A stretch of DNA of 40,000 bases, taken from Myxacorys californica WJT36-NPBG1. Lineage in GTDB: Bacteria > Cyanobacteriota > Cyanobacteriia > Leptolyngbyales > Leptolyngbyaceae. The translations under genes were made by a program, and so were the position numbers. Of this stretch, positions 1 to 40,000 are shown one piece after another. Positions within the stretch are counted from its first letter, which is position 1. Each line of letters begins with the position of its first letter. The notes beneath the pieces are model-generated. The model ran no database searches. It had not been told where the DNA came from and saw only the letters and a program-made list of their open reading frames with translations. The DNA is taken from positions 18,078-58,077 of the forward strand of contig JAHHHO010000021.1 in assembly GCA_019359315.1 (NCBI GenBank), read 5' to 3'.

Positions 1-1
1 T

Positions 2-706
2 TTCAGCTATTTGGCGAGGAGTATTGCAAATGCTGTTTCCTCAACTATTGAACAGGCTTATTTTTCTATTCCTTCTGAGGCGCTGTCTATTAGACAATCG
101 ATACTGCAAAGAGAATCCAGTGTAAATTTGGATAGTTTGCTTGATTTTTGCTGGGGAGTTGGCATTCCAGTGGTTCATTTTGACAAGCAACCCGATGGGC
201 ATGTCAAATCGGATGGTTTAGTTGTTATGTCTGGAAGACGACCCGTTATTCTAATTGGTTCTTCCCGTAAGCAATCTGCTTGGCTACTTTTTATATTGGC
301 TCACGAATTGGGACATATTGCGAAAGGGCATCTTCAAGAAGGCATTTTGGTAGATGAATCCTTTCTGCGTGGTGTGAATGATGATGAAGAGGACACTGCC
401 AATCAATTTGCTGCTCAGCTTTTATTTGGAGATGTCCCTCTTCAATGGGCTGCAAATCTTAATAAAAATCGGTTACTAGCAAAGGCTAGATGTTTAAGTG
501 AGGAGCACAATCTTGATTCTGGTGCTCTTATCCTTAACTATGGTTGGCAGACGAAGAATTGGGGATGTGCTGTAGCAGCCTTGAACTTGCTAGAGCCTAC
601 TGCTAAGGCTCCAGCTCGAATCAATGCCTACTACCAGCGTCACTTAGTCAGTATTGATGAAGATAGGCGAGATTACCTTCAACAAGTGGATGTTTTAGCC
701 GCCTGA
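2..706 (+). CDS. ImmA/IrrE-family zinc metallopeptidase domain protein (partial; N-terminus lies upstream of the window)
   Basis: HEXXH zinc-binding motif in 'LFILAHELGHIAKGH'. The frame is open from nt 2, so the TTG at 11 is only the first in-window start. Stop at 704-706. Confidence 0.7.
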   Translation, partial: FSYLARSIANAVSSTIEQAYFSIPSEALSIRQSILQRESSVNLDSLLDFCWGVGIPVVHFDKQPDGHVKSDGLVVMSGRRPVILIGSSRKQSAWLLFILAHELGHIAKGHLQEGILVDESFLRGVNDDEEDTANQFAAQLLFGDVPLQWAANLNKNRLLAKARCLSEEHNLDSGALILNYGWQTKNWGCAVAALNLLEPTAKAPARINAYYQRHLVSIDEDRRDYLQQVDVLAA

Positions 707-796
707 TAAAGTCTTTAGACTGTCTGGGTAGTGCGGTAGTCTTCGACCCAATCTCACTTCTCAAAGGGAACCTGATAAACAATGGTAGGTCATGCT

Positions 797-1093
797 CTAA
801 AGAAGTGTGGGATAAGTAACGAAATCTGCCCAAGCCCAAGACATATCCGTTAATCCCGCTCGCTGTGCTGCTGTCGTTCCCAACTGCCAATGCTGCCAAA
901 TCCAATTGAAGTAACTGACCACCAACCGCACCGTCACCTCCGTTTGCTGCTAAATGTTGCCAAACTTGTTTTGTCGTCGATGCCAGCGTCCGGTTTGTTG
1001 TCGCAAAATTCCATTGATGCGCTTATTTCGTTGCGTCAATGTCTTACCAATGTAGTGGTCCACCTGTGCACCGAACACTCGCTGATACCCGCC
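797..1093 (-). pseudogene. IS1-family (InsB-like) transposase remnant, C-terminal part, split by the ISL3 insertion (continues at ~2938-3005)
   Basis: After removing the ISL3 element plus one copy of its target duplication, the minus strand reads '...CCEWDTDGWGGYQRVFGAQVDHYIGKTLTQRNKRINGILRQQTGRWHRRQNKFGNI*QQTEVTVRLVVSYFNWIW...'. This is colinear with the IS1 InsB C-terminal signature TDGW..Y....H...K..TQ.IE..N..LRQ...R..R. There is an in-frame TAG at 950-952. Only about 130 C-terminal codons remain. Confidence 0.5.
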
Positions 1094-2930
1094 TATTAGA
1101 CGACAGCTACAATTGGCTCTTCCGAGCTTTTGGTGAAGCTGAGAAAACGATTGCTGCACTACGTTGAGCTTGCCGTTATGCAGTCATAATGAAGCGCTTC
1201 GCGAGTAGCTCTAAGCCGGCTCTGCCGTACATCTGTCGCTTCAGCAGCTTCAACTTGTTGTTCAAGCCTTCGACAGGGCCGTTGCTAAACTCTGTCATTA
1301 GGCTAGCTTTGACCGCAGCATAGTCATCAAATAACCCTTTGGCAAACGTTTGCAAAGGTTTGAGAGCACAGCTTGCTGCCTTTAGCAGCCAGTCATCGAA
1401 CGCGCCTGCCTGCCGTTGTCTTAACAGTTGCAAGAACTCATCAGCTACCTCAACCAACAGCGTCAAGTCCGGATGCTGCTGCATAACCCGCTCTAGTAGA
1501 TCAGTCTCTTCTGCCTGACGATTTTCTGGATTGAGTCCGACCAAGTAGGCGGCTTGACGTGGGGTGAAGGGTGGCGACTGCGGGTCAAGGACTTTGGGCA
1601 ACGCCTGAGCAACCTTAATCCTAACGGGTGGTAGACCCTGTACTTTGCGCAGTCCACTAATGTAGCGTTGTAGGGTACGAAGAGAGCCTTCAAAGCCGCA
1701 AGGTTTGAGCAATTTCATCAGGATGCCAGGCTCTCTAATACCCGAGTTCCACCAGTTCAAAAGCTGTGGCTTGTATGGATCGAGTAGACTGCGCCCGAAA
1801 GTGGGACGGCGAGCGGGTATCTCGGGAAAATCTGGCAAGCTACTGTAGCGTTCAACGCTCTTGAGGCTAACGCCTAACTTCTGAGCAATCGCGGTTTGAG
1901 TCCATCCCTGTGCCCGGAAGGATTTGATCGTCTTCTGGTGTTCTATTTTTCGTTGCTGGTTCTGTCGTATTTGTTGCTGCGACTTCTCCGCGGCGGTTGG
2001 CTGTGGGACAGCCACGACGGTTTCTTCAGGAGCGTCTGCGACGGTGGCTTGATGCTGCGATTGTTCAGCCGCTTTTAGCTCACTGCGGTAGCTCCCAAAA
2101 GCTTGCTCTAAGGTTTCACTCAAGTTCTTGACCAAGTGAAAGCGATCTGCAACTTGTCTGGACTCAGGTGCGCCTTCGGTCATCGCACTTTTATAGGTTT
2201 TGGAGCGGTCGCGTGAGAGCACTTCTATACCAGGGTGAGCCTGTAGCCACTCGATCAAGGTTTTTGCCTTACGGTCTGCCAGTAAGGCAATCGGTTGATG
2301 CGTTTCCAGATTAACCAAGATAGTGCCGTAATTGTGGCCTTTGCGGAAGGCAAAGTCATCGACGCCCAATACCTTGGGGGTTGTAAAGTCTGGCAGTGGC
2401 AGTCGCTGAAGATGGTTCAGCAGGGTACTGCCGCAGATCGCATAACCCAGGCAATTGCCTAATCGAGCACCTGCGGCACCCGCCAGCGCTAAGCCGATTG
2501 ACTGTAACCGCTGTATCAATCGCACGATCTTTCTCCCCCAAGGGGCGGCCACTTGAGGCAGCCGCTCTGTAAAGATGCGGCGGCGGCACTCAGAGTTTGG
2601 ACAGAAAAACTTACACACTTGAAGAATGAGTCTAAGCCTGAAATGGACGCAGGGTAGGTCAGCTAGCGTTCGCTCATAGTGGCTATGTATACGGTGAGTC
2701 AGACCACCGCACAGCGGACAGGGAACTATCGTTTGCGTAGAGGAAAGATTCAGCAAGAGGCAATCGCCTGACTCAATGGCGTAGCTTTCCAAACGTAGCA
2801 GACTAGTACTGGGCAACAGAGCTTGAAGGAATTCCATGGGCAGATCACTGAAAGGGGTGATCTATAGTTTCCTCCCTACTTCTCGGCTTCACCAAAAGCT
2901 CGGAAGAGCCGGAAATAGCTGTCGTCTAAC
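1094..2930 (-). mobile_element. Apparently intact ISL3-family insertion sequence (~1.84 kb)
   Basis: Imperfect terminal inverted repeats at 1096-1139 and 2886-2929 (39/44 identical, 5-nt central mismatch block). They are flanked by the 7-bp direct repeat ACCCGCC (1087-1093 and 2931-2937). A single full-length transposase ORF lies inside. Confidence 0.85.
1176..2837 (-). CDS. ISL3-family transposase
   Basis: 553 aa. The N-terminal zinc-finger pattern 'CPLCGGLTHRIHSH...CKFFCPNSECRRRIFTERLP' and the overall architecture are typical of ISL3 (IS204/IS1001/IS1096/IS1165-type) transposases. No internal stops. Confidence 0.85.
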   Translation of the reverse strand: MEFLQALLPSTSLLRLESYAIESGDCLLLNLSSTQTIVPCPLCGGLTHRIHSHYERTLADLPCVHFRLRLILQVCKFFCPNSECRRRIFTERLPQVAAPWGRKIVRLIQRLQSIGLALAGAAGARLGNCLGYAICGSTLLNHLQRLPLPDFTTPKVLGVDDFAFRKGHNYGTILVNLETHQPIALLADRKAKTLIEWLQAHPGIEVLSRDRSKTYKSAMTEGAPESRQVADRFHLVKNLSETLEQAFGSYRSELKAAEQSQHQATVADAPEETVVAVPQPTAAEKSQQQIRQNQQRKIEHQKTIKSFRAQGWTQTAIAQKLGVSLKSVERYSSLPDFPEIPARRPTFGRSLLDPYKPQLLNWWNSGIREPGILMKLLKPCGFEGSLRTLQRYISGLRKVQGLPPVRIKVAQALPKVLDPQSPPFTPRQAAYLVGLNPENRQAEETDLLERVMQQHPDLTLLVEVADEFLQLLRQRQAGAFDDWLLKAASCALKPLQTFAKGLFDDYAAVKASLMTEFSNGPVEGLNNKLKLLKRQMYGRAGLELLAKRFIMTA

Positions 2931-3018
2931 ACCCGCCCCAACCATCGGTATCCCACTCACAACACGCTGTTTTGCCTTCGGTACTGACGGTTTTGGGACT
3001 CAATACTGGTCAATGCTT

Positions 3019-3387
3019 CCAGATTCTTGAAGAGCACAATAATTGGATAAATTCTATTGCTTTTAGTCCTGATGGTTCAGTGTTTGCAAGCGGTGATATT
3101 GGTCAAACAATAAAGTTATGAGATATGAGAACATTTCAGTGTCTCAGAACTCTGCAAGGAGACAGCCGAGGAACTGCGCCGATCGCTTTTAGCTCTGACA
3201 ATCAAACTTTGGTTAGCGGTGGTGGACACGATGCAACTATTAGGGTAGGAATGTTCAGACAGGAGCGTGTCCAATGGTCCTACGTGCACTTAGACCTTAT
3301 GAGGGTATGAATATCATTGATGTTACAGGATTAACTGAGGCTCAGAAAGCGTCACTAATTGCTTTAGGGGCTATAGAGTCGGAGTGA
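3019..3387 (+). pseudogene. 3' remnant of a WD40-repeat protein gene (nonsense plus 1-nt deletion, 5' end lost to transposon insertion)
   Basis: It reads 'FQILEEHNNWINSIAFSPDGSVFASGDIGQTIKL*DMRTFQCLRTLQG...SGGGHDATIRV', then in another frame '(W)NVQTGACPMVLRALRPYEGMNIIDVTGLTEAQKASLIALGAIESE*'. The TGA at 3119-3121 replaces the Trp of the canonical 'KLWD' blade end. A missing T in the next 'VW' Trp codon (~3250) shifts the frame. The tail 'RPYEGMNI..VTGLTEAQKA.L.ALGA' is the usual C-terminus of cyanobacterial WD40 proteins. Confidence 0.75.
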
Positions 3388-3426
3388 GAGTGGCAGAAGA
3401 GGGCGATCTCTTCTGTCAACATGCTC

Positions 3427-5634
3427 TTATATTAGGGTTTGAAGGATCTCCCTAATAACTCCACTTTTGCCGCGACAGGCTACGGGTAGCACCTGTCCTG
3501 CAAGGGTACTATCTCTTTGGAGTTCAGAGACAATACTGCTAAGGTCGTGTCCCATATACCCGGTAATAACAACAATCAGGTTGCAATTGCTAATTCTGCT
3601 CTGAACATTACTACGGCTAATGTATGCATCACTGGAAGGCGCTACTTCGACAACCTCTTGTATTCGATAAGTTGAAGTTAATTCCCGAATCACTTCGCGT
3701 CGAGTTGCCTCATGCCCACCAACCAATGCCAAACGTAGAGACGAAAGGTCAGGCACAGTCTCTTCGCTGTCCTTAGAGGAATGAGCTTGGATACCAAGCT
3801 TTGTTGCTTCATCTCTGCTCTGTTGCTGGTATTCAATGAGTTGAGGGACGATATCTGGGCTGAGGTAATAAAGAGCACGTTTTAAGTCTTGGAAAAAAGG
3901 CTCTTCGGAACGACCTTGCCGTATAGCGTTATCAATTTCTTCGATCGCAATTCCTTGATACTCATTAGCCAGACTCGAACGTAGTTTTGGCAGAAGAGCA
4001 ATATAGGGTTCAAGCCCTTCCAAAAGTTCAAAGTGCTGTCCACGGTTGATTTGTTGACTTGCAGCAATAGTGCGTAAGTGGGCTAACTCAAGCTCTAGGT
4101 CATCCATCCACTGCTGGTTAGCTAGCCAATCCAGCCAATCGGCATAAGCAATGATGAATTTATCTAATCGATTTACTTGTTTCCAGAGCTTTGCTCGCTC
4201 TTTCAGGATGTCCTCAGCATTGGGTAGAGTAGCAACTCTTGAACCTGCTACCTCAATGCACTCCTCATAGTAACTAACCTCCTGCTCATTAGATATATCG
4301 CCAAAACCTCCCAAAGATGAGAGTGTGGCAATGTTCGCTCTGTCTTCAAGTGACAAATGCTCAGGGGCAATATCTAAAAGAATTAAATAAATTTCTGCTG
4401 CATCTTCAGGATTACCCTCTGTAGACCAAAGACGAGCTAAAGGCAGTAGTATTTCATATTGACGCTCTCCTGCTTGCCAAGCACTCTCTAGAAGCGGTCT
4501 AGCTTGAGATCTTTGCCCCATTGCATAAAGGGCTGCGCCCTTTAAGCCAGCTAAAGTGGAAGGGAGTGTAGCAATCGGTTCTGGTAGAAAGTCAATGACT
4601 TCTTTAAAGCGGCTACCAGATAGCAGGAGTTCTACCTGTCGAACTTTGACAGTATCCTGATCTTTTTCAGTTTTAACAGGAATTGATTGGTACAGTTCTA
4701 AAGCCTTGTCTTCCTCTCCGACTGCTGTATAGGCTGCTGCTAAATCAAGTAAAACAGAAGTTGATTGGGGATGTTTGACCTTCAATGCCTCTAGCTGAGG
4801 AATACGCTCTCCAGGTTCCACCTTCACTAATTGAGCCAGTTGCTCACTAAGAGTAGCATCGGCTACTTGTTCCATAGGCTCTTGCGGCTTGAGCGCCTGG
4901 TGCAGGAGCCGCCGTACTCCATCGGCCTGACGAATACGCTCCAATTCAGGTAGAAACTCTTGAGCGATTTGCTGGGCTGAAAGCATCAACTCTGGCATAT
5001 TTTCTTGCTGAGCCTCTTGCAGGTAGGCAGAGACAATCTGTTCAACCAACCTTCCAGAGACAGGTAAGGCTAAAATTTCATCGCGCTTGGTTGAACAAAG
5101 TTCGATGATTTGAGCTGCTTTAGCGGTACGAGTGTAAAGGGTAATCAAAGCACGCAAAGCATTGCCGTCACCAGAACTCGATTGCTGAAGTAATCGTTCT
5201 TCCGCTTCTACGATTTGCCCTTGGCTAATTTGTTGCTCTAAACGGCTTGGATTAATGCTTTGTACAGTACTGGTTGGCCGTGGAATATCCTCATTAAGTT
5301 GTTTGAGAATGTTGCGAAATTGAGTTTGCCAGGATTTGAACGTTTGAACTGCTTTTGCTGATTGTTCGGAGTAGTCAGCTTCTACCTTAGAAGTATTGAG
5401 AAGATAGGCTGCTTCAATGGATGACCACGTTTGCCTTAGATTTTCCTCAGTAGTGGTGACGTAGACGAAATGGGTGTACTCTCCATGATGGGAGGGCATT
5501 AATTTAGTAGCCTTGAATTGTTCCCGAATTGCCCGGTGTAACTCCTCTGCCTGTAGCTCACTAATGCATTTAAGGCGTAATCCTATCTGGTCAGCACCTC
5601 CAAGTTTTGGAACAATCTCATACTGAAATTTCAT
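3427..5634 (-). CDS. Large helical-repeat (TPR-like) protein with a C-terminal DUF2325-like domain; last gene of the helicase-PLD operon
   Basis: 735 aa. The centre has TPR-like helical repeats (e.g. 'AAAYTAVGEEDKALELYQS', 'GAALYAMGQRSQARPLLESAWQ', 'PEDAAEIYLILLDIAP'). The C-terminal ~100 aa 'LRLALVGGHEATRREV...CNLIVVITGYMGHDLSS...ACRGKSGV' resemble DUF2325. Its start overlaps the upstream PLD gene stop by 4 nt (5631-5634). Confidence 0.55.
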   Translation of the reverse strand: MKFQYEIVPKLGGADQIGLRLKCISELQAEELHRAIREQFKATKLMPSHHGEYTHFVYVTTTEENLRQTWSSIEAAYLLNTSKVEADYSEQSAKAVQTFKSWQTQFRNILKQLNEDIPRPTSTVQSINPSRLEQQISQGQIVEAEERLLQQSSSGDGNALRALITLYTRTAKAAQIIELCSTKRDEILALPVSGRLVEQIVSAYLQEAQQENMPELMLSAQQIAQEFLPELERIRQADGVRRLLHQALKPQEPMEQVADATLSEQLAQLVKVEPGERIPQLEALKVKHPQSTSVLLDLAAAYTAVGEEDKALELYQSIPVKTEKDQDTVKVRQVELLLSGSRFKEVIDFLPEPIATLPSTLAGLKGAALYAMGQRSQARPLLESAWQAGERQYEILLPLARLWSTEGNPEDAAEIYLILLDIAPEHLSLEDRANIATLSSLGGFGDISNEQEVSYYEECIEVAGSRVATLPNAEDILKERAKLWKQVNRLDKFIIAYADWLDWLANQQWMDDLELELAHLRTIAASQQINRGQHFELLEGLEPYIALLPKLRSSLANEYQGIAIEEIDNAIRQGRSEEPFFQDLKRALYYLSPDIVPQLIEYQQQSRDEATKLGIQAHSSKDSEETVPDLSSLRLALVGGHEATRREVIRELTSTYRIQEVVEVAPSSDAYISRSNVQSRISNCNLIVVITGYMGHDLSSIVSELQRDSTLAGQVLPVACRGKSGVIREILQTLI

Positions 5635-6182
5635 GACAGTTGCATCGCCTGTTCAAAATGTTGCACACAGATTTGTCGTAGCTCGGCGATACTCCGTTCA
5701 TCATGGCAGTAGGTATATAATTCAGCGTTTTGATTAACTCCGCCATCAGTCAGGTTCAAAGAGCCATCGAGCCCACCATAACGACCCACGTAAGCTTTGG
5801 CATGCAATGTAGATAGAACCCGCACTTGAATGCGATCGCTGCGACTAGCCAGCAGTTTCAACGCAGAGTGATAATCTGTATCGCTGCCAACGGTAATGTA
5901 GATTCTTCCACCGTTTGCCGAGATTTGATGGAGTACGTCAAACAAGTGCAGCGAATCCTGCTTAGTCTCCACAACCTCCTGGAATGAGACATAGTAGGGA
6001 TTAGCTAGCCGGAAGTTTGTAACCCAAGGCGCAACAATCCAAAATTCATAGTCACCTCCCAGCTGAGAGGCAAGCACCTCGTTCAGCAGGAAGTTGTAAA
6101 TCATTGCTTGACCACTACGTTGTAGGGTCGATCGCTTTGCCATAGGATAGACCTCACTCAATAGGACGTACAGTAACTTCAA
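5631..6182 (-). CDS. PLD-superfamily (Nuc/DrmC/DpdK-like) nuclease
   Basis: Single HKD-type motif 'LHAKAYVGRYGGLDGSLNLTDGG' (HxK ... GSxN). The likely true start is ATG at 6143 ('MAKRSTLQ'), 10 nt after the helicase stop at 6154-6156 and preceded by GAGG. Confidence 0.7.
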   Translation of the reverse strand: MKLLYVLLSEVYPMAKRSTLQRSGQAMIYNFLLNEVLASQLGGDYEFWIVAPWVTNFRLANPYYVSFQEVVETKQDSLHLFDVLHQISANGGRIYITVGSDTDYHSALKLLASRSDRIQVRVLSTLHAKAYVGRYGGLDGSLNLTDGGVNQNAELYTYCHDERSIAELRQICVQHFEQAMQLS

Positions 6183-9100
6183 TGATGGGCGGCTGATTAA
6201 CCGTCAGGTCAGTTGGATAAATGGTTTGAATATCAGTGATCATGGGATAGACCATACCCAAATCTGTGTCGATTCCAGCATCGGTTAGGTAACTGATCGC
6301 CGCACAAAGAGAGGAGAGGCGATCGCTAGGGACACGGAGGTAAACTGCCTGATACCCTTTCTCCAGCAAGAGTCGAATCTGCTCAGAGATAGGAGTGGGT
6401 GATACTGTTGGGTCACCGATACCATCATCCAAGTTCAAGGTTTGGTTAGAGCGGGCTTGAGTTAGCCAGTCGCTGAGTAGAGAACGGTTCAGGAGATTAC
6501 GACTCAGTCCAGGAGCTTCAATATCGCCGCCCCGATCATCCAGACAACTTGGGCAGCTACAACGGCAATTTATCAGCATCCGTCGTTCTACGGCTGATTC
6601 AAATGCTCGACGTACTTCTGCTGTGTTCGAGTTGTATTCAAGTCTATACAAACGAAGCAAACGGGTGAGTTCAGGATAGGGTGATGAAGTATCTGGCTGA
6701 CTTAGAGCAGATGCAATTGTGCGATAGAGGGTAGCTCTTGCTTCCGCAAAGGATGGCTCACGACCAAATTGCTGAGTGCAGGTAGGAAGAAAAACTTGAT
6801 TAATTTCTCTGAAAATACACCAGTTTATCAGGCGACTCCCGTCAATTTGCTGAGCGTAGTCAGGGATAAAGACCCTGAGTAATGCTTTCAGATGTTTCTG
6901 CTGAACAATAACCTGCATTCGCTGGCGGACTTCAGACAATAATGCCTCGATCGCAACTTGGCGATCGCTAGAACTGCGAGATTGAATCAGCGCATCAACC
7001 AGTACCTCACATTGGGCTAGCCAGTCTTCGGGTTGAGCCAATAGATGACGAAGAAACGCTTCTTCCTGGGCAGTGGGGCAATAGGTCATTCGGTGCGCCA
7101 GAGTTGTCCAGAAACGGTCTGGGTTCTTCCGAAGCAGGTCTTGAGTTGCCCGCATTACCCCAATACCACCCATACCAATTTCATAAAGCCAGATACGATT
7201 GTCAGTCCGGTTATCAAAGTCAAGCCGCAGTCTAGTCCAAGCAGAAACGTAATTTAGAGCCTCGACCCCTGCGACCTCCTGGGCAACTTGCTTCAAAGCC
7301 TGAGTCAGGCTGTACTGGAAACTATCATAAAGATAGTCCTGGTAAAGATCCCCGTTGGTTTGTATCTCCTCATAAAGATCCAGAAAGACTGCCAAATAAT
7401 TATTAGGGCTGGTAATCAGTTGCAGAACGGCTTCACGTTTCTTCGGCGACAACTGGTGGATTTCATTAATGGCTTGAATAGATCGGCGGTTAAACTCGTT
7501 GTTGCCTGCAACAAACCAGGCTCGCATCCCTTCTAGAGTGCCTCCTTGTTGGTGACACCAACCATCTGCAACGGTTAGAAGGACATCTGCTAAGTTTTCC
7601 GCAGCAAAATAGTTTTCCCTATACTCATCCTCAATAGTCAATTTCGTGATAAAAGCGTGGCGAATTGCATTACTCCGAAAATTGGCGCGAGTAGAAAATG
7701 AGAGTATGGCATCTGAGATAGCATCGGGTTTGATTTCAACACTGATACCTTCAGTAATGAGTTGATACCCCAATGCACAGTTACTCATATTATTCTCATT
7801 AGCTGTAAAGCCAACAACCCCTCTGATGTCGTCTGCTCTCGACTCATGGAATTTCAACGTATACTGGCTACCGAGAATGATGCGACGAACATCCAAGAGA
7901 TTCAAGTTATCCGGTTCATCGCTATACAACACAATTTCCTGAACTAAATTTTCCCCAAGACTGTCACATGAGACGGATTGATTGCTTGTTTTAAGTGTGT
8001 ATTTAGCTGTTGGGGTATCACCTATAGGTCGGACATAGATGGCACTGATGGACTGTGCTGAGCAGGAGTGAGCTAGTTGAACCATATCCTGCGGCGCATC
8101 TTGTTGGCTACGGCATTCACTCAATTCTCCTGTATCAGGATTGCAGTACCAGAACGAAGAGTTGTAATCCCGGCTGAACTGTTTGGGTTCAATTTGAGTA
8201 GGACGATAAACTGTCAAAAATTTTCCACTGCGAGGCGTAATCCCAACTAACTTGAGTGCTCGTTTAGGCAGATTAGCAGTGCTTGGATTATTCTCAATCT
8301 GGTCTTTTGCAGTGTAGTACTGGTTCAGAGGTAGCAGAGACTGCCCATCCGCAAGAAGAGGTGGTATCCATGTCGAGCCTTCGCCACCCCGAAAGGTTAC
8401 ATTACCAGGGATCGTCTCACTGATAGCCAAACTAATACTCTCTGGATCAAGCCGTTTGTTGAAGCGGTGATCATCAGGGCGATAGTCTACCCGAACTTCT
8501 GGCAGATTGATGTCTGAGAATAGATTATCAGGCAGATGTTGAGTTAGCCTCTCACGCGCCTTAACCATTGGCTTGTTCTCTCGATCAAATTCTGGATGTA
8601 CTGCTGTCATCAAGCCTTCGCAAAAGATGCTCCAGAGGAACCCATCTGAGTCAGGATCGCCCAGAACTCTCAGTAAAGCGTCGTTATCAACGATCGCGAA
8701 CGATTCCTGTAAGTAGTCCTTAAAAGCAAACATCATGCCTGCATTGGCTGTTTGGTCTAACAGGTACTGATAACCCTGCCGCGACAGCCTCTCTAGATTG
8801 AGTTCTACACCCGCAAGATTTGCTCGGTAAGCCAACCAATCAAATAGTGCATAGAATCCATGGATTCGTTGAAGATAGCGATTTTGAGCATTGAGAGGCA
8901 GCTTCTGAAATGTGGGATCTGTCAGTACATGCTCGTTGCGAAACAGAAATAAATCTGTTGGTTTATAAGGACTAAGAACTGTAGCTACGATCGGTCGTGT
9001 GCCTACTTTTCGCCCACCTCTTCCCTTACGTTGAACAAAGCTGGCAACATTAGCAGGTGCGGTGTATTGAATAACGCACATGAGTGCTTCATCGTCGTAG

Positions 9101-11142
9101 CCAACTTCTAACGCACTGGTTGTAATGACGAGATCATCATCTTCCTCAATGACAATAGAGCGATCGCTCCCTGACTTGCGCTTGATGTTGAGAGGCTGAC
9201 TACGTGCTTTATCTTTTTGACTCAACACCCACCAGCACTCCCCAGCTTGAAAGAGAGGACAAGTTGGGTCAGGCGTGCAACTATTTTCGCAATTGCAGTT
9301 GTACTGGGTAGTAGGACCAAAAAAGTTAGGAAAGAGTAGGCGGTTAAAGGGTGGGTAACGGTAGGCATATAAGGGAACATACCTGATTGGGTAGGCATCA
9401 TCAGTAGGTCGAATTCCCTGGCTCTTCAATTGTTGCCGTCTCTCAATTTGGTAGTCCTTGACCTTTTCAGCATCTTGCACCTGATACAGCCAACGACCAA
9501 CGATATCCAAAGATTGCACAAAACCGAAGGTACGATAACGATTCAAGCCGCTACCTGCTACCGGCTGCGGCATCGTGTGTAGCACACACATTGCTGTTTG
9601 AATTAACGATGAAAGCACCGCTGTATCTTCGGTATTTTCAGCACGAGCAAAGATAAAACGCTCTGCCCCAATAATCTGCATCTCATTGTCTTGAGGTTTA
9701 ACCTCCTCGATCCGCACTGGGTCAATACCGGAAAGCTCGGATAGGAATTGTTTAGGATGGGCGATCGTCGCACTCAGACCAACAAAGGCAAGATTGGCTT
9801 GTTCTTGGCGATCGCGCTTACCCGTACGAATCCGTGATAGGAGTCGGCGCAGCAGAAGAGCAACTTGAGTTCCTGCTGTGGAAGTTTGCAAGTGAATCTC
9901 GTCCAGCATCACTACAGAAGGCGCGCAGAAGGTTGTAGTCCCGAACAGGTACTGGTACTTTGAAGAGATCAATCGCCGATGAAGAGATTCTGTAGTAGCG
10001 ATCAGAAGATCCGGCGGTTGCTTCTCCATCAAATCCCGAGCAAATTTGATGAAGGGATAAGTCTTTTCACACTTAGGACAGACCAGGACTTCAGGTTGAG
10101 TCGGACGAGCAAGAAGTCGTTGAGGAGTTGTATTGCAGCCACAACCCGGAGTTCCTACACAGTAAGCAAAAGGTGACAGATAGCCCTTATAATCCTCGCT
10201 AAAATTCCAACCTCTTTGCTTAGCAAGTTTTTGTTGCTGAGAGTCATCTACCTTTTGAAAATCACTTACTTGATAAACAGCCGCTCCGCTTTCCACACCT
10301 ATGGTAATTGCAGGAAGGTTGTTGGCAGCTAGTACTTGGTTTAGATGATAGAGAACCTCAATAAAATCTGTAAGTTGGTTTTCTGAGAGAGCAACTCGTG
10401 GGTAAATACAGATTGCTTTGACTCCAATCTTTTTCCGAAGACAGCGCTCAATAACCATTTTGGCTAGCACTGGAAGGAAAAAGGCGTAGGTTTTCCCAGC
10501 TCCTGTACTAGCAGTAACAACAACCCCCCTCTCAATACCCTGTTGTGAATCTAGTTCGATCGCCTGCAAAATAGCCCTGAGTGTTCGACGTTGAAAACCA
10601 CTCATCTGCTGCAGTTTTGTTAGGGTCTGCTCAATGACTGTTAACAGAAGATTAGCAGCCTGCTGTTGTTCTGAATTGCCGGAGAGTAATAGCCCCATGC
10701 ACGTCCGGACAGAGACATTGCGTCGTGGAACCCGGCGAGAGGCAACGCTAAACTTTACATCTTCTATAAGTCGCTTACTTTTACTGATACGATGGGCGAC
10801 TTTAACAGGGTTTTCGTTAACGATACGTTGACGCAGCTTGGTTAAGAGCCGAACTGTCTCTGTAATCCGGCTTCGAAAAATCCAGTTCTCAGGCGATTCC
10901 TCATGATCAAATCGAATAATTTGAAGCTCATTAGCAAGTTTTTGTAGAGCTTGAATAACTGCTGAGTTTTTCTCTCCTACTGATAACTGAATATCATTAG
11001 ATGGCTGGAAGTTTTGAACAACTTCACTTCCTGTCAATGTCAAATCGTAGATGCCATAAGCGATTTGCTCAGCCTCGCGCTGTTCAATGAATGTAAGAAC
11101 CTCATCAGCTAGATTTCCTACAGTTTTTATATCTAAGCTCAT
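6154..11142 (-). CDS. Giant SF2 DExH helicase with a C-terminal DUF1998/MrfA-type zinc-binding Cys cluster (DrmA+DrmB / DruE / DpdJ-like)
   Basis: 1662 aa. Motif I 'TASTGAGKTYAF', motif II 'MLDEIH', motif III 'LSATI', motif VI 'FVQRKGRGGRK'. A Cys cluster 'CRCSCPSCLDD' lies about 150 aa from the C-terminus, where DUF1998 proteins carry theirs. Confidence 0.8.
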   Translation of the reverse strand: MSLDIKTVGNLADEVLTFIEQREAEQIAYGIYDLTLTGSEVVQNFQPSNDIQLSVGEKNSAVIQALQKLANELQIIRFDHEESPENWIFRSRITETVRLLTKLRQRIVNENPVKVAHRISKSKRLIEDVKFSVASRRVPRRNVSVRTCMGLLLSGNSEQQQAANLLLTVIEQTLTKLQQMSGFQRRTLRAILQAIELDSQQGIERGVVVTASTGAGKTYAFFLPVLAKMVIERCLRKKIGVKAICIYPRVALSENQLTDFIEVLYHLNQVLAANNLPAITIGVESGAAVYQVSDFQKVDDSQQQKLAKQRGWNFSEDYKGYLSPFAYCVGTPGCGCNTTPQRLLARPTQPEVLVCPKCEKTYPFIKFARDLMEKQPPDLLIATTESLHRRLISSKYQYLFGTTTFCAPSVVMLDEIHLQTSTAGTQVALLLRRLLSRIRTGKRDRQEQANLAFVGLSATIAHPKQFLSELSGIDPVRIEEVKPQDNEMQIIGAERFIFARAENTEDTAVLSSLIQTAMCVLHTMPQPVAGSGLNRYRTFGFVQSLDIVGRWLYQVQDAEKVKDYQIERRQQLKSQGIRPTDDAYPIRYVPLYAYRYPPFNRLLFPNFFGPTTQYNCNCENSCTPDPTCPLFQAGECWWVLSQKDKARSQPLNIKRKSGSDRSIVIEEDDDLVITTSALEVGYDDEALMCVIQYTAPANVASFVQRKGRGGRKVGTRPIVATVLSPYKPTDLFLFRNEHVLTDPTFQKLPLNAQNRYLQRIHGFYALFDWLAYRANLAGVELNLERLSRQGYQYLLDQTANAGMMFAFKDYLQESFAIVDNDALLRVLGDPDSDGFLWSIFCEGLMTAVHPEFDRENKPMVKARERLTQHLPDNLFSDINLPEVRVDYRPDDHRFNKRLDPESISLAISETIPGNVTFRGGEGSTWIPPLLADGQSLLPLNQYYTAKDQIENNPSTANLPKRALKLVGITPRSGKFLTVYRPTQIEPKQFSRDYNSSFWYCNPDTGELSECRSQQDAPQDMVQLAHSCSAQSISAIYVRPIGDTPTAKYTLKTSNQSVSCDSLGENLVQEIVLYSDEPDNLNLLDVRRIILGSQYTLKFHESRADDIRGVVGFTANENNMSNCALGYQLITEGISVEIKPDAISDAILSFSTRANFRSNAIRHAFITKLTIEDEYRENYFAAENLADVLLTVADGWCHQQGGTLEGMRAWFVAGNNEFNRRSIQAINEIHQLSPKKREAVLQLITSPNNYLAVFLDLYEEIQTNGDLYQDYLYDSFQYSLTQALKQVAQEVAGVEALNYVSAWTRLRLDFDNRTDNRIWLYEIGMGGIGVMRATQDLLRKNPDRFWTTLAHRMTYCPTAQEEAFLRHLLAQPEDWLAQCEVLVDALIQSRSSSDRQVAIEALLSEVRQRMQVIVQQKHLKALLRVFIPDYAQQIDGSRLINWCIFREINQVFLPTCTQQFGREPSFAEARATLYRTIASALSQPDTSSPYPELTRLLRLYRLEYNSNTAEVRRAFESAVERRMLINCRCSCPSCLDDRGGDIEAPGLSRNLLNRSLLSDWLTQARSNQTLNLDDGIGDPTVSPTPISEQIRLLLEKGYQAVYLRVPSDRLSSLCAAISYLTDAGIDTDLGMVYPMITDIQTIYPTDLTVNQPPIIEVTVRPIE

Positions 11143-11275
11143 AGAATCATTTATATTAATGCAGCGATTTGGATAACATCAAAATCAGGATATTTATACA
11201 TGAGCATTGAAATTTCAAGATTAGAGTTGTCTGACTTAAAGAAGTTAAAACACCCTCGACAAATAATGCGATCAG

Positions 11276-12361
11276 CTAAGGATATCTCAGTTTGACTCCC
11301 TTTCCACCATTTGGAGTATTGCAATCCCAACGAAGATCACAAATTGCACAATCCTTTTCACTAATATCACCGGGTATAGCTGATTGCCAGTTTCCAGTAA
11401 CACGTGCTTGCTCAATCTGCATTACGGTCTTAGCAAATTCAATTACTGCATTATCAATTTCAGTTGGAAGAATACTAACTTCAATAAGAGCATTTACTGG
11501 TTGCTTTGAGGGACATGTAGGACCATCTAACTCGTTTAGAAAATACAGAATTGCTCTCCGTGGTAAAACTCCATGTTTAAGTTCATACAACTTGGCATAA
11601 ACTCTCATTTGGAACTCATAATTTTCTAGATCCTTAGGATTTAAGCCAACCCTTGTACTACCTTTGTAGTCCCACATTTCGTAGTCCTCGGGAACTCCAG
11701 CTGAAGTCGTAGGGTCCACAAGCAAATCAACTACACCATGCAAAATATGATTAGTTCTATCTGCCTGCAACCTATGTTCTGTGTCTATGACTCGTGGATA
11801 AAGAACTGGTCCTTCTAATGCATTGAAATACTGGAGAATTCGTACAACTTGCAACCGATTATCCGATTTAATGGCTCGAATTCCTCTACTCTTTAAGCCA
11901 TTTTCTACCTCAACAAAATATTTGACAATATCACTTGGAGGTGTAGGAGGAGCAGTACTCAATTTTTCAGCAATTCTTAGTTCATCAAAATAATCAAGAA
12001 TATCTTGATCACCAAGGATTTTGCCATTATCAGGTAGTAAACCCTTTGTTGCAGGATCAATAATACCGTGAAAATGAGAATGGCAACGGTCTAAAACTTG
12101 GTGCAGAGTAGTCCCAAAATATGTTTGTGTTTGGTAAGCAGGAGCATATTTGTGTACGTTAAAAGTTCCATACTGACGGGCACACCGCCGAAACGGAACA
12201 ATATCTTGCGTAATGCTATACCGCCGTTTCACTGGTGGAGTAGTTGGCAAAGGGACGGAGATACCACTGAATGGTTTTTTCATGATCAGTAATTGTTGAG
12301 TTCTATATGGCAACAGTATTTCGTCGGAATTCAACGTGGTCACGACCAGGAACCGGAACAC
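11276..12361 (-). CDS. PD-(D/E)XK nuclease with Cas4/AddB-like 1+3 cysteine arrangement
   Basis: 'HGVVDLLVD...MWDYKGS' gives a D...(D/E)xK core. One upstream Cys ('FRRCARQY') plus the C-terminal 'CAICDLRWDC' match the Fe-S pattern of Cas4/AddB nucleases. The probable real start is ATG at 12283 ('MKKPFSG'), 20 nt after the UvrD stop. The 12361 start would overlap UvrD by 59 nt. Confidence 0.65.
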   Translation of the reverse strand: MFRFLVVTTLNSDEILLPYRTQQLLIMKKPFSGISVPLPTTPPVKRRYSITQDIVPFRRCARQYGTFNVHKYAPAYQTQTYFGTTLHQVLDRCHSHFHGIIDPATKGLLPDNGKILGDQDILDYFDELRIAEKLSTAPPTPPSDIVKYFVEVENGLKSRGIRAIKSDNRLQVVRILQYFNALEGPVLYPRVIDTEHRLQADRTNHILHGVVDLLVDPTTSAGVPEDYEMWDYKGSTRVGLNPKDLENYEFQMRVYAKLYELKHGVLPRRAILYFLNELDGPTCPSKQPVNALIEVSILPTEIDNAVIEFAKTVMQIEQARVTGNWQSAIPGDISEKDCAICDLRWDCNTPNGGKGVKLRYP

Positions 12362-14582
12362 GCTTTAAATTTTTCTTACTATTGACTTGATCAGGCGTAG
12401 CCACCAAAATTAAGCCATTCTTGGCACGTGAATAAGCAACGTACAAAAGCCGAATAGTATCTTCTATGACAAGTAATTCTGGATCTCTTACATTTCTTGG
12501 GTATAATCCTTGTCTAAAATTTGCTAAATCTGTCTCAAGAATTTGTGCTGACCCAATTCTTCCACTATCTCCTAGCTGAGCAACAAGAACAAAGGGGAAT
12601 TCTAAACCCTTTGCTTGATGAATAGTCATTATCGGAAGATATCCCTGAGGAACAATTACATCCTCATCTTCATCGTCATCAATTCCTGTCTCAATAAGGT
12701 AACTTACAAACATATCATAGAAACGATAGAGAAATGTTGGATCTACATCAATTCCAGACTTATTTCTCCGTAAGCTATCTAAACTCATGCTGTGGTAGCC
12801 CTCAAAAAGACGAGTGACTTTAGATAATCTTAAATTCCTTGATGGGTCTTGACGCCACAAAGAGAAAGGCTCTCTTGAGAGAATCCGATAGATAATTTCT
12901 AGTAGATTAAGACCAATGAAAGTTTGCGTGCTTGCCGCGCATATTTTGGGTAATTCTACGTTACTACTGCATATGTAATCTTCAAGGAGGGCTGTTGGTA
13001 TTGTGGGATCATTCAAGACACTTCGAAGAGTATTTAACCAATCTTGAATAGGTTTAACCCATAATCGAGACTCACCTTTTTGATCCTTATAAGATGCAAA
13101 AGAATGTTTTTTATCAATAATTTCTACTAGTGCTGCAAGTAAGCATTGAACCTCCTCACTCTCCATAAATGACTTTGAGCGTGGATTATAAATAGGAATA
13201 TTGTTCTCTTTAAACGCTGTAATAAATGGACCTGCATTACCCGGCGAATCTTGAGTACTGCGTAGTAATAGAACACATTGACTTAAATCAGCAATAACAT
13301 TGTCAGCTACCAGGTGATCTCTAATTAACTGAACAACAGCCTCAGGCAAATCTTCTGCTTTCTTTCGAGTTAACCAGGTAACAGCAGGATAATTACCTTG
13401 AATAGAAGATGCAGGCTCTACTAAATCTTTGCCAGGAGCGCGAACTCCTGGAGCAGCCATTTCAGAAAAAGATGTTATGTAATTATTAAAAAAATCAACA
13501 ATTCTTGAGTGAGACCGATAGTTACGCTTCAGCTGGATTGGATAGGGTGTTTTGGCAAAAGTAGTTTGACAAGCCTTATCGAAATTAACCATGCAAGCAA
13601 CGTTAGCTCCACGGAAGCGATATAAAGCTTGATCATCATCACCAACGACAGTAATGTTATGAGGCTGTTTATGAGAAAGCGCAAGATAAATTCGCTCTTG
13701 AATAGGATTGGTATCTTGATACTCATCAACCAGAACATGCTGCAGTGGCACTTGATTCAAACCATCACCATCTAAAAAACGCTTTCCCCCAGATGAGGTA
13801 AGAAATTCCAGAAATCGAGCTTGCAGATGTGCAAAGTCGCAACGATAGTTATCCTGCAGGGCTTCAATGTATTGTTGATAAAACTTTACTAAAGTCGCCC
13901 AATGCCCTCCAGCCTGGAGCATCTTCGTCAAATCAATACAGTCATCAACAATATGGTTGAACAAGACAACGGCTGCTTTTACACGCTTCCACTTACTAGG
14001 TGAGAATTTGGCGTTCTGATGCCATTTAGGTACTGCGTGATGGAAGTATCTCCAAAAATCCAGATTCTTGTATTCTGAAATATCTGCAGTACGGTAAGTG
14101 AAAAGATCCTGCTCTACTTTGTCAAGTAAACGAACATTTTGATAGGGAGGATAACGATATTCCTGAAGAATATCATTGCAGAGGCTGTGAAGGGTTCCTA
14201 TTCTTATATCTGACAAATCTACATTTTTAAGGCTAGAATCAAAAGCCTGAAGAACACTTAGATAGCTTGACAAACGATCTTCTAGATTTTGTGCTGCGGG
14301 TTTAGTAAATGTAGTGAGTGCTATAGAACGAGGCGCTACACCGTTTACACAAAGTAGTTTTAAGGTTCGTGTAACTAAGACTTCACTTTTACCAGAACCT
14401 GGACCAGCAAGAAGCCATAAGGGTCCCCCGCTATACTCAACTGCCTCTTTCTGTTTCGAGTCTAAATCGTAGCCTCGAGCACTTTGTTGAGCAAGACATG
14501 TGTGAAAAGTAATTAAGTCTATCATTGAAATATGTAGCTTTTGCGACTGTTTTTTCTGAAGCGTTACGTTTGCAGGAAGCAA
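12303..14582 (-). CDS. UvrD/Rep/PcrA-type SF1 helicase (copy 1)
   Basis: 'LLAGPGSGKSEVL' (Walker A), 'VLVDEYQDTNPIQ', 'VVGDDDQALYRFRGA', 'RNYRSHSRIV', 'MTIHQAKGLEFPFV', 'LLYVAYSRAKNGLILV'. Confidence 0.85.
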   Translation of the reverse strand: MLPANVTLQKKQSQKLHISMIDLITFHTCLAQQSARGYDLDSKQKEAVEYSGGPLWLLAGPGSGKSEVLVTRTLKLLCVNGVAPRSIALTTFTKPAAQNLEDRLSSYLSVLQAFDSSLKNVDLSDIRIGTLHSLCNDILQEYRYPPYQNVRLLDKVEQDLFTYRTADISEYKNLDFWRYFHHAVPKWHQNAKFSPSKWKRVKAAVVLFNHIVDDCIDLTKMLQAGGHWATLVKFYQQYIEALQDNYRCDFAHLQARFLEFLTSSGGKRFLDGDGLNQVPLQHVLVDEYQDTNPIQERIYLALSHKQPHNITVVGDDDQALYRFRGANVACMVNFDKACQTTFAKTPYPIQLKRNYRSHSRIVDFFNNYITSFSEMAAPGVRAPGKDLVEPASSIQGNYPAVTWLTRKKAEDLPEAVVQLIRDHLVADNVIADLSQCVLLLRSTQDSPGNAGPFITAFKENNIPIYNPRSKSFMESEEVQCLLAALVEIIDKKHSFASYKDQKGESRLWVKPIQDWLNTLRSVLNDPTIPTALLEDYICSSNVELPKICAASTQTFIGLNLLEIIYRILSREPFSLWRQDPSRNLRLSKVTRLFEGYHSMSLDSLRRNKSGIDVDPTFLYRFYDMFVSYLIETGIDDDEDEDVIVPQGYLPIMTIHQAKGLEFPFVLVAQLGDSGRIGSAQILETDLANFRQGLYPRNVRDPELLVIEDTIRLLYVAYSRAKNGLILVATPDQVNSKKNLKRVPVPGRDHVEFRRNTVAI

Positions 14583-14623
14583 TGCTCAGATTTTTGAAGG
14601 GGCTGCTATTTTTTGGCTTTGCT

Positions 14624-14860
14624 CTAACTAATCTCTCGTCTACCCATTCGTTTACGAGATTTCTTTCGGTGCTCTAATAACTCATCTAGTAATTCAGATT
14701 GCTTATCAAGCTCCTCCCAGTCCCTAATGAAGCGTTTTAGAGCAACGTTGACCATGTCTTGGGTCGTGGGAGCAGCACTTTGATACTGCTGTTCCAGAGG
14801 CAGCCTAATTTTGCGTAATGTTTCATAAAGGTCATCCGGCACACGGACTGTTGATGGCAA
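14624..14860 (-). CDS. Small ribbon-helix-helix (CopG/Arc-like) DNA-binding protein, first gene of the minus-strand operon
   Basis: 78 aa with a TTG start. The N-terminal 'STVRVPDDLYETLRKI...' has the strand-helix pattern of RHH proteins, followed by a basic tail. It sits next to the divergent promoter region. Confidence 0.45.
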   Translation of the reverse strand: MPSTVRVPDDLYETLRKIRLPLEQQYQSAAPTTQDMVNVALKRFIRDWEELDKQSELLDELLEHRKKSRKRMGRREIS

Positions 14861-14979
14861 GGGGAAGTTACCTGAGTTAGGGACTTCCGCATTTTATTCG
14901 TCTTGACAAAAGCTTTGCTACCATGTATGCAAGCATACAGGTTTGGAAATATAGTATTTTACTTTGAGAGGAAAATTGC
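14861..14979. promoter_or_regulatory. Divergent promoter region between the RHH-UvrD-nuclease operon and the DGQHR-UvrD operon, with a 7-2-7 palindrome
   Basis: Perfect inverted repeat TGTATGC-AA-GCATACA at 14924-14939. TTGACA at 14903-14908 sits 17 nt upstream of TATGCA (plus strand). TATAGT at about 14950-14955. TAAAAT on the minus strand at 14891-14896. GAGAGGAAA lies just upstream of the ATG at 14980. Confidence 0.35.
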
Positions 14980-16074
14980 ATGGAGCTTGTACTCCCCGCT
15001 GTAGCAGTTCGACGCGGTCCCGAAGGGAATCAAATCAGTTACGTAGCGAGCTTTACATTTGGTGACATTGCTCGGTTACTAGATGATGGACGGCTGTACG
15101 TGCCGAACCAACCTGACCTACCTGACTTTGCTCAACGGAAACCGAATCCTGTTCGGATTAAAGCGATCGCCCAATACATCCTGGAAACCTACAGGGAAGG
15201 CACAACCTTCTTCCCTCCAATCTGCGTCAACGTACAACCACCGCCAACCTATCGAAACGGAAACGTCTACTTGCCTTATCACTCAGTAACGTTGCGCTTG
15301 ACTGACGGGCAACACCGTTGCTTTGGCATACGCCAAGCCATCCAGGACATTCAAACCCAAGATCTCATGAACCTTGGAATGCTCTCAAACCTGGAGTTGG
15401 GTGCTTTACTCTACTCTGGGCTACGTCTTGACTTGGAGCGTCAGGCATTCCGGGATCAAAACTTACTAGCACAAAGGCCAGGAACCTCTTTAGCCTATTT
15501 GTTCGACAAGCGATCGCCTAGTGTCCTAATTGCGAAGAGCTTAATGGAGCGAGTTGCTCAGTTTCAGGGCAACGTCGAAACCATTGAAAACGGGTTAGGT
15601 CAGCACAATCCCAAGCTAATGACCCTGTCTACATTAGTTATGGCAACACAGCATATGTTTCCAAACTTACGGTCAAAAAAGGATTTAGAAGAACGTACCG
15701 ACTGGGCTGTAGCATTCTGGATCGCTGCAGGAAGCAACTTCTTCAATGAACTCTGGGCACTAACAAGTGTGCAGGAGCGCAAACGTCAGCGTGAGCAGTC
15801 GGTAGCTGTGAGTGCTATCGTATTTCAGGCATTAGGCTTATTGGCACGGGATTTGTATCTGGAGGGAGTTTCAGGGGAAGATCTGCACAAGTGGTTAGTG
15901 AAACTAGGTGAGATAGACTGGCGACGCGAGAACAATTTCTGGTTAGAGCGAGGAGTGACGCAGGTAGGGGCACAGGGCAACCCAATTTTGCCTAACACGA
16001 GAACTACTATTGATGCTTGTCATCGTGTACTTCGTGAATTTGTAGGCATCATTCCACTTTCCTCCACTTGTTAG
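14980..16074 (+). CDS. dpdB: DGQHR-domain protein (DpdB/DndB-like, ParB/Srx-fold)
   Basis: Exact DGQHR signature in 'VTLRLTDGQHRCFGIRQAI'. At 364 aa it matches DpdB/DndB in size. The symbol is tentative. Confidence 0.7.
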   Translation: MELVLPAVAVRRGPEGNQISYVASFTFGDIARLLDDGRLYVPNQPDLPDFAQRKPNPVRIKAIAQYILETYREGTTFFPPICVNVQPPPTYRNGNVYLPYHSVTLRLTDGQHRCFGIRQAIQDIQTQDLMNLGMLSNLELGALLYSGLRLDLERQAFRDQNLLAQRPGTSLAYLFDKRSPSVLIAKSLMERVAQFQGNVETIENGLGQHNPKLMTLSTLVMATQHMFPNLRSKKDLEERTDWAVAFWIAAGSNFFNELWALTSVQERKRQREQSVAVSAIVFQALGLLARDLYLEGVSGEDLHKWLVKLGEIDWRRENNFWLERGVTQVGAQGNPILPNTRTTIDACHRVLREFVGIIPLSSTC

Positions 16075-16104
16075 CCTAATCGCAACTAGAAAGATTCCTT
16101 ATTT

Positions 16105-18339
16105 TTGCTACTGGGATCTGTTATCTCACACCTGATAAAGGGAATTCTACTAGTAAAGTGTTTTGCTAGGAATATTGTGATGCCTGAAGCTACTGATGTT
16201 CGTAAACTTGCCAGAGCTTGCATTACAAGAATCTCAAAGACGCTTATAGCCGAGCGAAGGGAACGGATCCTACCAGAATTTAGGTTAGATAGTTTTCAAC
16301 AGCGCGTGGTTGATTCACAAGCCAGGTTCATGCGCGTAGTTGCACCTGCTGGCTCTGGCAAAACACGCACTCTAATTGCTAAAGCGATTAACGTTCTCGA
16401 TGCCAACGACAATTCTCGTGTTCTTTGTCTAACCTTCACAAATGCAGCCGCGAATGAGTTTCGAGAGCGGGCTAGTAAACTACATACCTCTTTGGCAAAT
16501 CGTTTACAAGTATCAACTTTGAATGCTTTTGGTTACGACACGCTTAAAGTTACAAATGAATCTTTAAAAGTTGTTTCCCCAAGCAACAAAATTATTGGAG
16601 TTGCTTACGGAGTAATAAAGAAACTCATGCCTGAAAGTTCTATTTGGGGGGGTGAGACTCAACCTCAGTTCTATGCTCCAATATTAGAACTTGCTGATAT
16701 GACGAAAAGCCTTGGCTTTGATCACCTAGCTGATAGGAGCGAGGCTCAGGAACAGTACAGTTTTGTAGAAGCACTCGATATGGTGCCACTTCTGCAAAAT
16801 CTGATGGCAGAAATTGGAATTGAAGATAGCCCCAAGACTGCATTCACTAGCACATGGTTTCCCTTTTGGAAGAAGCTAACTGAGAAGCTTTGGAAATCAA
16901 ATTTAATCACGCTTGATGATCAAAAATATTGGGCACTAAATAGGCTTGCAAATCACGGTGGCACACAACAATGGCTATGTGGCAAAAGATTTTCCCACAT
17001 TTTAGTTGATGAGTTCCAAGATATTAATATCCTAGATCTTTTTCTTATTTCGCAAATTGCCCTGGTTACAGAAGCTTCACTGATTATTGTAGGAGATGAC
17101 GATCAATGCATCTACGAATGGCGCGGTTGTACTTCGTTATTCATTCAGCGTCCGGATCTCTTTTTCGAGTCAGTCTTAGGAGACCAAGAATTTGAAACTG
17201 TGTTACTCAAACGAAACTATCGGTGTCCCCACAATATCGTAATTCACTCAAAGCATCTCATTAATACTAATCAAGATCGAATTGAAAAAGACACAGTACC
17301 TATGCGTGAGGATGATGCCGACATTCGTATTATTCCTCTGCCAGCAGCTTACATGACTATGAATGTTGTTGATGAACTTGCCGCTTTTTTAGCTGACAAA
17401 CACCCTCAACACACAGTAGCTATTGTCGGACGCAAGAAATGCCAACTCATACCTATACAAATTTTGTTAACTCGACGGGGTACAAAATTCGCGATCGATA
17501 CTGATCTAAACGTCTTTGGCGGCAAAGCTTTTCAAGATTTCCGAAAGTTTATGGAGTTTCCTAAAATATACACTCAAGCTAGACAAACCTCAAAAAATGT
17601 TGAAGATCTTTTGGCGTTACTAAATAGAATTAAGAAAACACCCGTAAGCAAACAGGAAAATCAAGAAATCCATAAATGGTTAAGCGAGAAGAAGCCTAAG
17701 ACACTTCAAGAAGCAGTAATAAAGTTTAGTGAATATCCTGGAAAGTTTAAGAGAGGATTTGTTCAACCAAAAGAAGTTACTTCTGATTTAATATTCTTTC
17801 TTGAAAGTACTTCTGTTGTGGCATCCTTGTACCGAGCTGGCGATGTGTTCAAGGGATTTCAGAAAGATTTTGTGAAATCAAAGGAAGATATTTTTTACTC
17901 TGATCCTCCGTTTAGTCATCTTGCTGATTTAGCTGTTAACTACGACAATGATTTTGATGCATTTTTAAGTGACATAGATCGTGCAATTGAGAGAGCTGCT
18001 GGTGCTGATCCTCGCGGCGCTAAAATCGAACTTATGACTGCTCTTCGAACTAAGGGTAGGGAATTCGACACAGTTATTGTTCTCGATGTTAATGATGGTA
18101 TTTGGCCTAATAAGAAGTCTCAAGAAGAAGGACGGCTAGAAGAAGAACGCCGCTTATTTTACGTTACTGTTACACGCACTAAGAATAATCTTTTACTTTT
18201 TGAGAGTGGTAGAGTTCAGGGACAACGTATGGCAGCTTCACCCTTTATCCAGGAAATGGCACTCCCCACTAGTGCTTGGCTGTCTGATCCTCAGTTAGAG
18301 AGACTTTCACATGAGCTTTTAGCACAGTTAAAGATATAA
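16105..18339 (+). CDS. UvrD/Rep-type SF1 helicase (copy 2)
   Basis: 'VVAPAGSGKTRTLIAK', 'ILVDEFQDINILD', 'IVGDDDQCIYEWRG', 'RNYRCPHNIV', 'MTALRTKGREFDTVIVL', 'RLFYVTVTRTKNNLLLF'. The likely real start is ATG at 16180 ('MPEATDV'). Confidence 0.85.
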   Translation: MLLGSVISHLIKGILLVKCFARNIVMPEATDVRKLARACITRISKTLIAERRERILPEFRLDSFQQRVVDSQARFMRVVAPAGSGKTRTLIAKAINVLDANDNSRVLCLTFTNAAANEFRERASKLHTSLANRLQVSTLNAFGYDTLKVTNESLKVVSPSNKIIGVAYGVIKKLMPESSIWGGETQPQFYAPILELADMTKSLGFDHLADRSEAQEQYSFVEALDMVPLLQNLMAEIGIEDSPKTAFTSTWFPFWKKLTEKLWKSNLITLDDQKYWALNRLANHGGTQQWLCGKRFSHILVDEFQDINILDLFLISQIALVTEASLIIVGDDDQCIYEWRGCTSLFIQRPDLFFESVLGDQEFETVLLKRNYRCPHNIVIHSKHLINTNQDRIEKDTVPMREDDADIRIIPLPAAYMTMNVVDELAAFLADKHPQHTVAIVGRKKCQLIPIQILLTRRGTKFAIDTDLNVFGGKAFQDFRKFMEFPKIYTQARQTSKNVEDLLALLNRIKKTPVSKQENQEIHKWLSEKKPKTLQEAVIKFSEYPGKFKRGFVQPKEVTSDLIFFLESTSVVASLYRAGDVFKGFQKDFVKSKEDIFYSDPPFSHLADLAVNYDNDFDAFLSDIDRAIERAAGADPRGAKIELMTALRTKGREFDTVIVLDVNDGIWPNKKSQEEGRLEEERRLFYVTVTRTKNNLLLFESGRVQGQRMAASPFIQEMALPTSAWLSDPQLERLSHELLAQLKI

Positions 18340-18391
18340 ACATACCACCATCCCCTACTTGTAGATAAGCTTGAGTATAACTAGTAATCAA

Positions 18392-19309
18392 CTAACTAAT
18401 TGAAGAGCTAACGACCTCCTGAAGAGCATTTCGATGTCCAAATCTTTGGTAGTCGTAGCGGGCATCCCACCAAAGCCAGTTAGTTGAATCTGCCCAAACG
18501 TTATGCTTTTTAAGTACTTCAAGGCGAGTGAGGGCCAGTCCTCCCAGTACGAGGTCGGGACGGCTCCAAGTGAGGAGATCGTCAAGTTGCTCATTAGAAA
18601 GCCCAAATTTTAAGCCGGTTGGCATACTGGGATCTGACTTGAGCAGGCCACCAAGGGCAATGTATTGGTAGCCGATGTTGCGATATTCACTGATGAGCGA
18701 TGATAAAAAGCTTCGAGGGGAGTTGTAGTGAGGAGGCAGTGCATCTTTCTGAGGAATGGGTTGACGGTTTTGCCACTTATAGAGGGCATCACCCACCTGC
18801 ACTACTCCAATTAGCTTGAATTCTCTAGGTCTCTGAGAGTATTCCTGCCATGCCAGACGGGCTAAGTGTAAAGATAGTAAAGGTTCACCAAATACATCAG
18901 GAGCAAGAACATAATCAGGGGAGACTTCTATGCACTGAGCAAAAAAGTTCTTAATGTTCTGCATCAATTTTTCTCTGCCAGCTAAAGCTTCTCCATGCAC
19001 CCAACGCCCATTTTTGTATTCTGCGTAATTTTCCACATACCAGGTAGAGCCTCTCTTCTCAAAAACATCACTGTCTAAGAAAAAGGGCTTCCCTGTGTCG
19101 CGGACACTTCTAAGAAAGTTTTTTGAACAAGATGAAAGAGGAGCCAGAATCCCAAATTCACCATCTATCTCCTTAGCTTTTCTTAATAAACCAAACCAAT
19201 CCATAGCTAAAACAGGAAAAAATTCCCTTTCATCGACAAGACAGACTAGTATGGCGTGCCACAATATGTCAGGTAGCGAAATGTACCATAGCAAGAGAAA
19301 ATTACACAT
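18392..19309 (-). CDS. Divergent TGT/DpdA-like transglycosylase paralogue (no C-terminal zinc Cys cluster)
   Basis: Its motifs are colinear with the two other TGT-like genes. These are 'FFLDSDVF' (vs DSGAH / DCGAF), 'LIGVVQVGD' (vs WGVVQGWD / MGVAQGWN) and 'YIALGGL' (vs YLAIAG / YVALGGL). The last is 'NVWADSTNW' (vs TSFDSSTW / TSFDSASP). An alternative start is ATG at 19204 ('MDWFGLL'). Confidence 0.55.
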   Translation of the reverse strand: MCNFLLLWYISLPDILWHAILVCLVDEREFFPVLAMDWFGLLRKAKEIDGEFGILAPLSSCSKNFLRSVRDTGKPFFLDSDVFEKRGSTWYVENYAEYKNGRWVHGEALAGREKLMQNIKNFFAQCIEVSPDYVLAPDVFGEPLLSLHLARLAWQEYSQRPREFKLIGVVQVGDALYKWQNRQPIPQKDALPPHYNSPRSFLSSLISEYRNIGYQYIALGGLLKSDPSMPTGLKFGLSNEQLDDLLTWSRPDLVLGGLALTRLEVLKKHNVWADSTNWLWWDARYDYQRFGHRNALQEVVSSSIS

Positions 19310-19327
19310 CGTTCCTGTTATACATAT

Positions 19328-20509
19328 ATGAGGGAAGAGGATGTTCTTCTAAAAACACATAGTTTTCTTAAGGCGCAAGGATTAAACGGGCAGTCTATAG
19401 TTCGTCTTTATACTGATGCGCATCATACCTTGTTGAAGAATCAAAAACTTCAACCGTTCCAAAGATTCACATTAAACATGGGAGACTTTGTACTTCATCC
19501 AGATTTAGTGGGTCAATTAGATGATGGTGAGTCGATATTTGCTCTAGAGGCTAAAGGGGCTGTCGGTACTAGTGAGTTAGTAAGGGGGCTAGCACAAGCT
19601 GAGCTATATCAGTCAGGATTCCACTATTCATTTTTAGCTACAGTAGTAAATGGTTTAGGAGAAAACTTACTGCAATTCGCTCGCCGTAAAAATATAGGAG
19701 TTATTGCAGTGAGCGAGGATGTAAAAATTTTAAATTTTCCAGAAGCACAGATGCCGTTTCGGAAAATCTTCCAAAGTATCGCACGGCAGATGGAAACGGT
19801 TATTCAGATTACAGAACAGCAAACTTTTCAGTATAATGCTCCCACTCATTATATGGTCTGGTCAGTAATATTAGAGCCACATATTGAATATGAAATAAGT
19901 GGAATTTCTAAGCTTCTAGAAAATTACCCTATACCCGAAGGCAAAAATAAAGATGGTTGGAAAGCGACCTTAGCAGGAGCAAGGAAATTAGGAATCGTCA
20001 ATCGTTCGGGAAATTTAATTAAGTTAACACCTATTGGTGAAGCTATTAAAGATATTCTAAGAACAAATTTAGATGAATGGATAGATGTACATGAAAAGGC
20101 TGGAGGTAAGAGAAGAAAGTACTATCTATTTGAGTATAAACCTCAAGCGGCTGCCTGTCTTCGCTTATTGCTTCTTCAAGAGCCAATACTCAATCTAGTA
20201 ATAGAGGGGCTGAAAAAATTTCCAAACTTTTCAACTACCTTTTCTGAGCTGGCAGTAGTCTGTGATGGGCTAGATCATGCTAGAGCACCTATTTTCTTCC
20301 TTAAACCAGAGGCTCTGGAATCATTAATCGATAGTAATGGACATATTGATTGGGATAAAACTGAGCCTAGAAATTATCGGGGTAGGATGTTCTTTCAATA
20401 CAAAAGAATTCTCCAACATGCTGGAGTCATAAAGCCTGATGTTTTAGGTGGTAGTAGCGTCAAAGAATATGAGAAAAATATAAGCAGAGACATTTGGACA
20501 TTAATTTGA
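19328..20509 (+). CDS. Protein with an N-terminal PD-(D/E)XK nuclease-like motif and a possible C-terminal winged helix
   Basis: 'FVLHPDLVGQLDDGESIFALEAKG' gives a PD...ExK arrangement. 'ARKLGIVNRSGNLIKLTPIGEAI' is wHTH-like. Its 3' end overlaps the next TGT-like gene by 16 nt. Confidence 0.45.
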   Translation: MREEDVLLKTHSFLKAQGLNGQSIVRLYTDAHHTLLKNQKLQPFQRFTLNMGDFVLHPDLVGQLDDGESIFALEAKGAVGTSELVRGLAQAELYQSGFHYSFLATVVNGLGENLLQFARRKNIGVIAVSEDVKILNFPEAQMPFRKIFQSIARQMETVIQITEQQTFQYNAPTHYMVWSVILEPHIEYEISGISKLLENYPIPEGKNKDGWKATLAGARKLGIVNRSGNLIKLTPIGEAIKDILRTNLDEWIDVHEKAGGKRRKYYLFEYKPQAAACLRLLLLQEPILNLVIEGLKKFPNFSTTFSELAVVCDGLDHARAPIFFLKPEALESLIDSNGHIDWDKTEPRNYRGRMFFQYKRILQHAGVIKPDVLGGSSVKEYEKNISRDIWTLI

Positions 20510-21498
20510 AGCCTTTATATTTTCTTCCATGGTGGCCATCTGACTATATTTGGAAGGAGTGGAACACTTCATTTGATATGGGTAGGATGACCGGATGGAC
20601 GAAGACATATTTGTGGGAAGTACTACCTAATCTAATTGATGGAATTGTTGTGTCTCGAATGGCTGTTTCTCTGAGACAAATCAAGTTACTTCGGCAAAAA
20701 CTTCGCTTTACCGGAGTAATTTTAGGAGACTCTGGAGCGCATTCTTATCGAAATTATGAGCACCCCCCATTTTCATGTGAAGATGTCTTAGAGTTTTATG
20801 CTCAGGGAGATTTTACCTATGGTTTAACCGTTGATATGGTTGCTTCTCCTTGGGTGCGTCCAGGAGGTTTGTCAGACGACGAATTGCAGAGTAGATTAGC
20901 GCTAACCATCAATAATGCTGAACGCTGTTTAGAGCTACATGAAAGGTATAATTATCCATTTACTTTATGGGGGGTTGTACAAGGTTGGGATGTCACAAGC
21001 TATCGATCGTGTGCTAAAGCTTTGCTCAAACTTGGGTTTACTTATTTGGCGATCGCGGGTCAACGGAAGCTCTCTTTAATCAGGGATGCAATAGATGCTG
21101 TTTCAGAAGAAGCACATCAACTTGGCAAGAAGATAAACATTCATGTATTAGGAACAGGAAATCCTAAAATTCTTGAGTTCTATATCCAAAAAGGCATTAC
21201 TTCATTTGATTCATCAACCTGGTTACGTAAAGCTTGGCTGAGTGAAAAGCATAATTACTTTCTTGTAACCGGAAAACATTATGATGCTTATCGAGCAACA
21301 AGAGTTGGATTAGGGGAATTTGATGTAAACAAGTTGAAATGGGATATAGAAATCAACTGCTCTTGCTATTTCTGTCGGAGTCTAGGACAACAAATTCTAT
21401 TATTTAGAGGACATGAAAGAAATACTCGAAGAGGGTTCCATAATATCTGCCAGTATGTTCAATTGCTCAAAGCACACCGGAAAGATGCTTTAGTCTAG
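20494..21498 (+). CDS. TGT/DpdA-like transglycosylase paralogue (short form, with Zn Cys cluster)
   Basis: 'LYFLPWW' (cf. 'YYIPEWDD' of the fusion protein), 'VILGDSGAHSY', 'WGVVQGWD', 'YLAIAGQ', 'GITSFDSSTWLRKAW', and the C-terminal 'CSCYFCRS...RGHERNTRRGFHN' (CxCxxC...H). Confidence 0.65.
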   Translation: MDINLKPLYFLPWWPSDYIWKEWNTSFDMGRMTGWTKTYLWEVLPNLIDGIVVSRMAVSLRQIKLLRQKLRFTGVILGDSGAHSYRNYEHPPFSCEDVLEFYAQGDFTYGLTVDMVASPWVRPGGLSDDELQSRLALTINNAERCLELHERYNYPFTLWGVVQGWDVTSYRSCAKALLKLGFTYLAIAGQRKLSLIRDAIDAVSEEAHQLGKKINIHVLGTGNPKILEFYIQKGITSFDSSTWLRKAWLSEKHNYFLVTGKHYDAYRATRVGLGEFDVNKLKWDIEINCSCYFCRSLGQQILLFRGHERNTRRGFHNICQYVQLLKAHRKDALV

Positions 21499-23554
21499 AC
21501 AGTTGTTCAGAACCTTGGTCAAGGTTCTCTTCTAGAAGAGCTTTGAACCGCTTATAGAAAACATAGGTATTGTGAAAACCTCGCCTACGGTTGCGATCGT
21601 TATTTCTAAAAATGACTGTTTCAATGCCCAATTCTTGACATATTAGGCACTTACATGAATTCCAAGGCTTTTCTTTAAGTATTTCTAGATAGAAAGGTTC
21701 AAGATCTATAGACTTCTTTGAATCAGTTTTGTTTTCTTGCTCTTCGATCAGCTTGCTGTAGGTCAGTACTGTTTTTAGTGTGGTTTCCAAATCCAGTGTT
21801 CCTACATCAAATTGTCTTAAAGCGTCCAGTGCTTCTTGTTCATATCTCTTAAAAGTTTCTAAATCGACAGAACCACTTTCAAGAGCACGCTTTATTTTTA
21901 ATCCTCGCTCTGTTGGGGGGACTCTGATAGCCATGAAAGTTTTGCTCGATAGAGTGTGATAGTTTTTTGTACCAGATAACCATGCTTGTCTCAGTGGACT
22001 TGCTGAGTCAAAACTCGTAACTCCCAAATGCCGAAATACTGGAATTGCCTCAATCCGAGCAACCCCAAACAAATGCAACCGCACATTTGGTTTGAGATGG
22101 GGAGAAATTGCCTTCAGGATTGGTACAATCTCCTTTGTTTGTGCACGAGCTAATCCACCTAGTGCCACATAGTCATATCCCATGCCAATTACTTCTTTCA
22201 CAGCATTGGCATAGGACTCTGGGTTCCACCCTTGAGCCACACCCATTGGAGTAAACGTATATCCTAATTCTCGATGCTTCTTGATAAAGTCTTCAGCATT
22301 CTTCAGCGTAATTTCGTACCGTTTTTCCCGTTCGCCTGGTTGAGCAAAGGGACCCACAATCAGATGGTCAATACTCACTCCATAGTTAAATCCCAAATTT
22401 TCGTAATACTCTAAAATTTCATCGGTATTGTATGGGGGCACTTCTTCCTTGATGTAACCAAATGCTCCACAATCTCCCATGATTTGCCCCGGAAACCGGA
22501 TGAAATTGTGGATTCCACCTGCTGCTTCCACCCGTGCCCGTTTTGTTTTGCTCTCATCAACCACGACTTTAGAGACTAAAATTCCGTCGTAGTTCGGTGA
22601 TGGATAAATCTCGTGAGCATAGATGTCATTATAGGGATCTCGACCTGGCGTGAGAGTATCGGTAAGAAAGCCATAGTTTGGATCTACGCGATCGTCCCAC
22701 TCTGGAATGTAATATTGCATTCCCAAGTGAACATTAGGTGCTGGCGGGCAGGGAGGAATGGCTAAATAGTCCTCCGTTTGGGGCTTAATAACTTGTTTAG
22801 AAGCCTTTTTAGCCGAAGGGATGGACAACCCCAATGTCAACTCTAACTGGGTCTCCTGCTGGTCGATCACTTTCTGAAAGACAGTTGGCTCCTCATAAAC
22901 CGTTTTTAATAATTCAGCGTCCTTACAGACTGCTTCTGCAAATCGTTTGAACAGAAATCCCTTTAACCCAACCAACCCATAGCGATAACGTTTTGCATCA
23001 GTATTGGACAACGGCAATATAAAAGTCTTCGCTGCTAAAGTCCTGATAAATCGAGTACTACTGTTAGATGCCAAAAATACTAACGTCTGGTCTGGTCTGG
23101 TTTCGACAGGCAGTGTCAGCGATCGTAGATAGTTCTCTCCTAGCAGTAAGAAAATGAGGTTATAAGGGGTGATCGCTTTCTCAAACGTACTATGCAAGTC
23201 GAGGGATCGTGCCCAATCATCTACTTCATTTACCCTCATGTTATTGAAGGTGACCTCATAAGGCGCGATCGCCCAGTTCTCCTCAATTAGCCCATACCCT
23301 GCTGACAAAATCGCGACATCAACTGCATCTTGCCCTAAAGCCTGGCGCAACAGTTGCACACCCTCCATCAGTCGAAGGTGCTGCATCCCTGTGTACATTT
23401 TTCCAGCGGTACAAAGAAACTCAGCCAATTCTGCTTCCCGTCGCTGAAGATGTTCAGGATCTTTGAAGTCTGCTAGGGTCAGTTGATTCTCAGGCTTAGC
23501 ACATTTTTCTCCAGTGCAGGATGTAACAACAAGAACACTAGGGTGGGGCATCAA
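21467..23554 (-). CDS. dpdA: DUF6884-like N-terminal domain fused to a DpdA-type DNA-guanine transglycosylase
   Basis: 695 aa. The N-terminus has '[11 protein letters not shown]...MYTGMQH...[22 protein letters not shown]', a DUF6884-like pattern. The C-terminal ~420 aa have '[16 protein letters not shown]', '[10 protein letters not shown]', 'MGVAQGWN', 'YVALGGLA', '[15 protein letters not shown]' and 'CKCLICQE...[13 protein letters not shown]'. Its start overlaps the queC stop by 4 nt (23551-23554). Confidence 0.75.
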
Positions 23555-23825
23555 AGCTCCTTACAAATAGCGACCAAATGACTAGGAACCGGAATGGAGG
23601 GTTCTAATTCCTGGTTATATAGCTCCCGTCCGATCGGCGTTGCTAAATCCGGTCTGCCTGCTTCGATCAGGGCACGATCGCGAATCCAGCAAGAGTCGCA
23701 CAACCCACAGGGTTCATCTTCTCCTTGATAACAAGACCAGGTGAGTTGAATGGGTAAACCCAATTATAATACCCGTTGCACAATGTCTACTTTGGAATCC
23801 ATCACCAGTGGAGCAACGAGCTTAG

Positions 23826-23973
23826 CCCTCATTTGTCACTCTCGCTAAAGCGAATTCTGAAACCTAGGCTTGGGGCGAGTTTCCTATTTTGAGGGCTCGA
23901 AAATGACAAAAGAGCAAAACGGAGATGCAGCAATGCTTTCAGCTTTTGCTCCTGCCAGAGTGACAAATGAGGG
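23826..23973. mobile_element. 148-bp MITE with perfect 17-bp terminal inverted repeats, inserted in queC
   Basis: TIRs are CCCTCATTTGTCACTCT (23826-23842) and AGAGTGACAAATGAGGG (23957-23973). They are flanked by the direct repeat TTAG (23822-23825 and 23974-23977), which fits the YTAR target duplication of IS5-group elements. No ORF inside. Confidence 0.8.
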
Positions 23974-24219
23974 TTAGAAGCATTTCCTTCTAGTCCAGCT
24001 TTGGAAGAGAGAGTGGCAAGGTGCTGAACAGCGTCCAGATACTCTGGTCGGCAGTCAGGATAGCCGGAGTAGTCCACTGCATTGATCCCCAGATAAATTG
24101 CTTCGGCTCCTTTGGCTTCTGCTAGGGAGAGAGCGATCGCCAGAAAGACTGTATTCCGTCCTGGTACATAGGTAATGGAAATGACACCAGGTTTAGCACC
24201 GTTAGTAGGCACGTCTATA

Positions 24220-24380
24220 AAACCCATTTGGGATCTTTTCCCGTGATACTTGGCTTTGAAGGAAGCCGTTACTCTGCGATCAATGGTAGAGCCTTCCTAG
24301 CAAAACCGTTTTCTGCCAAAAAATGAAGAAAACCAGCTAGCTGCAAGGCTTGTGATTTCAGGATTAGATCCCAAATGGGT
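24220..24380. mobile_element. ~161-bp MITE (different family) inserted in queC
   Basis: Inverted repeat CTATAAAACCCATTTGGGATCT (24215-24236) vs AGATCCCAAATGGGTTCTATAG (24366-24387), 21/22. The direct repeat TCTATA at 24214-24219 and 24381-24386 is the likely target duplication; its exact boundary is ambiguous because it overlaps the TIR. Removing 167 nt restores the queC frame. Confidence 0.7.
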
Positions 24381-24632
24381 TCTATAGCCTGGTCAGTGAG
24401 AGCAGAACCACCCCACTGCGCCAAATTCACATCTACCACAAAATGTTCCTTGATCCCCAAATGCTCAGCCACCCGCTTAGCAGCAATGAGTTCGCGATCG
24501 TGCCTTTGTCCGTAGTGGAGCGACAGGGCAATCAATTCGTAACCATCGGTGATCGCTTGAGCAGCAGAGGTTGATGAATCCAGACCACCAGACAATAAAA
24601 CAATGGCTTTGGAAGCACTCATAGGTTCACTC

Positions 24633-25272
24633 TTATCGAATATTGGTGAATTTGTAGGTTTGTAAACTGATCCGCCATTCTGGATGGCTGAGAACGTACT
24701 CAAAGATGGGTGAGTAGCTATCAGATGTACCCCATTCTGGTTGGAGAAGCCTGACTGCATCGGTTGGAATTTTGGTCGCGTAATCCTCCGCCCATACCAA
24801 GTCAGACTGGTTAGCAATTACAACCTTTAGTTCACTTACCTGTGGATAAATGCTTTCGTGCGGAGGCTCGGACTGTAGGGCAGAAGGTAATCCAGTCGAA
24901 GCTGCCACTGAAGGGGTGTGCTCCAGAGGTTCCTAGATGCACTCGCAGTCCTGCGACTCTTAACCCCCCATTGCTGAGGGAGGAAAGGTCATGCATCAGG
25001 GGTTCGCCACCCGTAATGACAACGATCGCTAGATTGACCGCTTTAGCTTCTGCAATTAGGTCGGCAGTAGGACGTTGAGGATGGCGACGAGCATTCCACG
25101 AATGCTTGGTGTCGCAGTAGGGGCAGCCTACGTCACATCCGGCTAGTCGAATAAAAAAGGCGTTCGTGCCTGTCCAGGCTCCCTCACTCTGAACCGAGTG
25201 GAAGGTTTCCACCACTGGCAGGACTGTCAAAGCTGTTTTAGAGGTTGAGGGAATGGGAATCAGGCTTGTCAT
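24633..25272 (-). pseudogene. queE: 7-carboxy-7-deazaguanine synthase (radical SAM) gene carrying a frameshift
   Basis: ORF 24832-25272 has 'FIRLAGCDVGCPYCDTKHSW', 'VVITGGEP' and 'GSFDWITFCPT'. ORF 24633-24908, in another frame, continues with '[19 protein letters not shown]...LLQPEWGTS...[13 protein letters not shown]'. Together they make a normal-length QueE. The frames differ by one extra nucleotide at about 24870-24890. Confidence 0.8.
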
Positions 25273-25283
25273 AACGATCGCTC

Positions 25284-25673
25284 CTAGTCGTCCTCGTACT
25301 CAACCCAAGAATTGGGCGTTTCGGACACAGCAACCTTCAACTTCACATCCGACAGCAATTGCTTCTTCGTCTTGTCGTAAATATATTGAGCAATCATCTC
25401 GGCAGTGGTTCCATAGCCTTCCGGCAGAACTTCGTTTAGAACCGAATGGTCGAGCCCTCCTTTGAGTAGGTCTTGCTTTGCCCAACGGAGCGTGCGGAAA
25501 TCAGCAACCATGACAGGATGAGGACAGTACTCGGAGGCATAGAGCTTATTAGAGGTTGCCTCAATTCGAACCTTATAGGTATGCCCATGCATCCGCCCAC
25601 ACGGACCGTTGTAGTCCCGGATGTAGTGAGCAGCATCAAAAGTAAACTCAGTGGTCAGTTTCCAGGTTGGCAT
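25284..25673 (-). CDS. queD: 6-carboxy-5,6,7,8-tetrahydropterin synthase
   Basis: 129 aa. 'FTFDAAHYI...GPCGRMHGHTYKVRIE' and 'LDHSVLNEV' are characteristic QueD/PTPS motifs. The ORF is intact. Confidence 0.85.
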   Translation of the reverse strand: MPTWKLTTEFTFDAAHYIRDYNGPCGRMHGHTYKVRIEATSNKLYASEYCPHPVMVADFRTLRWAKQDLLKGGLDHSVLNEVLPEGYGTTAEMIAQYIYDKTKKQLLSDVKLKVAVSETPNSWVEYEDD

Positions 25674-25812
25674 TAGGACTCATTCACTAGCTTGCATCTA
25701 CGGACAAGTGTTTGTTAAATCTACATCTAGAGCTATAAAGATTAAATTTACATCATCTAACACTATTTGTGGAATCAGTAATGTCATGATTTCTATGTAA
25801 CCGAACGATCCA

Positions 25813-27762
25813 CTAGTTTGGTTCCCCAACAGATAGAGAATCACTGTACATCTCGTAAATCTGAATTTCGATCTCGCTTGCCACGTTCTTCGAATAGTCA
25901 GGTTTTAACCCTGCTAACCTCACTACCTTCCACGGTTCAACTCGTTCACCCCGTTGATTGAGCACTTTTGCTGCCCACCTCACCCGTCGAATCTGGTAAT
26001 CCTCAAGGCTCTCTGTCACTGAATTCAAATAAGCCTGCATCATAGGCATCTGGTCAAGATGTTGTTCGATCAGTGCCAGTTGACCGATCACCTTCGCTAC
26101 TCTGCTTACGGTAATTCGGATCGGTTTCTCTTCTGCCAGTAATCCCTGTACGGCTTCCTTCACCTGAGCTAGAATTTGCTCGTCCCGTTGCTGCCAGTCT
26201 ACTCGGTTGTTGATGTAAACAGACTTCTGGACTGGGGGTGAATGCTGGTTGAGCCATTCGCGATCGTACCGATAGAGCCAAGAATAGGTGCTGGGAGCGA
26301 ATCGGCGGAGGGCTGTTTTGGAAGCGTGGGGGTACTGGGTCTGAAGGATGCTCCACGTATTCCGGTGTTGGGTTCTTAGGCTATCAGACTCACCAGATTG
26401 AGCACAGAGAAGTTCTATGGAATCTGATTCCTGCATTTTGGTCTGAGATCTCCACTTTGGAGAAAGTTCGAACCGTTGGACATAGCGATTGACCGTTCTG
26501 GGATCAACCTGAAGCTGTTTGGCAGTTTCTCGCAATCCCAGTTGTTCAACTTCTACCAGTTGCCTCAATTTCTGCTGCCATACCGGACCCACCGCTTTGA
26601 TTTTACCAATGCGACAGGCATCCGCTTCGGTCTGGTCGGGTCCAGTCCGACAGTAGATAAAGCCACAGGAGCAGGAAAAGGTTCCCACAGGCTTTTTTGT
26701 GTCGCCGCATAAGCTAATTGACAGATCCGTAACAACAGATTTTAGATAATGCTCTGCGGCAGCATTCAAGCACAACCACGGTCCTACCCCAAAGGGCTTG
26801 TAACCGTGATCGCCTCCTAACAGTTCTGCAACGGAGAGTCCCAAAAATCGAATCATCAACAGATGCCGAATAGGATGAAAGACTTTTCGGTGCTTCCGGC
26901 CAATGCTGAACAGCCAGTTTTGATCATCCTGGCCATGAACGGTTGAATCTAACGCCTGCAAAATTTCCTGGTTATAGGCAGATAAAAACTGTTTGATCAA
27001 CGAGCCTTGATGCACTCGTCCTGTCGCGGTTGCCAATCCCCGTTCAATCAGCACAGACACGTATTGCTTGCGAAACCAGTTCAAGTCCTGGGAAGGTAAC
27101 TCATTCTCTAGTAAAAAATAGGCAACCTGAGCCAAACACTTGAGGACGTTTAAGGCATGCTGGCCGAATATTTTTTCAGGTGGATGGATGCAACAGTTAT
27201 CAATCCCGGCAGCAATATATTCATGCCGGTTCATGCCTTGAAGCGGGACTGAACTATCCTGAAGAACTTCGGCATGATGAGGGCAAACTAGAGCTCCTGG
27301 GGCTTGATGGATGCGATGCCAATACAACTCGCCGTACTTCGCTTGGTCGTCGCTGCTGCACATCGGGCAAAATCGGAAGTACTTGGGGACACGGATCGAA
27401 CTAGCTCGAATCCCGACCTGGTTATGAATACCTCCTCCTTTCTCAGAGCGCATTGCCTCAAGAATTTGTTGCGATCGATCCTGCGGAAGAAAGGGAGCAT
27501 AGAAGGGATACAACGTATGGTTCTGAATCAATTTCTCGACGGTCATCTGCGAAATTAATTCCAGCTTTGCAGCTAAAGACTCTAAGTTACAGGGAAGGTC
27601 AGCAGTGGCGATCACATTCCTGGAATCAAATAACTCCTGCATTGCGAGTTTTGGACTGGTATGACCACTGCGCAGGTGATAGCGAGCCAGGATGCTGTAG
27701 AGCAGTTCGTCTGGGTACGGCTTGGGAAAGAAGCTCAACTGTGAGTACATCTGTAAAGTCAA
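25813..27762 (-). CDS. tnsD: Tn7 TnsD-like target-selector protein (TniQ family), full length
   Basis: Colinear with Tn7 TnsD. It has 'FFPKPYPDELLYSILARY', 'HTLYPFYAPF', the CCCH finger 'FRFCPMCSS...YWHRIHQAPGALVCPHH' and 'RKHRKVFHPIRH'. It also has 'YSWLYRYDREWL', 'RVDWQQRDEQI' and 'LEDYQIRRVRWAA'. Confidence 0.85.
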   Translation of the reverse strand: MTLQMYSQLSFFPKPYPDELLYSILARYHLRSGHTSPKLAMQELFDSRNVIATADLPCNLESLAAKLELISQMTVEKLIQNHTLYPFYAPFLPQDRSQQILEAMRSEKGGGIHNQVGIRASSIRVPKYFRFCPMCSSDDQAKYGELYWHRIHQAPGALVCPHHAEVLQDSSVPLQGMNRHEYIAAGIDNCCIHPPEKIFGQHALNVLKCLAQVAYFLLENELPSQDLNWFRKQYVSVLIERGLATATGRVHQGSLIKQFLSAYNQEILQALDSTVHGQDDQNWLFSIGRKHRKVFHPIRHLLMIRFLGLSVAELLGGDHGYKPFGVGPWLCLNAAAEHYLKSVVTDLSISLCGDTKKPVGTFSCSCGFIYCRTGPDQTEADACRIGKIKAVGPVWQQKLRQLVEVEQLGLRETAKQLQVDPRTVNRYVQRFELSPKWRSQTKMQESDSIELLCAQSGESDSLRTQHRNTWSILQTQYPHASKTALRRFAPSTYSWLYRYDREWLNQHSPPVQKSVYINNRVDWQQRDEQILAQVKEAVQGLLAEEKPIRITVSRVAKVIGQLALIEQHLDQMPMMQAYLNSVTESLEDYQIRRVRWAAKVLNQRGERVEPWKVVRLAGLKPDYSKNVASEIEIQIYEMYSDSLSVGEPN

Positions 27763-27811
27763 ACAATTTTGTAGCTTGATGGGACAAGCAGCTATTTGCC
27801 CTCGCTCAACC

Positions 27812-28495
27812 TCAGTCCTGCAACGAGGGTTGGTACACCTGTACGGCTAGAACCAACAAAGTCTCCTTAGCCTGCGCGATTAATGCGTCTGATACACCCA
27901 CGGTCGCTATTAGAATCGTCCCATCATCGTCCAGAAGCAGGCTGAAGGGTTCTATCGAGACTTGATAGGGAAACCATTGTCCCTGCACTGCATAGACCTG
28001 TCTCACGCCTTCCAGGTCAAGCGCAAATTCCTCAGCCAAGGGAACAACGATCAAAGACTCGATCGCATTTTGCAGTCCAACTTGCACAATTTCCAAGGGA
28101 ATCGCAGCCCCATCAGTAATTTTCTCCCGATTGGCCACTCGTTCTGACTGGCGAGACAACGCAAGCTGTTTGCTCAATTCACTCACTTCTTTAGCCGCAA
28201 ACTTGAGCCCCTTTCGGACGCCTGGCAAGTAGGGGGTGAAATCAAAGCTCAGCCCTGTTTGAGCACCCCATTGGTCGAGCTTGTCCTGGGCGCTTTCCAG
28301 CACCTGTTCCAAAAGGACGGACTCGTGTTCCCATTGCATCTGAGCCCGCTGCCGCATCAGGACTCGCGCTAACTCTGCAATCCCAAATTCAATCCCCAAA
28401 CTATAGGGCTCCCCCTCCTGCTCCATGAGAAACCCAGCCTGCTCTGCCACGCAGTTCAGAATAAACCGCTCCTGGGACAATACCTGGACGCTCAT
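27812..28495 (-). CDS. Hypothetical protein (227 aa), translationally coupled to the upstream small nuclease-like gene
   Basis: An uninterrupted ORF with an ATG start. It overlaps the upstream gene stop by 4 nt (28492-28495). I see no recognisable motif and no Walker A. Confidence 0.5.
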   Translation of the reverse strand: MSVQVLSQERFILNCVAEQAGFLMEQEGEPYSLGIEFGIAELARVLMRQRAQMQWEHESVLLEQVLESAQDKLDQWGAQTGLSFDFTPYLPGVRKGLKFAAKEVSELSKQLALSRQSERVANREKITDGAAIPLEIVQVGLQNAIESLIVVPLAEEFALDLEGVRQVYAVQGQWFPYQVSIEPFSLLLDDDGTILIATVGVSDALIAQAKETLLVLAVQVYQPSLQD

Positions 28496-28962
28496 ACACT
28501 CACCTCGGTGATGGAACAGTGATACTGCGTTTCACTCAGCAATGCGGTTCCCACAACCATTCCGGTTACGGGTCTGGAATCCAGTTCAAAGCAAGCAGAG
28601 GTGTAGGCGGACATACGAATCAGTTCGTCTTCGATCACCTGCTGTATTTGGGCCACAGAACCTGTCGTTGCCTTGGCTTCCACCAGATAGGTTTTGCCCT
28701 GCCCTCGCATGACAATATCGGGGTAATCATGATTTGGACGCGCCAGCTTGCGGCATCGAAACAACTGCTGGGCAACCAGCCCTGCAATTCCCTCTCCAAT
28801 TCCTGCAATTGCGCTCTTGCTAGGCGTGATGAGACGGTGTTCCGTGCGGCTGTAGAACAAGGGGGCATAGCCAGGCTCCAGGAAAGCGCCACTGGTGTAG
28901 GTGAAGTAGTGCTGCATCTCCTCCTGGGGACGATAATGTAGAGTAATAAAACGGTTGAACAA
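28492..28962 (-). CDS. Small PD-(D/E)XK-like (restriction-endonuclease / TnsA-N-like fold) protein
   Basis: 'IGEGIAG...HDYPDIVMRGQGKTYLVEAKATTG' gives an E...PD...ExK arrangement. The TTG at 28962 lies inside a repeat. ATG at 28917 ('MQHYF'), preceded by AGGAGGAG, is a plausible alternative start. Confidence 0.45.
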   Translation of the reverse strand: MFNRFITLHYRPQEEMQHYFTYTSGAFLEPGYAPLFYSRTEHRLITPSKSAIAGIGEGIAGLVAQQLFRCRKLARPNHDYPDIVMRGQGKTYLVEAKATTGSVAQIQQVIEDELIRMSAYTSACFELDSRPVTGMVVGTALLSETQYHCSITEVSV

Positions 28963-29089
28963 TTTGGTCGTCTGAAAAGTTCATTAATTCGTTCCATTTT
29001 TGAATAGCAGAAAAAAATGGTTGGACAATTTACTCTGCTTTCAGCTGGTTCTTGCCCTATTTCTGTAATAAAACGGTTGGACAATTTCT
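28943..29089 (-). repeat. Three direct copies of a ~23-nt motif upstream of, or overlapping, the small nuclease-like gene (transposase-binding-site-like or operator array)
   Basis: Plus-strand copies: GTAATAAAACGGTTGAACAATTT (28943-28965) and GTAATAAAACGGTTGGACAATTT (29065-29087) match 22/23. A degenerate copy is AAAAAAATGGTTGGACAATTT (29011-31). Thirteen nt beyond the outer copy the minus strand reads 5'-TGTGG (29104-29100). Confidence 0.6.
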
Positions 29090-29166
29090 AAAAGCTTTAC
29101 CACAGCTTGGTTTGAGAACTTCTTAAAGGAGGAAATTTTAGAGAACGAATTGAAGATTACGTTGAG

Positions 29167-29430
29167 TCACAGGCAGATAACCTCCTGAAGAACTTGTTCA
29201 CCAATGTGAGGTTTCAACCCGTCTTTCATGACCAAATCTACTTTCAGTTGTAAGAAGTCGCTGAAGTAGTTCTCCAGTTCACAAAATGCGATCGCATAAA
29301 CGAGTGCTTCCACAGGCTGGGTCGATCGCAGCGCCTCTGAAGTAATCACCAGTTGCTCGACACTTTGGCGAATTTTCACACCGACGCTGGCATCAATAAA
29401 CTGGTTAGCAACTTCACTGAGTCCTCCCAA
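29167..29430 (-). CDS. Hypothetical small protein (87 aa, TTG start)
   Basis: ORF only, with no recognisable motif. It is bounded upstream by an in-frame TAA. It lies between the IS5 element and the repeat array. Confidence 0.25.
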   Translation of the reverse strand: MGGLSEVANQFIDASVGVKIRQSVEQLVITSEALRSTQPVEALVYAIAFCELENYFSDFLQLKVDLVMKDGLKPHIGEQVLQEVICL

Positions 29431-29462
29431 AACTTGTTAAACGTGGGATTTTGCCGTAGTTC

Positions 29463-30366
29463 TAAGAGGACGTTTGAGAAGTAGCAGATTATACTCATTT
29501 GCTAGAATGGTAAGGATGAATCGAAAACCTTATGATACTGATGTCTCTGATGCTGAATGGATAATCCTTGAACCACTCATTCCATCATCTCAACCCGGTG
29601 GACGTCCACGTTTTAGAGACAGGCGCGAAATTGTAAATGCAGTTTTCTATATTCAGCGTTCTGGCTGTGCTTGGCGCTTACTGCCACATGAGTTTCCCCC
29701 CTGGCAAACCGTGTATTACTACTTTCGCACTTGGCGCATTGCGGGTGTGTGGAAAACTCTACTCAAAACCATTCGCGAGCAGGTGTGTCAAGCCATGGGA
29801 CGAGCCGCAACACCTAGTGCTGGAATCATCAATGCCCAATCGGTCGAAACGACGAAAGCTGGCGGAACAGAACGCGGTTATGACGGGGGTAAAAAAGTCA
29901 AAGGGCGCAAGCGTCACCTGTTGGTCGATACCCAAAGATTGGTCCTGAAGGTCAAGGTACTTGCAGCTAACACAGCAGATCAAGAAGGTGCCAAACAACT
30001 GCTCAGTGGCATTGGGGCGCAGTTTCCTCGATTGCGATATCTGTGGGTCGATGGTGGCACCACGTTTGTCAGTTGGGTCAAAGAGCAGTTGGGTTGGATG
30101 GTGCAGCGCGTGCAACATCCGAATGCTGGGTCCCATCGTCGCATTGTTGGTCCAGGTGTGGAACCTGCGCCGATTGACCGCAGTTTCAAAGTCATTGAGC
30201 GCAGATGGGTGGTGGAGCGAACGTATGGCTGACTTGGGCGATATCGACGACTGGGCAAAGACTACGAATATCTGCCTGAAACGTCGGAAGCGTTCATCTA
30301 CACTACCTCTCTCCGTACACTCCTACGGCGGCTGGCATAATCTGCTACTTCTCAAACGTCCTCTTA
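29463..30366 (+). mobile_element. IS5-family insertion sequence (~0.9 kb) with perfect 30-bp terminal inverted repeats
   Basis: TAAGAGGACGTTTGAGAAGTAGCAGATTAT (29463-29492) is the exact reverse complement of 30337-30366. The target duplication is ambiguous (possibly TA). One transposase gene lies inside. Confidence 0.85.
29516..30340 (+). pseudogene. IS5-family (DUF4096 + DDE) transposase with an in-frame TGA replacing a conserved Trp
   Basis: 'MNRKPYDTDVSDAEWIILEPLIP...GRPR...REIVNAVFYIQRSGCAWRLLPHEFPPWQTVYYYF' is a typical IS5 N-terminus. The ORF stops at TGA 30230-30232 within 'VVERTYG*LGRYRRLGKDYEYLPETSEAFIY...LRRLA', where family members have 'ER.FGWLGRYRRL'. The same frame stays open to TAA at 30338-30340. 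Confidence 0.75.
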
Positions 30367-30449
30367 ACAGCAGTAGCTAGTTGAGCAAGTAGGGGCTTCT
30401 ACACTCAATTTGAGTATTCACTTCTGACAGTTTCTCGTATAACGGTGTG

Positions 30450-38830: not shown

Positions 38831-39389
38831 CCTCCCTCACAATCCTGAGTCTCATCTGATGCCACACGGGCATGACGGTGGTGTTCACCAGTTGTGTGGG
38901 TGGTGAACCTTTAACCTGAACAGTGCCATCTGGGTTAACTGTCACTTTCAGTTCGATCGGCATATCGACCGTTAGCTGCTCGATCGTCATTACACATCCC
39001 AGTTTGGGCGTGCCAATTTGTTTCTCATAGTCGGTCAACTTTTCGACCAGTTGAGCAAAGGGCGTGAGTAAGCTGCGATCGGGAGCTTTCGCTTGCGCTG
39101 CTGCATCAAACAGATCAAACCGATGGGATGAGGGAGGAACGGGAGCTTTGGGACGCAGGGTAATCTGCTTCACTAATGGTGCCATCGCCTCATCTCGCGT
39201 CATTACTTGTAGTTTGACGGCAGCATCGAAGAGGTTCCAGTTGGCGGGGGGTAGAGAGATGTTTGTGGTGGGGAGATTGGGTGAGATCAGGGGTTTGTTA
39301 GTGGACGGTTTCGAGGAGGATGAATTATCTTCCGTTACCATTGTGCTGCTCCTCCACTTTTGATTCCAGGGTGACGGGATACACACCAA
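38820..39389 (-). CDS. Hypothetical protein (~173-189 aa) with duplicated '(W/F)(N/D)LFDAA' motif and a C-terminal beta-rich module similar to the next gene's N-terminus
   Basis: 'NWNLFDAAVKLQ' and 'HRFDLFDAAAQAK'. The C-terminus reads 'LVEKLTDYEKQ...MTIEQLTVDMPIELKVTVNPDGTVQVKGSPP...HQMRLRI'. The probable start is ATG at 39341 ('MVTEDNSS'). Confidence 0.4.
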   Translation of the reverse strand: MVCIPSPWNQKWRSSTMVTEDNSSSSKPSTNKPLISPNLPTTNISLPPANWNLFDAAVKLQVMTRDEAMAPLVKQITLRPKAPVPPSSHRFDLFDAAAQAKAPDRSLLTPFAQLVEKLTDYEKQIGTPKLGCVMTIEQLTVDMPIELKVTVNPDGTVQVKGSPPTQLVNTTVMPVWHQMRLRIVREDDE

Positions 39390-40000
39390 CAGGTTGATCG
39401 AAGATGACTTTCATGCCGTTGAGCAGAATTGGTTCGTTAGATAGGGCGTAGTTGAGTCCTAACTGGATACTAGGAAATAATGTTTGAGATGAACTTATTG
39501 CTATAGCCTCTTGAGGAGATTTCTCTGATTCTGGTTTGTACTGAGCCCACAAGTCTGGCTGAACTTCCCAAGGGGGAGGTCCCTGTGTAAAAGTATGCTG
39601 TCCATTTCCCCACCAAAATTGAATTCGTTTTTGAAAATCAGCATCACCCCTGTTTCGGTATGCAAAGCGGAGTTCAGCAAAAGTGATAATTCGTAACTTA
39701 AAGCCGTCTTCCAACTTAAAATTGTACTTCGGTCCGAAACTAAAATTAACTACCTCCGGCTTAGTCACAACATCGTTCATGTGTCCAACAAGCTCTACAT
39801 CTAACGCAAAATGGACGAAGTGATTGTGCTTGACCAGAAACTGTAGAGCTGCCTTACTTTTTCTTCTCCATATTAAATTTGCAACAACATCATCACTCGA
39901 TGATGCCCCTAGATCATCCGGTTGCACAATTTCTTGAGTCTTATCAGATTCACGTAAGTACGCTGCAAAATCTTTGTTTATAGTTGGTACATTGTTCTTG
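39325..40000 (-). CDS. C-terminal part of a larger protein of unknown function (frame open to the window edge)
   Basis: The frame containing the track ORF (GTG at 39927) has no stop between 39928 and 40000 ('KNNVPTINKDFAAYLRESDKTQEIVQPDD...'). The gene therefore probably starts beyond 40000. No motif recognised. Confidence 0.5.
   Translation of the reverse strand, partial: KNNVPTINKDFAAYLRESDKTQEIVQPDDLGASSSDDVVANLIWRRKSKAALQFLVKHNHFVHFALDVELVGHMNDVVTKPEVVNFSFGPKYNFKLEDGFKLRIITFAELRFAYRNRGDADFQKRIQFWWGNGQHTFTQGPPPWEVQPDLWAQYKPESEKSPQEAIAISSSQTLFPSIQLGLNYALSNEPILLNGMKVIFDQPVGVYPVTLESKVEEQHNGNGR

Follow-up and report, generated by a model that had tools for sequence, protein, structure and literature searches.

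An island in the window (the whole 40,000-nucleotide stretch of DNA analyzed) fairly probably represents, taken as a whole, a cyanobacterial variant of the Dpd 7-deazaguanine restriction-modification system. Dpd systems mark the DNA of their own cell with 7-deazaguanine bases and attack DNA that is unmarked. The variant in the window is real and probably undescribed so far. The island lacks canonical dpdB and dpdE–I and encodes three TGT-like paralogues: the DpdA domain of a fusion protein, a 334-aa short DpdA and a 305-aa 'mini-TGT' (Table 1). An earlier note on this DNA had proposed a Dpd-type island of non-canonical content, either a new subtype or a fusion of systems. Its central proposal stands, the island being also modular, and each of the two options is partly true, with a conserved core carrying lower-GC accessory modules. 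Our points of reference were dpdA–K from Salmonella enterica serovar Montevideo and the canonical cluster carried by Enterobacter cloacae plasmid pPOL9A (NZ_CP086409).

Table 1. Features of the island and their coordinates in the window
Feature	Position	Strand	Evidence
TPR735, 735-aa TPR protein with C-terminal DUF2325-like domain	3427..5634	-	TPR_19 at 1e-10
K2, DpdK-like PLD protein	5631..6182	-	PADLOC DpdK 1e-23, PLDc_2
J2, DpdJ-like DExH helicase, 1662 aa	6154..11142	-	PADLOC DpdJ 5e-160
Cas4/AddB-like PD-(D/E)XK nuclease, accessory	11276..12361	-	PDDEXK_1 at 1e-9
UvrD759, UvrD-family helicase, 759 aa, accessory, paired with Cas4/AddB-like nuclease	12303..14582	-	UvrD-helicase 2e-51
Putative ribbon-helix-helix (RHH) regulator, 78 aa, divergent from DGQHR gene	14624..14860	-	RHH_1 E = 0.13
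Operator-like motif (TGCTACCATGTATGC...), conserved, divergent intergenic region	14914..14949		loci comparison
DndB-type DGQHR (ParB-fold) protein, 364 aa	14980..16074	+	PF14072 at 6e-74
UvrD744, second UvrD-family helicase, 744 aa, window-specific	16105..18339	+	UvrD-helicase 2e-40
unk305, putative 'mini-TGT', predicted TIM barrel, unannotated, 305 aa	18392..19309	-	likely start near 19204
unk393, PD-(D/E)XK-motif protein, conserved partner of short DpdA	19328..20509	+	motif
DpdA2, short DpdA paralogue, 334 aa	20494..21498	+	NCBIfam DpdA; 7UI4 E = 4e-37
DpdC-like (DUF6884/YaaA-fold) domain fused to DpdA, DNA-guanine transglycosylase	21467..23551	-	DUF6884 and TGT profiles
queC pseudogene	23551..24622	-	two MITE insertions and nonsense codon
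queE pseudogene	24633..25272	-	2-bp deletion at 24875/24876
queD, 6-carboxytetrahydropterin synthase, intact	25284..25673	-	PTPS 1e-30

A DpdC–DpdA fusion and two further TGT-like proteins

The DUF6884-like fusion described earlier is borne out by a 695-aa ORF spanning 21467–23554, in which a DUF6884 domain is combined with a DpdA domain. The fusion scores 485 bits with the NCBIfam DpdA model (equivalog cutoff 200) versus 35–51 bits with Tgt/TgtA, and DpdA2 scores 185 bits, slightly under the cutoff, versus 43–44 bits, placing both with DpdA rather than tRNA Tgt/TgtA. Against PDB 7UI4, the crystal sequence of S. Montevideo DpdA, the fusion's DpdA domain aligns end to end (E = 3e-94) and keeps the equivalents of Asp95, Asp130 and Asp256 along with the zinc site, the roles of which are taken from PMC10164549. 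The earlier note was wrong in seeing no DpdC candidate: one exists because the 695-aa protein joins a true DpdA to a DpdC-like domain, DUF6884 being the domain family of DpdC (PMC11888242). The DUF6884 profile scores 37.7 bits (cutoff 30), the PADLOC DpdC models match residues 9–111 (6.5e-8), and the N-terminal domain aligns (90.7%) with the product of the gene upstream of Enterobacter dpdA. Its AF2 model (pLDDT 90.6) has YaaA (5CAJ) as the closest PDB fold, and CxxxK and LSAxxG motifs were found in the fusion. The start was taken as the ATG at 23551, as recorded in a public gene-call collection from which a TTG-start version is absent; the junction of queC stop and dpdA start is real, but is a 1-nt TGATG overlap and not the 4-nt overlap at 23551–23554 first described.

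Two additional TGT-like paralogues had been proposed, and the 334-aa protein is indeed DpdA-like. In the alignment with 7UI4 it retains Asp95/130/256 and the CxCxxC...H site, has His in place of Phe99, and lacks most of the Ins8 helical domain. It has about 30 close homologues, and its sole phage-database match is weak (32% over 54% of the query). The other, unk305, was matched by nothing in Pfam, NCBIfam, PADLOC or the PDB sequences, and those of its 149 homologues with a source name are all cyanobacterial and 'hypothetical'. An hhalign comparison with DpdA (94%, E = 2e-8) aligns the three catalytic aspartates, and the AF2 model (pLDDT 82) is a TIM barrel with the TGT 1q4w as top PDB structure (E = 1e-4). 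Profile-profile alignment and predicted fold together suggest a TGT paralogue that retains the three aspartates without the zinc site. It adjoins the DpdC–DpdA fusion in 13 of 14 loci. DpdA2 forms a lower-GC accessory module with unk393, with which it is paired in loci L035, L036 and L037. HMM and PDB-sequence searches with unk393 returned nothing. Among three nuclease folds proposed for the island the PLD and PDDEXK_1 assignments hold, and the third, in unk393, is a conserved PD...ExK motif, invariant as PD...E.K...Q.

The DGQHR protein and a putative regulator

The 364-aa protein carries the DGQHR motif at residue 109 and scores 94.7 bits with the DGQHR domain profile (cutoff 58.85) and 102.7 bits with the DndB profile, below the cutoff of 328. 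Its initial label, DpdB/DndB-like, is apt for DndB but not for DpdB: it is not an orthologue of canonical DpdB and has no detectable similarity to it, and canonical DpdB (DGQQR type) was found neither in the window nor in related loci. The ATPase of Salmonella DpdB is needed for insertion (PMC10164549), and the DGQHR protein is presumed to be a functional stand-in. An RHH module had also been suggested; the 78-aa protein is present and its gene is kept in 22 loci, but the RHH call is weak. The operator-like motif is near-identical in 15 of 15 loci inspected, and the window copy is palindromic.

The helicase–PLD–TPR trio and accessory genes

The best-matching profiles are DpdJ for the large helicase and DpdK for the PLD protein, with NCBIfam scores under the cutoffs (521 bits versus 800 for J2, 77.7 versus 100 for K2). 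J2 is 26% identical to Enterobacter DpdJ in its N-terminal half only, and K2 is 24% identical to Enterobacter DpdK. Relatives encode second copies closer to the Enterobacter proteins (37% over the full length for DpdJ, 31–32% for DpdK), and J2 and K2 are divergent paralogues of these true orthologues. A DUF1998-type cysteine cluster had been attributed to the 1662-aa helicase; the C-terminal CRCSCPSC cluster is there (6544–6567), but profile searches gave no DUF1998/MZB match. TPR735 lies directly after K2, as DpdD follows DpdK in the canonical cluster, an order kept after DpdK2 in at least nine loci. TPR735 and DpdD are alike in position, size and C-terminal domain. Profile comparison aligns the two over the last ~110 residues only (75%, E = 2.5e-5), and no similarity to DpdD was detectable beyond them; the C-terminus scanned alone matches DUF2325 at 6e-4, below threshold, and TPR735 has no recorded PF28109 match. 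The trio that had been taken for a probable effector arm is present, its helicase and PLD protein being DpdJ/DpdK-like and not an unrelated effector.

Both predicted UvrD-type helicases were confirmed. UvrD759 (GC 0.39) has orthologues of 59–68% identity in L011, L012, L021, L024, L025, L030 and L037, and is found in about nine loci together with the Cas4/AddB-like nuclease, which has a CAICDLRWDC cluster (CxxCx5C) and a GC of 0.40. UvrD744 (GC 0.40) has no orthologue in any fetched locus, and its slot in relatives holds other small genes.

Inactivation of the island queE and queC genes

The queD-queE-queC genes lie upstream of dpdA as first described, but only queD is intact (91% identity with its L035 counterpart, dN/dS 0.06); alignment to the intact orthologous operon of L002 identifies queE and queC as pseudogenes. 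The QueE profile match is broken across two frames and the QueC match lies in three ORF pieces. Two MITEs with terminal inverted repeats interrupt queC, of 167 nt (24213–24379) and 153 nt (23826–23978), the latter having at least eight full-length copies in metagenomes, and a nonsense TAA codon lies at 23764–23766. Close relatives have intact copies of both genes, including a 221-aa QueE in L035. The remaining fragments have dN/dS of 0.11–0.17, hence the inactivation is recent.

Conservation across cyanobacterial genomes

At least 14–19 cyanobacterial genomes share the core architecture, and because of this syntenic recurrence the gene set is not a chance assembly. As the earlier note had expected, component genes co-occur elsewhere: of 30 cyanobacterial loci, 14 have the fusion and mini-TGT, about 18 have the J2-K2-TPR set and seven have both, to which L035 adds a further case. 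The lineage is tied to Dpd by some relatives in which canonical dpdD–dpdH separate the DGQHR gene from the fusion. The comparison with L035 shows purifying selection (dN/dS 0.05–0.19) on every intact gene included in it.

Comparison with known systems

The island shares with canonical Dpd a DpdA-clade transglycosylase with conserved catalytic aspartates and zinc site, a DpdC-family (DUF6884/YaaA-like) domain, a DndB-superfamily ParB-fold protein, adjacent preQ0 genes, and the order of DpdJ-like helicase, DpdK-like PLD protein and a protein of ~730 aa whose C-terminus is DUF2325-like. It differs in that DpdC and DpdA form one protein, its ParB-fold protein is of the DndB type (DGQHR) and shows no detectable resemblance to DpdB (DGQQR), DpdE, F, G, H and I are missing, and queE and queC are pseudogenes. 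The J, K and DpdD-position proteins are divergent paralogues, both sets occurring in relatives, and the island has in addition two TGT paralogues, UvrD/Cas4-like accessories and an RHH-like gene. Phage DpdA systems (Hutinet 2019, PMC6884629; Cui 2023, PMC10516641) likewise place a DpdA-family enzyme by preQ0 genes and lack canonical DpdB, but the cyanobacterial genes have a chromosomal or plasmid-borne context and a restriction-type helicase/PLD arm.

The succession of a large DExH helicase and a small PLD protein also recalls class 1 DISARM (DrmA helicase, DrmB DUF1998, DrmC PLD), with secondary PADLOC matches to DrmA (2e-22) and DrmC (6e-4). However, the island has no methyltransferase, DrmD/E or DUF1998 match, and the Dpd profiles score far higher. 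Dnd and Ssp phosphorothioate systems share the 364-aa DndB-type DGQHR protein (DndB is its best PADLOC and TIGRFAM match), and profile searches found no DndA/C/D/E, DndFGH or SspABCD genes in the island. In eukaryotes, the tRNA-guanine transglycosylase QTRT1/QTRT2 is a heterodimer of a TGT catalytic subunit and a divergent TGT-fold paralogue. It offers a possible analogy for the fusion and mini-TGT that are encoded together, although the mini-TGT has all three Asp equivalents and lacks the zinc subdomain.

Alternative explanations

Several features count against a Dpd variant: there is no canonical DpdB, DpdE–I are absent, J2 and K2 fall below equivalog cutoffs, TPR735 is DpdD-like in its last ~110 residues only, queE and queC are dead, and many loci have DGQHR/J2/K2/TPR without a fusion gene within 10 kb (about 11). 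The last observation also favors several independent systems merely lying side by side in one defence island, which we consider unlikely. The modules would be a modification-only DpdC–DpdA/mini-TGT unit, a self-contained helicase–PLD–TPR system with DndB/RHH regulators, the UvrD/Cas4-like helicase-nuclease pair, the lone UvrD, and unk393–DpdA2. Modules are gained and lost independently across loci, and in L002 the slot between J2 and RHH holds instead a HerA-like ATPase (DUF87) and an uncharacterized 606-aa protein. Accessory genes have a GC of 0.38–0.40 versus 0.44–0.51 for the core, and synonymous divergence from L035 varies about tenfold among modules, which indicates recombination. Yet a distant lineage, at 30–50% identity, again has J2-K2-TPR beside a DpdC–DpdA fusion and que genes, without DndB or RHH; P0308 joins a TPR735-family protein to a YaaA/DUF6884 domain; and several seemingly fusion-less loci have the fusion and mini-TGT on the same contig, past an inserted canonical dpdD–H block.

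The four independent lesions in queE and queC, the IS elements at 1096–2929 and 29463–30366 with an adjacent orphan TnsD, and the lack of canonical dpdB and dpdE–I could also mark a decaying remnant, eroded by mobile elements, that no longer modifies or restricts DNA. This is rather improbable given that the other twelve ORFs are open, that the nine for which a fetched locus has an orthologue align over essentially their full length, that the UvrD/Cas4-like pair has relatives in L011 and L037, and that the dN/dS values speak for constraint on the intact genes and recent loss of the que genes. The queuosine pathway is common in cyanobacteria, and a host that has one could do without the island que genes. 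Least probable, in our view, is that the DGQHR and RHH-like proteins act as transcriptional regulators only and that base insertion by the fusion needs no ATPase partner, perhaps with help from the mini-TGT. Such a partner also seems to be dispensable for phage DpdA enzymes, and DndB is a transcriptional regulator in Dnd systems. The DGQHR protein is nearer DndB profiles than DpdB, the operator-like motif in the divergent promoter region is strongly conserved, the mini-TGT is confined to DndB-type loci, and no DndB-family gene lies near the fusion in L033, L037 and L161. Against this, the DGQHR NTPase motif is intact, and each of the three TGT paralogues in L036 has its own DpdB-type neighbor, a sign that bacterial DpdAs as a rule require such a partner.

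Proposed mechanism

Under the preferred reading as a Dpd variant, a modification arm would mark DNA and a restriction arm would act on DNA without the mark; we infer the modification chemistry, the discrimination of self from non-self and each protein–protein role. With island queE and queC dead, preQ0, once supplied by island queD/E/C, would now come from the host queuosine pathway, and modification would have to rely on host genes. In the 695-aa fusion, the DpdA domain would swap guanine in DNA for preQ0, and the fused DpdC-like domain would turn the nitrile into the amide (dADG) on the same polypeptide. The DndB-type DGQHR protein would probably replace the DpdB ATPase, or regulate the locus with the RHH-like protein via the operator. 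DNA without the mark would be attacked by the DpdJ-like helicase, the DpdK-like PLD nuclease and the TPR/DUF2325 protein in the DpdD position, and the UvrD/Cas4-like pair and the extra UvrD would be accessory cargo in variable slots. The mini-TGT beside the fusion, and DpdA2 with its PD-(D/E)XK-motif partner, would add two further TGT paralogues to the repertoire of this lineage.

Gene content of the island

Island genes, as obtained from the ORF listing and profile scans

Feature	Coordinates	Strand
TPR protein, 735 aa (TPR735)	3427-5634	-
PLD protein (K2, DpdK-like)	5631-6182	-
DExH helicase, 1662 aa (J2, DpdJ-like)	6154-11142	-
PDDEXK_1 nuclease with CxxCx5C cluster (Cas4-like)	11276-12361	-
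UvrD helicase, 759 aa (UvrD759)	12303-14582	-
RHH-like protein, 78 aa	14624-14860	-
DGQHR/DndB protein	14980-16074	+
UvrD helicase, 744 aa (UvrD744)	16105-18339	+
305-aa protein (predicted mini-TGT), no database match	18392-19309	-
393-aa protein (unk393), no database match	19328-20509	+
TGT/DpdA-like protein, 334 aa (DpdA2)	20494-21498	+
DUF6884 + DpdA fusion	21467-23551	-
queC (pseudogene)	23551-24622	-
queE (pseudogene)	24633-25272	-
queD	25284-25673	-

A fusion of a candidate DpdC to DpdA

The island encodes a 695-aa protein in which a DpdC-like domain is joined to DpdA. Its C-terminal half matches the NCBIfam DpdA model (NF041059) at 485 bits (cutoff 200), with the Tgt/TgtA models reaching only 35-51 bits, and it aligns with E = 3e-94 to 7UI4, the sequence of crystallised S. 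Montevideo DpdA. In this alignment the equivalents of Asp95, Phe99, Asp130 and Asp256 are kept along with the Zn site (CxCx2Cx22H), His181 is replaced by Gln as in tRNA TGTs, and Leu236 is replaced by Phe; the residue roles used here are those described for DpdA (PMC10164549). By these measures of sequence the fusion is a member of the DpdA family. Exact-protein lookup found the ATG-start protein on record and no record for a TTG start.

The earlier note saw no DpdC candidate in the island, a view contradicted by the N-terminal 278 residues of this same protein. These match DUF6884 at 37.7 bits (cutoff 30), as well as three PADLOC DpdC models (best 6.5e-8), with no match to NCBIfam DpdC. DpdC is assigned this domain in Pfam (PMC11888242); an older review gives DUF328/YaaA (PMC5699537). 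They contain the CxxxK and LSAxxG motifs known from the DpdC/DUF6884 family, and hhalign gives a probability of 90.7% with the product of the gene just upstream of dpdA on the Enterobacter dpd plasmid. The predicted fold (pLDDT 90.6) has YaaA as its top PDB match. Going by domain family, the N-terminal domain is a candidate DpdC with predicted activity; both fused and split forms of DpdC and DpdA are seen in cyanobacteria.

Two further TGT-like proteins

Two TGT-like paralogues had been proposed beside the DpdA. The 334-aa protein, DpdA2, bears this out, scoring 185 bits with NCBIfam DpdA, slightly under the cutoff of 200. Comparison with 7UI4 shows that it retains the three Asp residues and the Zn site, that Phe99 is changed to His, and that the helical Ins8 subdomain is mostly gone. 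By comparison with a phage database, DpdA2 is not phage-like. The gene is paired with unk393, a protein with a PD-(D/E)XK motif that matches nothing in Pfam, PADLOC, NCBIfam or PDB sequences, even with a 5-sequence profile, and the pair is conserved in three related loci (L035, L036 and L037).

For the second paralogue, the 305-aa protein, sequence searches of Pfam (including TGT), PADLOC, NCBIfam and PDB returned no match, and the proposal is upheld by profile-profile alignment and structure prediction. Its 149 homologues all lack a Pfam domain, and all those named in their source are cyanobacterial 'hypothetical proteins'. Aligned to a broad DpdA alignment by hhalign (94% probability, E = 2e-8), it shows the motif pairs FxDSxVF/GDCGAF, SPD/SID, GVVQ/GVAQ, ALGGLL/ALGGLA and WADS/SFDS, so that all three catalytic Asp positions align. 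An AlphaFold2 model built from a 36-sequence alignment (pLDDT 82) is a TIM barrel with TGT 1q4w as its best Foldseek PDB match (E = 1e-4), unrelated TIM barrels scoring close behind; comparison with viral structures was uninformative. The protein ends before any Zn site. We assign it with moderate confidence as a predicted mini-TGT.

A metagenomic relative, L036 (JGI 3300018946, Ga0193599_1000065), carries within positions 1-15082 genes for PLD, DpdD, QueC/E/D and FolE2, followed by three DpdB-type genes, each of which adjoins a different TGT paralogue: a 422-aa DpdA, unk393 with the short DpdA, and a fusion of DpdC with DpdA.

A DndB-type protein and a putative operator

The DGQHR protein matches Pfam DndB (PF14072) over its full length at 249.5 bits, and also the DGQHR domain and PADLOC DndB models; by profile it is DndB-type. 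As a candidate orthologue of canonical DpdB it was rejected, since neither BLAST nor hhalign showed any similarity to the Enterobacter protein. A canonical DpdB would be a ParB-fold ATPase with a DGQQR motif, orthologous to the S. Montevideo protein, whereas the window holds a DndB-type paralogue of the same Pfam family. A DpdB-type (DGQQR) gene is absent from the window and from every related locus of this lineage.

The DGQHR gene and the RHH-like gene are always divergent. Between them lies a motif of ~25 nt (TGCTACCATGTATGC[A/T]TGTATGCA; 14914-14949 in the window) that is nearly invariant in all 15 loci inspected, at the same position in L002-L035, although the proteins of those loci are only 60-70% identical. 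The TGCTACCATGTATGC motif is palindromic in the window and a tandem 8-mer in most loci. It is a probable operator.

The helicase/PLD/TPR trio and the canonical restriction genes

J2 and K2 have DpdJ and DpdK as their best profile matches, with PADLOC values of 5e-160 and 1e-23 and NCBIfam scores (521 and 77.7 bits) below the respective cutoffs of 800 and 100. Because the canonical order on the Enterobacter plasmid, dpdE-F-G-H-(I)-J-K-D, ends in J-K-D, TPR735 occupies the position of DpdD, which it also equals in size. Similarity of TPR735 to DpdD is confined to the C-terminal ~110 residues and was found with a deepened alignment (hhalign 75%, E = 2.5e-5); BLAST and hhalign with shallow alignments gave none over the full length, PADLOC and NCBIfam gave no DpdD match, and no PF28109 is on record for the protein. 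The C-terminal domain is DUF2325-like, with sub-threshold matches in TPR735, its homologues and DpdD homologues, and one protein of the TPR735 family has an N-terminal YaaA/DUF6884 domain.

True DpdD homologues (98.9%) are found in relatives and not in the window. The second J/K/D set of these relatives is 27% (DpdD), 32% (DpdK) and 37% (DpdJ) identical to the Enterobacter proteins, compared with none, 24% (K2) and 26% (J2) for the window. Since the second set is the more canonical, the trio of the window would be a divergent, paralogous J/K/D-like set. In several related cyanobacterial loci DpdH, G, F and E come after the canonical DpdD/K/J, and no island protein matches Enterobacter DpdE, DpdF, DpdG, DpdH or DpdI. 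As far as homology can tell, the canonical restriction operon is missing from the window.

J2 had also been described as a DUF1998-type helicase. No MZB/DUF1998 match was obtained even with the C-terminus scanned alone at E <= 10; a CRCSCPSC cluster (6544-6567), absent from canonical DpdJ, is present.

Disrupted preQ0 genes

The queD-queE-queC genes had been read as the preQ0 supply of the island. This stands for queD, which is intact, and fails for the other two, as the QueC profile match is broken across three ORF pieces and that of QueE across two frames. Alignment to the orthologous operon of L002, a Synechococcales MAG in which these genes are intact, places a 2-bp deletion at 24875/24876 in queE and a nonsense TAA codon at 23764-23766 in queC. 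There are also two insertions in queC; both are small and non-autonomous and carry terminal inverted repeats. For the one at 24213-24379 (167 nt) these repeats are CCCATTTGGGATC and the target duplication is TATAGA, and no other copy of it was found. The one at 23826-23978 (153 nt) has 40-nt inverted arms and a CTAA target duplication; a two-arm metagenome search found no copies, and a one-arm search with local BLAST found full-length copies at 83-87% identity in at least eight metagenome contigs. Membership of a multi-copy family identifies this element as a MITE. In L035 (GCA_053499575.1), the closest relative, QueC (240 aa) and QueE (221 aa) are intact. Measured against it, the dN/dS of the queC and queE pseudogene fragments is still 0.11-0.17, and the inactivation is therefore recent.

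Flanking region

A full-length TnsD/TniQ gene, encoding a Tn7-like target selector (25813-27762; Pfam TnsD 1e-122), stands directly beside queD and is not conserved adjoining related islands. A Tn7-like element would need TnsA, TnsB and TnsC, and a scan of the ten larger flanking ORFs found none of them; TnsD may be what remains of such an element, with the island as its former cargo. Upstream of TnsD, two overlapping ORFs (227 and 156 aa; 27812-28962) have no family match, the shorter one with a D...EAK motif reminiscent of PD-(D/E)XK nucleases. IS elements flank the region at 1096-2929 and 29463-30366, one of the ISL3 family with 50-nt inverted ends and the other of the IS4/IS5 family with perfect 30-nt inverted ends. 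Further out are an SLH/beta-helix protein with eleven 45-nt tandem repeats (30450-32297) and a protein of 1280 aa that contains a bacterial EndoU nuclease domain and may be a polymorphic toxin (33185-37027). Scanning the window for Rfam families and tRNA genes gave nothing, and hence no sign of a preQ1 riboswitch or of a tRNA attachment site. The window is cyanobacterial in character, with 19 HIP1 sites and with related loci that are all from cyanobacteria; its exact contig is on record as a Logan assembly of SRR11678221.

Conservation, modularity and alternative readings

A genome scan with the DGQHR protein as query recovered 30 loci, all cyanobacterial, with contents determined by tblastn and ORF clustering. 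The RHH-like gene is found in 22 of them, the J2-K2-(TPR) set in ~18, the UvrD759/Cas4-like pair in ~9 and the DpdC-DpdA fusion in 14, where mini-TGT adjoins it in all but one (13/14). In at least one locus seemingly without the fusion, it lies with mini-TGT on the same contig, beyond an inserted canonical dpdD-H block. Strains whose loci are intact include Scytonema sp. NIES-4073 (plasmid1), Nostoc sp. LEGE 06077, Fortiea sp. LEGE XX443 and Aetokthonos hydrillicola. For UvrD744, neither a plasmid homologue (E <= 1e-30) nor an orthologue in the fetched loci was found. In two relatives the UvrD759/Cas4-like slot (L002 6005-9631; L037 3635-6663) is taken by a HerA-like ATPase (DUF87) and an uncharacterised partner, which in L037 has a faint NurA match. 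Gene content across relatives suggests that the helicase-nuclease accessory modules are interchangeable.

The distant locus L161 is 50% (J2), 41% (K2), 30% (TPR) and 39% (fusion) identical to the window, and there QueD-FolE2-fusion adjoins J2-K2-TPR with no DndB and no RHH. Between the fusion and J2-K2-TPR in this locus (Logan SRR34502225_15675, 3515-4324) is a CN_hydrolase (nitrilase-family) gene. A nitrile-acting enzyme beside a system for preQ0, itself a nitrile, may hint at a different deazaguanine derivative.

We hold it somewhat probable that the island represents a variant, found in cyanobacteria, of Dpd restriction-modification, and weighed this against three other readings. Several independent systems could stand side by side: GC is 0.38-0.40 in the accessory genes versus 0.44-0.51 in the core, and compared with L035 the synonymous divergence of mini-TGT, DpdA2 and the fusion is 0.15-0.36, while that of DndB, the DpdJ N-terminus and unk393 is ~2, about tenfold higher than in genes next to them. 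This spread points to recent recombination that swaps modules between related islands. The expectation in the earlier note that the component genes co-occur elsewhere was confirmed, with trio and fusion together inside the 10-kb flanks of 7 of the 30 loci, plus L035. The broken queC and queE would suit a decaying remnant; dN/dS against L035 is 0.05-0.19 for all intact genes compared. The DndB-type and RHH-like proteins could be regulators only, as their divergent genes and the putative operator would allow, and both are missing from L161.

Among known systems, DISARM combines DrmA, DrmB (DUF1998), DrmC and a methyltransferase, whereas the island gives only secondary DrmA/DrmC matches, with no DUF1998 and no methyltransferase among its ORFs. 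Dnd pairs DndB with DndA/C/D/E, none of which was found in Pfam, NCBIfam and PADLOC scans of the island proteins. Both UvrD proteins match GajB models of Gabija, but there is no GajA-like (OLD-family) protein.

Proposed function and significance

The analysis establishes the family assignments, the conserved residues, the gene lesions, the synteny and the selection on the genes. For the chemistry, discrimination and partnerships of a Dpd variant, we infer the following. The fusion would insert preQ0, now supplied by host synthesis, and then convert it to the amide. The DndB-type protein would stand in for DpdB or regulate the locus only, J2, K2 and TPR735 would form the restriction arm, and the remaining helicase and nuclease genes would be accessory. 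A more elaborate scheme, which we regard as unlikely, is that each of the three TGT paralogues is dedicated to a 7-deazaguanine derivative of its own, which it installs, reads or removes, or to a separate sequence motif, with the DndB-type protein having replaced DpdB as motor or regulator. Mini-TGT would then be a subunit of the fusion or a glycosylase-type effector, its alignment suggesting that it retains the nucleophile and acid/base Asp and lacks the DNA-clamping Zn subdomain.

No known restriction-modification system is larger than Dpd, and the restriction half of Dpd is poorly understood. Dpd itself is known; the island departs from it in the fusion, the exchange of DpdB for a DndB-type protein, the paralogous J/K/TPR trio, the mini-TGT family and the unk393-DpdA2 pair. 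Full-text searches on DpdA with cyanobacteria and DUF6884 found no published description of this architecture. The only survey found to cover cyanobacteria reports a single island, without dpdC and without any restriction genes (PMC11888242), so current rules overlook loci such as these or describe them incompletely.

These findings do not overturn what is currently understood, and they bring to light a TGT-like family that lacks annotation. A cyanobacterial lineage appears to reduce Dpd to the fusion, the DndB-type protein and the helicase/PLD/TPR trio, and some relatives regain the canonical DpdD-H block, which provides natural minimal and maximal versions of Dpd to compare. The disruption of queE and of queC, the latter interrupted by a MITE, shows that an island can lose precursor genes of its own. 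The mini-TGT family, the pair of a short DpdA with a nuclease-motif protein, and the three DpdB-TGT pairs in one relative suggest that bacteria may run several deazaguanine transglycosylases in parallel.

Follow-up and report, generated by a model that had tools for sequence, protein, structure and literature searches.

A compact helicase, PLD nuclease and TPR protein trio as the probable restriction arm of a Dpd-type (7-deazaguanine) island in Myxacorys californica

The canonical Dpd system, represented by DpdA-K of Salmonella Montevideo, is a 7-deazaguanine restriction-modification system for which the mechanism of restriction is not known (PMC10164549). Canonical DpdD carries a DUF2325 domain, and the gene order in cyanobacterial Dpd clusters is DpdH-DpdI-DpdJ-DpdK-DpdD. 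YprA-related helicases are also found in DISARM, in Druantia, and in BRIGADE, which has been reported only in halophilic archaea. Besides, Bell et al. (2025; bioRxiv 10.1101/2025.09.15.676423) mention "deeper-branching Dpd-like systems" in their main text, where the systems are neither described nor named and where their operon, partner genes, and taxa are not given.

The window analyzed here is a 40,000-nt stretch of M. californica WJT36-NPBG1 (contig JAHHHO010000021.1, positions 18,078–58,077). It was found to contain three intact and tightly coupled minus-strand genes with the limits exactly 3427–11142, encoding a helicase (J′), a PLD protein (K′), and a TPR protein, together with several genes related to 7-deazaguanine modification (Table 1). 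The initial annotation of this DNA had described a 1662-aa helicase with motifs I, II, III, and VI and a CRCSCPSC cluster, and all of these were present within those limits. Its description of the gene junctions was likewise borne out: the J′ stop is followed after 10 nt by the K′ ATG at 6143, and the K′ stop overlaps the start of the 735-aa gene by 4 nt (ATGA).

Table 1. Features of the trio and its neighborhood in the window.
Feature	Position	Strand	Basis
J′, DpdJ-like YprA-family SF2 helicase, 1662 aa	6154..11142	-	PADLOC, NCBIfam, hhalign, structure model, Foldseek
K′, DpdK-like single-HKD PLD-family nuclease, 170 aa	5631..6143	-	PADLOC, NCBIfam, conserved HKD residues
TPR/DUF2325-like partner protein, 735 aa, in the DpdD position	3427..5634	-	Pfam, structure model, profile comparison
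PD-(D/E)XK nuclease, accessory	11276..12361	-	Pfam PDDEXK_1 9.9e-10
Accessory UvrD/PcrA-like SF1 helicase, forming a pair with the PD-(D/E)XK gene	12303..14582	-	Pfam UvrD-helicase 1.8e-51
Conserved 78-aa small ORF heading the J′ operon, between the DndB gene and J′	14624..14860	-	tblastn
DndB-family DGQHR protein, presumed to correspond to DpdB, oriented divergently to the J′ operon	14980..16074	+	Pfam DndB 6.4e-74
Conserved 305-aa protein, remote TGT/DpdA-like, follows DpdA in 13 loci	18392..19309	-	hhalign
DUF6884 (DpdC-like N-terminal domain)-DpdA DNA-guanine transglycosylase fusion	21467..23554	-	NCBIfam, PADLOC, Pfam
queC (preQ0 synthesis)	23829-24817	-	Pfam QueC 2.3e-21 and 1.2e-22 on two halves
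queE (preQ0 synthesis)	24832-25272	-	Pfam Radical_SAM 2.1e-8
queD (preQ0 synthesis)	25284-25673	-	Pfam PTPS 1.2e-30
TnsD/TniQ gene	25813-27762		—

The trio was shown to be translationally coupled and strictly syntenic, and it was invariant, with the same gene order, in approximately 30 loci from Cyanobacteria and Chloroflexota. The trio proteins of the window showed 95–96% identity to copies from other samples, and comparison with the closest relative indicated purifying selection (dN/dS 0.07–0.19). The arrangement is thus not due to chance. A scan for promoters and terminators in the window from 2800 to 15100 detected such sites no more frequently than in shuffled sequences.

In J′, motif I (GAGKT, residues 214–218), motif II (DEIH, 414–417), motif III (SAT, 457–459), and motif VI (QRKGRGGR, 704–711) were invariant within the family, and DEAD/Helicase_C domains were detected by Pfam. 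The PADLOC model of DpdJ matched J′ with an E-value of 5.2e-160, compared with 1.9e-22 for DrmA and approximately 1e-17 to 7e-17 for DruE, and the DrmA and DruE matches were limited to the helicase core. A search of the J′ profile against PDB sequences also gave helicase-core matches only, YprA (6znp) among them. Homology to canonical DpdJ extended from the N-terminal domain to the ALBA-like end (hhalign probability 100%, E 3e-112, 1240 columns), with 25–29% identity to named DpdJ proteins and a score of 521 bits against the NCBIfam DpdJ model (NF041067), under its equivalog cutoff of 800. By these comparisons J′ is a full-length DpdJ paralogue with intact ATPase motifs. Its architecture includes a Zn ribbon in RecA1 and, at the C terminus, an OB/CON/DUF1998-like canopy module with a CxxxCPxC motif followed by a terminal ALBA-like domain; the ribbon and the canopy module are common to DpdJ and J′.

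A structure model of J′ residues 740–1662 (pLDDT 86, pTM 0.84) was compared with PDB by Foldseek, and the top specific matches were DrmB (7s9v_B, E 4e-3, probability 0.99), MrfA (6znp_A, E 1.5e-2, probability 1.0), and ALBA proteins, with no match at E 1e-3 and with low TM-scores (0.17–0.26). An unrelated SecDF chain ranked second by E-value, with a probability of 0.30. The modeled C-terminal half is predicted to adopt an OB/CON/DUF1998 canopy fold following RecA2, closest to DrmB, MrfA, and ALBA, in agreement with the DpdJ architecture described by Bell et al. (2025).

The initial annotation had assigned the Cys cluster, located at residues 1526–1533, to DUF1998/MZB. The Pfam DUF1998 model did not match the full protein (E ≤ 0.01) or its last 351 aa (E ≤ 10), a result that counts against this assignment at the profile level, but the idea of a DUF1998-type region is rescued by the fold matches to DrmB and MrfA. 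When J′ was aligned with two deeper clades, C1526, C1530, and C1533 proved to be conserved in all of them, C1528 was variable, and no fourth ligand was found. The CxxxCPxC cluster was kept throughout the J′ clade and was absent from canonical DpdJ, which points to a retained ancestral DUF1998-type cluster that canonical DpdJ has lost. With this pattern and its place in the DrmB/MrfA-like half of the protein, the cluster can be taken as meaningful.

For K′, the HKD residues were located at H114-x-K116 and G127-S-L-N; within the K′ family the His, the Lys, and the GSxN were invariant and the Asp of the motif was replaced by Arg or His. K′ matched Pfam PLDc_2 narrowly (27.3 bits, cutoff 27) and the PADLOC DpdK model far better than DrmC (1.1e-23 vs. 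5.9e-4). It showed 23–28% identity to DpdK and scored 78 bits against the NCBIfam model (NF041068), under the equivalog cutoff of 100. K′ is accordingly placed, at the level of sequence, as a DpdK paralogue in which the catalytic His, Lys, and GSxN are intact.

The third protein consists of a small N-terminal α/β domain, a TPR-like solenoid (Pfam TPR_19, 1.4e-10), and a C-terminal DUF2325-like α/β domain. In the AlphaFold model (pLDDT 83.9) the helical solenoid spans residues 80–612 and a four-stranded α/β domain spans residues 634–734. This domain, together with a sub-threshold Pfam DUF2325 match of the last 103 aa (E 3.9e-4, 21 bits, cutoff 33.6), agrees with the DUF2325-like C terminus noticed initially. 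Foldseek of the model against PDB gave generic TPR proteins only (OGT, SPINDLY, APC/C), and the profile of the DUF2325-like domain gave no meaningful match to PDB sequences. The family comprises approximately 72 clusters, mostly cyanobacterial.

No counterpart of this protein had been known to the initial annotation. DpdD was found to have the same C-terminal domain and the same position after DpdK: the profile of the partner's C-terminal domain aligned with two DpdD alignments (probabilities 82 and 90%, E 1.1e-5 and 2e-6) at the extreme C terminus of both proteins. The detectable similarity was confined to approximately 70 C-terminal residues, and full-length hhalign comparisons, first with a DpdD alignment of low diversity and later with a diverse one, showed nothing significant outside the C terminus. 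The PADLOC DpdD models did not match the partner, and PF28109, present in all DpdD homologues, was absent from the precomputed domains of 72 members of the partner family. The third protein is best described as a predicted TPR scaffold that shares its terminal DUF2325-like domain with DpdD. Shorter relatives with the same N-domain/TPR/DUF2325 layout were found among metabolic genes, so the partner, instead of being a DpdD paralogue, may be a generic module that was recruited. No mention of DUF2325 in a defense context was found in the literature searched.

Compared to canonical Dpd, the trio shares a small PLD nuclease with a single HKD, a partner of approximately 750 aa with a DUF2325-like end, the J-K-D gene order of cyanobacterial clusters, and linkage to DpdA, DndB-family, and preQ0 genes. 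It differs in that J′ and K′ fall under the equivalog cutoffs, that J′ has the additional Cys cluster, that the third protein is a TPR solenoid lacking a PF28109/DpdD HMM match, and that the window lacks DpdE, F, G, H, and I. J′ fits the mention of deeper-branching Dpd-like systems in the main text of Bell et al. (2025). The label of a DISARM/Druantia-like core, given to these genes initially, is not borne out by the scores and holds at the superfamily level only. DISARM has a PLD partner and a YprA-superfamily helicase with an OB/CON/DUF1998 canopy, and its DrmB was the best PDB fold match. However, helicase and canopy form one polypeptide in J′ and are encoded by two genes (DrmA/DrmB) in DISARM, the HMM scores are better for Dpd, with a margin of over 130 orders of magnitude, and the trio lacks the DrmMI/MII methyltransferase, DrmD/E, and the 4-helix-bundle PLD reported for DrmC. 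The YprA-family helicase DruE of Druantia is a distant relative, but its models match the helicase core only, no Dru genes were found in the window, and in the trio the nuclease is encoded as a PLD protein of its own instead of being fused at the C terminus. In BRIGADE, YprA-family helicases and a small nuclease (PLD or PD-(D/E)XK) are likewise associated with genes for 7-deazaguanine synthesis; it combines Dpd-like and ARMADA-like helicases, usually two, and is defined by the ARMADA-like ones with a BrxA-like insert and by DpdG/DpdHI, none of which was found in the window.

Among the neighboring genes, DpdA scored 485 bits against NF041059 (cutoff 200) and 2.8e-130 with PADLOC, and its DpdC-like part was recognized over residues 9–111 only (PADLOC DpdC 6.5e-8; Pfam DUF6884 2.7e-9). 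The DndB-family protein scored 94.7 bits against the NCBIfam DGQHR model, above the cutoff; the models reported for it were DndB/DGQHR only, none of them DpdB-specific. The queC gene is disrupted and split into two ORFs, as read from the break in three frames. The 305-aa protein, which had no Pfam, PADLOC, or NCBIfam match and no meaningful match in a profile search of PDB sequences, aligned with DpdA over the GY.YIALGGL region (hhalign probability 92%, E 5e-7); the profile of a 393-aa protein likewise gave no meaningful match to PDB sequences. The 78-aa ORF has family members in 16 loci (tblastn E 1e-20 to 1e-33), and its profile did not match PDB sequences, so that a ribbon-helix-helix assignment was not supported. 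The UvrD and PD-(D/E)XK pair was located between the small ORF and J′ in five loci (L010, L011, L019, L036, and the window), with UvrD orthologues 67–68% identical to that of the window at the same position in the other four. In four loci the TPR gene is followed by MazG; a search of the window for this gene was negative. An ISL3 transposase gene was present 590 nt downstream and an integrase gene was also nearby. A complete Tn7 in the window was rejected, since a search to the right of TnsD/TniQ yielded no TnsA/B/C domain. The PADLOC models for DpdD, E, F, G, H, and I, which recognize their proteins in related loci, matched none of the window ORFs between 1176 and 28495.

These data argue that the trio is probably the restriction arm of a compact Dpd-type restriction-modification island. 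As the initial annotation proposed, it very probably works with base exchange (7-deazaguanine) and not with a methylase: DpdA above its cutoff, the DndB-family DGQHR protein, and queC/D/E are encoded in the window, and no methyltransferase domain was found in the scanned window ORFs (a few short or overlapping ORFs lay outside the scan). In such an island, DpdA fused to the DpdC-like domain, helped by the DndB-family ATPase, would replace guanine at specific host DNA sites with preQ0 supplied by QueC/D/E. J′ would load on DNA and translocate with ATP, gripping it through the OB/CON/DUF1998 canopy and the ALBA domain, and K′ would cut DNA lacking the mark as a dimer, since one HKD per chain implies two chains per active site. 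The TPR/DUF2325 protein, in the role of DpdD, might be an adaptor that assembles or licenses the J′-K′ complex or couples it to the modification state. The upstream UvrD-like helicase and PD-(D/E)XK nuclease would be optional accessories that may degrade cut DNA.

The linkage of the trio to DNA modification, which the initial annotation took as a condition of its reading, was observed throughout the cyanobacterial loci but not in part of the Chloroflexota. A DndB-family gene adjoins J′ in 21 out of 21 cyanobacterial loci, DpdA is present within 10 kb of the trio in nine of them, and the same 14-kb layout was found on a conjugative plasmid, plasmid1 of Scytonema sp. NIES-4073 (AP018264.1), where the cassette occupies about 136.0–152.3 kb. 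A complete canonical DpdH-I-J-K-D block lies beside the trio in 10 of the 21; since both versions coexist there, they are paralogues and not orthologous replacements, and the predicted DpdJ-K-D and J′-K′-TPR arms standing side by side cannot be simply redundant. In a Chloroflexi clade with 42% identity (L044), DpdA directly follows the trio. Nine Chloroflexota loci contained neither DndB nor DpdA within 10 kb; in two loci (L005 and L022) DruB/DruC/DruD-like genes and a DruE-like helicase gene are located directly downstream in the same orientation, and in L040 the trio lies among NACHT/SIR2/caspase defense genes. A scan of IMG/VR with the TPR family detected no viral contig.

The Chloroflexales trios without nearby Dpd genes make an autonomous role possible. 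The trio would then recognize and destroy invading DNA alone, for example via the ends or the structure of the DNA, a mode proposed for DrmAB, and would dock beside varied self-marking or sensing modules, Dpd in cyanobacteria and Druantia-like or other defense genes in Chloroflexales. The L005, L022, and L040 neighborhoods support this, as do the double-arm cyanobacterial loci, which already have the full canonical Dpd restriction set. It is opposed by the invariable DndB adjacency in cyanobacteria, by the position of DpdA in L044, and by the compact plasmid and window layouts without any other restriction arm; moreover, the Chloroflexota loci were viewed over ±10 kb, so Dpd genes may sit elsewhere in those genomes. 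We regard such autonomous action as unlikely. The wider proposal that the trio is a self-contained portable effector cassette serving different upstream immune logics, i.e., Dpd base exchange in cyanobacteria (sometimes as a second arm) and Druantia-like DruB-E or other modules in Chloroflexales, is put forward as a tentative and rather improbable possibility.

A type IV-like arm directed against foreign 7-deazaguanine DNA (phage dG+, dPreQ1, and similar) and not against unmodified DNA is considered very unlikely. Many phages carry 7-deazaguanines (PMC6884629), and two paralogous J-K-D-type arms per island could differ or oppose each other in specificity. However, the trio co-occurs with host genes installing preQ0 in self DNA and has no recognizable modified-base reader domain, and neither the window nor the plasmid contains another arm, which would leave the modification genes without a partner. 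It is just as improbable that the window island is a decaying remnant with a trio that is no longer functional, as might be suggested by the split queC, the ISL3 transposase gene, the TnsD-like gene without TnsABC, and decayed copies elsewhere (a J′-TPR fusion in L016; truncated J′ in L035 and L037): none of the three ORFs is shortened and their catalytic motifs are all preserved, the near-identical copies and the low dN/dS speak against decay, and housekeeping que genes could supply preQ0. That the genes form an MrfA/MrfB (YprA)-type module for DNA repair and not for defense, assisted by the upstream UvrD and PD-(D/E)XK genes, is hardly credible despite the fold match to MrfA, as J′ is far closer to DpdJ, the UvrD/PD-(D/E)XK pair is present in five loci only, and the trio is linked to Dpd genes and has a patchy, mobile distribution (plasmid, integrase, IS, TnsD-like gene nearby).

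Eight proteins, DpdD-K, have been genetically implicated in Dpd restriction, none with an assigned role. If the trio is the restriction arm, the window island joins a bona fide DpdA to just three Dpd-type restriction genes (J′, K′, and the DpdD-like partner), and the DUF2325 domain of DpdD would be the conserved element of the third component. As this compact layout is recurrent and under selection, and is also found on a conjugative plasmid, it offers a natural minimal system for dissecting helicase, nuclease, and DUF2325 partner. The comparison also documents a Dpd-like helicase clade that appears to have kept the ancestral zinc cluster, and the islands in which one DndB gene lies amid two paralogous J-K-D arms raise the question of what the second arm contributes. 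If the trio were instead a portable cassette, it would represent a natural minimal restriction engine and would directly connect the functions of Dpd and Druantia, which so far have been linked by helicase phylogeny only. On the best reading, the trio would be a diverged copy of the DpdJ, DpdK, and DpdD block, and the island an unusually compact version of Dpd on mobile DNA in cyanobacteria.

The minus strand of 3427-11142 was shown to carry three intact ORFs with exactly the limits proposed in the initial annotation, encoding a DpdJ-like helicase (J'), a DpdK-like PLD protein (K') and a TPR/DUF2325-like protein. All of the helicase motifs claimed for the 1662-aa product, I (GAGKT, 214), II (DEIH, 414), III (SAT, 457) and VI (QRKGRGGR, 704), were located, as was CRCSCPSC at 1526-1533. 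The described spacing was likewise borne out: K' starts with an ATG at 6143, ten nt past the J' TGA, its 170-aa product contains H114-A-K116 and G127-S-L-N, and its stop overlaps the start of the gene for the 735-aa TPR protein by 4 nt (ATGA). Pfam searches detected DEAD/Helicase_C/ResIII, PLDc_2 and TPR_19 in the trio. All three genes are under purifying selection (dN/dS compared to the closest relative 0.13, 0.07, and 0.19).

In PADLOC, J' was placed with DpdJ (5.2e-160), and the matches to DrmA (1.9e-22), DruE (7e-17) and BrxH were far weaker and covered the helicase core only, so that the earlier label of a DISARM/Druantia-like core held at superfamily level only. The NCBIfam DpdJ model scored 521 bits, which is under its equivalog cutoff of 800. 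Since 1240 columns of a J' profile (4 sequences; J' residues 7-1424) could be aligned with a canonical DpdJ profile (17 sequences) at prob 100% and E 3e-112, J' is a full-length DpdJ paralogue that shares more than the helicase core. Homologues of J' were found in Cyanobacteria and Chloroflexales (at least 48% identity), in a Chloroflexi clade (40-43%), in a mixed clade (28-31%) and among proteins named DpdJ (25-29%).

The cysteine cluster had been described as DUF1998-type. The Pfam DUF1998 model matched neither whole J' nor its last 351 residues alone, but C1526, C1530, and C1533 (C-x3-C-P-x-C-L) were kept in an alignment of J' and the two deeper clades (42 and 30% identity), and the modelled C-terminal half weakly resembled DrmB and MrfA in fold. 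The initial annotation was right to draw attention to the cluster, even with no match to the profile. The segment was wholly absent from four canonical DpdJ proteins in the alignment, a pattern that agrees with the account in Bell et al. (2025; bioRxiv 10.1101/2025.09.15.676423). C1528 was variable and therefore not assigned as a fourth ligand. PDB sequence searches matched the helicase motifs of J' and nothing else. A confident AlphaFold model of J' 740-1662 (pLDDT 86, pTM 0.84) had DrmB of the DrmAB complex as its best specific PDB fold match (7s9v_B, E 4e-3, prob 0.99) and also matched MrfA, a "DUF1998 helicase" (6znp_A, E 1.5e-2, prob 1.0), and ALBA proteins, which bind DNA or RNA, were matched by the last ~100 residues with prob 0.96-1.0 and a target TM of up to 0.76. 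This DrmB/MrfA/ALBA-like fold is only weakly indicated, since every match had an E-value above 1e-3 and the second best E-value belonged to a SecDF chain, which is unrelated (prob 0.30). The architecture would be the same as that given for DpdJ in Bell et al. (2025), namely an OB-CON-DUF1998 canopy with helical insertions and a C-terminal ALBA-like domain. Two other cysteine-rich stretches were seen in J': a CxC...CPxC ribbon inside RecA1 (327-358), as reported for canonical DpdJ, and NCNCENSC...TCP...GEC ahead of RecA2 (615-636), to which canonical DpdJ had no aligned residues in the profile alignment.

K' was matched by the PADLOC models for DpdK (1.1e-23) and DrmC (5.9e-4), and by the NCBIfam DpdK model with 78 bits, under the equivalog cutoff of 100. 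The motif spacing H-x-K-x4-(D)-x5-G-S-x-N was identical to that of canonical DpdK; the His, Lys, Gly-Ser, and Asn are invariant across the K' family and the Asp is replaced by Arg or His throughout. In Nuc/BfiI-type PLD nucleases the active site is built by a dimer, and because each 170-aa chain has a single HKD motif, we infer that the active site of K' must form in the same way.

The third protein had no match in PADLOC. At 90% identity its family falls into ~72 clusters, mostly cyanobacterial, and almost all of these are ~730-745 aa long. The AlphaFold model (pLDDT 83.9) contained an alpha/beta N-domain (1-78), an alpha-solenoid (80-612) and a four-stranded alpha/beta C-domain (634-734), and a PDB fold search with the model returned generic TPR proteins. 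The DUF2325-like C-terminus that had been claimed was matched when the last 103 residues were scanned alone (E 3.9e-4), but with 21 bits it stayed below the cutoff of 33.6. When 1.84 billion representatives were searched exhaustively with a profile, 1986 proteins were found at E<=1e-3, most of which share the C-terminal domain alone (motifs VGGH, TGYxxH, and CRGKSG) in many architectures, with sub-threshold DUF2325 scores. Canonical DpdD also showed a weak DUF2325 match at its C-terminus, and precomputed PF10087 (DUF2325) was found beside PF28109 in several DpdD homologues. The C-domain profile aligned to the very C-terminal end of DpdD (prob 82%, E 1.1e-5; with a diverse DpdD alignment prob 90%, E 2e-6), and no significant alignment was obtained outside this domain. 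Canonical J-K-D blocks in cyanobacterial loci have the same order and sizes as J'-K'-TPR. Because of the shared gene order and the aligned C-terminal domains, with the rest unalignable, the third gene is a counterpart of DpdD by position and C-terminal domain and not a DpdD family member proper.

The same succession of N-domain, TPR, and DUF2325 is found in shorter proteins encoded among genes for transport and metabolism, and a family outside defence may have been the source of the TPR scaffold. Such relatives of 600-640 aa (L046-L048) lie amid peptide or sugar transporter genes, one being overlapped by a BcrAD_BadFG ATPase gene, and none is in a defence context. A 724-aa protein on a 3.2 kb contig (P0211; L043 673-2847) carries an N-terminal YaaA/DUF6884-type (DpdC-like) domain and a TPR-DUF2325 portion matching third-protein profile positions 292-731 (E 4e-72), a fusion that may connect the partner protein with the modification chemistry. 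Besides, four proteins of ~1100 aa (P0267, P0293, P0313, and P0319) are STAND-type NTPases (AAA_16/NB-ARC) with TPR arrays and the same DUF2325-like domain at the end, which suggests that other conflict systems use the domain for output or sensing.

Genomes were scanned with the J' alignment, which gave 33 loci from Cyanobacteria and Chloroflexota. In these, tblastn and a clustering of every ORF placed K' and the TPR gene after J' wherever the contig continued, with the TPR protein down to 35% identity. A DndB-family gene was found divergent and just upstream in all 21 non-redundant cyanobacterial loci, in most of them with a conserved ORF of ~80-100 aa between it and the trio. Beyond DndB, nine of the 21 carried a DUF6884-DpdA and the 305-aa protein, and ten carried the canonical Dpd block in place of DpdA. 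This block, present in many related cyanobacterial loci, consisted of DpdH, DpdI, DpdJ (1740 bits), DpdK (197 bits) and DpdD (4e-84) in that order, with DpdE, F, and G upstream of it in L016. In five loci, the window among them, UvrD-like and PD-(D/E)XK genes were inserted ahead of J'. Scytonema sp. NIES-4073 has the same layout as the window on its conjugative plasmid AP018264.1 (tgt, 305-aa gene, DGQHR, small ORF, PcrA, PD-(D/E)XK nuclease, J', K', TPR), where an integrase is next and the three genes of the trio carry hypothetical-protein annotations.

Ten loci (L007, L012, L016, L020, L023, L025-L028, and L038) contained both canonical DpdJ-DpdK-DpdD and J'-K'-TPR around a single DndB-family gene, often with a NACHT NTPase between the two paralogous blocks. 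In L001 (12189-12503), L002, L014, and L025, the TPR gene is directly followed and overlapped by a gene for a 104-aa MazG-family pyrophosphohydrolase; the window has no such gene and has an ISL3 element downstream of the trio instead. Decayed copies were seen in Aliterella atlantica (L016 10001-14910), where a deletion has removed K' and fused J', up to residue 1376, with the middle of the TPR gene, and in two Chloroflexales loci (L035 and L037), where inserted genes cut J' at ~residue 1275-1330.

The trio is retained in the 42% clade (L040 and L044), with DpdA (393 bits) directly after it in L044, and the 30% clade has other partners. Nine Chloroflexota loci had neither DndB nor DpdA within 10 kb. 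In two loci without Dpd genes, L005 (12166-20726) and L022 (17.7-24.9 kb), the trio is followed with tiny gaps and in the same orientation by DruB/DruC/DruD-like genes (DruD1 7e-23) and then by a DruE-like helicase (PDB 9wae/9tu7, 1e-46 to 1e-49); no DruA was seen upstream. The Chloroflexales contexts suggest the main rival explanation, namely that the trio is an autonomous cassette which simply accompanies different partner modules; to this we give a rather low probability.

Features of the window in order of position, the island genes running upward from the trio
Feature	Position	Strand	Details
IrrE/M78 peptidase-like gene	11-706	+	end opposite TnsD/TniQ gene
ISL3 transposase	1176-2837	-	below trio, at other end of island
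TPR/DUF2325-like protein	3427-5634	-	
K'	5631-6143	-	
J'	6154-11142	-	
PD-(D/E)XK nuclease			
UvrD-like helicase			
Small ORF, 78 aa	14624-14860	-	conserved in 16 related loci, between DndB gene and J' operon
DndB-family gene	14980-16074	+	
Second UvrD-like gene			
305-aa conserved protein	18392-19309	-	always after DpdA; 13 related loci
393-aa protein	19328-20509	+	also L008, L036, L037
Second DpdA-like/TGT gene, 334 aa	20494-21498	+	PADLOC DpdA 4.7e-54
DUF6884-DpdA			NF041059 485 bits, above its cutoff
queC	23829-24817	-	split in two ORFs
queE			
queD			
TnsD/TniQ gene	25813-27762	-	Pfam TnsD 1.3e-122; borders que genes
SLH-domain beta-helix protein	30450-32297	-	right of island
EndoU-domain protein, 1280 aa	33185-37027	-	right of island; possible polymorphic toxin

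Among the scanned window ORFs, no match to the DpdD-I models and no methyltransferase domain was found, in agreement with the proposed lack of a methylase partner. The 78-aa ORF has a basic C-terminus and no PDB sequence match, and could be a regulator of the J' operon. The 305-aa protein matched nothing in Pfam, PADLOC, or NCBIfam; its GVxQG...GY.YIALGGL region aligned with DpdA (hhalign prob 92%, E 5e-7) and it has a TGT-like "FIDSGVF" motif. Possibly it represents a third protein with the TGT fold, divergent in sequence, in this Dpd variant. The second DpdA-like gene, found only in the window among the loci examined, is ~30% identical to the main DpdA and convergent, with a 32-nt overlap. 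The 393-aa protein had no family match, and its invariant P58-D59...E74-x-K76, judged by eye from the alignment, looks like a PD-(D/E)XK nuclease motif; a copy with 38% identity was seen close to the trio in one Chloroflexales locus without Dpd genes. In queC, the N-terminal half is followed by unrelated sequence and a stop before QueC resumes in another frame, and the 3' end lacks the usual Cys motif; queE is short (146 aa). The queC break resembles an insertion or frameshift and may therefore have disabled preQ0 synthesis by the island itself. No TnsA/B/C was detected right of the TnsD/TniQ gene, and the island resembles the cargo of a mobile element that has degraded.

At the sequence level, the trio was shown to have intact motifs, coupled genes, strict synteny and linkage to DpdA, DndB, and preQ0 genes. 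In Dpd systems, DpdA/B/C modify and DpdD-K restrict (PMC10164549, PMC5699537, PMC5567051). Drawing on published Dpd work, we consider it probable that DpdA with a DndB-type ATPase would put preQ0 into host DNA as a mark, that J' would translocate along DNA, that K' would cut unmarked DNA and that the TPR/DUF2325 protein would act in a DpdD-like role as an assembly or licensing factor. Type IV-like targeting of modified DNA by the trio, its participation in DNA repair, and decay of the window's own copy are all unlikely.

The components of the trio come from known families and the system is Dpd-like. In the literature searched, no description was found of the J'-K'-TPR/DUF2325 cassette, nor of the retention of the putative zinc cluster in J', the coexistence with canonical J-K-D or the use as sole restriction arm on a compact island carried by a plasmid. 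The closest published statement is a single clause in Bell et al. (2025). The finding is not very surprising, and the trio represents a three-gene entry point to the unsolved restriction mechanism of Dpd.

What the first reader, a model, noticed from the sequence alone, without database searches (positions are those of the whole stretch)
18392..23554. Three divergent TGT/DpdA paralogues in 5 kb, one fused to a DUF6884-like domain
Seen: three genes (305, 334 and 695 aa) share a colinear motif set. The motifs are D(S/C)(G/D)xF, GV(V/A)Q(G/V), Y(I/L/V)A(L/I)(G/A)G and (F/A)DS(A/S/T).
- The first and last motifs correspond to the two Asp-containing active-site motifs of TGT enzymes.
- The 334- and 695-aa proteins keep a C-terminal CxCxxC...H zinc motif. 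The 305-aa protein lacks it.
- The 695-aa protein has an extra ~270-aa N-terminal domain with the DUF6884-like pattern (SC.GEK ... ILSAGYGL ... PYE).

Established knowledge: described Dpd clusters have a single DpdA.

Inference: the paralogues could insert different 7-deazapurine derivatives, recognise different DNA contexts, or form hetero-oligomers. Alternatively one may act as a modification sensor rather than an enzyme.
Basis: partly seen in the sequence, partly recalled or inferred. Interest (0 to 1): 0.8.

Follow-up and report, generated by a model that had tools for sequence, protein, structure and literature searches.

The report
Three DpdA-like genes, cyanobacterial Dpd island
A cyanobacterial DNA-modification (Dpd) defence island carries three related base-swapping enzymes from three separate lineages, two of them uncharacterised, so this kind of system is more varied than the single-enzyme model studied so far.

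Summary
All three ORFs belong to the TGT/DpdA superfamily, but they are not local duplicates. They come from three separate lineages.

- **695 aa (21467-23554, -):** a DUF6884 (DpdC-type) domain fused to a full bacterial DpdA. NCBIfam DpdA scores 485 bits, and the match to Salmonella DpdA 7UI4 has E 3e-94. This fusion is the norm in cyanobacteria.
- **334 aa (20494-21498, +):** a short DpdA. It keeps both catalytic Asp residues and the Zn site but lacks about 68 aa of the Ins8 helical domain. It is translationally coupled to a 393-aa PD-(D/E)XK plus winged-helix protein. This two-gene cassette is rare and is inserted between dpdA and the next gene.
- **305 aa (18392-19309, -):** no hit in any curated library. 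Profile comparison through a bridging family shows it is a Zn-less DpdA-like barrel with all four active-site positions invariant. In about 30 cyanobacterial species its homologue sits directly downstream of dpdC::dpdA.

Function is inferred. The fusion protein with DpdB most likely modifies DNA. The 305-aa protein is probably a second catalytic partner. The 334-aa/393-aa pair is probably an accessory nuclease-linked module. This is a new variant of a known system.

The parts
21467..23554 (-). DpdC::DpdA fusion (695 aa). N-terminal DUF6884 domain (about residues 1-270, motifs CxxxK 13-17 and LSAxxG 83-88). C-terminal full bacterial DpdA (residues 279-672; D361, D396, Q441, D516; Zn ligands C634, C636, C639, H661).
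   Evidence: NCBIfam NF041059 DpdA 485 bits against a cutoff of 200. PDB 7UI4 E 2.8e-94. Pfam DUF6884 37.7 bits against a cutoff of 30. PADLOC DpdC E 6.5e-8 over residues 9-111. DUF6884 motifs as described in PMC11701544. Motif coordinates.
20494..21498 (+). Short DpdA-like transglycosylase (334 aa). Keeps D79, D114, Q163, D239 and the Zn site C289/C291/C294/H316. Lacks about 68 aa of the Ins8 helical domain.
   Evidence: Pfam TGT E 1.1e-14. NCBIfam DpdA 185 bits, below the cutoff of 200. BLASTP vs the 695-aa protein E 4e-41. These residues are invariant in the 26-sequence family alignment A3. Deletion shown in the pairwise alignment.
19328..20509 (+). 393-aa PD-(D/E)XK nuclease-like N-domain plus winged-helix domains. 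Its end overlaps the start of the 334-aa gene by 16 nt, so the two form one cassette.
   Evidence: No curated family hit. P58, D59, E74, K76 are invariant in 32 homologues. AF2 pLDDT 93.7. Weak Foldseek hits (E 6e-4 to about 0.5) to PaqCI, SfsA, AF1548, the Card1/Can2 nuclease domains and IclR-type wHTH. Paired with 334-aa homologues in L003, L004, L054, L055.
18392..19309 (-). Zn-less, highly divergent DpdA-like TIM-barrel protein (305 aa; most homologues about 274 aa). Active-site equivalents D79, D138, Q171, D274.
   Evidence: No Pfam, NCBIfam, PADLOC or PHROG hit. At least 149 cyanobacterial homologue clusters. AF2 pLDDT 85.8, a TIM barrel with TGT (QTRT1) as top PDB hit at E 2e-5. Profile bridge to DpdA. 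Invariant D54, D113, Q146, D249 in alignment A2. Located directly downstream of dpdC::dpdA in about 30 loci.
14980..16074 (+). DpdB (DndB/DGQHR family, ParB-like ATPase partner of DpdA).
   Evidence: Pfam DndB E 6e-74 and NCBIfam DGQHR domain. In most complete loci it is the next gene after the 305-aa homologue, in convergent orientation.
16105..18339 (+). UvrD-family helicase. In relative L003 two other ORFs occupy this position.
   Evidence: Pfam UvrD-helicase E 1.8e-40. Comparison with L003.
11276..14582 (-). UvrD-family helicase (12303-14582) plus PD-(D/E)XK nuclease (11276-12361). A recurrent pair in these islands.
   Evidence: Pfam hits. The pair recurs after DpdB or after 334-aa homologues in L004, L018, L022, L024, L029, L031, L041, L054, L055.
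3427..11142 (-). DpdJ-like helicase (6154-11142), DpdK-like PLD nuclease (5631-6182) and a TPR protein (3427-5634). Putative restriction arm.
   Evidence: PADLOC DpdJ E 5e-160. PADLOC DpdK E 1e-23. Pfam TPR. The DpdJ-PLD-TPR trio recurs in L020, L025, L030, L037, L038.
23587..25673 (-). preQ0 pathway genes: queD intact (25284-25673), queE pseudogene (24636-25275, one frameshift), queC pseudogene (23587-24622, three frames plus an in-frame stop).
   Evidence: tblastn of the intact L003 QueC and QueE against the window. Pfam and NCBIfam hits.

Best explanation
**Shown.** The window, which is from the cyanobacterium Myxacorys californica, holds a composite Dpd-type 7-deazaguanine DNA modification-restriction island. 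It contains three TGT-fold genes from three distinct DpdA-like lineages.

1. The 695-aa protein is a DpdC::DpdA fusion.
2. The 305-aa protein belongs to an unannotated cyanobacterial family of DpdA-like TIM barrels that lack both the Zn site and Ins8. Residues equivalent to Salmonella DpdA D95, D130, H181 (here Gln) and D256 are invariant. Its gene is normally the next gene in the dpdC::dpdA operon.
3. The 334-aa protein is a short DpdA that keeps the catalytic residues and Zn site but lacks the Ins8 helical domain. It is co-transcribed with a 393-aa PD-(D/E)XK plus wHTH protein. This cassette has been inserted in the opposite orientation between dpdA and the 305-aa gene.

**Inferred.**
- DpdA, with the DpdB ATPase, exchanges guanine for preQ0 in host DNA. 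The fused DUF6884 domain then hydrates it to the amido form (dADG).
- The 305-aa protein is a catalytically competent second base-exchange subunit. It works with DpdA and/or DpdB in the modification arm, for example on a second site, the other strand or a different substrate.
- The 334-aa/393-aa pair is an accessory module that links a DpdA-type base-flipping pocket to a nuclease. It acts either as a reader-effector of modification status or as its own small modification-restriction pair.
- DpdJ, DpdK, TPR and the UvrD/PD-(D/E)XK genes form the restriction arm.
For: **Family assignments.**
- Fusion protein.
- 334-aa protein.
- 305-aa protein.

**Catalytic roles.** Roles of D95 and D256, the requirement for DpdB and the role of DpdC come from PMC10164549. 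The Zn site and Ins8 are described in the same paper.

**Operon linkage.** Of the 44 loci classified, 34 carry DpdA plus a 305-aa homologue. In about 30 of them the gap between the DpdA stop and the homologue's start is -11 to +100 nt. DpdB is usually the next gene.

**Islands without DpdA.** Four loci (L012, L020, L028, L039) have a 305-aa homologue and DpdB but no DpdA within 10 kb.

**Relatives of the 305-aa family.**
- Its nearest relatives (family B) are the only TGT-like gene in 79 of 80 metagenome loci.
- A C-terminal DUF6884 was detected in the same ORF for 32 of 86 TGT-like ORFs in those loci.
- queC, queD and queE are nearby in 5 of the loci.
- Family B is also related to the phage DpdA3 family (hhalign 97%, E 1e-10).

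**334-aa/393-aa pairing.** The two genes overlap in the window and in L003, L004 and L055, and their homologues are adjacent in L054. The 393-aa protein's nuclease motif is invariant.
Against: - No biochemical data exist for either new family, so every functional step for the 305-, 334- and 393-aa proteins is inference.
- The 305-aa family's direct similarity to DpdA is weak: 92.6% at best, and 27% with a shallow alignment. Foldseek ranks TGT only marginally above other TIM barrels.
- Eight loci have DpdC::DpdA plus a 305-aa homologue followed by DpdE-H, with no DpdB within 10 kb. The 305-aa protein therefore does not strictly need a neighbouring DpdB, and it might replace DpdB rather than act as an enzyme.
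- Islands with only a 305-aa homologue and DpdB may use a DpdA encoded elsewhere in the genome. I could not check this.
- queC and queE are pseudogenes in this window, so the island depends on host preQ0 supply or may be decaying.
- The 393-aa protein also occurs without any TGT neighbour.
Confidence: 0.55

Rival explanations
1. The 305-aa protein is a non-modifying structural or regulatory partner of DpdA. This would resemble QTRT2 in the eukaryotic QTRT1/QTRT2 heterodimer, or a functional stand-in for DpdB. It would help DpdA bind or open DNA rather than exchange bases itself.
For: - Tight operon linkage with short or negative intergenic gaps.
- Loss of the Zn site and Ins8.
- Eight loci have DpdC::DpdA plus a 305-aa homologue but no DpdB within 10 kb.
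- The QTRT1/QTRT2 precedent is noted in PMC10164549.
Against: - All four active-site equivalents are invariant across 40 homologues and are kept in the sister family B. That would be unexpected for a pure scaffold.
- Some islands have a 305-aa homologue and DpdB but no DpdA.
Confidence: 0.2
2. One or both of the extra TGT-fold proteins are readers in the restriction arm, with the 334-aa protein the more likely. The protein would flip the target base into a DpdA-type pocket, distinguish G from preQ0 or ADG, and license the adjacent nuclease (the 393-aa protein, or UvrD/PD-(D/E)XK) to cut unmodified DNA.
For: - In L004, L054 and L055 the 334-aa homologue sits inside a HerA / 393-aa / 334-aa / UvrD / PD-(D/E)XK operon, far from the DpdC::DpdA gene at the head of the operon.
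- The 334-aa and 393-aa genes overlap.
- The 334-aa protein lacks the Ins8 helical domain that the Salmonella DpdA paper highlights in its DpdA-DNA model.
- The 393-aa gene is a divergence hot spot between near-identical islands: 58-70% nt identity against 90-98% in the flanks.
Against: - The nucleophile and general-acid Asp residues are invariant in the 334-aa family. A pure reader would not need them.
- No example of a TGT-fold reader is known to me.
- The 393-aa protein also occurs without any TGT neighbour.
Confidence: 0.25
3. The 393-aa/334-aa cassette is a self-contained mini restriction-modification pair. The 334-aa protein deposits a 7-deazaguanine at sites that the 393-aa endonuclease would otherwise cut, independently of DpdA, DpdB and the 305-aa protein.
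For: - Adjacent, overlapping gene pair, as is typical of R-M cassettes.
- Catalytic residues are intact in both proteins.
- The cassette appears as an insertion into an otherwise standard operon.
- Mosaic divergence of the nuclease gene.
Against: - 334-aa homologues were always found in loci that also carry DpdC::DpdA. L055 is cut upstream, so it is uninformative.
- The 393-aa family has more clusters than the 334-aa family (75 against about 30) and pairs with DUF6884 alone or with nothing.
Confidence: 0.15
4. The extra TGT-like genes are decaying or redundant copies with no present function in an eroding island.
For: queC and queE are pseudogenes, an orphan TnsD lies next to the island, and IS elements are nearby.
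Against: - All three TGT-like ORFs are intact.
- Both extra families are conserved, with invariant active-site residues: 40 sequences at 53-73% identity for the 305-aa family and 26 sequences for the 334-aa family.
- Synteny is conserved in about 30 species.
Confidence: 0.04

Closest known systems
Salmonella Montevideo Dpd system (DpdA/DpdB/DpdC modification, DpdD-K restriction; PMC10164549, PDB 7UI4)
   Same: The window has a DpdA orthologue (E 3e-94 to 7UI4) with the catalytic Asp pair and the CxCx2Cx21-22H Zn site. It also has a DpdB (DndB/DGQHR), a DUF6884 DpdC-type domain, DpdJ- and DpdK-like genes, and neighbouring queC, queD and queE.
   Different: - DpdC is fused to the N-terminus of DpdA.
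- H181 is Gln.
- There are two additional TGT-fold proteins and a PD-(D/E)XK-wHTH protein.
- DpdD-I are absent from the window and are replaced by UvrD/PD-(D/E)XK and TPR genes.
- queC and queE are pseudogenes.
Phage DpdA3 subfamily (Cellulophaga phage phiST CGPG_00065; PMC10516641)
   Same: Short (about 260 aa) TGT-like barrel that is a distant TGT/DpdA homologue, with no CxCxxC motif in the three sequences I read. The AF2 model of the 305-aa protein hits it in the viral structure library (rank 4, E 3e-3). Bridging family B is homologous to it (hhalign 97%, E 1e-10).
   Different: Direct profile similarity between the 305-aa family and DpdA3 is not significant. DpdA3 is phage-encoded and is linked to complete replacement of G. 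The 305-aa family is chromosomal, cyanobacterial, and always lies in Dpd islands.
Eukaryotic QTRT1/QTRT2 heterodimeric tRNA-guanine transglycosylase
   Same: Two homologous TGT-fold proteins that work together. QTRT1 is the top PDB structural hit of the 305-aa model (E 2e-5).
   Different: From my own knowledge, QTRT2 has lost catalytic residues and keeps the Zn site. The 305-aa family shows the opposite pattern. The substrate here is presumably DNA. No evidence of a complex was obtainable.
'Family B': Zn-less TGT-like barrel, often fused to DUF6884, in HerA/NurA-type defence loci
   Same: Nearest relatives of the 305-aa family (hhalign 99.8%, E 6e-29). Same four active-site positions and no Zn site.
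   Different: About 26% identity. It lacks the 305-aa family's beta-hairpin and loop insertions. It is the sole TGT-like gene in its loci, has different partners (HerA, NurA, SIR2-ORC-like) and is not cyanobacterial.

Membership tests
Bacterial DpdA (bDpdA, NF041059) | Full-length match above NCBIfam's curated cutoff (200 bits) | tested here: met
   695-aa protein: 485 bits over residues 279-672. The other two proteins do not meet this: the 334-aa protein scores 185 bits and the 305-aa protein has no hit.
Bacterial DpdA (bDpdA, NF041059) | Catalytic Asp pair (Salmonella D95 general acid/base, D256 nucleophile), plus D130 and position 181 | tested here: met
   - 695 aa: D361, D396, Q441, D516.
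- 334 aa: D79, D114, Q163, D239, invariant in its family.
- 305 aa: D79, D138, Q171, D274, invariant in its family.

Roles are taken from PMC10164549. Position 181 is Gln here rather than His.
Bacterial DpdA (bDpdA, NF041059) | Structural Zn site CxCx2Cx22H | tested here: met
   Met by the 695-aa protein (C634, C636, C639, H661) and the 334-aa protein (C289, C291, C294, H316). Not met by the 305-aa protein, which has no such motif and no invariant Cys cluster.
Bacterial DpdA (bDpdA, NF041059) | Ins8 helical domain (alphaC-alphaF), stated to be conserved in the DpdA family | tested here: not met
   Present in the 695-aa protein (aligned to 7UI4). The 334-aa protein lacks about 68 residues of it, and the 305-aa protein lacks the whole insertion. 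Neither of those two is filed as bDpdA.
Bacterial DpdA (bDpdA, NF041059) | DpdB-dependent exchange of guanine for preQ0 in DNA | not testable with these tools
   Requires biochemistry or LC-MS of genomic DNA.
DpdC / DUF6884 (PF21818) | Pfam match above the gathering score, plus the CxxxK and LSAxxG motifs | tested here: met
   37.7 bits against a cutoff of 30 over residues 70-157. C13-K17 and L83-G88 are present. The motifs are described in PMC11701544. PADLOC DpdC models match only residues 6-111, at E 6.5e-8.
DpdC / DUF6884 (PF21818) | Conversion of dPreQ0 in DNA to dADG | not testable with these tools
   Activity is known only for Salmonella DpdC (PMC10164549). The domain here is divergent.
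TGT superfamily (PF01702 fold) | Homology of the 305-aa protein to TGT/DpdA supported by profile and fold comparison | tested here: met
   - No direct Pfam hit.
- Transitive profile evidence: 99.8%, 99.4% and a direct 92.6%.
- The family B HMM hits both sides.
- The family B profile hits 7UI4 at E 8e-8.
- AF2 model is a TIM barrel with QTRT1 as top PDB hit.
PD-(D/E)XK nuclease superfamily (393-aa protein) | PD...(D/E)xK motif on a restriction-endonuclease-like fold | tested here: inconclusive
   P58, D59, E74 and K76 are invariant. Foldseek hits to PaqCI, SfsA, AF1548 and Card1/Can2 are consistent but weak, with a best E of 6e-4. There is no Pfam hit.
Dpd restriction-modification system | dpdA, dpdB and dpdC together with restriction genes dpdD-K | tested here: inconclusive
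   DpdA, DpdB, the DpdC domain, DpdJ and DpdK are present. DpdD-I are absent from the window. UvrD, PD-(D/E)XK and TPR genes take their place. Related cyanobacterial loci carry DpdE-H or DpdD.

The most novel reading that the evidence does not exclude
Cyanobacterial Dpd systems may use a division of labour among TGT-fold proteins that has not been described. A Zn-containing DpdA writes the mark. A Zn-less DpdA-like barrel (the 305-aa family) and/or a short DpdA coupled to a PD-(D/E)XK nuclease read it by base flipping, or excise bases, and so supply the self/non-self discrimination step of restriction. That step is still unexplained for Dpd systems. This would be the first TGT-fold reader or DNA glycosylase in immunity.
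Probability: 0.2. Interest if true: 0.85.

Novelty: new variant of a known kind. Interest (0 to 1): 0.62.

Why it matters
Dpd is the largest known restriction-modification system. How it tells modified from unmodified DNA is not understood, and it has been studied in one enterobacterial model with a single DpdA.

This analysis adds two uncharacterised DpdA-like lineages inside Dpd islands:
- **The 305-aa family:** at least 149 protein clusters, all annotated as hypothetical, with no Pfam, NCBIfam or PADLOC model. It appears to be a core gene of cyanobacterial Dpd operons.
- **The 334-aa family:** always coupled to a nuclease-like protein.

Together with a related Zn-less family found in HerA/NurA defence loci and with phage DpdA3, these families suggest that neither the Zn site nor Ins8 is needed for a DpdA-type active site.

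They also provide concrete candidates for three things: enzymes with new sequence or substrate specificity, heteromeric transglycosylases, or the missing reader of 7-deazaguanine marks. Current defence-system annotation tools miss both families.

Tried and rejected
- **Direct comparison of the 305-aa protein.** BLASTP against the other two proteins gave noise-level matches only. Its family profile against PDB sequences gave no hit even at E 10. Pfam, NCBIfam, PADLOC and PHROGs gave nothing.
- **First hhalign with shallow alignments.** Only 27% probability. The link became convincing only after the exhaustive profile search turned up bridging family B.
- **Phage origin.** tblastn of the 305-aa protein against phages found no match. 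The 334-aa protein gave one weak hit. Neither is a known phage DpdA1 or DpdA2. I found no Pfam hit to DUF6610 (DpdA4).
- **Direct profile link from the 305-aa family to DpdA3.** Not significant. Only family B links to DpdA3.
- **Genomic context of family B through single proteins.** Contigs were too short. This was resolved with a metagenome scan.
- **A mistake I corrected.** My first clustering suggested two tandem TGT-like genes in family B loci. That was a single-linkage artefact: the 620-aa neighbour is a HerA-like ATPase.
- **The 305-aa protein as DpdD or another named Dpd protein.** Rejected, because no PADLOC Dpd model matches it.
- **Recent tandem duplication.** Rejected. The 334- and 695-aa proteins share only 29% identity, and each gene has its own family with its own distribution.

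Full report
**What is in the window.**

ORF listing and family scans show a Dpd-type island. Reading along the window:

| Coordinates | Strand | Gene |
|---|---|---|
| 3427-5634 | - | TPR protein |
| 5631-6182 | - | DpdK-like PLD nuclease (PADLOC E 1e-23) |
| 6154-11142 | - | DpdJ-like helicase (PADLOC E 5e-160) |
| 11276-12361 | - | PD-(D/E)XK nuclease |
| 12303-14582 | - | UvrD-family helicase |
| 14980-16074 | + | DpdB (DndB/DGQHR) |
| 16105-18339 | + | second UvrD-family helicase |
| 18392-19309 | - | 305-aa ORF |
| 19328-20509 | + | 393-aa ORF |
| 20494-21498 | + | 334-aa ORF |
| 21467-23554 | - | 695-aa ORF |
| 23587-25275 | - | remnants of queC and queE |
| 25284-25673 | - | queD, intact |
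| 25813-27762 | - | orphan Tn7-like TnsD |

The 393-aa protein is 100% identical to a protein of a Myxacorys californica WJT36-NPBG1 MAG. That identifies the source as a filamentous cyanobacterium.

**The 695-aa protein.**

- Residues 279-672 match the NCBIfam DpdA equivalog at 485 bits against a cutoff of 200.
- They match the crystallised Salmonella DNA-guanine transglycosylase 7UI4 at E 2.8e-94.
- Using the residue roles in PMC10164549, the catalytic D95 and D256 correspond to D361 and D516.
- D130 corresponds to D396, and H181 is Gln441.
- The Zn ligands are C634, C636, C639 and H661.
- The N-terminal 270 residues match Pfam DUF6884 above threshold. DpdC belongs to this family according to a genome-mining paper.
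- They carry the two DUF6884 motifs, CxxxK and LSAxxG.
- Similarity to the PADLOC DpdC models covers only the first 110 residues or so. The domain is therefore DpdC-type but divergent.

**The 334-aa protein.**

- It hits Pfam TGT at E 1e-14 and the DpdA equivalog at 185 bits, just below the cutoff.
- It aligns with the 695-aa protein at 29% identity over 285 residues, E 4e-41.
- Its own family is small, about 30 clusters at 54-95% identity. There is then a gap to ordinary DpdAs of 409-443 aa at 28-37% identity.
- Within the family D79, D114, Q163, D239 and C289, C291, C294, H316 are invariant.
- Relative to the 695-aa protein it lacks about 68 residues between the barrel and the Zn motif. This is the helical part of Ins8, which the Salmonella DpdA paper describes as a protruding DpdA-specific domain conserved in the family.

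**The 305-aa protein.**

- It has no hit in Pfam, NCBIfam, PADLOC or PHROGs, and its family profile has none in PDB sequences.
- It has at least 149 homologue clusters. All that carry a name are cyanobacterial and all are called hypothetical.
- An exhaustive profile search of 1.84 billion representatives found only 8 clusters with E up to 1e-30, plus a distant second family.
- I call that second family 'family B'. It is a barrel of about 230 aa with collinear motifs. Of the 16 members I examined, 3 carry a C-terminal DUF6884 and 2 weakly hit Pfam TGT.
- Local hhalign results:
  - 305-aa family vs family B: 99.8%, E 6e-29.
  - Family B vs DpdA plus short DpdA: 99.4%, E 1e-21.
  - 305-aa family vs DpdA plus short DpdA: 92.6%, E 4.5e-7.
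- A family B HMM hits both the 305-aa homologues (about 1e-20) and DpdA (1e-11 to 1e-16) in the fetched loci.
- The family B profile's best PDB match, and the only one below E 0.1, is Salmonella DpdA, E 8e-8.
- The alignments place D79, D138, Q171 and D274 of the 305-aa protein opposite DpdA D95, D130, H181 and D256. All four are invariant in 40 homologues.
- An AF2 model (pLDDT 85.8) is a TIM barrel. Its top PDB hits are the TGT subunit QTRT1 (E 2e-5), though other TIM barrels follow closely.
- In the viral structure library it hits the phiST protein that is the founding DpdA3. Family B is homologous to DpdA3 (97%, E 1e-10). The 305-aa family is not directly so.
- There is no Zn motif and no Ins8.

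I conclude that this is a real but very divergent DpdA-like lineage.

**Genomic context.**

A scan of one genome per species returned 40 cyanobacterial loci with a 305-aa homologue. I classified all ORFs against the window's proteins and my family HMMs.

- **Standard arrangement.** 34 of the 44 loci classified carry DpdA together with a 305-aa homologue.
  - In nearly all of them DpdA is fused to DUF6884. The two are separate genes in L002/L009, L014 and L044.
  - The 305-aa homologue is the next gene on the same strand, with a gap of -11 to +100 nt.
  - DpdB usually follows in convergent orientation.
  - After that comes UvrD with PD-(D/E)XK, and/or DpdJ, DpdK and TPR.
- **Second arrangement.** DpdC::DpdA and the 305-aa homologue are followed by DpdE, DpdF, DpdG and DpdH, with no DpdB within 10 kb.
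- **Loci without DpdA.** Four loci have the 305-aa homologue and DpdB with restriction-type genes but no DpdA within 10 kb. In L020 the island ends at an integrase.

The DpdC fusion and the DpdA/305-aa pair are therefore ordinary features of cyanobacterial Dpd islands, not peculiarities of this window.

**The overlooked 393-aa gene and the cassette.**

- The 393-aa ORF overlaps the start of the 334-aa gene by 16 nt.
- Its family has 75 clusters, mainly cyanobacteria, with single members in Acidobacteriota and Planctomycetota. It has no Pfam domain.
- P58, D59, E74 and K76 are invariant.
- A confident model (pLDDT 93.7) gives weak but consistent matches to restriction-endonuclease-like folds, followed by winged-helix domains.
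- All three TGT-like lineages occur together only in the window and in L003. Broken remnants of the 393-aa gene are present in L001.
- In L004, L054 and L055 the order is: preQ0 genes, DpdC::DpdA, a NurA-like protein, HerA, a protein of about 611 aa, the 393-aa homologue, the 334-aa homologue, UvrD, PD-(D/E)XK. These loci have neither DpdB nor the 305-aa family.
- Elsewhere the 393-aa family sits next to stand-alone DUF6884 genes or in other defence contexts.
- In the window the cassette lies in the opposite orientation between dpdA and the 305-aa gene. It splits what is an operon in about 30 other species.
- Compared with the near-identical island L003, the 393-aa gene is only 58-70% identical in DNA. 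The flanking 305-aa, 334-aa and DpdA sequences are 90-98% identical. That is the pattern of an exchanged or fast-evolving specificity or effector gene.

**Family B context.**

A metagenome scan gave 80 loci.

- Family B is the only TGT-like gene in 79 of them.
- A DUF6884 domain was detected in the same ORF for 32 of the 86 TGT-like ORFs in those loci.
- A HerA-like ATPase is present in 42 loci. NurA-like proteins are present in about 40.
- queC, queD and queE are adjacent in 5 loci.

This supports, but does not prove, that Zn-less DpdA-like barrels can be the working transglycosylase of a system.

**Mechanism.**

*Shown:* the homologies, residue conservation and gene linkage above.

*From the literature (PMC10164549):* DpdA exchanges G for preQ0 in DNA with ATP hydrolysis by DpdB, and DpdC converts dPreQ0 to dADG.

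*Inferred:*
- The fusion protein with DpdB performs these steps here.
- The 305-aa protein is most likely a catalytically competent partner in the modification arm. The reasons are its invariant active site, its operon position after dpdA, the islands that have DpdB but no DpdA, and sister families that act alone.
- The 334-aa/393-aa cassette couples a DpdA-type pocket to a nuclease, as a reader-effector or as a small R-M pair.

The rivals are a QTRT2-like scaffold, a reader in restriction, a self-contained R-M cassette, and decay. I list each with its evidence.

queC and queE are pseudogenes here but intact in relatives. preQ0 would therefore have to come from host genes elsewhere in the genome.

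**Novelty.**

Searches of the paper library found no description of the 305-aa family, the short DpdA family, or multi-TGT cyanobacterial Dpd islands.

- One mining study found a single cyanobacterial Dpd island and notes that many dpd genes occur in multiple copies.
- The DpdA subfamilies named in the literature are bDpdA and DpdA1-4.
- TGT homologues in HerA-centred systems were reported in 2026.

I rate this a new variant of a known kind of system. It contains two uncharacterised DpdA-like lineages.

Noticed in passing
window 19328-20509, compared with L003 8808-10001: Between two otherwise near-identical islands, the 393-aa nuclease-like gene is only 58-70% identical in DNA. The flanking 305-aa, 334-aa and DpdA sequences are 90-98% identical. 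This is a mosaic pattern suggesting cassette exchange or diversifying selection. The first 360 nt or so of the 695-aa gene (the start of its DUF6884 domain) are also divergent, at 56-74%.
   Followed up: partly
window 23587-25275: queC is a pseudogene: it is read in three frames, has an in-frame stop and a gap of about 125 nt. queE is also a pseudogene, with one frameshift. Both are intact in related islands L003, L001 and L005. queD (25284-25673) is intact.
   Followed up: yes
window 25813-27762; also 29474-30232 and 1176-2837: A Tn7-like TnsD/TniQ gene lies directly beside queD, but no TnsA, TnsB or TnsC is recognisable upstream. An IS4/5 transposase and an ISL3 transposase lie nearby. The Dpd island may be former cargo of a degraded Tn7-like element.
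   Followed up: no
loci L056-L135 (metagenomes); proteins P0173-P0188: A separate Zn-less TGT-like family ('family B'), often fused to a C-terminal DUF6884, is the only TGT-like gene in 79 of 80 loci. Its recurrent neighbours are a HerA-like ATPase, a NurA-like protein, a SIR2-ORC/Cdc6-like protein and DpdJ-like helicases. It bridges the 305-aa family, DpdA and phage DpdA3 in profile comparisons.
   Followed up: partly
L006, L010, L013, L016, L027, L032, L034, L036: A second cyanobacterial Dpd architecture: DpdC::DpdA, a 305-aa homologue, in some loci a small ORF of about 122 aa, then DpdE, DpdF, DpdG and DpdH. No DpdB lies within 10 kb.
   Followed up: partly
L012, L020, L028, L039: Islands with a 305-aa homologue next to DpdB and restriction-type genes (DpdJ, DpdK, TPR or DpdD) but no DpdA or DUF6884 within 10 kb. 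In L020 an integrase marks the end of the island.
   Followed up: partly
L015 277-7027: Two copies of the DpdC::DpdA plus 305-aa module in inverted orientation on one contig. One of the DpdA copies is broken.
   Followed up: no
L001 7291-8703: A reverse-order fusion: a TGT-like N-terminal part followed by a C-terminal DUF6884 (471 aa). It lies beside a broken 393-aa homologue and an intact 305-aa homologue. DpdA-type and DpdC-type domains have therefore fused in both orders.
   Followed up: no
protein P0168 (320 aa): A chimeric protein that joins the C-terminal half of a DpdA to a 305-aa-family sequence exactly at the 'FIDSGVF' motif. It is either a deletion between the adjacent genes or an assembly artefact.
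   Followed up: no
window 19309-19328: The start codons of the divergently oriented 305-aa and 393-aa genes are only 18 bp apart, so their promoters must lie inside coding sequence. The 305-aa ORF has a hydrophobic 25-residue N-terminal extension shared only with its closest relatives. Most homologues start about 8 residues before the conserved FLPV strand.
   Followed up: partly
window 33185-37027; also 30450-32297 and 11-706: Three other genes unrelated to the finding: a 1280-aa protein with a bacterial EndoU nuclease domain (toxin-like), an SLH/beta-helix surface protein, and an IrrE-like M78 peptidase.
   Followed up: no

Follow-up and report, generated by a model that had tools for sequence, protein, structure and literature searches.

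How does a DNA-modifying transglycosylase obtain its preQ0 once the precursor genes encoded beside it have decayed? The locus studied here raises this question. The window (the whole stretch of 40,000 nucleotides that was analysed) derives from Myxacorys californica WJT36-NPBG1, a desert-soil cyanobacterium, or from a source identical in sequence; the organism originates from soil crust and is kept in non-axenic culture (PMC8354539). The assembly behind the window is a MAG made from short reads of that culture, and in such material a minority intact queC or queE allele may exist at the level of the reads. The window holds a Dpd-type island for 7-deazaguanine DNA modification and restriction (Table 1), and queD-queE-queC-dpdC::dpdA is a conserved mobile cassette that carries the island's precursor and modification genes. 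Two of the three precursor genes, queC and queE, are dead, and the base-inserting enzymes are well conserved.

Table 1. Coordinates of the features discussed in the text, in positions of the window.
Feature	Position	Strand	Remarks
ISL3 element	1096-2929		region rich in mobile DNA
Putative restriction arm	5631..18339	.	all uninterrupted ORFs; range encloses the DndB-like gene
DpdK-like PLD	5631-6182	-	PADLOC DpdK 82 bits; NCBIfam 77.7 vs cutoff 100
DpdJ-like	6154-11142	-	PADLOC DpdJ 533 bits
PD-(D/E)XK nuclease	11276-12361	-	Pfam/PADLOC; putative restriction arm
UvrD-like helicase	12303-14582	-	Pfam/PADLOC; putative restriction arm
DndB-like DGQHR protein (DpdB analogue)	14980..16074	+	364 aa, intact; Pfam DndB 249 bits
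UvrD-like helicase	16105-18339	+	Pfam/PADLOC; putative restriction arm
Two conserved genes without assigned function	18392..20509	.	305 aa (-) and 393 aa (+), between TGT2 and helicase
TGT2, second, shorter TGT/DpdA-like paralogue	20506..21498	+	330 aa, intact; TGT and DpdA-like matches
dpdC-dpdA fusion	21467..23551	-	694 aa, intact; DUF6884 domain and DpdA transglycosylase; Pfam DUF6884 and TGT
queC pseudogene (7-cyano-7-deazaguanine synthase)	23551..24622	-	three frames, three Pfam QueC fragments
1-nt deletion near queC 3' end	23587..23588	-	orthologues CCGGTATCCTAG, window CCGGT-TCCTAG
queC nonsense codon TAA	23764..23766	-	CGA in L003 and L007, CGG in L090 (Arg)
Insertion 1, non-coding TIR element	23826..23973	.	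148 bp; 152-nt block absent from L003, L007
Insertion 2, non-coding TIR element	24220..24380	.	161 bp; 167-nt block absent from L003, L007
queE pseudogene (7-carboxy-7-deazaguanine synthase)	24633..25272	-	split into 146-aa and 91-aa ORFs
queE frameshift, 2-nt deletion	24876..24877	-	orthologues TTCTCCCCTAAGCGATCC, window TTCTGCCCTA--CAGTCC
queD (6-carboxy-tetrahydropterin synthase)	25284..25673	-	129 aa, intact; Pfam PTPS 106 bits
Orphan Tn7-like tnsD	25813..27762	-	directly upstream of queD; Pfam TnsD 410 bits and TniQ
IS5-family element	29463-30366		region rich in mobile DNA

Lesions were defined against four intact orthologous cassettes. At least three further cyanobacterial assemblies carry intact queD-queE-queC-dpdA cassettes, at loci L101 (GCA_053499575.1), L007 (Oscillatoria sp. 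FACHB-1407) and L002/L003 (GCA_964524315.1), and these share gene order and spacing with the window cassette although their surroundings differ. At the protein level QueD, QueE and QueC of the window are 82-93% identical to their counterparts, in which, unlike in the window, QueE (212-221 aa) and QueC (240 aa) are uninterrupted. That queDEC might instead be the host's housekeeping operon lying beside dpdA was considered and rejected, because three further genomic contexts hold all four genes together in this same spacing.

If queC still encoded its enzyme, one uninterrupted ORF would be expected to span all of PF06508, including the PP-loop and the Zn-binding Cys cluster. Instead, matches to the Pfam QueC profile fall into three stretches (profile positions 1-77, 76-150 and 174-209), each in a frame of its own. 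Alignment with L003 and L007 shows the window queC to be longer by exactly two blocks, of 167 nt and 152 nt, and once both are removed a single queC frame emerges with 92-94% identity to intact 240-aa QueC proteins (93% to P0001 and 92% to QueC of Oscillatoria sp. FACHB-1407). Relative to the intact orthologues, the gene carries four lesions: two TIR insertions, the TAA codon and a 1-nt deletion. To judge from this 93% identity after repair, the QueC ancestry of the pseudogene is clear. The first-pass annotation had described two unrelated MITEs and a TAA at 23764-23766, and both insertions and the nonsense codon are indeed in place; since the orthologues read CGA or CGG there, two substitutions are needed to produce the TAA. 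It had, however, missed the deletion at ~23588, which puts the final two queC codons out of frame and lengthens the product by 11 residues, up to a TGA overlapping the start codon (ATG) of dpdA.

Both insertions are short and non-coding and carry TIRs and a target-site duplication, and it is in this sense, rather than any wider one, that the label MITE is borne out. Insertion 1 has perfect 17-nt TIRs (CCCTCATTTGTCACTCT) within 40-nt arms at 80% and a 4-bp target duplication (ttag at 23822-25 and 23974-77), so that the element plus one copy of the duplication makes up the 152-nt block. Insertion 2 has perfect 15-nt TIRs (AACCCATTTGGGATC) and a 6-bp duplication (tctata at 24214-19 and 24381-86), which together with one duplication copy likewise gives the 167-nt block. 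No further copy of either element was found within the window or the fetched loci, and the viral contigs held neither other copies of insertion 1 nor relatives of insertion 2. A metagenome contig scan did find ~154-bp elements that share the TIRs of insertion 2 and have 5-bp duplications, on two unrelated metagenome contigs. Like bacterial MITEs, the queC inserts lack an ORF and are precise relative to the empty sites; no matching autonomous IS was found for them, the TIRs of the ISL3 and IS5-family elements of the window being different.

The damage to queE is of another kind. In place of an uninterrupted radical-SAM protein of ~212 aa, a 2-nt deletion, defined relative to L003, L007 and L101, truncates the product at 146 aa. 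The Radical_SAM match, with the CX3CX2C motif present, is confined to the 5' ORF, and a tblastn alignment with L101 QueE as the query breaks between 24877 and 24875. The first-pass annotation had thus placed the split correctly, near 24870-24890, but had taken it for a 1-nt indel. The gene also has a 3-nt in-frame insertion at 24967-69, and the repaired QueE of 213 aa shows 83-86% identity to intact 212-aa QueE proteins. Programmed frameshifting or readthrough was rejected as an explanation for the interrupted frames, since the orthologues are plain single ORFs and queC carries insertions.

If these lesions were errors of assembly or sequencing, or were confined to a minority of the cells in the culture, a different assembler should not necessarily reproduce them. 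A second assembler, applied to the same Myxacorys californica WJT36-NPBG1 run (SRR11678221), produced Logan contigs L001 and L100, which match window positions 24289-30175 and 24261-11467, respectively, at 100% identity and jointly span every queC and queE lesion; both terminate within insertion 2, at 24289 and 24261, which is a repeat signature. An artefact is therefore hardly credible, even though the MAG was built from short reads and both assemblies go back to one run: two assemblers agree 100% across all lesions, read errors cannot create perfect-TIR insertions with target duplications at positions where their removal restores the frame, the TAA requires two substitutions, and additional missense drift fits pseudogenes of long standing. 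The first-pass annotation had named assembly error as one finding that would overturn its reading, and the agreement of the assemblers speaks against this.

The missense drift was measured at near-invariant columns, a test used in place of counting synonymous and non-synonymous changes per branch among four taxa, for which there were too few sites. QueE is changed at 5 of 74 such columns (G29S, P81L, E114G, S131C, H207Y) and QueC at 4 of 127 (P93S, P160S, A178V, R206W), as against none of 144 in the DpdC-DpdA fusion (Fisher p = 0.004 for QueE, 0.047 for QueC and 0.012 for the two pooled, 9/201). The structural lesions are concentrated as well, with five disruptions in the 1.36 kb of queE and queC and ~20 kb of island coding sequence undisrupted. 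For lesions falling at random over ~22.2 kb (3427 to 25673), the chance that all five strike this 1.36-kb target is ~(0.061)^5, roughly 1e-6. Together this shows that queC and queE are true pseudogenes with later drift at otherwise invariant residues, and that the decay is real and specific to these two genes. The earlier preference for relaxed selection over sequencing error, based on several independent lesions, is supported by the recurrence of the same lesions in the second assembly, the target-site duplications and the missense excess.

Elsewhere in the island the genes are whole. As had been claimed, queD, dpdA, the DGQHR gene and the helicase and nuclease genes are uninterrupted, and the same holds for TGT2, dpdJ and dpdK. 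QueD, 91-92% identical to intact orthologues, retains all catalytic and Zn residues; among 109 diverse representatives, the residues with a conservation of 85% or more are H16, C25, H29, H31, D58, D75, H76, E92 and E118, and it keeps them all, the sole difference being L18I. The fusion protein is recognised as a Dpd DpdA by NCBIfam NF041059 (485 bits, cutoff 200) and PADLOC (433 bits), and its residues 70-157 match PF21818 at 37.7 bits (cutoff 30), with weak PADLOC DpdC matches over residues 5-111. As DUF6884 corresponds to DpdC (PMC12235509), the fusion contains a DpdC domain that is predicted from its family membership to convert preQ0-DNA to ADG-DNA. TGT2 scores 185 bits as DpdA-like, which is under the DpdA cutoff. 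The DGQHR domain of the DndB-like protein scores 94.7 bits (cutoff 58.85) and PADLOC names the protein DndB, and the DpdB-specific model gave no match to it at E<=0.001. Where an L101 orthologue is available these proteins are full length: DpdC-DpdA is 91.5% identical over 694/694 aa with no indel, TGT2 94.8% over 330/330 aa and the DndB-like protein 84% over 361/364 aa. Of the two proteins without family matches in Pfam, NCBIfam and PADLOC searches, the 305-aa protein is 94% and the 393-aa protein 59% identical to its L101 orthologue. NCBIfam and PADLOC searches of the window gave no matches to DpdD, DpdE, DpdG, DpdH or DpdI, and for DpdF a weak secondary match only, on the DpdJ-like protein.

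QueE and QueC catalyse obligatory steps, from CPH4 to CDG and from CDG to preQ0. With both genes dead, the island alone no longer makes preQ0. The Dpd system draws its preQ0 from the queuosine pathway, DpdA/B inserting it and DpdC converting it to ADG (PMC10164549), and in organisms that carry dpd genes the sets of preQ0 genes are described as 'sometimes duplicated' (PMC5699537). We consider it probable that DpdA is still supplied with preQ0 from outside the island, and that the island's queC and queE became redundant and were then lost. The source would be either salvage or a housekeeping set of queuosine-pathway genes at another place in the genome; such a supply would make the island copies redundant, and MITE and indel mutagenesis, ordinary in a transposon-rich region, could then have removed them. 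Relaxed selection through preQ0 from elsewhere is the most likely cause of the decay. Among the three scenarios of the first-pass annotation, the indirect evidence favours a chromosomal queCDE supply, or salvage, because DpdC-DpdA, TGT2 and the DndB-like protein are well conserved, which would be unexpected had the modification arm been useless throughout the decay of queC and queE. The conservation of dpdA could also reflect a loss of preQ0 too recent to show.

If the modification arm were instead wholly functionless, no preQ0 would reach DpdA, the DNA would be unmodified, restriction would be inactive, weak or tolerated, and dpdA and the remaining genes would simply not have been struck yet. 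Such an outcome, which we regard as unlikely, would agree with the lack of a second queC or queE of this organism among the best 120 QueC and best 120 QueE matches, and with an island that is degenerating overall, as the orphan tnsD and IS-filled region suggest. There is also a precedent in Leptodesmis sichuanensis, whose two cassette copies are damaged in different ways: one has a 1659-bp IS within queC and has lost dpdA too, which is truncated, and the other a deletion fusing queD to queE. Salmonella Montevideo reportedly remains viable when Dpd modification is lost, and its restriction of unmodified DNA is reportedly modest. Against this stand the confinement of all five disruptions to 1.36 kb, the unchanged near-invariant residues of DpdA beside the changed ones of the long-decaying QueE and QueC, and the 91-95% identity at full length of DpdA, TGT2 and the 305-aa protein to L101.

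For the preferred reading, supply from outside the island, a housekeeping gene set was looked for among database proteins. No Myxacorys-named protein is among the best 120 QueC matches (>=76% identity) or the best 120 QueE matches (~62% or more), although the database does name proteins of a sister MAG from the same project (P0373). A housekeeping copy, if present, is therefore more divergent, and it may be absent. P0075 and P0049, candidates for a second QueC or QueE of the same sample, were both traced to other samples. Near-identical queD-queE-queC operons without dpdA do exist, L090 for example, so relatives do have chromosomal copies of this kind. The L090 housekeeping operon has the gene order of the window (QueD 83%, QueC 80% and QueE 71% by codon alignment; QueC 82% by BLASTP), but no dpdA follows and the flanks are MoxR ATPase and methyltransferase genes. 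The queDEC part of the cassette evidently derives from a housekeeping operon of the L090 type.

A different way out would be a change of substrate or of its source, with preQ0, preQ1 or queuine salvaged from the biocrust community, rich in heterotrophs, or another base used, and queD repurposed. Consistent with this, queD alone is intact with all catalytic residues present, the culture is non-axenic and from soil crust, and salvage is documented, as are preQ0 transporters within dpd islands, yhhQ occurring in some of them (PMC5699537). We nevertheless find such a change doubtful, as no transporter gene was recognised among the Pfam-scanned ORFs of the window, queD has only 390 nt and may be lesion-free by chance, and the lack of near-invariant changes in DpdA argues against a re-tooled binding pocket. 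The specific form in which DpdC-DpdA works without self-made preQ0, on a crust-scavenged 7-deazaguanine or a different base, and queD has a separate role, appears highly improbable; if true, a defence system would here rely on an external metabolite to mark its own DNA.

The cassette has decayed in another genome as well, as the two damaged copies of Leptodesmis sichuanensis show. A Tn7-like transposon would comprise the tnsA/B/C core, a target selector and ends; here tnsD stands alone, and no TnsB or TniB remnants were found in the window. In L002, tnsB-tniB-tniQ lie upstream and the same cassette follows, hence the cassette adjoins Tn7-like transposition genes both in the window and in this relative. 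The window gave no matches in Rfam and tRNA scans, so neither a preQ1 riboswitch nor an attachment site in a tRNA was found, and predicted promoters and terminators over 23300-26000 were no more numerous than in shuffled controls, which gives no evidence on polarity.

The loss of queC and queE is real, yet it is ordinary gene decay, and its significance is limited, with no new mechanism revealed. It does show that at least one host can do without the preQ0 genes of a mobile Dpd cassette while retaining the DNA-modifying enzymes, in keeping with published work in which the preQ0 pool of the queuosine pathway feeds Dpd. Myxacorys californica UTEX B 3157 thereby offers a natural 'knock-out' for studying if housekeeping or salvaged preQ0 is enough for modification, and annotators are alerted that queC and queE are pseudogenes here.

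Compared with its closest relatives, the window is a mosaic, in which queDEC is nearest to L003/L007 and everything from dpdA onward is nearest to L101; the latter, like the window, has TGT2, the two genes without assigned function, DndB and DpdJ in matching order. Set beside the Dpd system (dpdA-K) of Salmonella Montevideo and others (PMC10164549, PMC5699537), the window differs in that DpdC forms the N-terminal part of a fusion with DpdA and a second short TGT paralogue is present, in that its genes fall below the DpdB and DpdK equivalog models, in that two UvrD-like helicases and a PD-(D/E)XK nuclease take the place of recognised DpdD/E/F/G/H/I, and in that queC and queE are pseudogenes. 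In common with that system, it has a DpdA that passes the equivalog cutoff of NCBIfam, a DndB/ParB-like DGQHR partner, DUF6884, DpdJ-like and DpdK-like genes, and preQ0 biosynthesis genes embedded in the island in a mobile-element context. The known Dpd family thus gains an ordinary additional member.

The ∼20 kb surrounding the que genes is an island of the Dpd type, the 7-deazaguanine DNA modification/restriction system. Its minus-strand genes run in the order tnsD, queD, queE, queC, dpdA (see table), other genes around them encode a DndB/DGQHR protein, two UvrD-like helicases and a PD-(D/E)XK nuclease, and the same island carries a DpdJ-like helicase (1662 aa) and a DpdK-like PLD protein. 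As DUF6884 has been equated with the DpdC domain (PMC12235509), we read the dpdA product as a DpdC–DpdA fusion. DUF6884–DpdA fusions are common across cyanobacteria (1189 matches at E ≤ 1e-20), and one relative, P0324 (1205 aa), unites the DndB, TGT and DUF6884 Pfam domains in a single protein. The shorter paralogue TGT2 converges on dpdA, overlapping its 3′ end, and could act as a non-catalytic partner or provide a second specificity. The two overlapping ORFs upstream of tnsD matched no Pfam profile, are also called as genes in a Logan contig (there 227 and 141 aa) and could represent diverged or novel transposon-associated genes.

Features of the island, its lesions and nearby insertion sequences (window positions)
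Feature	Position	Strand	Description
tnsD	27762-25813	-	Tn7-like; orphan
queD	25673-25284	-	complete 129-aa PTPS-family protein
queE	25272-24633	-	146-aa radical-SAM ORF, then 91-aa ORF in a different frame
queC	24622-23551	-	Pfam PF06508 residues 1-77, 76-150 and 174-209 in three pieces, three reading frames
dpdA	23551-21467	-	694 aa, DUF6884 + DpdA domain; NCBIfam DpdA 485 bits (cutoff 200)
TGT2 (TGT/DpdA-like paralogue)	20506-21498	+	330 aa; below DpdA cutoff
UvrD-like helicase	16105-18339	+	744 aa
two overlapping ORFs	27812-28962	-	227 and 156 aa
3-nt insertion	24967-69		frame kept
2-nt deletion	24876/77		in queE
insertion 2	24220-24380		161 bp, in queC; perfect 15-nt terminal inverted repeats (TIRs)
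insertion 1	23826-23973		148 bp, in queC; perfect 17-nt TIRs
stop codon	23764-66		TAA, in queC
1-nt deletion	∼23588		final two queC codons replaced, 11 residues added
ISL3 element	1096-2929		complete-looking; 50-nt TIRs at 88%; 553-aa transposase
IS5-family element	29463-30366		904 bp; perfect 30-nt TIRs

Searching with a repaired QueC, in which the lesions of the window are undone, retrieved intact 240-aa homologues of up to 93% identity, and the lesions themselves were defined by DNA alignment of the window with two loci that carry intact cassettes (L003 and L007). Two blocks of 167 and 152 nt are present in the window only. They consist of insertion 2 and insertion 1, respectively, each with a single copy of its target duplication (6 and 4 bp), and taking out both blocks regains a single queC frame. 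The alignment bears out the two insertions and the TAA codon that the first-pass annotation had listed for queC (the codon is CGA in L003 and L007, and CGG in L090, a queD-queE-queC operon without dpdA), and adds the 1-nt deletion near the 3′ end of the gene, which was absent from that list. The split of queE was likewise correctly placed but is due to the loss of two nucleotides rather than to a 1-nt indel.

Exact-protein look-ups led to two Logan contigs assembled from run SRR11678221, for which a culture of Myxacorys californica WJT36-NPBG1 (UTEX B 3157) from California desert soil was sequenced as a metagenome (PMC8354539). These contigs (L001, window 24289-30175, and L100, window 24261-11467) are each 100% identical to the window and jointly cover every lesion; as the two assemblies share reads, it is the assembly that is independent here and not the sequencing. 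Both contigs terminate within insertion 2, and L001 also within the IS5-family element, as assemblers behave at repeats. Inverted-repeat insertions with target duplications and a stop codon requiring two substitutions are not the error types of sequencing, which together with the identical Logan contigs upholds the earlier view that the lesions are not sequencing errors.

The two insertions had been called unrelated MITEs. They are indeed unrelated short TIR elements, with no similarity to each other or to the two IS elements of the window, neither of which has TIRs matching the queC inserts, while 'MITE' is a fair working label only. Two unrelated contigs from metagenomes carry elements that match insertion 2 in TIRs and size but differ in their interiors and have 5-bp duplications, so that insertion 2 belongs to a TIR-defined family extending beyond the Myxacorys genome. 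These elements (L102 8639-8792 and L103 4248-4401) are ∼154 bp long, carry the TIRs of insertion 2 (AACCCATTTGGGATCT) around unrelated interiors and are flanked by the duplications CTTAG and CTAAG, respectively; their contigs have 56% GC and few HIP1 sites. For insertion 1 no relatives were found in the window, the fetched loci or viral contigs.

As first proposed, the lesions are confined to queC and queE, and the remaining ∼20 kb of coding sequence in the island is free of them; by our own arithmetic the chance of five structural lesions falling in 1.36 kb and zero in the remainder is ∼1e-6. For each protein we aligned the window sequence (repaired where needed) with the ∼110–120 best homologues and scored deviations at columns that are ≥97% conserved. 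QueE deviates at 5 of 74 such columns (G29S, P81L, E114G, S131C, H207Y; homologue mean 0.44, max 3) and QueC, in addition to its stop, at 4 of 127 (P93S, P160S, A178V, R206W; mean 0.77), compared to none of 144 (43 in DUF6884, 101 in TGT) for the DpdC–DpdA fusion, whose homologues deviate at 0.90 on average (Fisher p = 0.004 for QueE vs DpdA, 0.047 for QueC vs DpdA, 0.012 pooled). QueD keeps all residues that are ≥85% conserved in 109 diverse representatives, except for a conservative L18I. This shows that queC and queE are long-standing pseudogenes while the modification enzymes are conserved, and supports the relaxed selection suggested earlier for the two que genes. It also disfavours the main rival explanation, that the entire modification arm is already useless, which we consider unlikely given this contrast between the que genes and the modification enzymes.

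In relatives, queD, queE (212 aa) and queC (240 aa) form a four-gene cassette with a DUF6884::TGT gene (∼719 aa), carried by the MAG GCA_964524315.1 (L002/L003) and Oscillatoria sp. FACHB-1407 (L007). The cassette keeps identical spacing in four different surroundings, with Tn7-like neighbours in two, and is a mobile unit. It lies directly downstream of Tn7-like genes both in the window (the orphan tnsD) and in L002/L003 (tnsB-tniB-tniQ; Tn7-like genes at L002 4652-8193), which suggests that the cassette moves as Tn7-like cargo; the window itself has no remnants of TnsB or TniB.

The closest island found (L101, GCA_053499575.1) shares the gene order, and its QueE (221 aa) and QueC (240 aa) are intact. 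Identity to it is 91.5% for DpdA (full 694 residues, zero indels), 94.8% for TGT2 (330/330), 94% for a 305-aa protein, 84% for DndB, ∼82% for QueE and 77–89% for the QueC fragments. At the nucleotide level, the three que genes together with the opening ∼470 nt of dpdA are nearest to L003/L007 (84–91%), while from ∼23085, within dpdA, identity is 72% to these loci and ∼84% to L101, a switch that points to recombination within the cassette and mosaic ancestry. In place of the 744-aa helicase, L101 has two small ORFs of 167 and 295 aa (7784-9167), and the downstream UvrD and PD-(D/E)XK genes are just 21–28% identical between the two islands, indicating that restriction-side genes were swapped while the modification side was conserved. 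Cassette decay also occurs outside this genome, as the complete genome of Leptodesmis sichuanensis (CP075171.1) has two damaged copies (L088 5726-9051 and L089 7576-8666). In one, a 1659-bp IS splits queC and only the DUF6884 part of dpdA is left, and in the other a deletion has fused queD and queE; a 99.8% identical copy of this IS is present in the other cassette locus.

Dpd systems draw preQ0 from the queuosine pathway, DpdA/B inserting it and DpdC converting it to ADG (PMC10164549). From this pathway, preQ0 is beyond the reach of the island's own genes alone. It would reach the island from outside, through housekeeping genes or salvage, and we infer that such a supply relaxed selection on the island queC and queE. 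In dpd carriers preQ0 gene sets are sometimes duplicated, and some islands contain the preQ0 transporter gene yhhQ (PMC5699537). The cassette que genes are close to the chromosomal-type operon without dpdA in L090 (QueD 83%, QueC 80%, QueE 71%), making a host copy of similar function plausible on sequence grounds. No Myxacorys-named QueC or QueE occurs among the best 120 matches of each, where proteins of a sister MAG do carry names, so any second copy would have to be below ∼76% (QueC) or ∼62–65% (QueE) identity. The QueC limit is compatible with, without being proof of, a housekeeping gene like those of other cyanobacteria, where further QueC genes without dpdA have 51–75% identity.

In practice, these findings call for pseudogene annotation and offer a natural test strain for the source of Dpd preQ0. 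The locus itself is ordinary gene decay in a known kind of defence island: mobile-island pseudogenes are common in transposon-rich cyanobacterial genomes, and the reliance of Dpd on the cellular preQ0 pool is the view already accepted.

Follow-up and report, generated by a model that had tools for sequence, protein, structure and literature searches.

The window, i.e. the whole stretch of 40,000 nucleotides of Myxacorys californica WJT36-NPBG1 that was analysed (GCA_019359315.1 JAHHHO010000021.1:18078-58077), contains two elements. Element A consists of 'm218, m227, tnsD and the que-dpd cargo and is missing its right-hand machinery; element B begins with its left end at 28937. The features are given below in window coordinates, and loci used for comparison carry L numbers.

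3427..23554 (.): Dpd island, 7-deazaguanine DNA modification/restriction, in the cargo position of element A
23829..25673 (-): preQ0 genes queD, queE and queC, in the cargo position immediately after tnsD
25813..27762 (-): tnsD, intact TniQ+TnsD ORF of 649 aa, target selector of the glmS-homing clade
27812..28495 (-): m227, 227-aa protein, downstream member of the m218-m227 pair
28492..28936 (-): 'm218, codons 70-218 (the 3' two-thirds) of a 218-aa PD-(D/E)XK-like gene
28937..29087 (+): left end of element B, terminal TGTAGAGTAATAAAACGGTTGAACAATTT, interior toward higher coordinates
28949-28965, 29015-29031 and 29071-29087 (+): predicted TnsB-type sites of element B, spaced
29167..29430 (-): MNT-type nucleotidyltransferase gene, antitoxin-like, just inside the left end of element B
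29463..30366 (+): IS5-family IS of 904 bp with a frameshifted transposase, inside element B

The preliminary description had recognized a full-length TnsD homologue with a CCCH finger, and profile comparisons agree. Residues 11-165 match Pfam TniQ (PF06527, E 2e-31), the Pfam TnsD profile PF15978 is matched over its whole length (1-355 of 355, E 1e-122), and the protein also matches PADLOC TniQ_IB as well as the solved N-terminal domain of E. coli Tn7 TnsD (PDB 8glu, E 1e-39). The zinc finger is formed by C128, C131, C156 and H159, which an alignment shows to be kept in 39 relatives. The start chosen by the gene caller, an ATG at 27750, is the probable one and yields 645 aa. The closest complete relatives are the TnsD proteins of the type I-B1 CASTs (CRISPR-associated transposons) L004 and L048 with 69-71% identity; tnsA, tnsB and tnsC, which were to be sought beside similar TnsD genes as suggested at the outset, are present in these two loci. 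Of 212 positions with at least 90% conservation in the relatives, the window protein keeps 199 and deviates at 13, three of which are invariant in 38 of 38 relatives. It thus ranks fourth lowest in conservation among 39 sequences, departures from the consensus being slightly commoner than in most relatives. A scan of genome contigs with the single TnsD protein retrieved no relatives, and an alignment served as query in a second scan; the plasmid collection contained no close TnsD, the best one being 44% identical. TnsD is the protein-guided homing selector of a cyanobacterial CAST-type Tn7-like element of type I-B1, namely element A.

Complete relatives share one layout, which reads from the right end tnsA-tnsB-tnsC-tniQ-cas6-cas8-cas7-cas5-array-small genes-tnsD-cargo-left end. 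In L004 and L048, tnsB-tnsC-tniQ-cas6b-cas8b-cas7b-cas5b lie upstream of tnsD, tnsA being a separate gene in L048; the machinery of L004 was typed as Cas6b, Cas8b, Cas7b, Cas5b and TniQ_IB. The cargo of the closest complete relatives often consists of defence genes, as in L004, where NERD-kinase, MmeI-type and BREX genes follow tnsD. The right end of complete relatives is located about 24 bp past the stop codon of glmS, and in L026, L028, L034, L038, L039, L050, L091 and many Firmicutes loci the right end adjoins glmS directly. AvCAST of Anabaena variabilis is reportedly a CRISPR-associated transposon of type I-B1. Its TnsD (AvTnsD) binds the 3' end of glmS and recruits TnsC in vitro (PMC13251919), and homing to glmS is consistent both with this biochemistry and with the findings of Hsieh & Peters (PMC9881144). 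Given AvTnsD's behaviour in vitro and the position of glmS in relatives of the clade, we infer that the TnsD of the window would bind the 3' end of glmS as well, and it would presumably recruit TnsC.

None of the remaining machinery was detected. A tblastn search with the proteins of a complete relative found no tnsA, tnsB, tnsC, small tniQ or cas genes in the 40-kb window. The same search was negative for L008, an 11-kb contig which is 100% identical to the window and extends 3.4 kb beyond its right edge, to 43.4 kb; for TnsB and TnsC, profile HMMs based on 51 and 57 related sequences, respectively, had no match in the window or in L008. These results bear out the earlier statement that TnsA, TnsB and TnsC are missing next to tnsD. 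The window contains no glmS, CRISPR array, tRNA or Rfam match. When paired TnsB-site ends were sought, a single end was found in the window (28937-29087), which is of the left type and oriented away from tnsD, and no right end. For element A, no site cluster was found to the left of tnsD, neither at 1-3500 nor in the whole window; hence, the Dpd island is only a presumed part of element A. A look-up with the left-edge protein gave no overlapping sequence, no metagenome contig had an exact match to a 33-mer from the right edge, and the short contigs L129 and L130 of the nearest relatives contained no end motifs. The region 2930-3390 is the remnant of a WD40-repeat pseudogene beside an ISL3 element.

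Two small genes upstream of tnsD had been noted previously, with 141-156 and 227 aa. The ORFs of 156 and 227 aa exist, but the former is what remains of a 218-aa gene that lacks its 5' part: in tblastn searches with the intact m218 proteins of L006 and L005, only residues 70-218 aligned, with 92% and 90% identity, and the first codons of the ORF, which extends to 28962, are supplied by the adjoining transposon end. An overlapping 149-aa ORF (28635-29084) is spurious because it spans that end. Members of the m218 family (149 sequences) are typically 215-225 aa long. D144, E157 and K159 are invariant; the matches of the predicted fold are all PD-(D/E)XK nucleases, but weak. The m227 protein is 79% identical to that of L006, and its AF2 model (pLDDT 83) gave only weak fold matches, the predicted fold combining helices with a TBP-like C-terminal half. 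Sequence profiles from Pfam, NCBIfam, PADLOC, PHROGs and PDB produced no significant matches for either protein, and viral contigs contained no relatives of m218.

According to a hand tally, an m227-like gene follows m218 in 31 of the 33 loci with enough flanking sequence. In two elements, those of the window and L006, the pair immediately precedes tnsD, and in both m227 and tnsD are co-oriented and separated by about 50-60 bp. More generally, m218-m227 is found some 50-250 bp upstream of a target-selector gene and co-oriented with it in two CAST types that are unrelated, this gene being tnsD in type I-B1 (window, L006) and cas12k in type V-K (L094, L120, L121); in the V-K locus L005, a small RHH gene lies between the pair and cas12k. 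The pair is also found beside cas12k where TnsD is absent, and in loci that have no Tn7 genes within 10 kb. In many cases, an XRE-type HTH gene, m114 and the HTH protein m105 come before it. In the complete CAST L004, a small regulator gene stands after the cas genes, and in L006 the pair is located downstream of this same gene. Hence, m218-m227 is a conserved pair which recurs in cyanobacterial CASTs and is also found outside them.

Homology to intact m218 DNA stops at 28936, and the next base, 28937, belongs to the terminal TGT of a Tn7-like left end. In this end, AAANGGTTGRACAATTT is matched three times without a mismatch, each time on the + strand; every other match in the window has at least three mismatches, and the observed count was reached in 0 of 100 shuffles. 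Left ends located just downstream of tnsD in L013 and L030 have the same terminus and a site spacing of 65-66 bp, and the left end of AvCAST possesses three widely spaced sites (PMC13251919). In L013, two left ends are stacked; the content of the 1.3-kb remnant between them is uninformative. From 29088 to the window equivalent of 43.4 kb, all material is of ORFan, toxin or IS type. The cargo of L004 includes an MNT-HepT pair whose NTP_transf_2 gene shares 42% identity with the MNT gene of the window; the latter has weak matches to PADLOC PDC-S09 and no HepT partner. The IS5-family IS is bounded by perfect 30-nt inverted repeats (29463-29492 and 30337-30366) and matches Pfam DUF4096 and DDE_Tnp_1. 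An IS-mediated deletion was considered as the cause of the breakpoint and rejected, as the IS is 500 bp off, lies within element B and has perfect inverted repeats.

On the other side of tnsD, the island that had been described as running from the que genes to dpdA was confirmed, the DpdA protein matching NCBIfam NF041059 with E 1.5e-145 and PADLOC DpdA as well. The island encodes a DpdC(DUF6884)-DpdA fusion, on whose N-terminal domain the PADLOC DpdC matches fall, a second DpdA-like TGT, a DndB/DpdB protein (Pfam DndB, E 6e-74), SF1 and SF2 helicases, a PD-(D/E)XK protein, a PLD protein and a TPR protein. Among the preQ0 genes (Pfam PTPS, Radical_SAM, QueC), queD is intact, while queE and queC are each split across two reading frames; the QueC profile is divided over two ORFs (1-77 and 76-150). 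A sequencing error is possible in these splits, and host copies could substitute for preQ0 supply. In the Tn7-like element L071, a DpdA with 37% identity is part of the cargo after tnsD, and DndB-family genes are known as Tn7 cargo (Benler et al., PMC8649781). Counting against the island as cargo of element A is its G+C content, which is 38-41% in the Dpd core and 49% in tnsD. Moreover, a similar Dpd module resides without Tn7 genes on a conjugative Nostoc plasmid, so that the linkage of Dpd and tnsD could be secondary.

We consider it quite likely that the lone TnsD and the Dpd island represent a decayed or interrupted cyanobacterial CAST-type Tn7-like carrier, which was cut at the end of element B. 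The proposal of the preliminary description that the island is cargo of a Tn7-like element devoid of its core is the best-supported one and can be specified: the lineage is that of I-B1 CASTs homing to glmS, and the break is at 28936/28937. The core may be lost, or it could lie beyond element B. At 28936/28937, everything upstream in element A gives way to the left end of element B, a second and related Tn7-like element, exactly at its terminus, and a junction located precisely on the terminal TGT would be the product of element B's own transposition reaction. Either element B inserted into the m218 gene of element A, or its left end may have driven an adjacent deletion once A and B were side by side. 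TnsD alone would bind the attachment site and recruit TnsC, and nothing more. Since TnsABC and the right end are missing, the segment from tnsD to Dpd would be immobile by itself, which most likely makes the Dpd island a stranded cargo, or at the minimum an interrupted one. With respect to the core of element A, we lean towards a true deletion; that it is located beyond element B, more than 14.5 kb away, has a lower but still considerable probability. The full-length tnsD ORF argues against old decay. Such a truncation is an ordinary decay route for these elements: by our reading of the tblastn table, orphan or partly decayed TnsD copies account for about 10 of about 26 cyanobacterial loci, and decayed relatives are L001, L026, L028, L034, L050, L030, L041 and L044.

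Within this estimate, it is possible, if doubtful, that element A is complete and merely carries element B, at least 14.5 kb in size, within m218. Codons 1-69 of m218, m105, m114, the array, cas, tniQ, tnsCBA and the right end next to glmS would then follow beyond element B, outside the window, and the finding of TnsD without TnsABC would be an effect of window size. A junction exactly at the terminal TGT is what a simple insertion should leave, the material between 29088 and 43.4 kb could be cargo of element B, and tnsD is intact. However, Tn7-like elements, CASTs included, exert target immunity near ends of their own kind (PMC11014353), the end of element B and those of TnsD-bearing relatives belong to one family, and the readable 14.5 kb contain no right end, tns gene or 5' fragment of m218.

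The two other readings offered earlier fared less well. That TnsD was domesticated, i.e. kept by the host or the island for a role outside transposition, such as DNA-binding regulation, in which m218 and m227 might take part, would fit the full-length ORF with its conserved zinc-finger residues, the recurrence of orphan TnsD in cyanobacteria (L030, L041, L044) and the close, co-oriented arrangement of m227 and tnsD in two elements. Yet the orphan copies showed no conserved synteny, orphan or partly decayed copies are common among relatives, m218 is truncated, the nearest relatives sit in active-looking CASTs, and the window protein departs from conserved positions slightly more often than most relatives; we found no positive support and regard this reading as improbable. 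The notion that m218 and m227 are an unrecognized partner set standing in for TnsA, TnsB and TnsC is still far less probable and close to refuted. In its favour, the pair immediately precedes tnsD in the window and L006, and m218 has a PD-(D/E)XK-like core, as does TnsA. The profile comparison with TnsA, TnsB and TnsC that had been recommended for the 156- and 227-aa proteins was performed with hhalign and gave probabilities of at most 1%, and the predicted folds include neither a DDE transposase nor an AAA+ ATPase. The 156-aa ORF was also rejected as a minimal TnsA (0.1% hhalign probability against 32 TnsA sequences): TnsA is outside the top 50 fold matches of m218, m218 has no Pfam match, and the two share just the generic PD-x12-ExK motif. 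In addition, the pair accompanies cas12k without tnsD, occurs in loci without Tn7 genes, follows in L006 the regulator gene known from L004, and has its m218 member truncated here.

Compared with type I-B1 CASTs such as AvCAST (Hsieh & Peters 2022, PMC9881144; PMC13251919), element A has a TnsD of the same clade, with 50-71% identity to I-B1 CAST TnsDs; in these relatives tnsD is placed after the cas genes and before the cargo, and the clade homes to glmS. The left ends are alike in having three spaced TnsB sites behind a TGT terminus. The window differs in lacking tnsA, tnsB, tnsC, tniQ, cas genes, a CRISPR array, a right end and glmS, and its sole end belongs to the neighbouring element and faces away from tnsD. 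With E. coli Tn7 TnsD, the selector of the attTn7/glmS pathway, the protein shares the N-terminal TniQ domain with its CCCH finger and a C-terminal TnsD domain matching the full profile, but it is a distant relative, and its gene is not adjacent to tnsABC; for comparison, AvTnsD and E. coli TnsD are 23% identical (PMC13251919), and the same preprint assigns an additional zinc finger and HTH to the cyanobacterial clade. The Tn6022/AbaR islands of Acinetobacter (PMC11014353) are similar in that several related elements occur per locus with internal or proximal insertions, deletion losses and leftover ends. They belong, however, to another Tn7 branch with another attachment site; here, the interior of the older element is met exactly by the left end of its neighbour, and the window does not show the attachment site.

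The cargo can be compared with the Dpd system, which is said to confer 7-deazaguanine DNA modification and restriction. Here as there, DpdA, DpdB (DndB family), a DpdC-like domain, helicases, a PLD protein and preQ0 genes are clustered. Differences are the fusion of the N-terminal DpdC domain to DpdA, the extra DpdA-like paralogue, the frameshifts in queC and queE, and the cargo position in a CAST remnant. The locus is a concrete case suggesting that cyanobacterial genomes can receive a large Dpd-type defence island by way of a CRISPR-associated transposon which is subsequently disabled, with a breakpoint known to the base and coincident with the end of a competing element. Knowledge of the Tn7 mechanism is unchanged by these results; they may aid annotation, as the orphan TnsD/TniQ genes common in cyanobacteria would be remnants rather than new systems.

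As an uncharacterized nuclease-like pair near tnsD and cas12k, m218-m227 is a candidate for research on CAST regulation and cargo. It is unlikely that the pair is a dedicated CAST accessory module instead of passive cargo, which might control or support the selection of targets or cleave transposition intermediates as a nuclease; if this were true, the insertion of element B into m218 could be a targeted hit between competing CASTs. A 606-aa gene in L090, which had been considered as cas12k, proved to encode a NACHT NTPase.

The tnsD product is a full-length TnsD: it contains a Pfam TniQ match (residues 11-165, E 2e-31), covers the whole Pfam TnsD profile PF15978 (E 1e-122), and matches both the PADLOC model TniQ_IB and the N-terminal domain structure of the TnsD of E. 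coli Tn7 (8glu, E 1e-39). Its genomic surroundings are as follows.

Features of the locus (window coordinates)
To 3427, both strands: further genes of the Dpd island (second DpdA-like, DndB/DpdB, several helicases, PD-(D/E)XK, PLD and TPR proteins)
Downstream of tnsD, same strand: DpdC-like DUF6884-DpdA fusion, 695 aa (NCBIfam DpdA, E 1.5e-145)
Downstream of tnsD, same strand: queD, queE and queC, the last two each divided between two reading frames
25813-27762, minus: tnsD, 649 aa with a TTG start (gene caller: ATG at 27750, 645 aa)
27812-28495, minus: 227-aa ORF (m227), immediately upstream of tnsD, same strand
28492-28962, minus: 156-aa ORF ('m218, a 5'-truncated copy), upstream of tnsD, same strand
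Reading leftwards: element A, comprising truncated m218, m227, tnsD and cargo
28937-29087, plus: left end of element B, with a TGT terminus and three spaced motif copies
29167-29430: MNT-type gene in element B, after the left end
29463-30366: IS5-family element of 904 bp in element B, with perfect 30-nt inverted repeats

The reading frame of tnsD is unbroken. When the window TnsD is aligned to 38 relatives, all sequences agree at the CCCH residues and at about 100 other positions. At the 212 positions conserved to at least 90% in the other 38 sequences, the window protein has the consensus residue in 199 cases, which is the fourth lowest conservation of the set; three changes hit positions invariant in all others. 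These deviations are compatible with a recent loss of constraint, for which such an alignment offers weak evidence. By itself, a TnsD does no more than mark the target and recruit TnsC. When the window was searched by tblastn for the proteins encoded by a complete relative, no tnsA, tnsB, tnsC, small tniQ or cas genes were found, and profile HMMs of 51 TnsB and 57 TnsC relatives likewise had no match there. The window also contains no tRNA, CRISPR array, Rfam match or glmS. The preliminary description of a complete TnsD lacking TnsA, TnsB and TnsC was therefore correct.

A database search with TnsD yielded 924 relatives, and the top of the list is overwhelmingly cyanobacterial. Their contexts were taken from public assemblies and one genome per species, and were scored with reference proteins. 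The cyanobacterial relatives (48-71% identity) mostly show the order tnsB-tnsC-tniQ-cas6-cas8-cas7-cas5, then 1.4-9 kb containing small genes, then tnsD and cargo, which begins directly after tnsD; more distant relatives (39-46% identity, mostly Firmicutes) have the classical order tnsA-tnsB-tnsC-tnsD. In the relative locus L004 (TnsD 69% identical), the cas genes match Cas6b, Cas8b, Cas7b and Cas5b, and the small TniQ matches TniQ_IB. In L048 (71%), tnsA is a separate gene overlapping the start of tnsB. A separate tnsA and a glmS-targeting TnsD define the type I-B1 CRISPR-associated transposons (CASTs; Hsieh & Peters, PMC9881144). Wherever the flank is long enough, glmS adjoins the right end (seven cyanobacterial loci and a dozen others). 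In L038, a Microcoleus tnsABCD element, the glmS stop codon is followed by 23-24 bases and then by TGTGGAGGAATAATAAAGTTGGACAATT... with four closely packed repeats. This layout agrees with AvCAST, the I-B1 CAST of Anabaena variabilis, which in vitro inserts 24 bp after the glmS stop with the right end proximal, and whose right end consists of three contiguous TnsB sites and its left end of three widely spaced ones (PMC13251919). By these sequence comparisons, element A belongs to the glmS-homing type I-B1 CAST lineage. The 132-aa tnsA ORF of L038 (5705-6103) matches the TnsA C-terminal domain only, and the catalytic N-terminal domain is apparently missing. In a Tn7 element without this catalytic domain, replicative transposition would be favoured.

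The carrier is broken at 28936/28937, at the left end of another element. The 156-aa ORF belongs to a family of 149 proteins, almost all 215-225 aa long, and the intact 218-aa proteins of the relative loci L006 and L005 align to the window from residue 70 on only (92% and 90% identity); DNA homology to L006 reaches base 28936 and ends there. From 28937, the plus strand reads TGTAGAGTAATAAAACGGTTGAACAATTT. The motif AAANGGTTGRACAATTT occurs in three copies without mismatch at 28949, 29015 and 29071, all on the plus strand; all other matches in the 40 kb have three mismatches, and the observed match count was reached in none of 100 shuffles. The terminus TGTAGAG.AATAA...GTTGAACAATTT and a spacing of 65-66 bp are common to the window and the relatives L013 and L030, where the terminus lies 0.5-1.4 kb downstream of tnsD in the orientation expected for a left end. 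By these signatures, 28937-29087 is the left end of a Tn7-like element of the same family as the L013 and L030 ends. Due to its orientation, the interior of element B lies toward higher coordinates, away from tnsD; therefore, the window holds parts of two elements.

After the IS5-family element, genes without known families continue to the window edge and, in L008 (a contig 100% identical to the window and overlapping its right edge), to the equivalent of 43.4 kb. In this stretch, 30450-32297 encodes a 615-aa SLH-domain protein, whose N-terminal half consists of 90-bp and 270-bp tandem repeats (87% identity, 31390-32058); a second, independent assembly of this strain is interrupted at this gene. 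Inside or beyond element B, a co-oriented gene run with almost no family matches (33185-40000 and L008 1-6320) encodes a 1280-aa protein containing an EndoU nuclease domain, followed by proteins of 291, 265, 189, 312, 758 and >285 aa. The run is a candidate block of toxin or defence cargo.

Because the junction falls, base for base, on the terminal TGT of element B, which a random deletion would not give, it would have been made by a transposition reaction of B. Element B may have inserted into m218 of element A, so that the rest of A would lie beyond the right end of B, at least 14.5 kb away; target immunity counts somewhat against such an insertion, and we consider this history the somewhat less likely one. 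We think it somewhat more likely that A and B stood side by side and that a reaction at the left end of B then deleted the right-hand 12-13 kb of A. Side-by-side elements arise by accretion at attachment sites, and the stacked left ends in L013 together with many decayed relatives indicate that loci of this kind erode often. Among the latter, L001 has lost tnsABC, tniQ, cas6 and half of cas8; L026, L028 and L034 lack tnsB, tnsC and tniQ and retain the cas genes as well as glmS and the right end; in L030, L041 and L044, none of these genes lies within 10 kb. Internal insertions followed by deletions are on record for Tn6022 (PMC11014353). Whichever history of the junction holds, the window tnsD is severed from transposase and right end within the readable sequence.

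In L013, a Microcoleus metagenome assembly, a single tnsD has downstream of it two left ends of the same orientation (5705-5865 and 7129-7157), separated by 1.3 kb; they are a stacked-ends relic of successive Tn7-like insertions. L026, L028 and L034 are Nostoc metagenome assemblies with I-B CASTs beside glmS (about 1200-10000) that contain cas6-cas8-cas7-cas5 and tnsD and no intact tnsB, tnsC or tniQ; L026 additionally has a right end and fragments of tnsA and tnsB. This recurring internal deletion immobilises the element and keeps Cascade and TnsD.

Of the 33 loci in which the sequence downstream of m218 is long enough, 31 have an m227-like gene behind it. Often, a divergent XRE-type HTH gene, m114 (102-114 aa) and the HTH gene m105 (105 aa) stand ahead of the pair. 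In the window and L006, the next gene after the pair is tnsD; in L005 (whose protein matches ShCas12k, E 8e-97), L094, L120 and L121, cas12k lies downstream of it. L090 and L098 have the pair next to a tnsB-tnsC-tniQ core that lacks tnsA, L091 has it among the cargo of a Tn7-like element homing to glmS, and in L089, L103 and L111 there is no Tn7 gene within 10 kb of it. The five-gene module recurs in cyanobacterial Tn7-like elements, directly before tnsD or cas12k in two unrelated CAST types (L005 8282-13875; L006 94-4564; L094, L120, L121, L090, L098, L091), and is also present at loci that have no Tn7 genes. No database families cover m114, m218 or m227. For m218, AlphaFold gives a confident model (pLDDT 88), whose PDB matches are weak but without exception PD-(D/E)XK nucleases, TnsA not being among these; invariant residues include P143-D144 and E157-x-K159. 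The m227 model (pLDDT 83) combines a helical half with a TBP-like sheet and has weak matches. Profiles of both proteins gave probabilities of 1% or less against the TnsA, TnsB and TnsC alignments from the fetched loci. By these fold matches and probabilities, the two genes are no hidden transposase set; the pair may be either passive cargo or a CAST accessory. Of the preliminary description, the degenerate Tn7-like carrier is essentially upheld, and the unrecognised partner set is not supported. What the locus offers is a junction of two related elements resolved to the base, together with m218-m227 as an uncharacterised gene pair.

The proposal that the Dpd island is cargo of a Tn7-like element is favoured by its cargo position, by its co-orientation with tnsD at the proximal end, and by defence cargo being the rule in the TnsD relatives, as in Tn7-like elements generally (Benler et al., PMC8649781). 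In L004, for example, the genes after tnsD encode a NERD-kinase, an MmeI-type enzyme, BREX and an MNT-HepT pair. Against the proposal, the left end of element A was not found in the window, and the G+C content is 38-41% in the Dpd core versus 49% in tnsD. The left edge of the island, at about 3400, adjoins a WD40 pseudogene fragment with in-frame stops (2930-3390) and an ISL3-family IS (1096-2929; inverted repeats of 50 nt that match at 88%). Positions 11-706 hold a gene for an ImmA/IrrE-type metallopeptidase. Beside the intact queD, the queE/queC region (23829-25272) has QueC profile positions 1-77 and 76-150 in different ORFs and a radical-SAM QueE broken after about 146 aa, and far longer ORFs nearby are intact. 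Because both genes are split, preQ0 synthesis within the cluster may have been lost to pseudogenisation, provided that the splits do not stem from errors in the assembly.

The segment 20494-23554 encodes the 695-aa DpdA with its N-terminal DUF6884 and the second, shorter DpdA-like TGT paralogue. The fusion occurs with 53-61% identity on four cyanobacterial plasmids. On the one inspected, the conjugative plasmid pNOS3756_2 of Nostoc sp. NIES-3756 (L131), 9933-18450 carries a similar module of fusion, second TGT and helicases, with no Tn7 genes near the fusion, which also counts against the cargo proposal. A DpdA homologue 37% identical to that of the window lies in the cargo downstream of tnsD in L071 (17984-19210), a classical tnsABCD element beside glmS in a metagenome assembly of the Firmicute family Syntrophomonadaceae; Tn7-like elements thus carry Dpd-type genes outside cyanobacteria, too.
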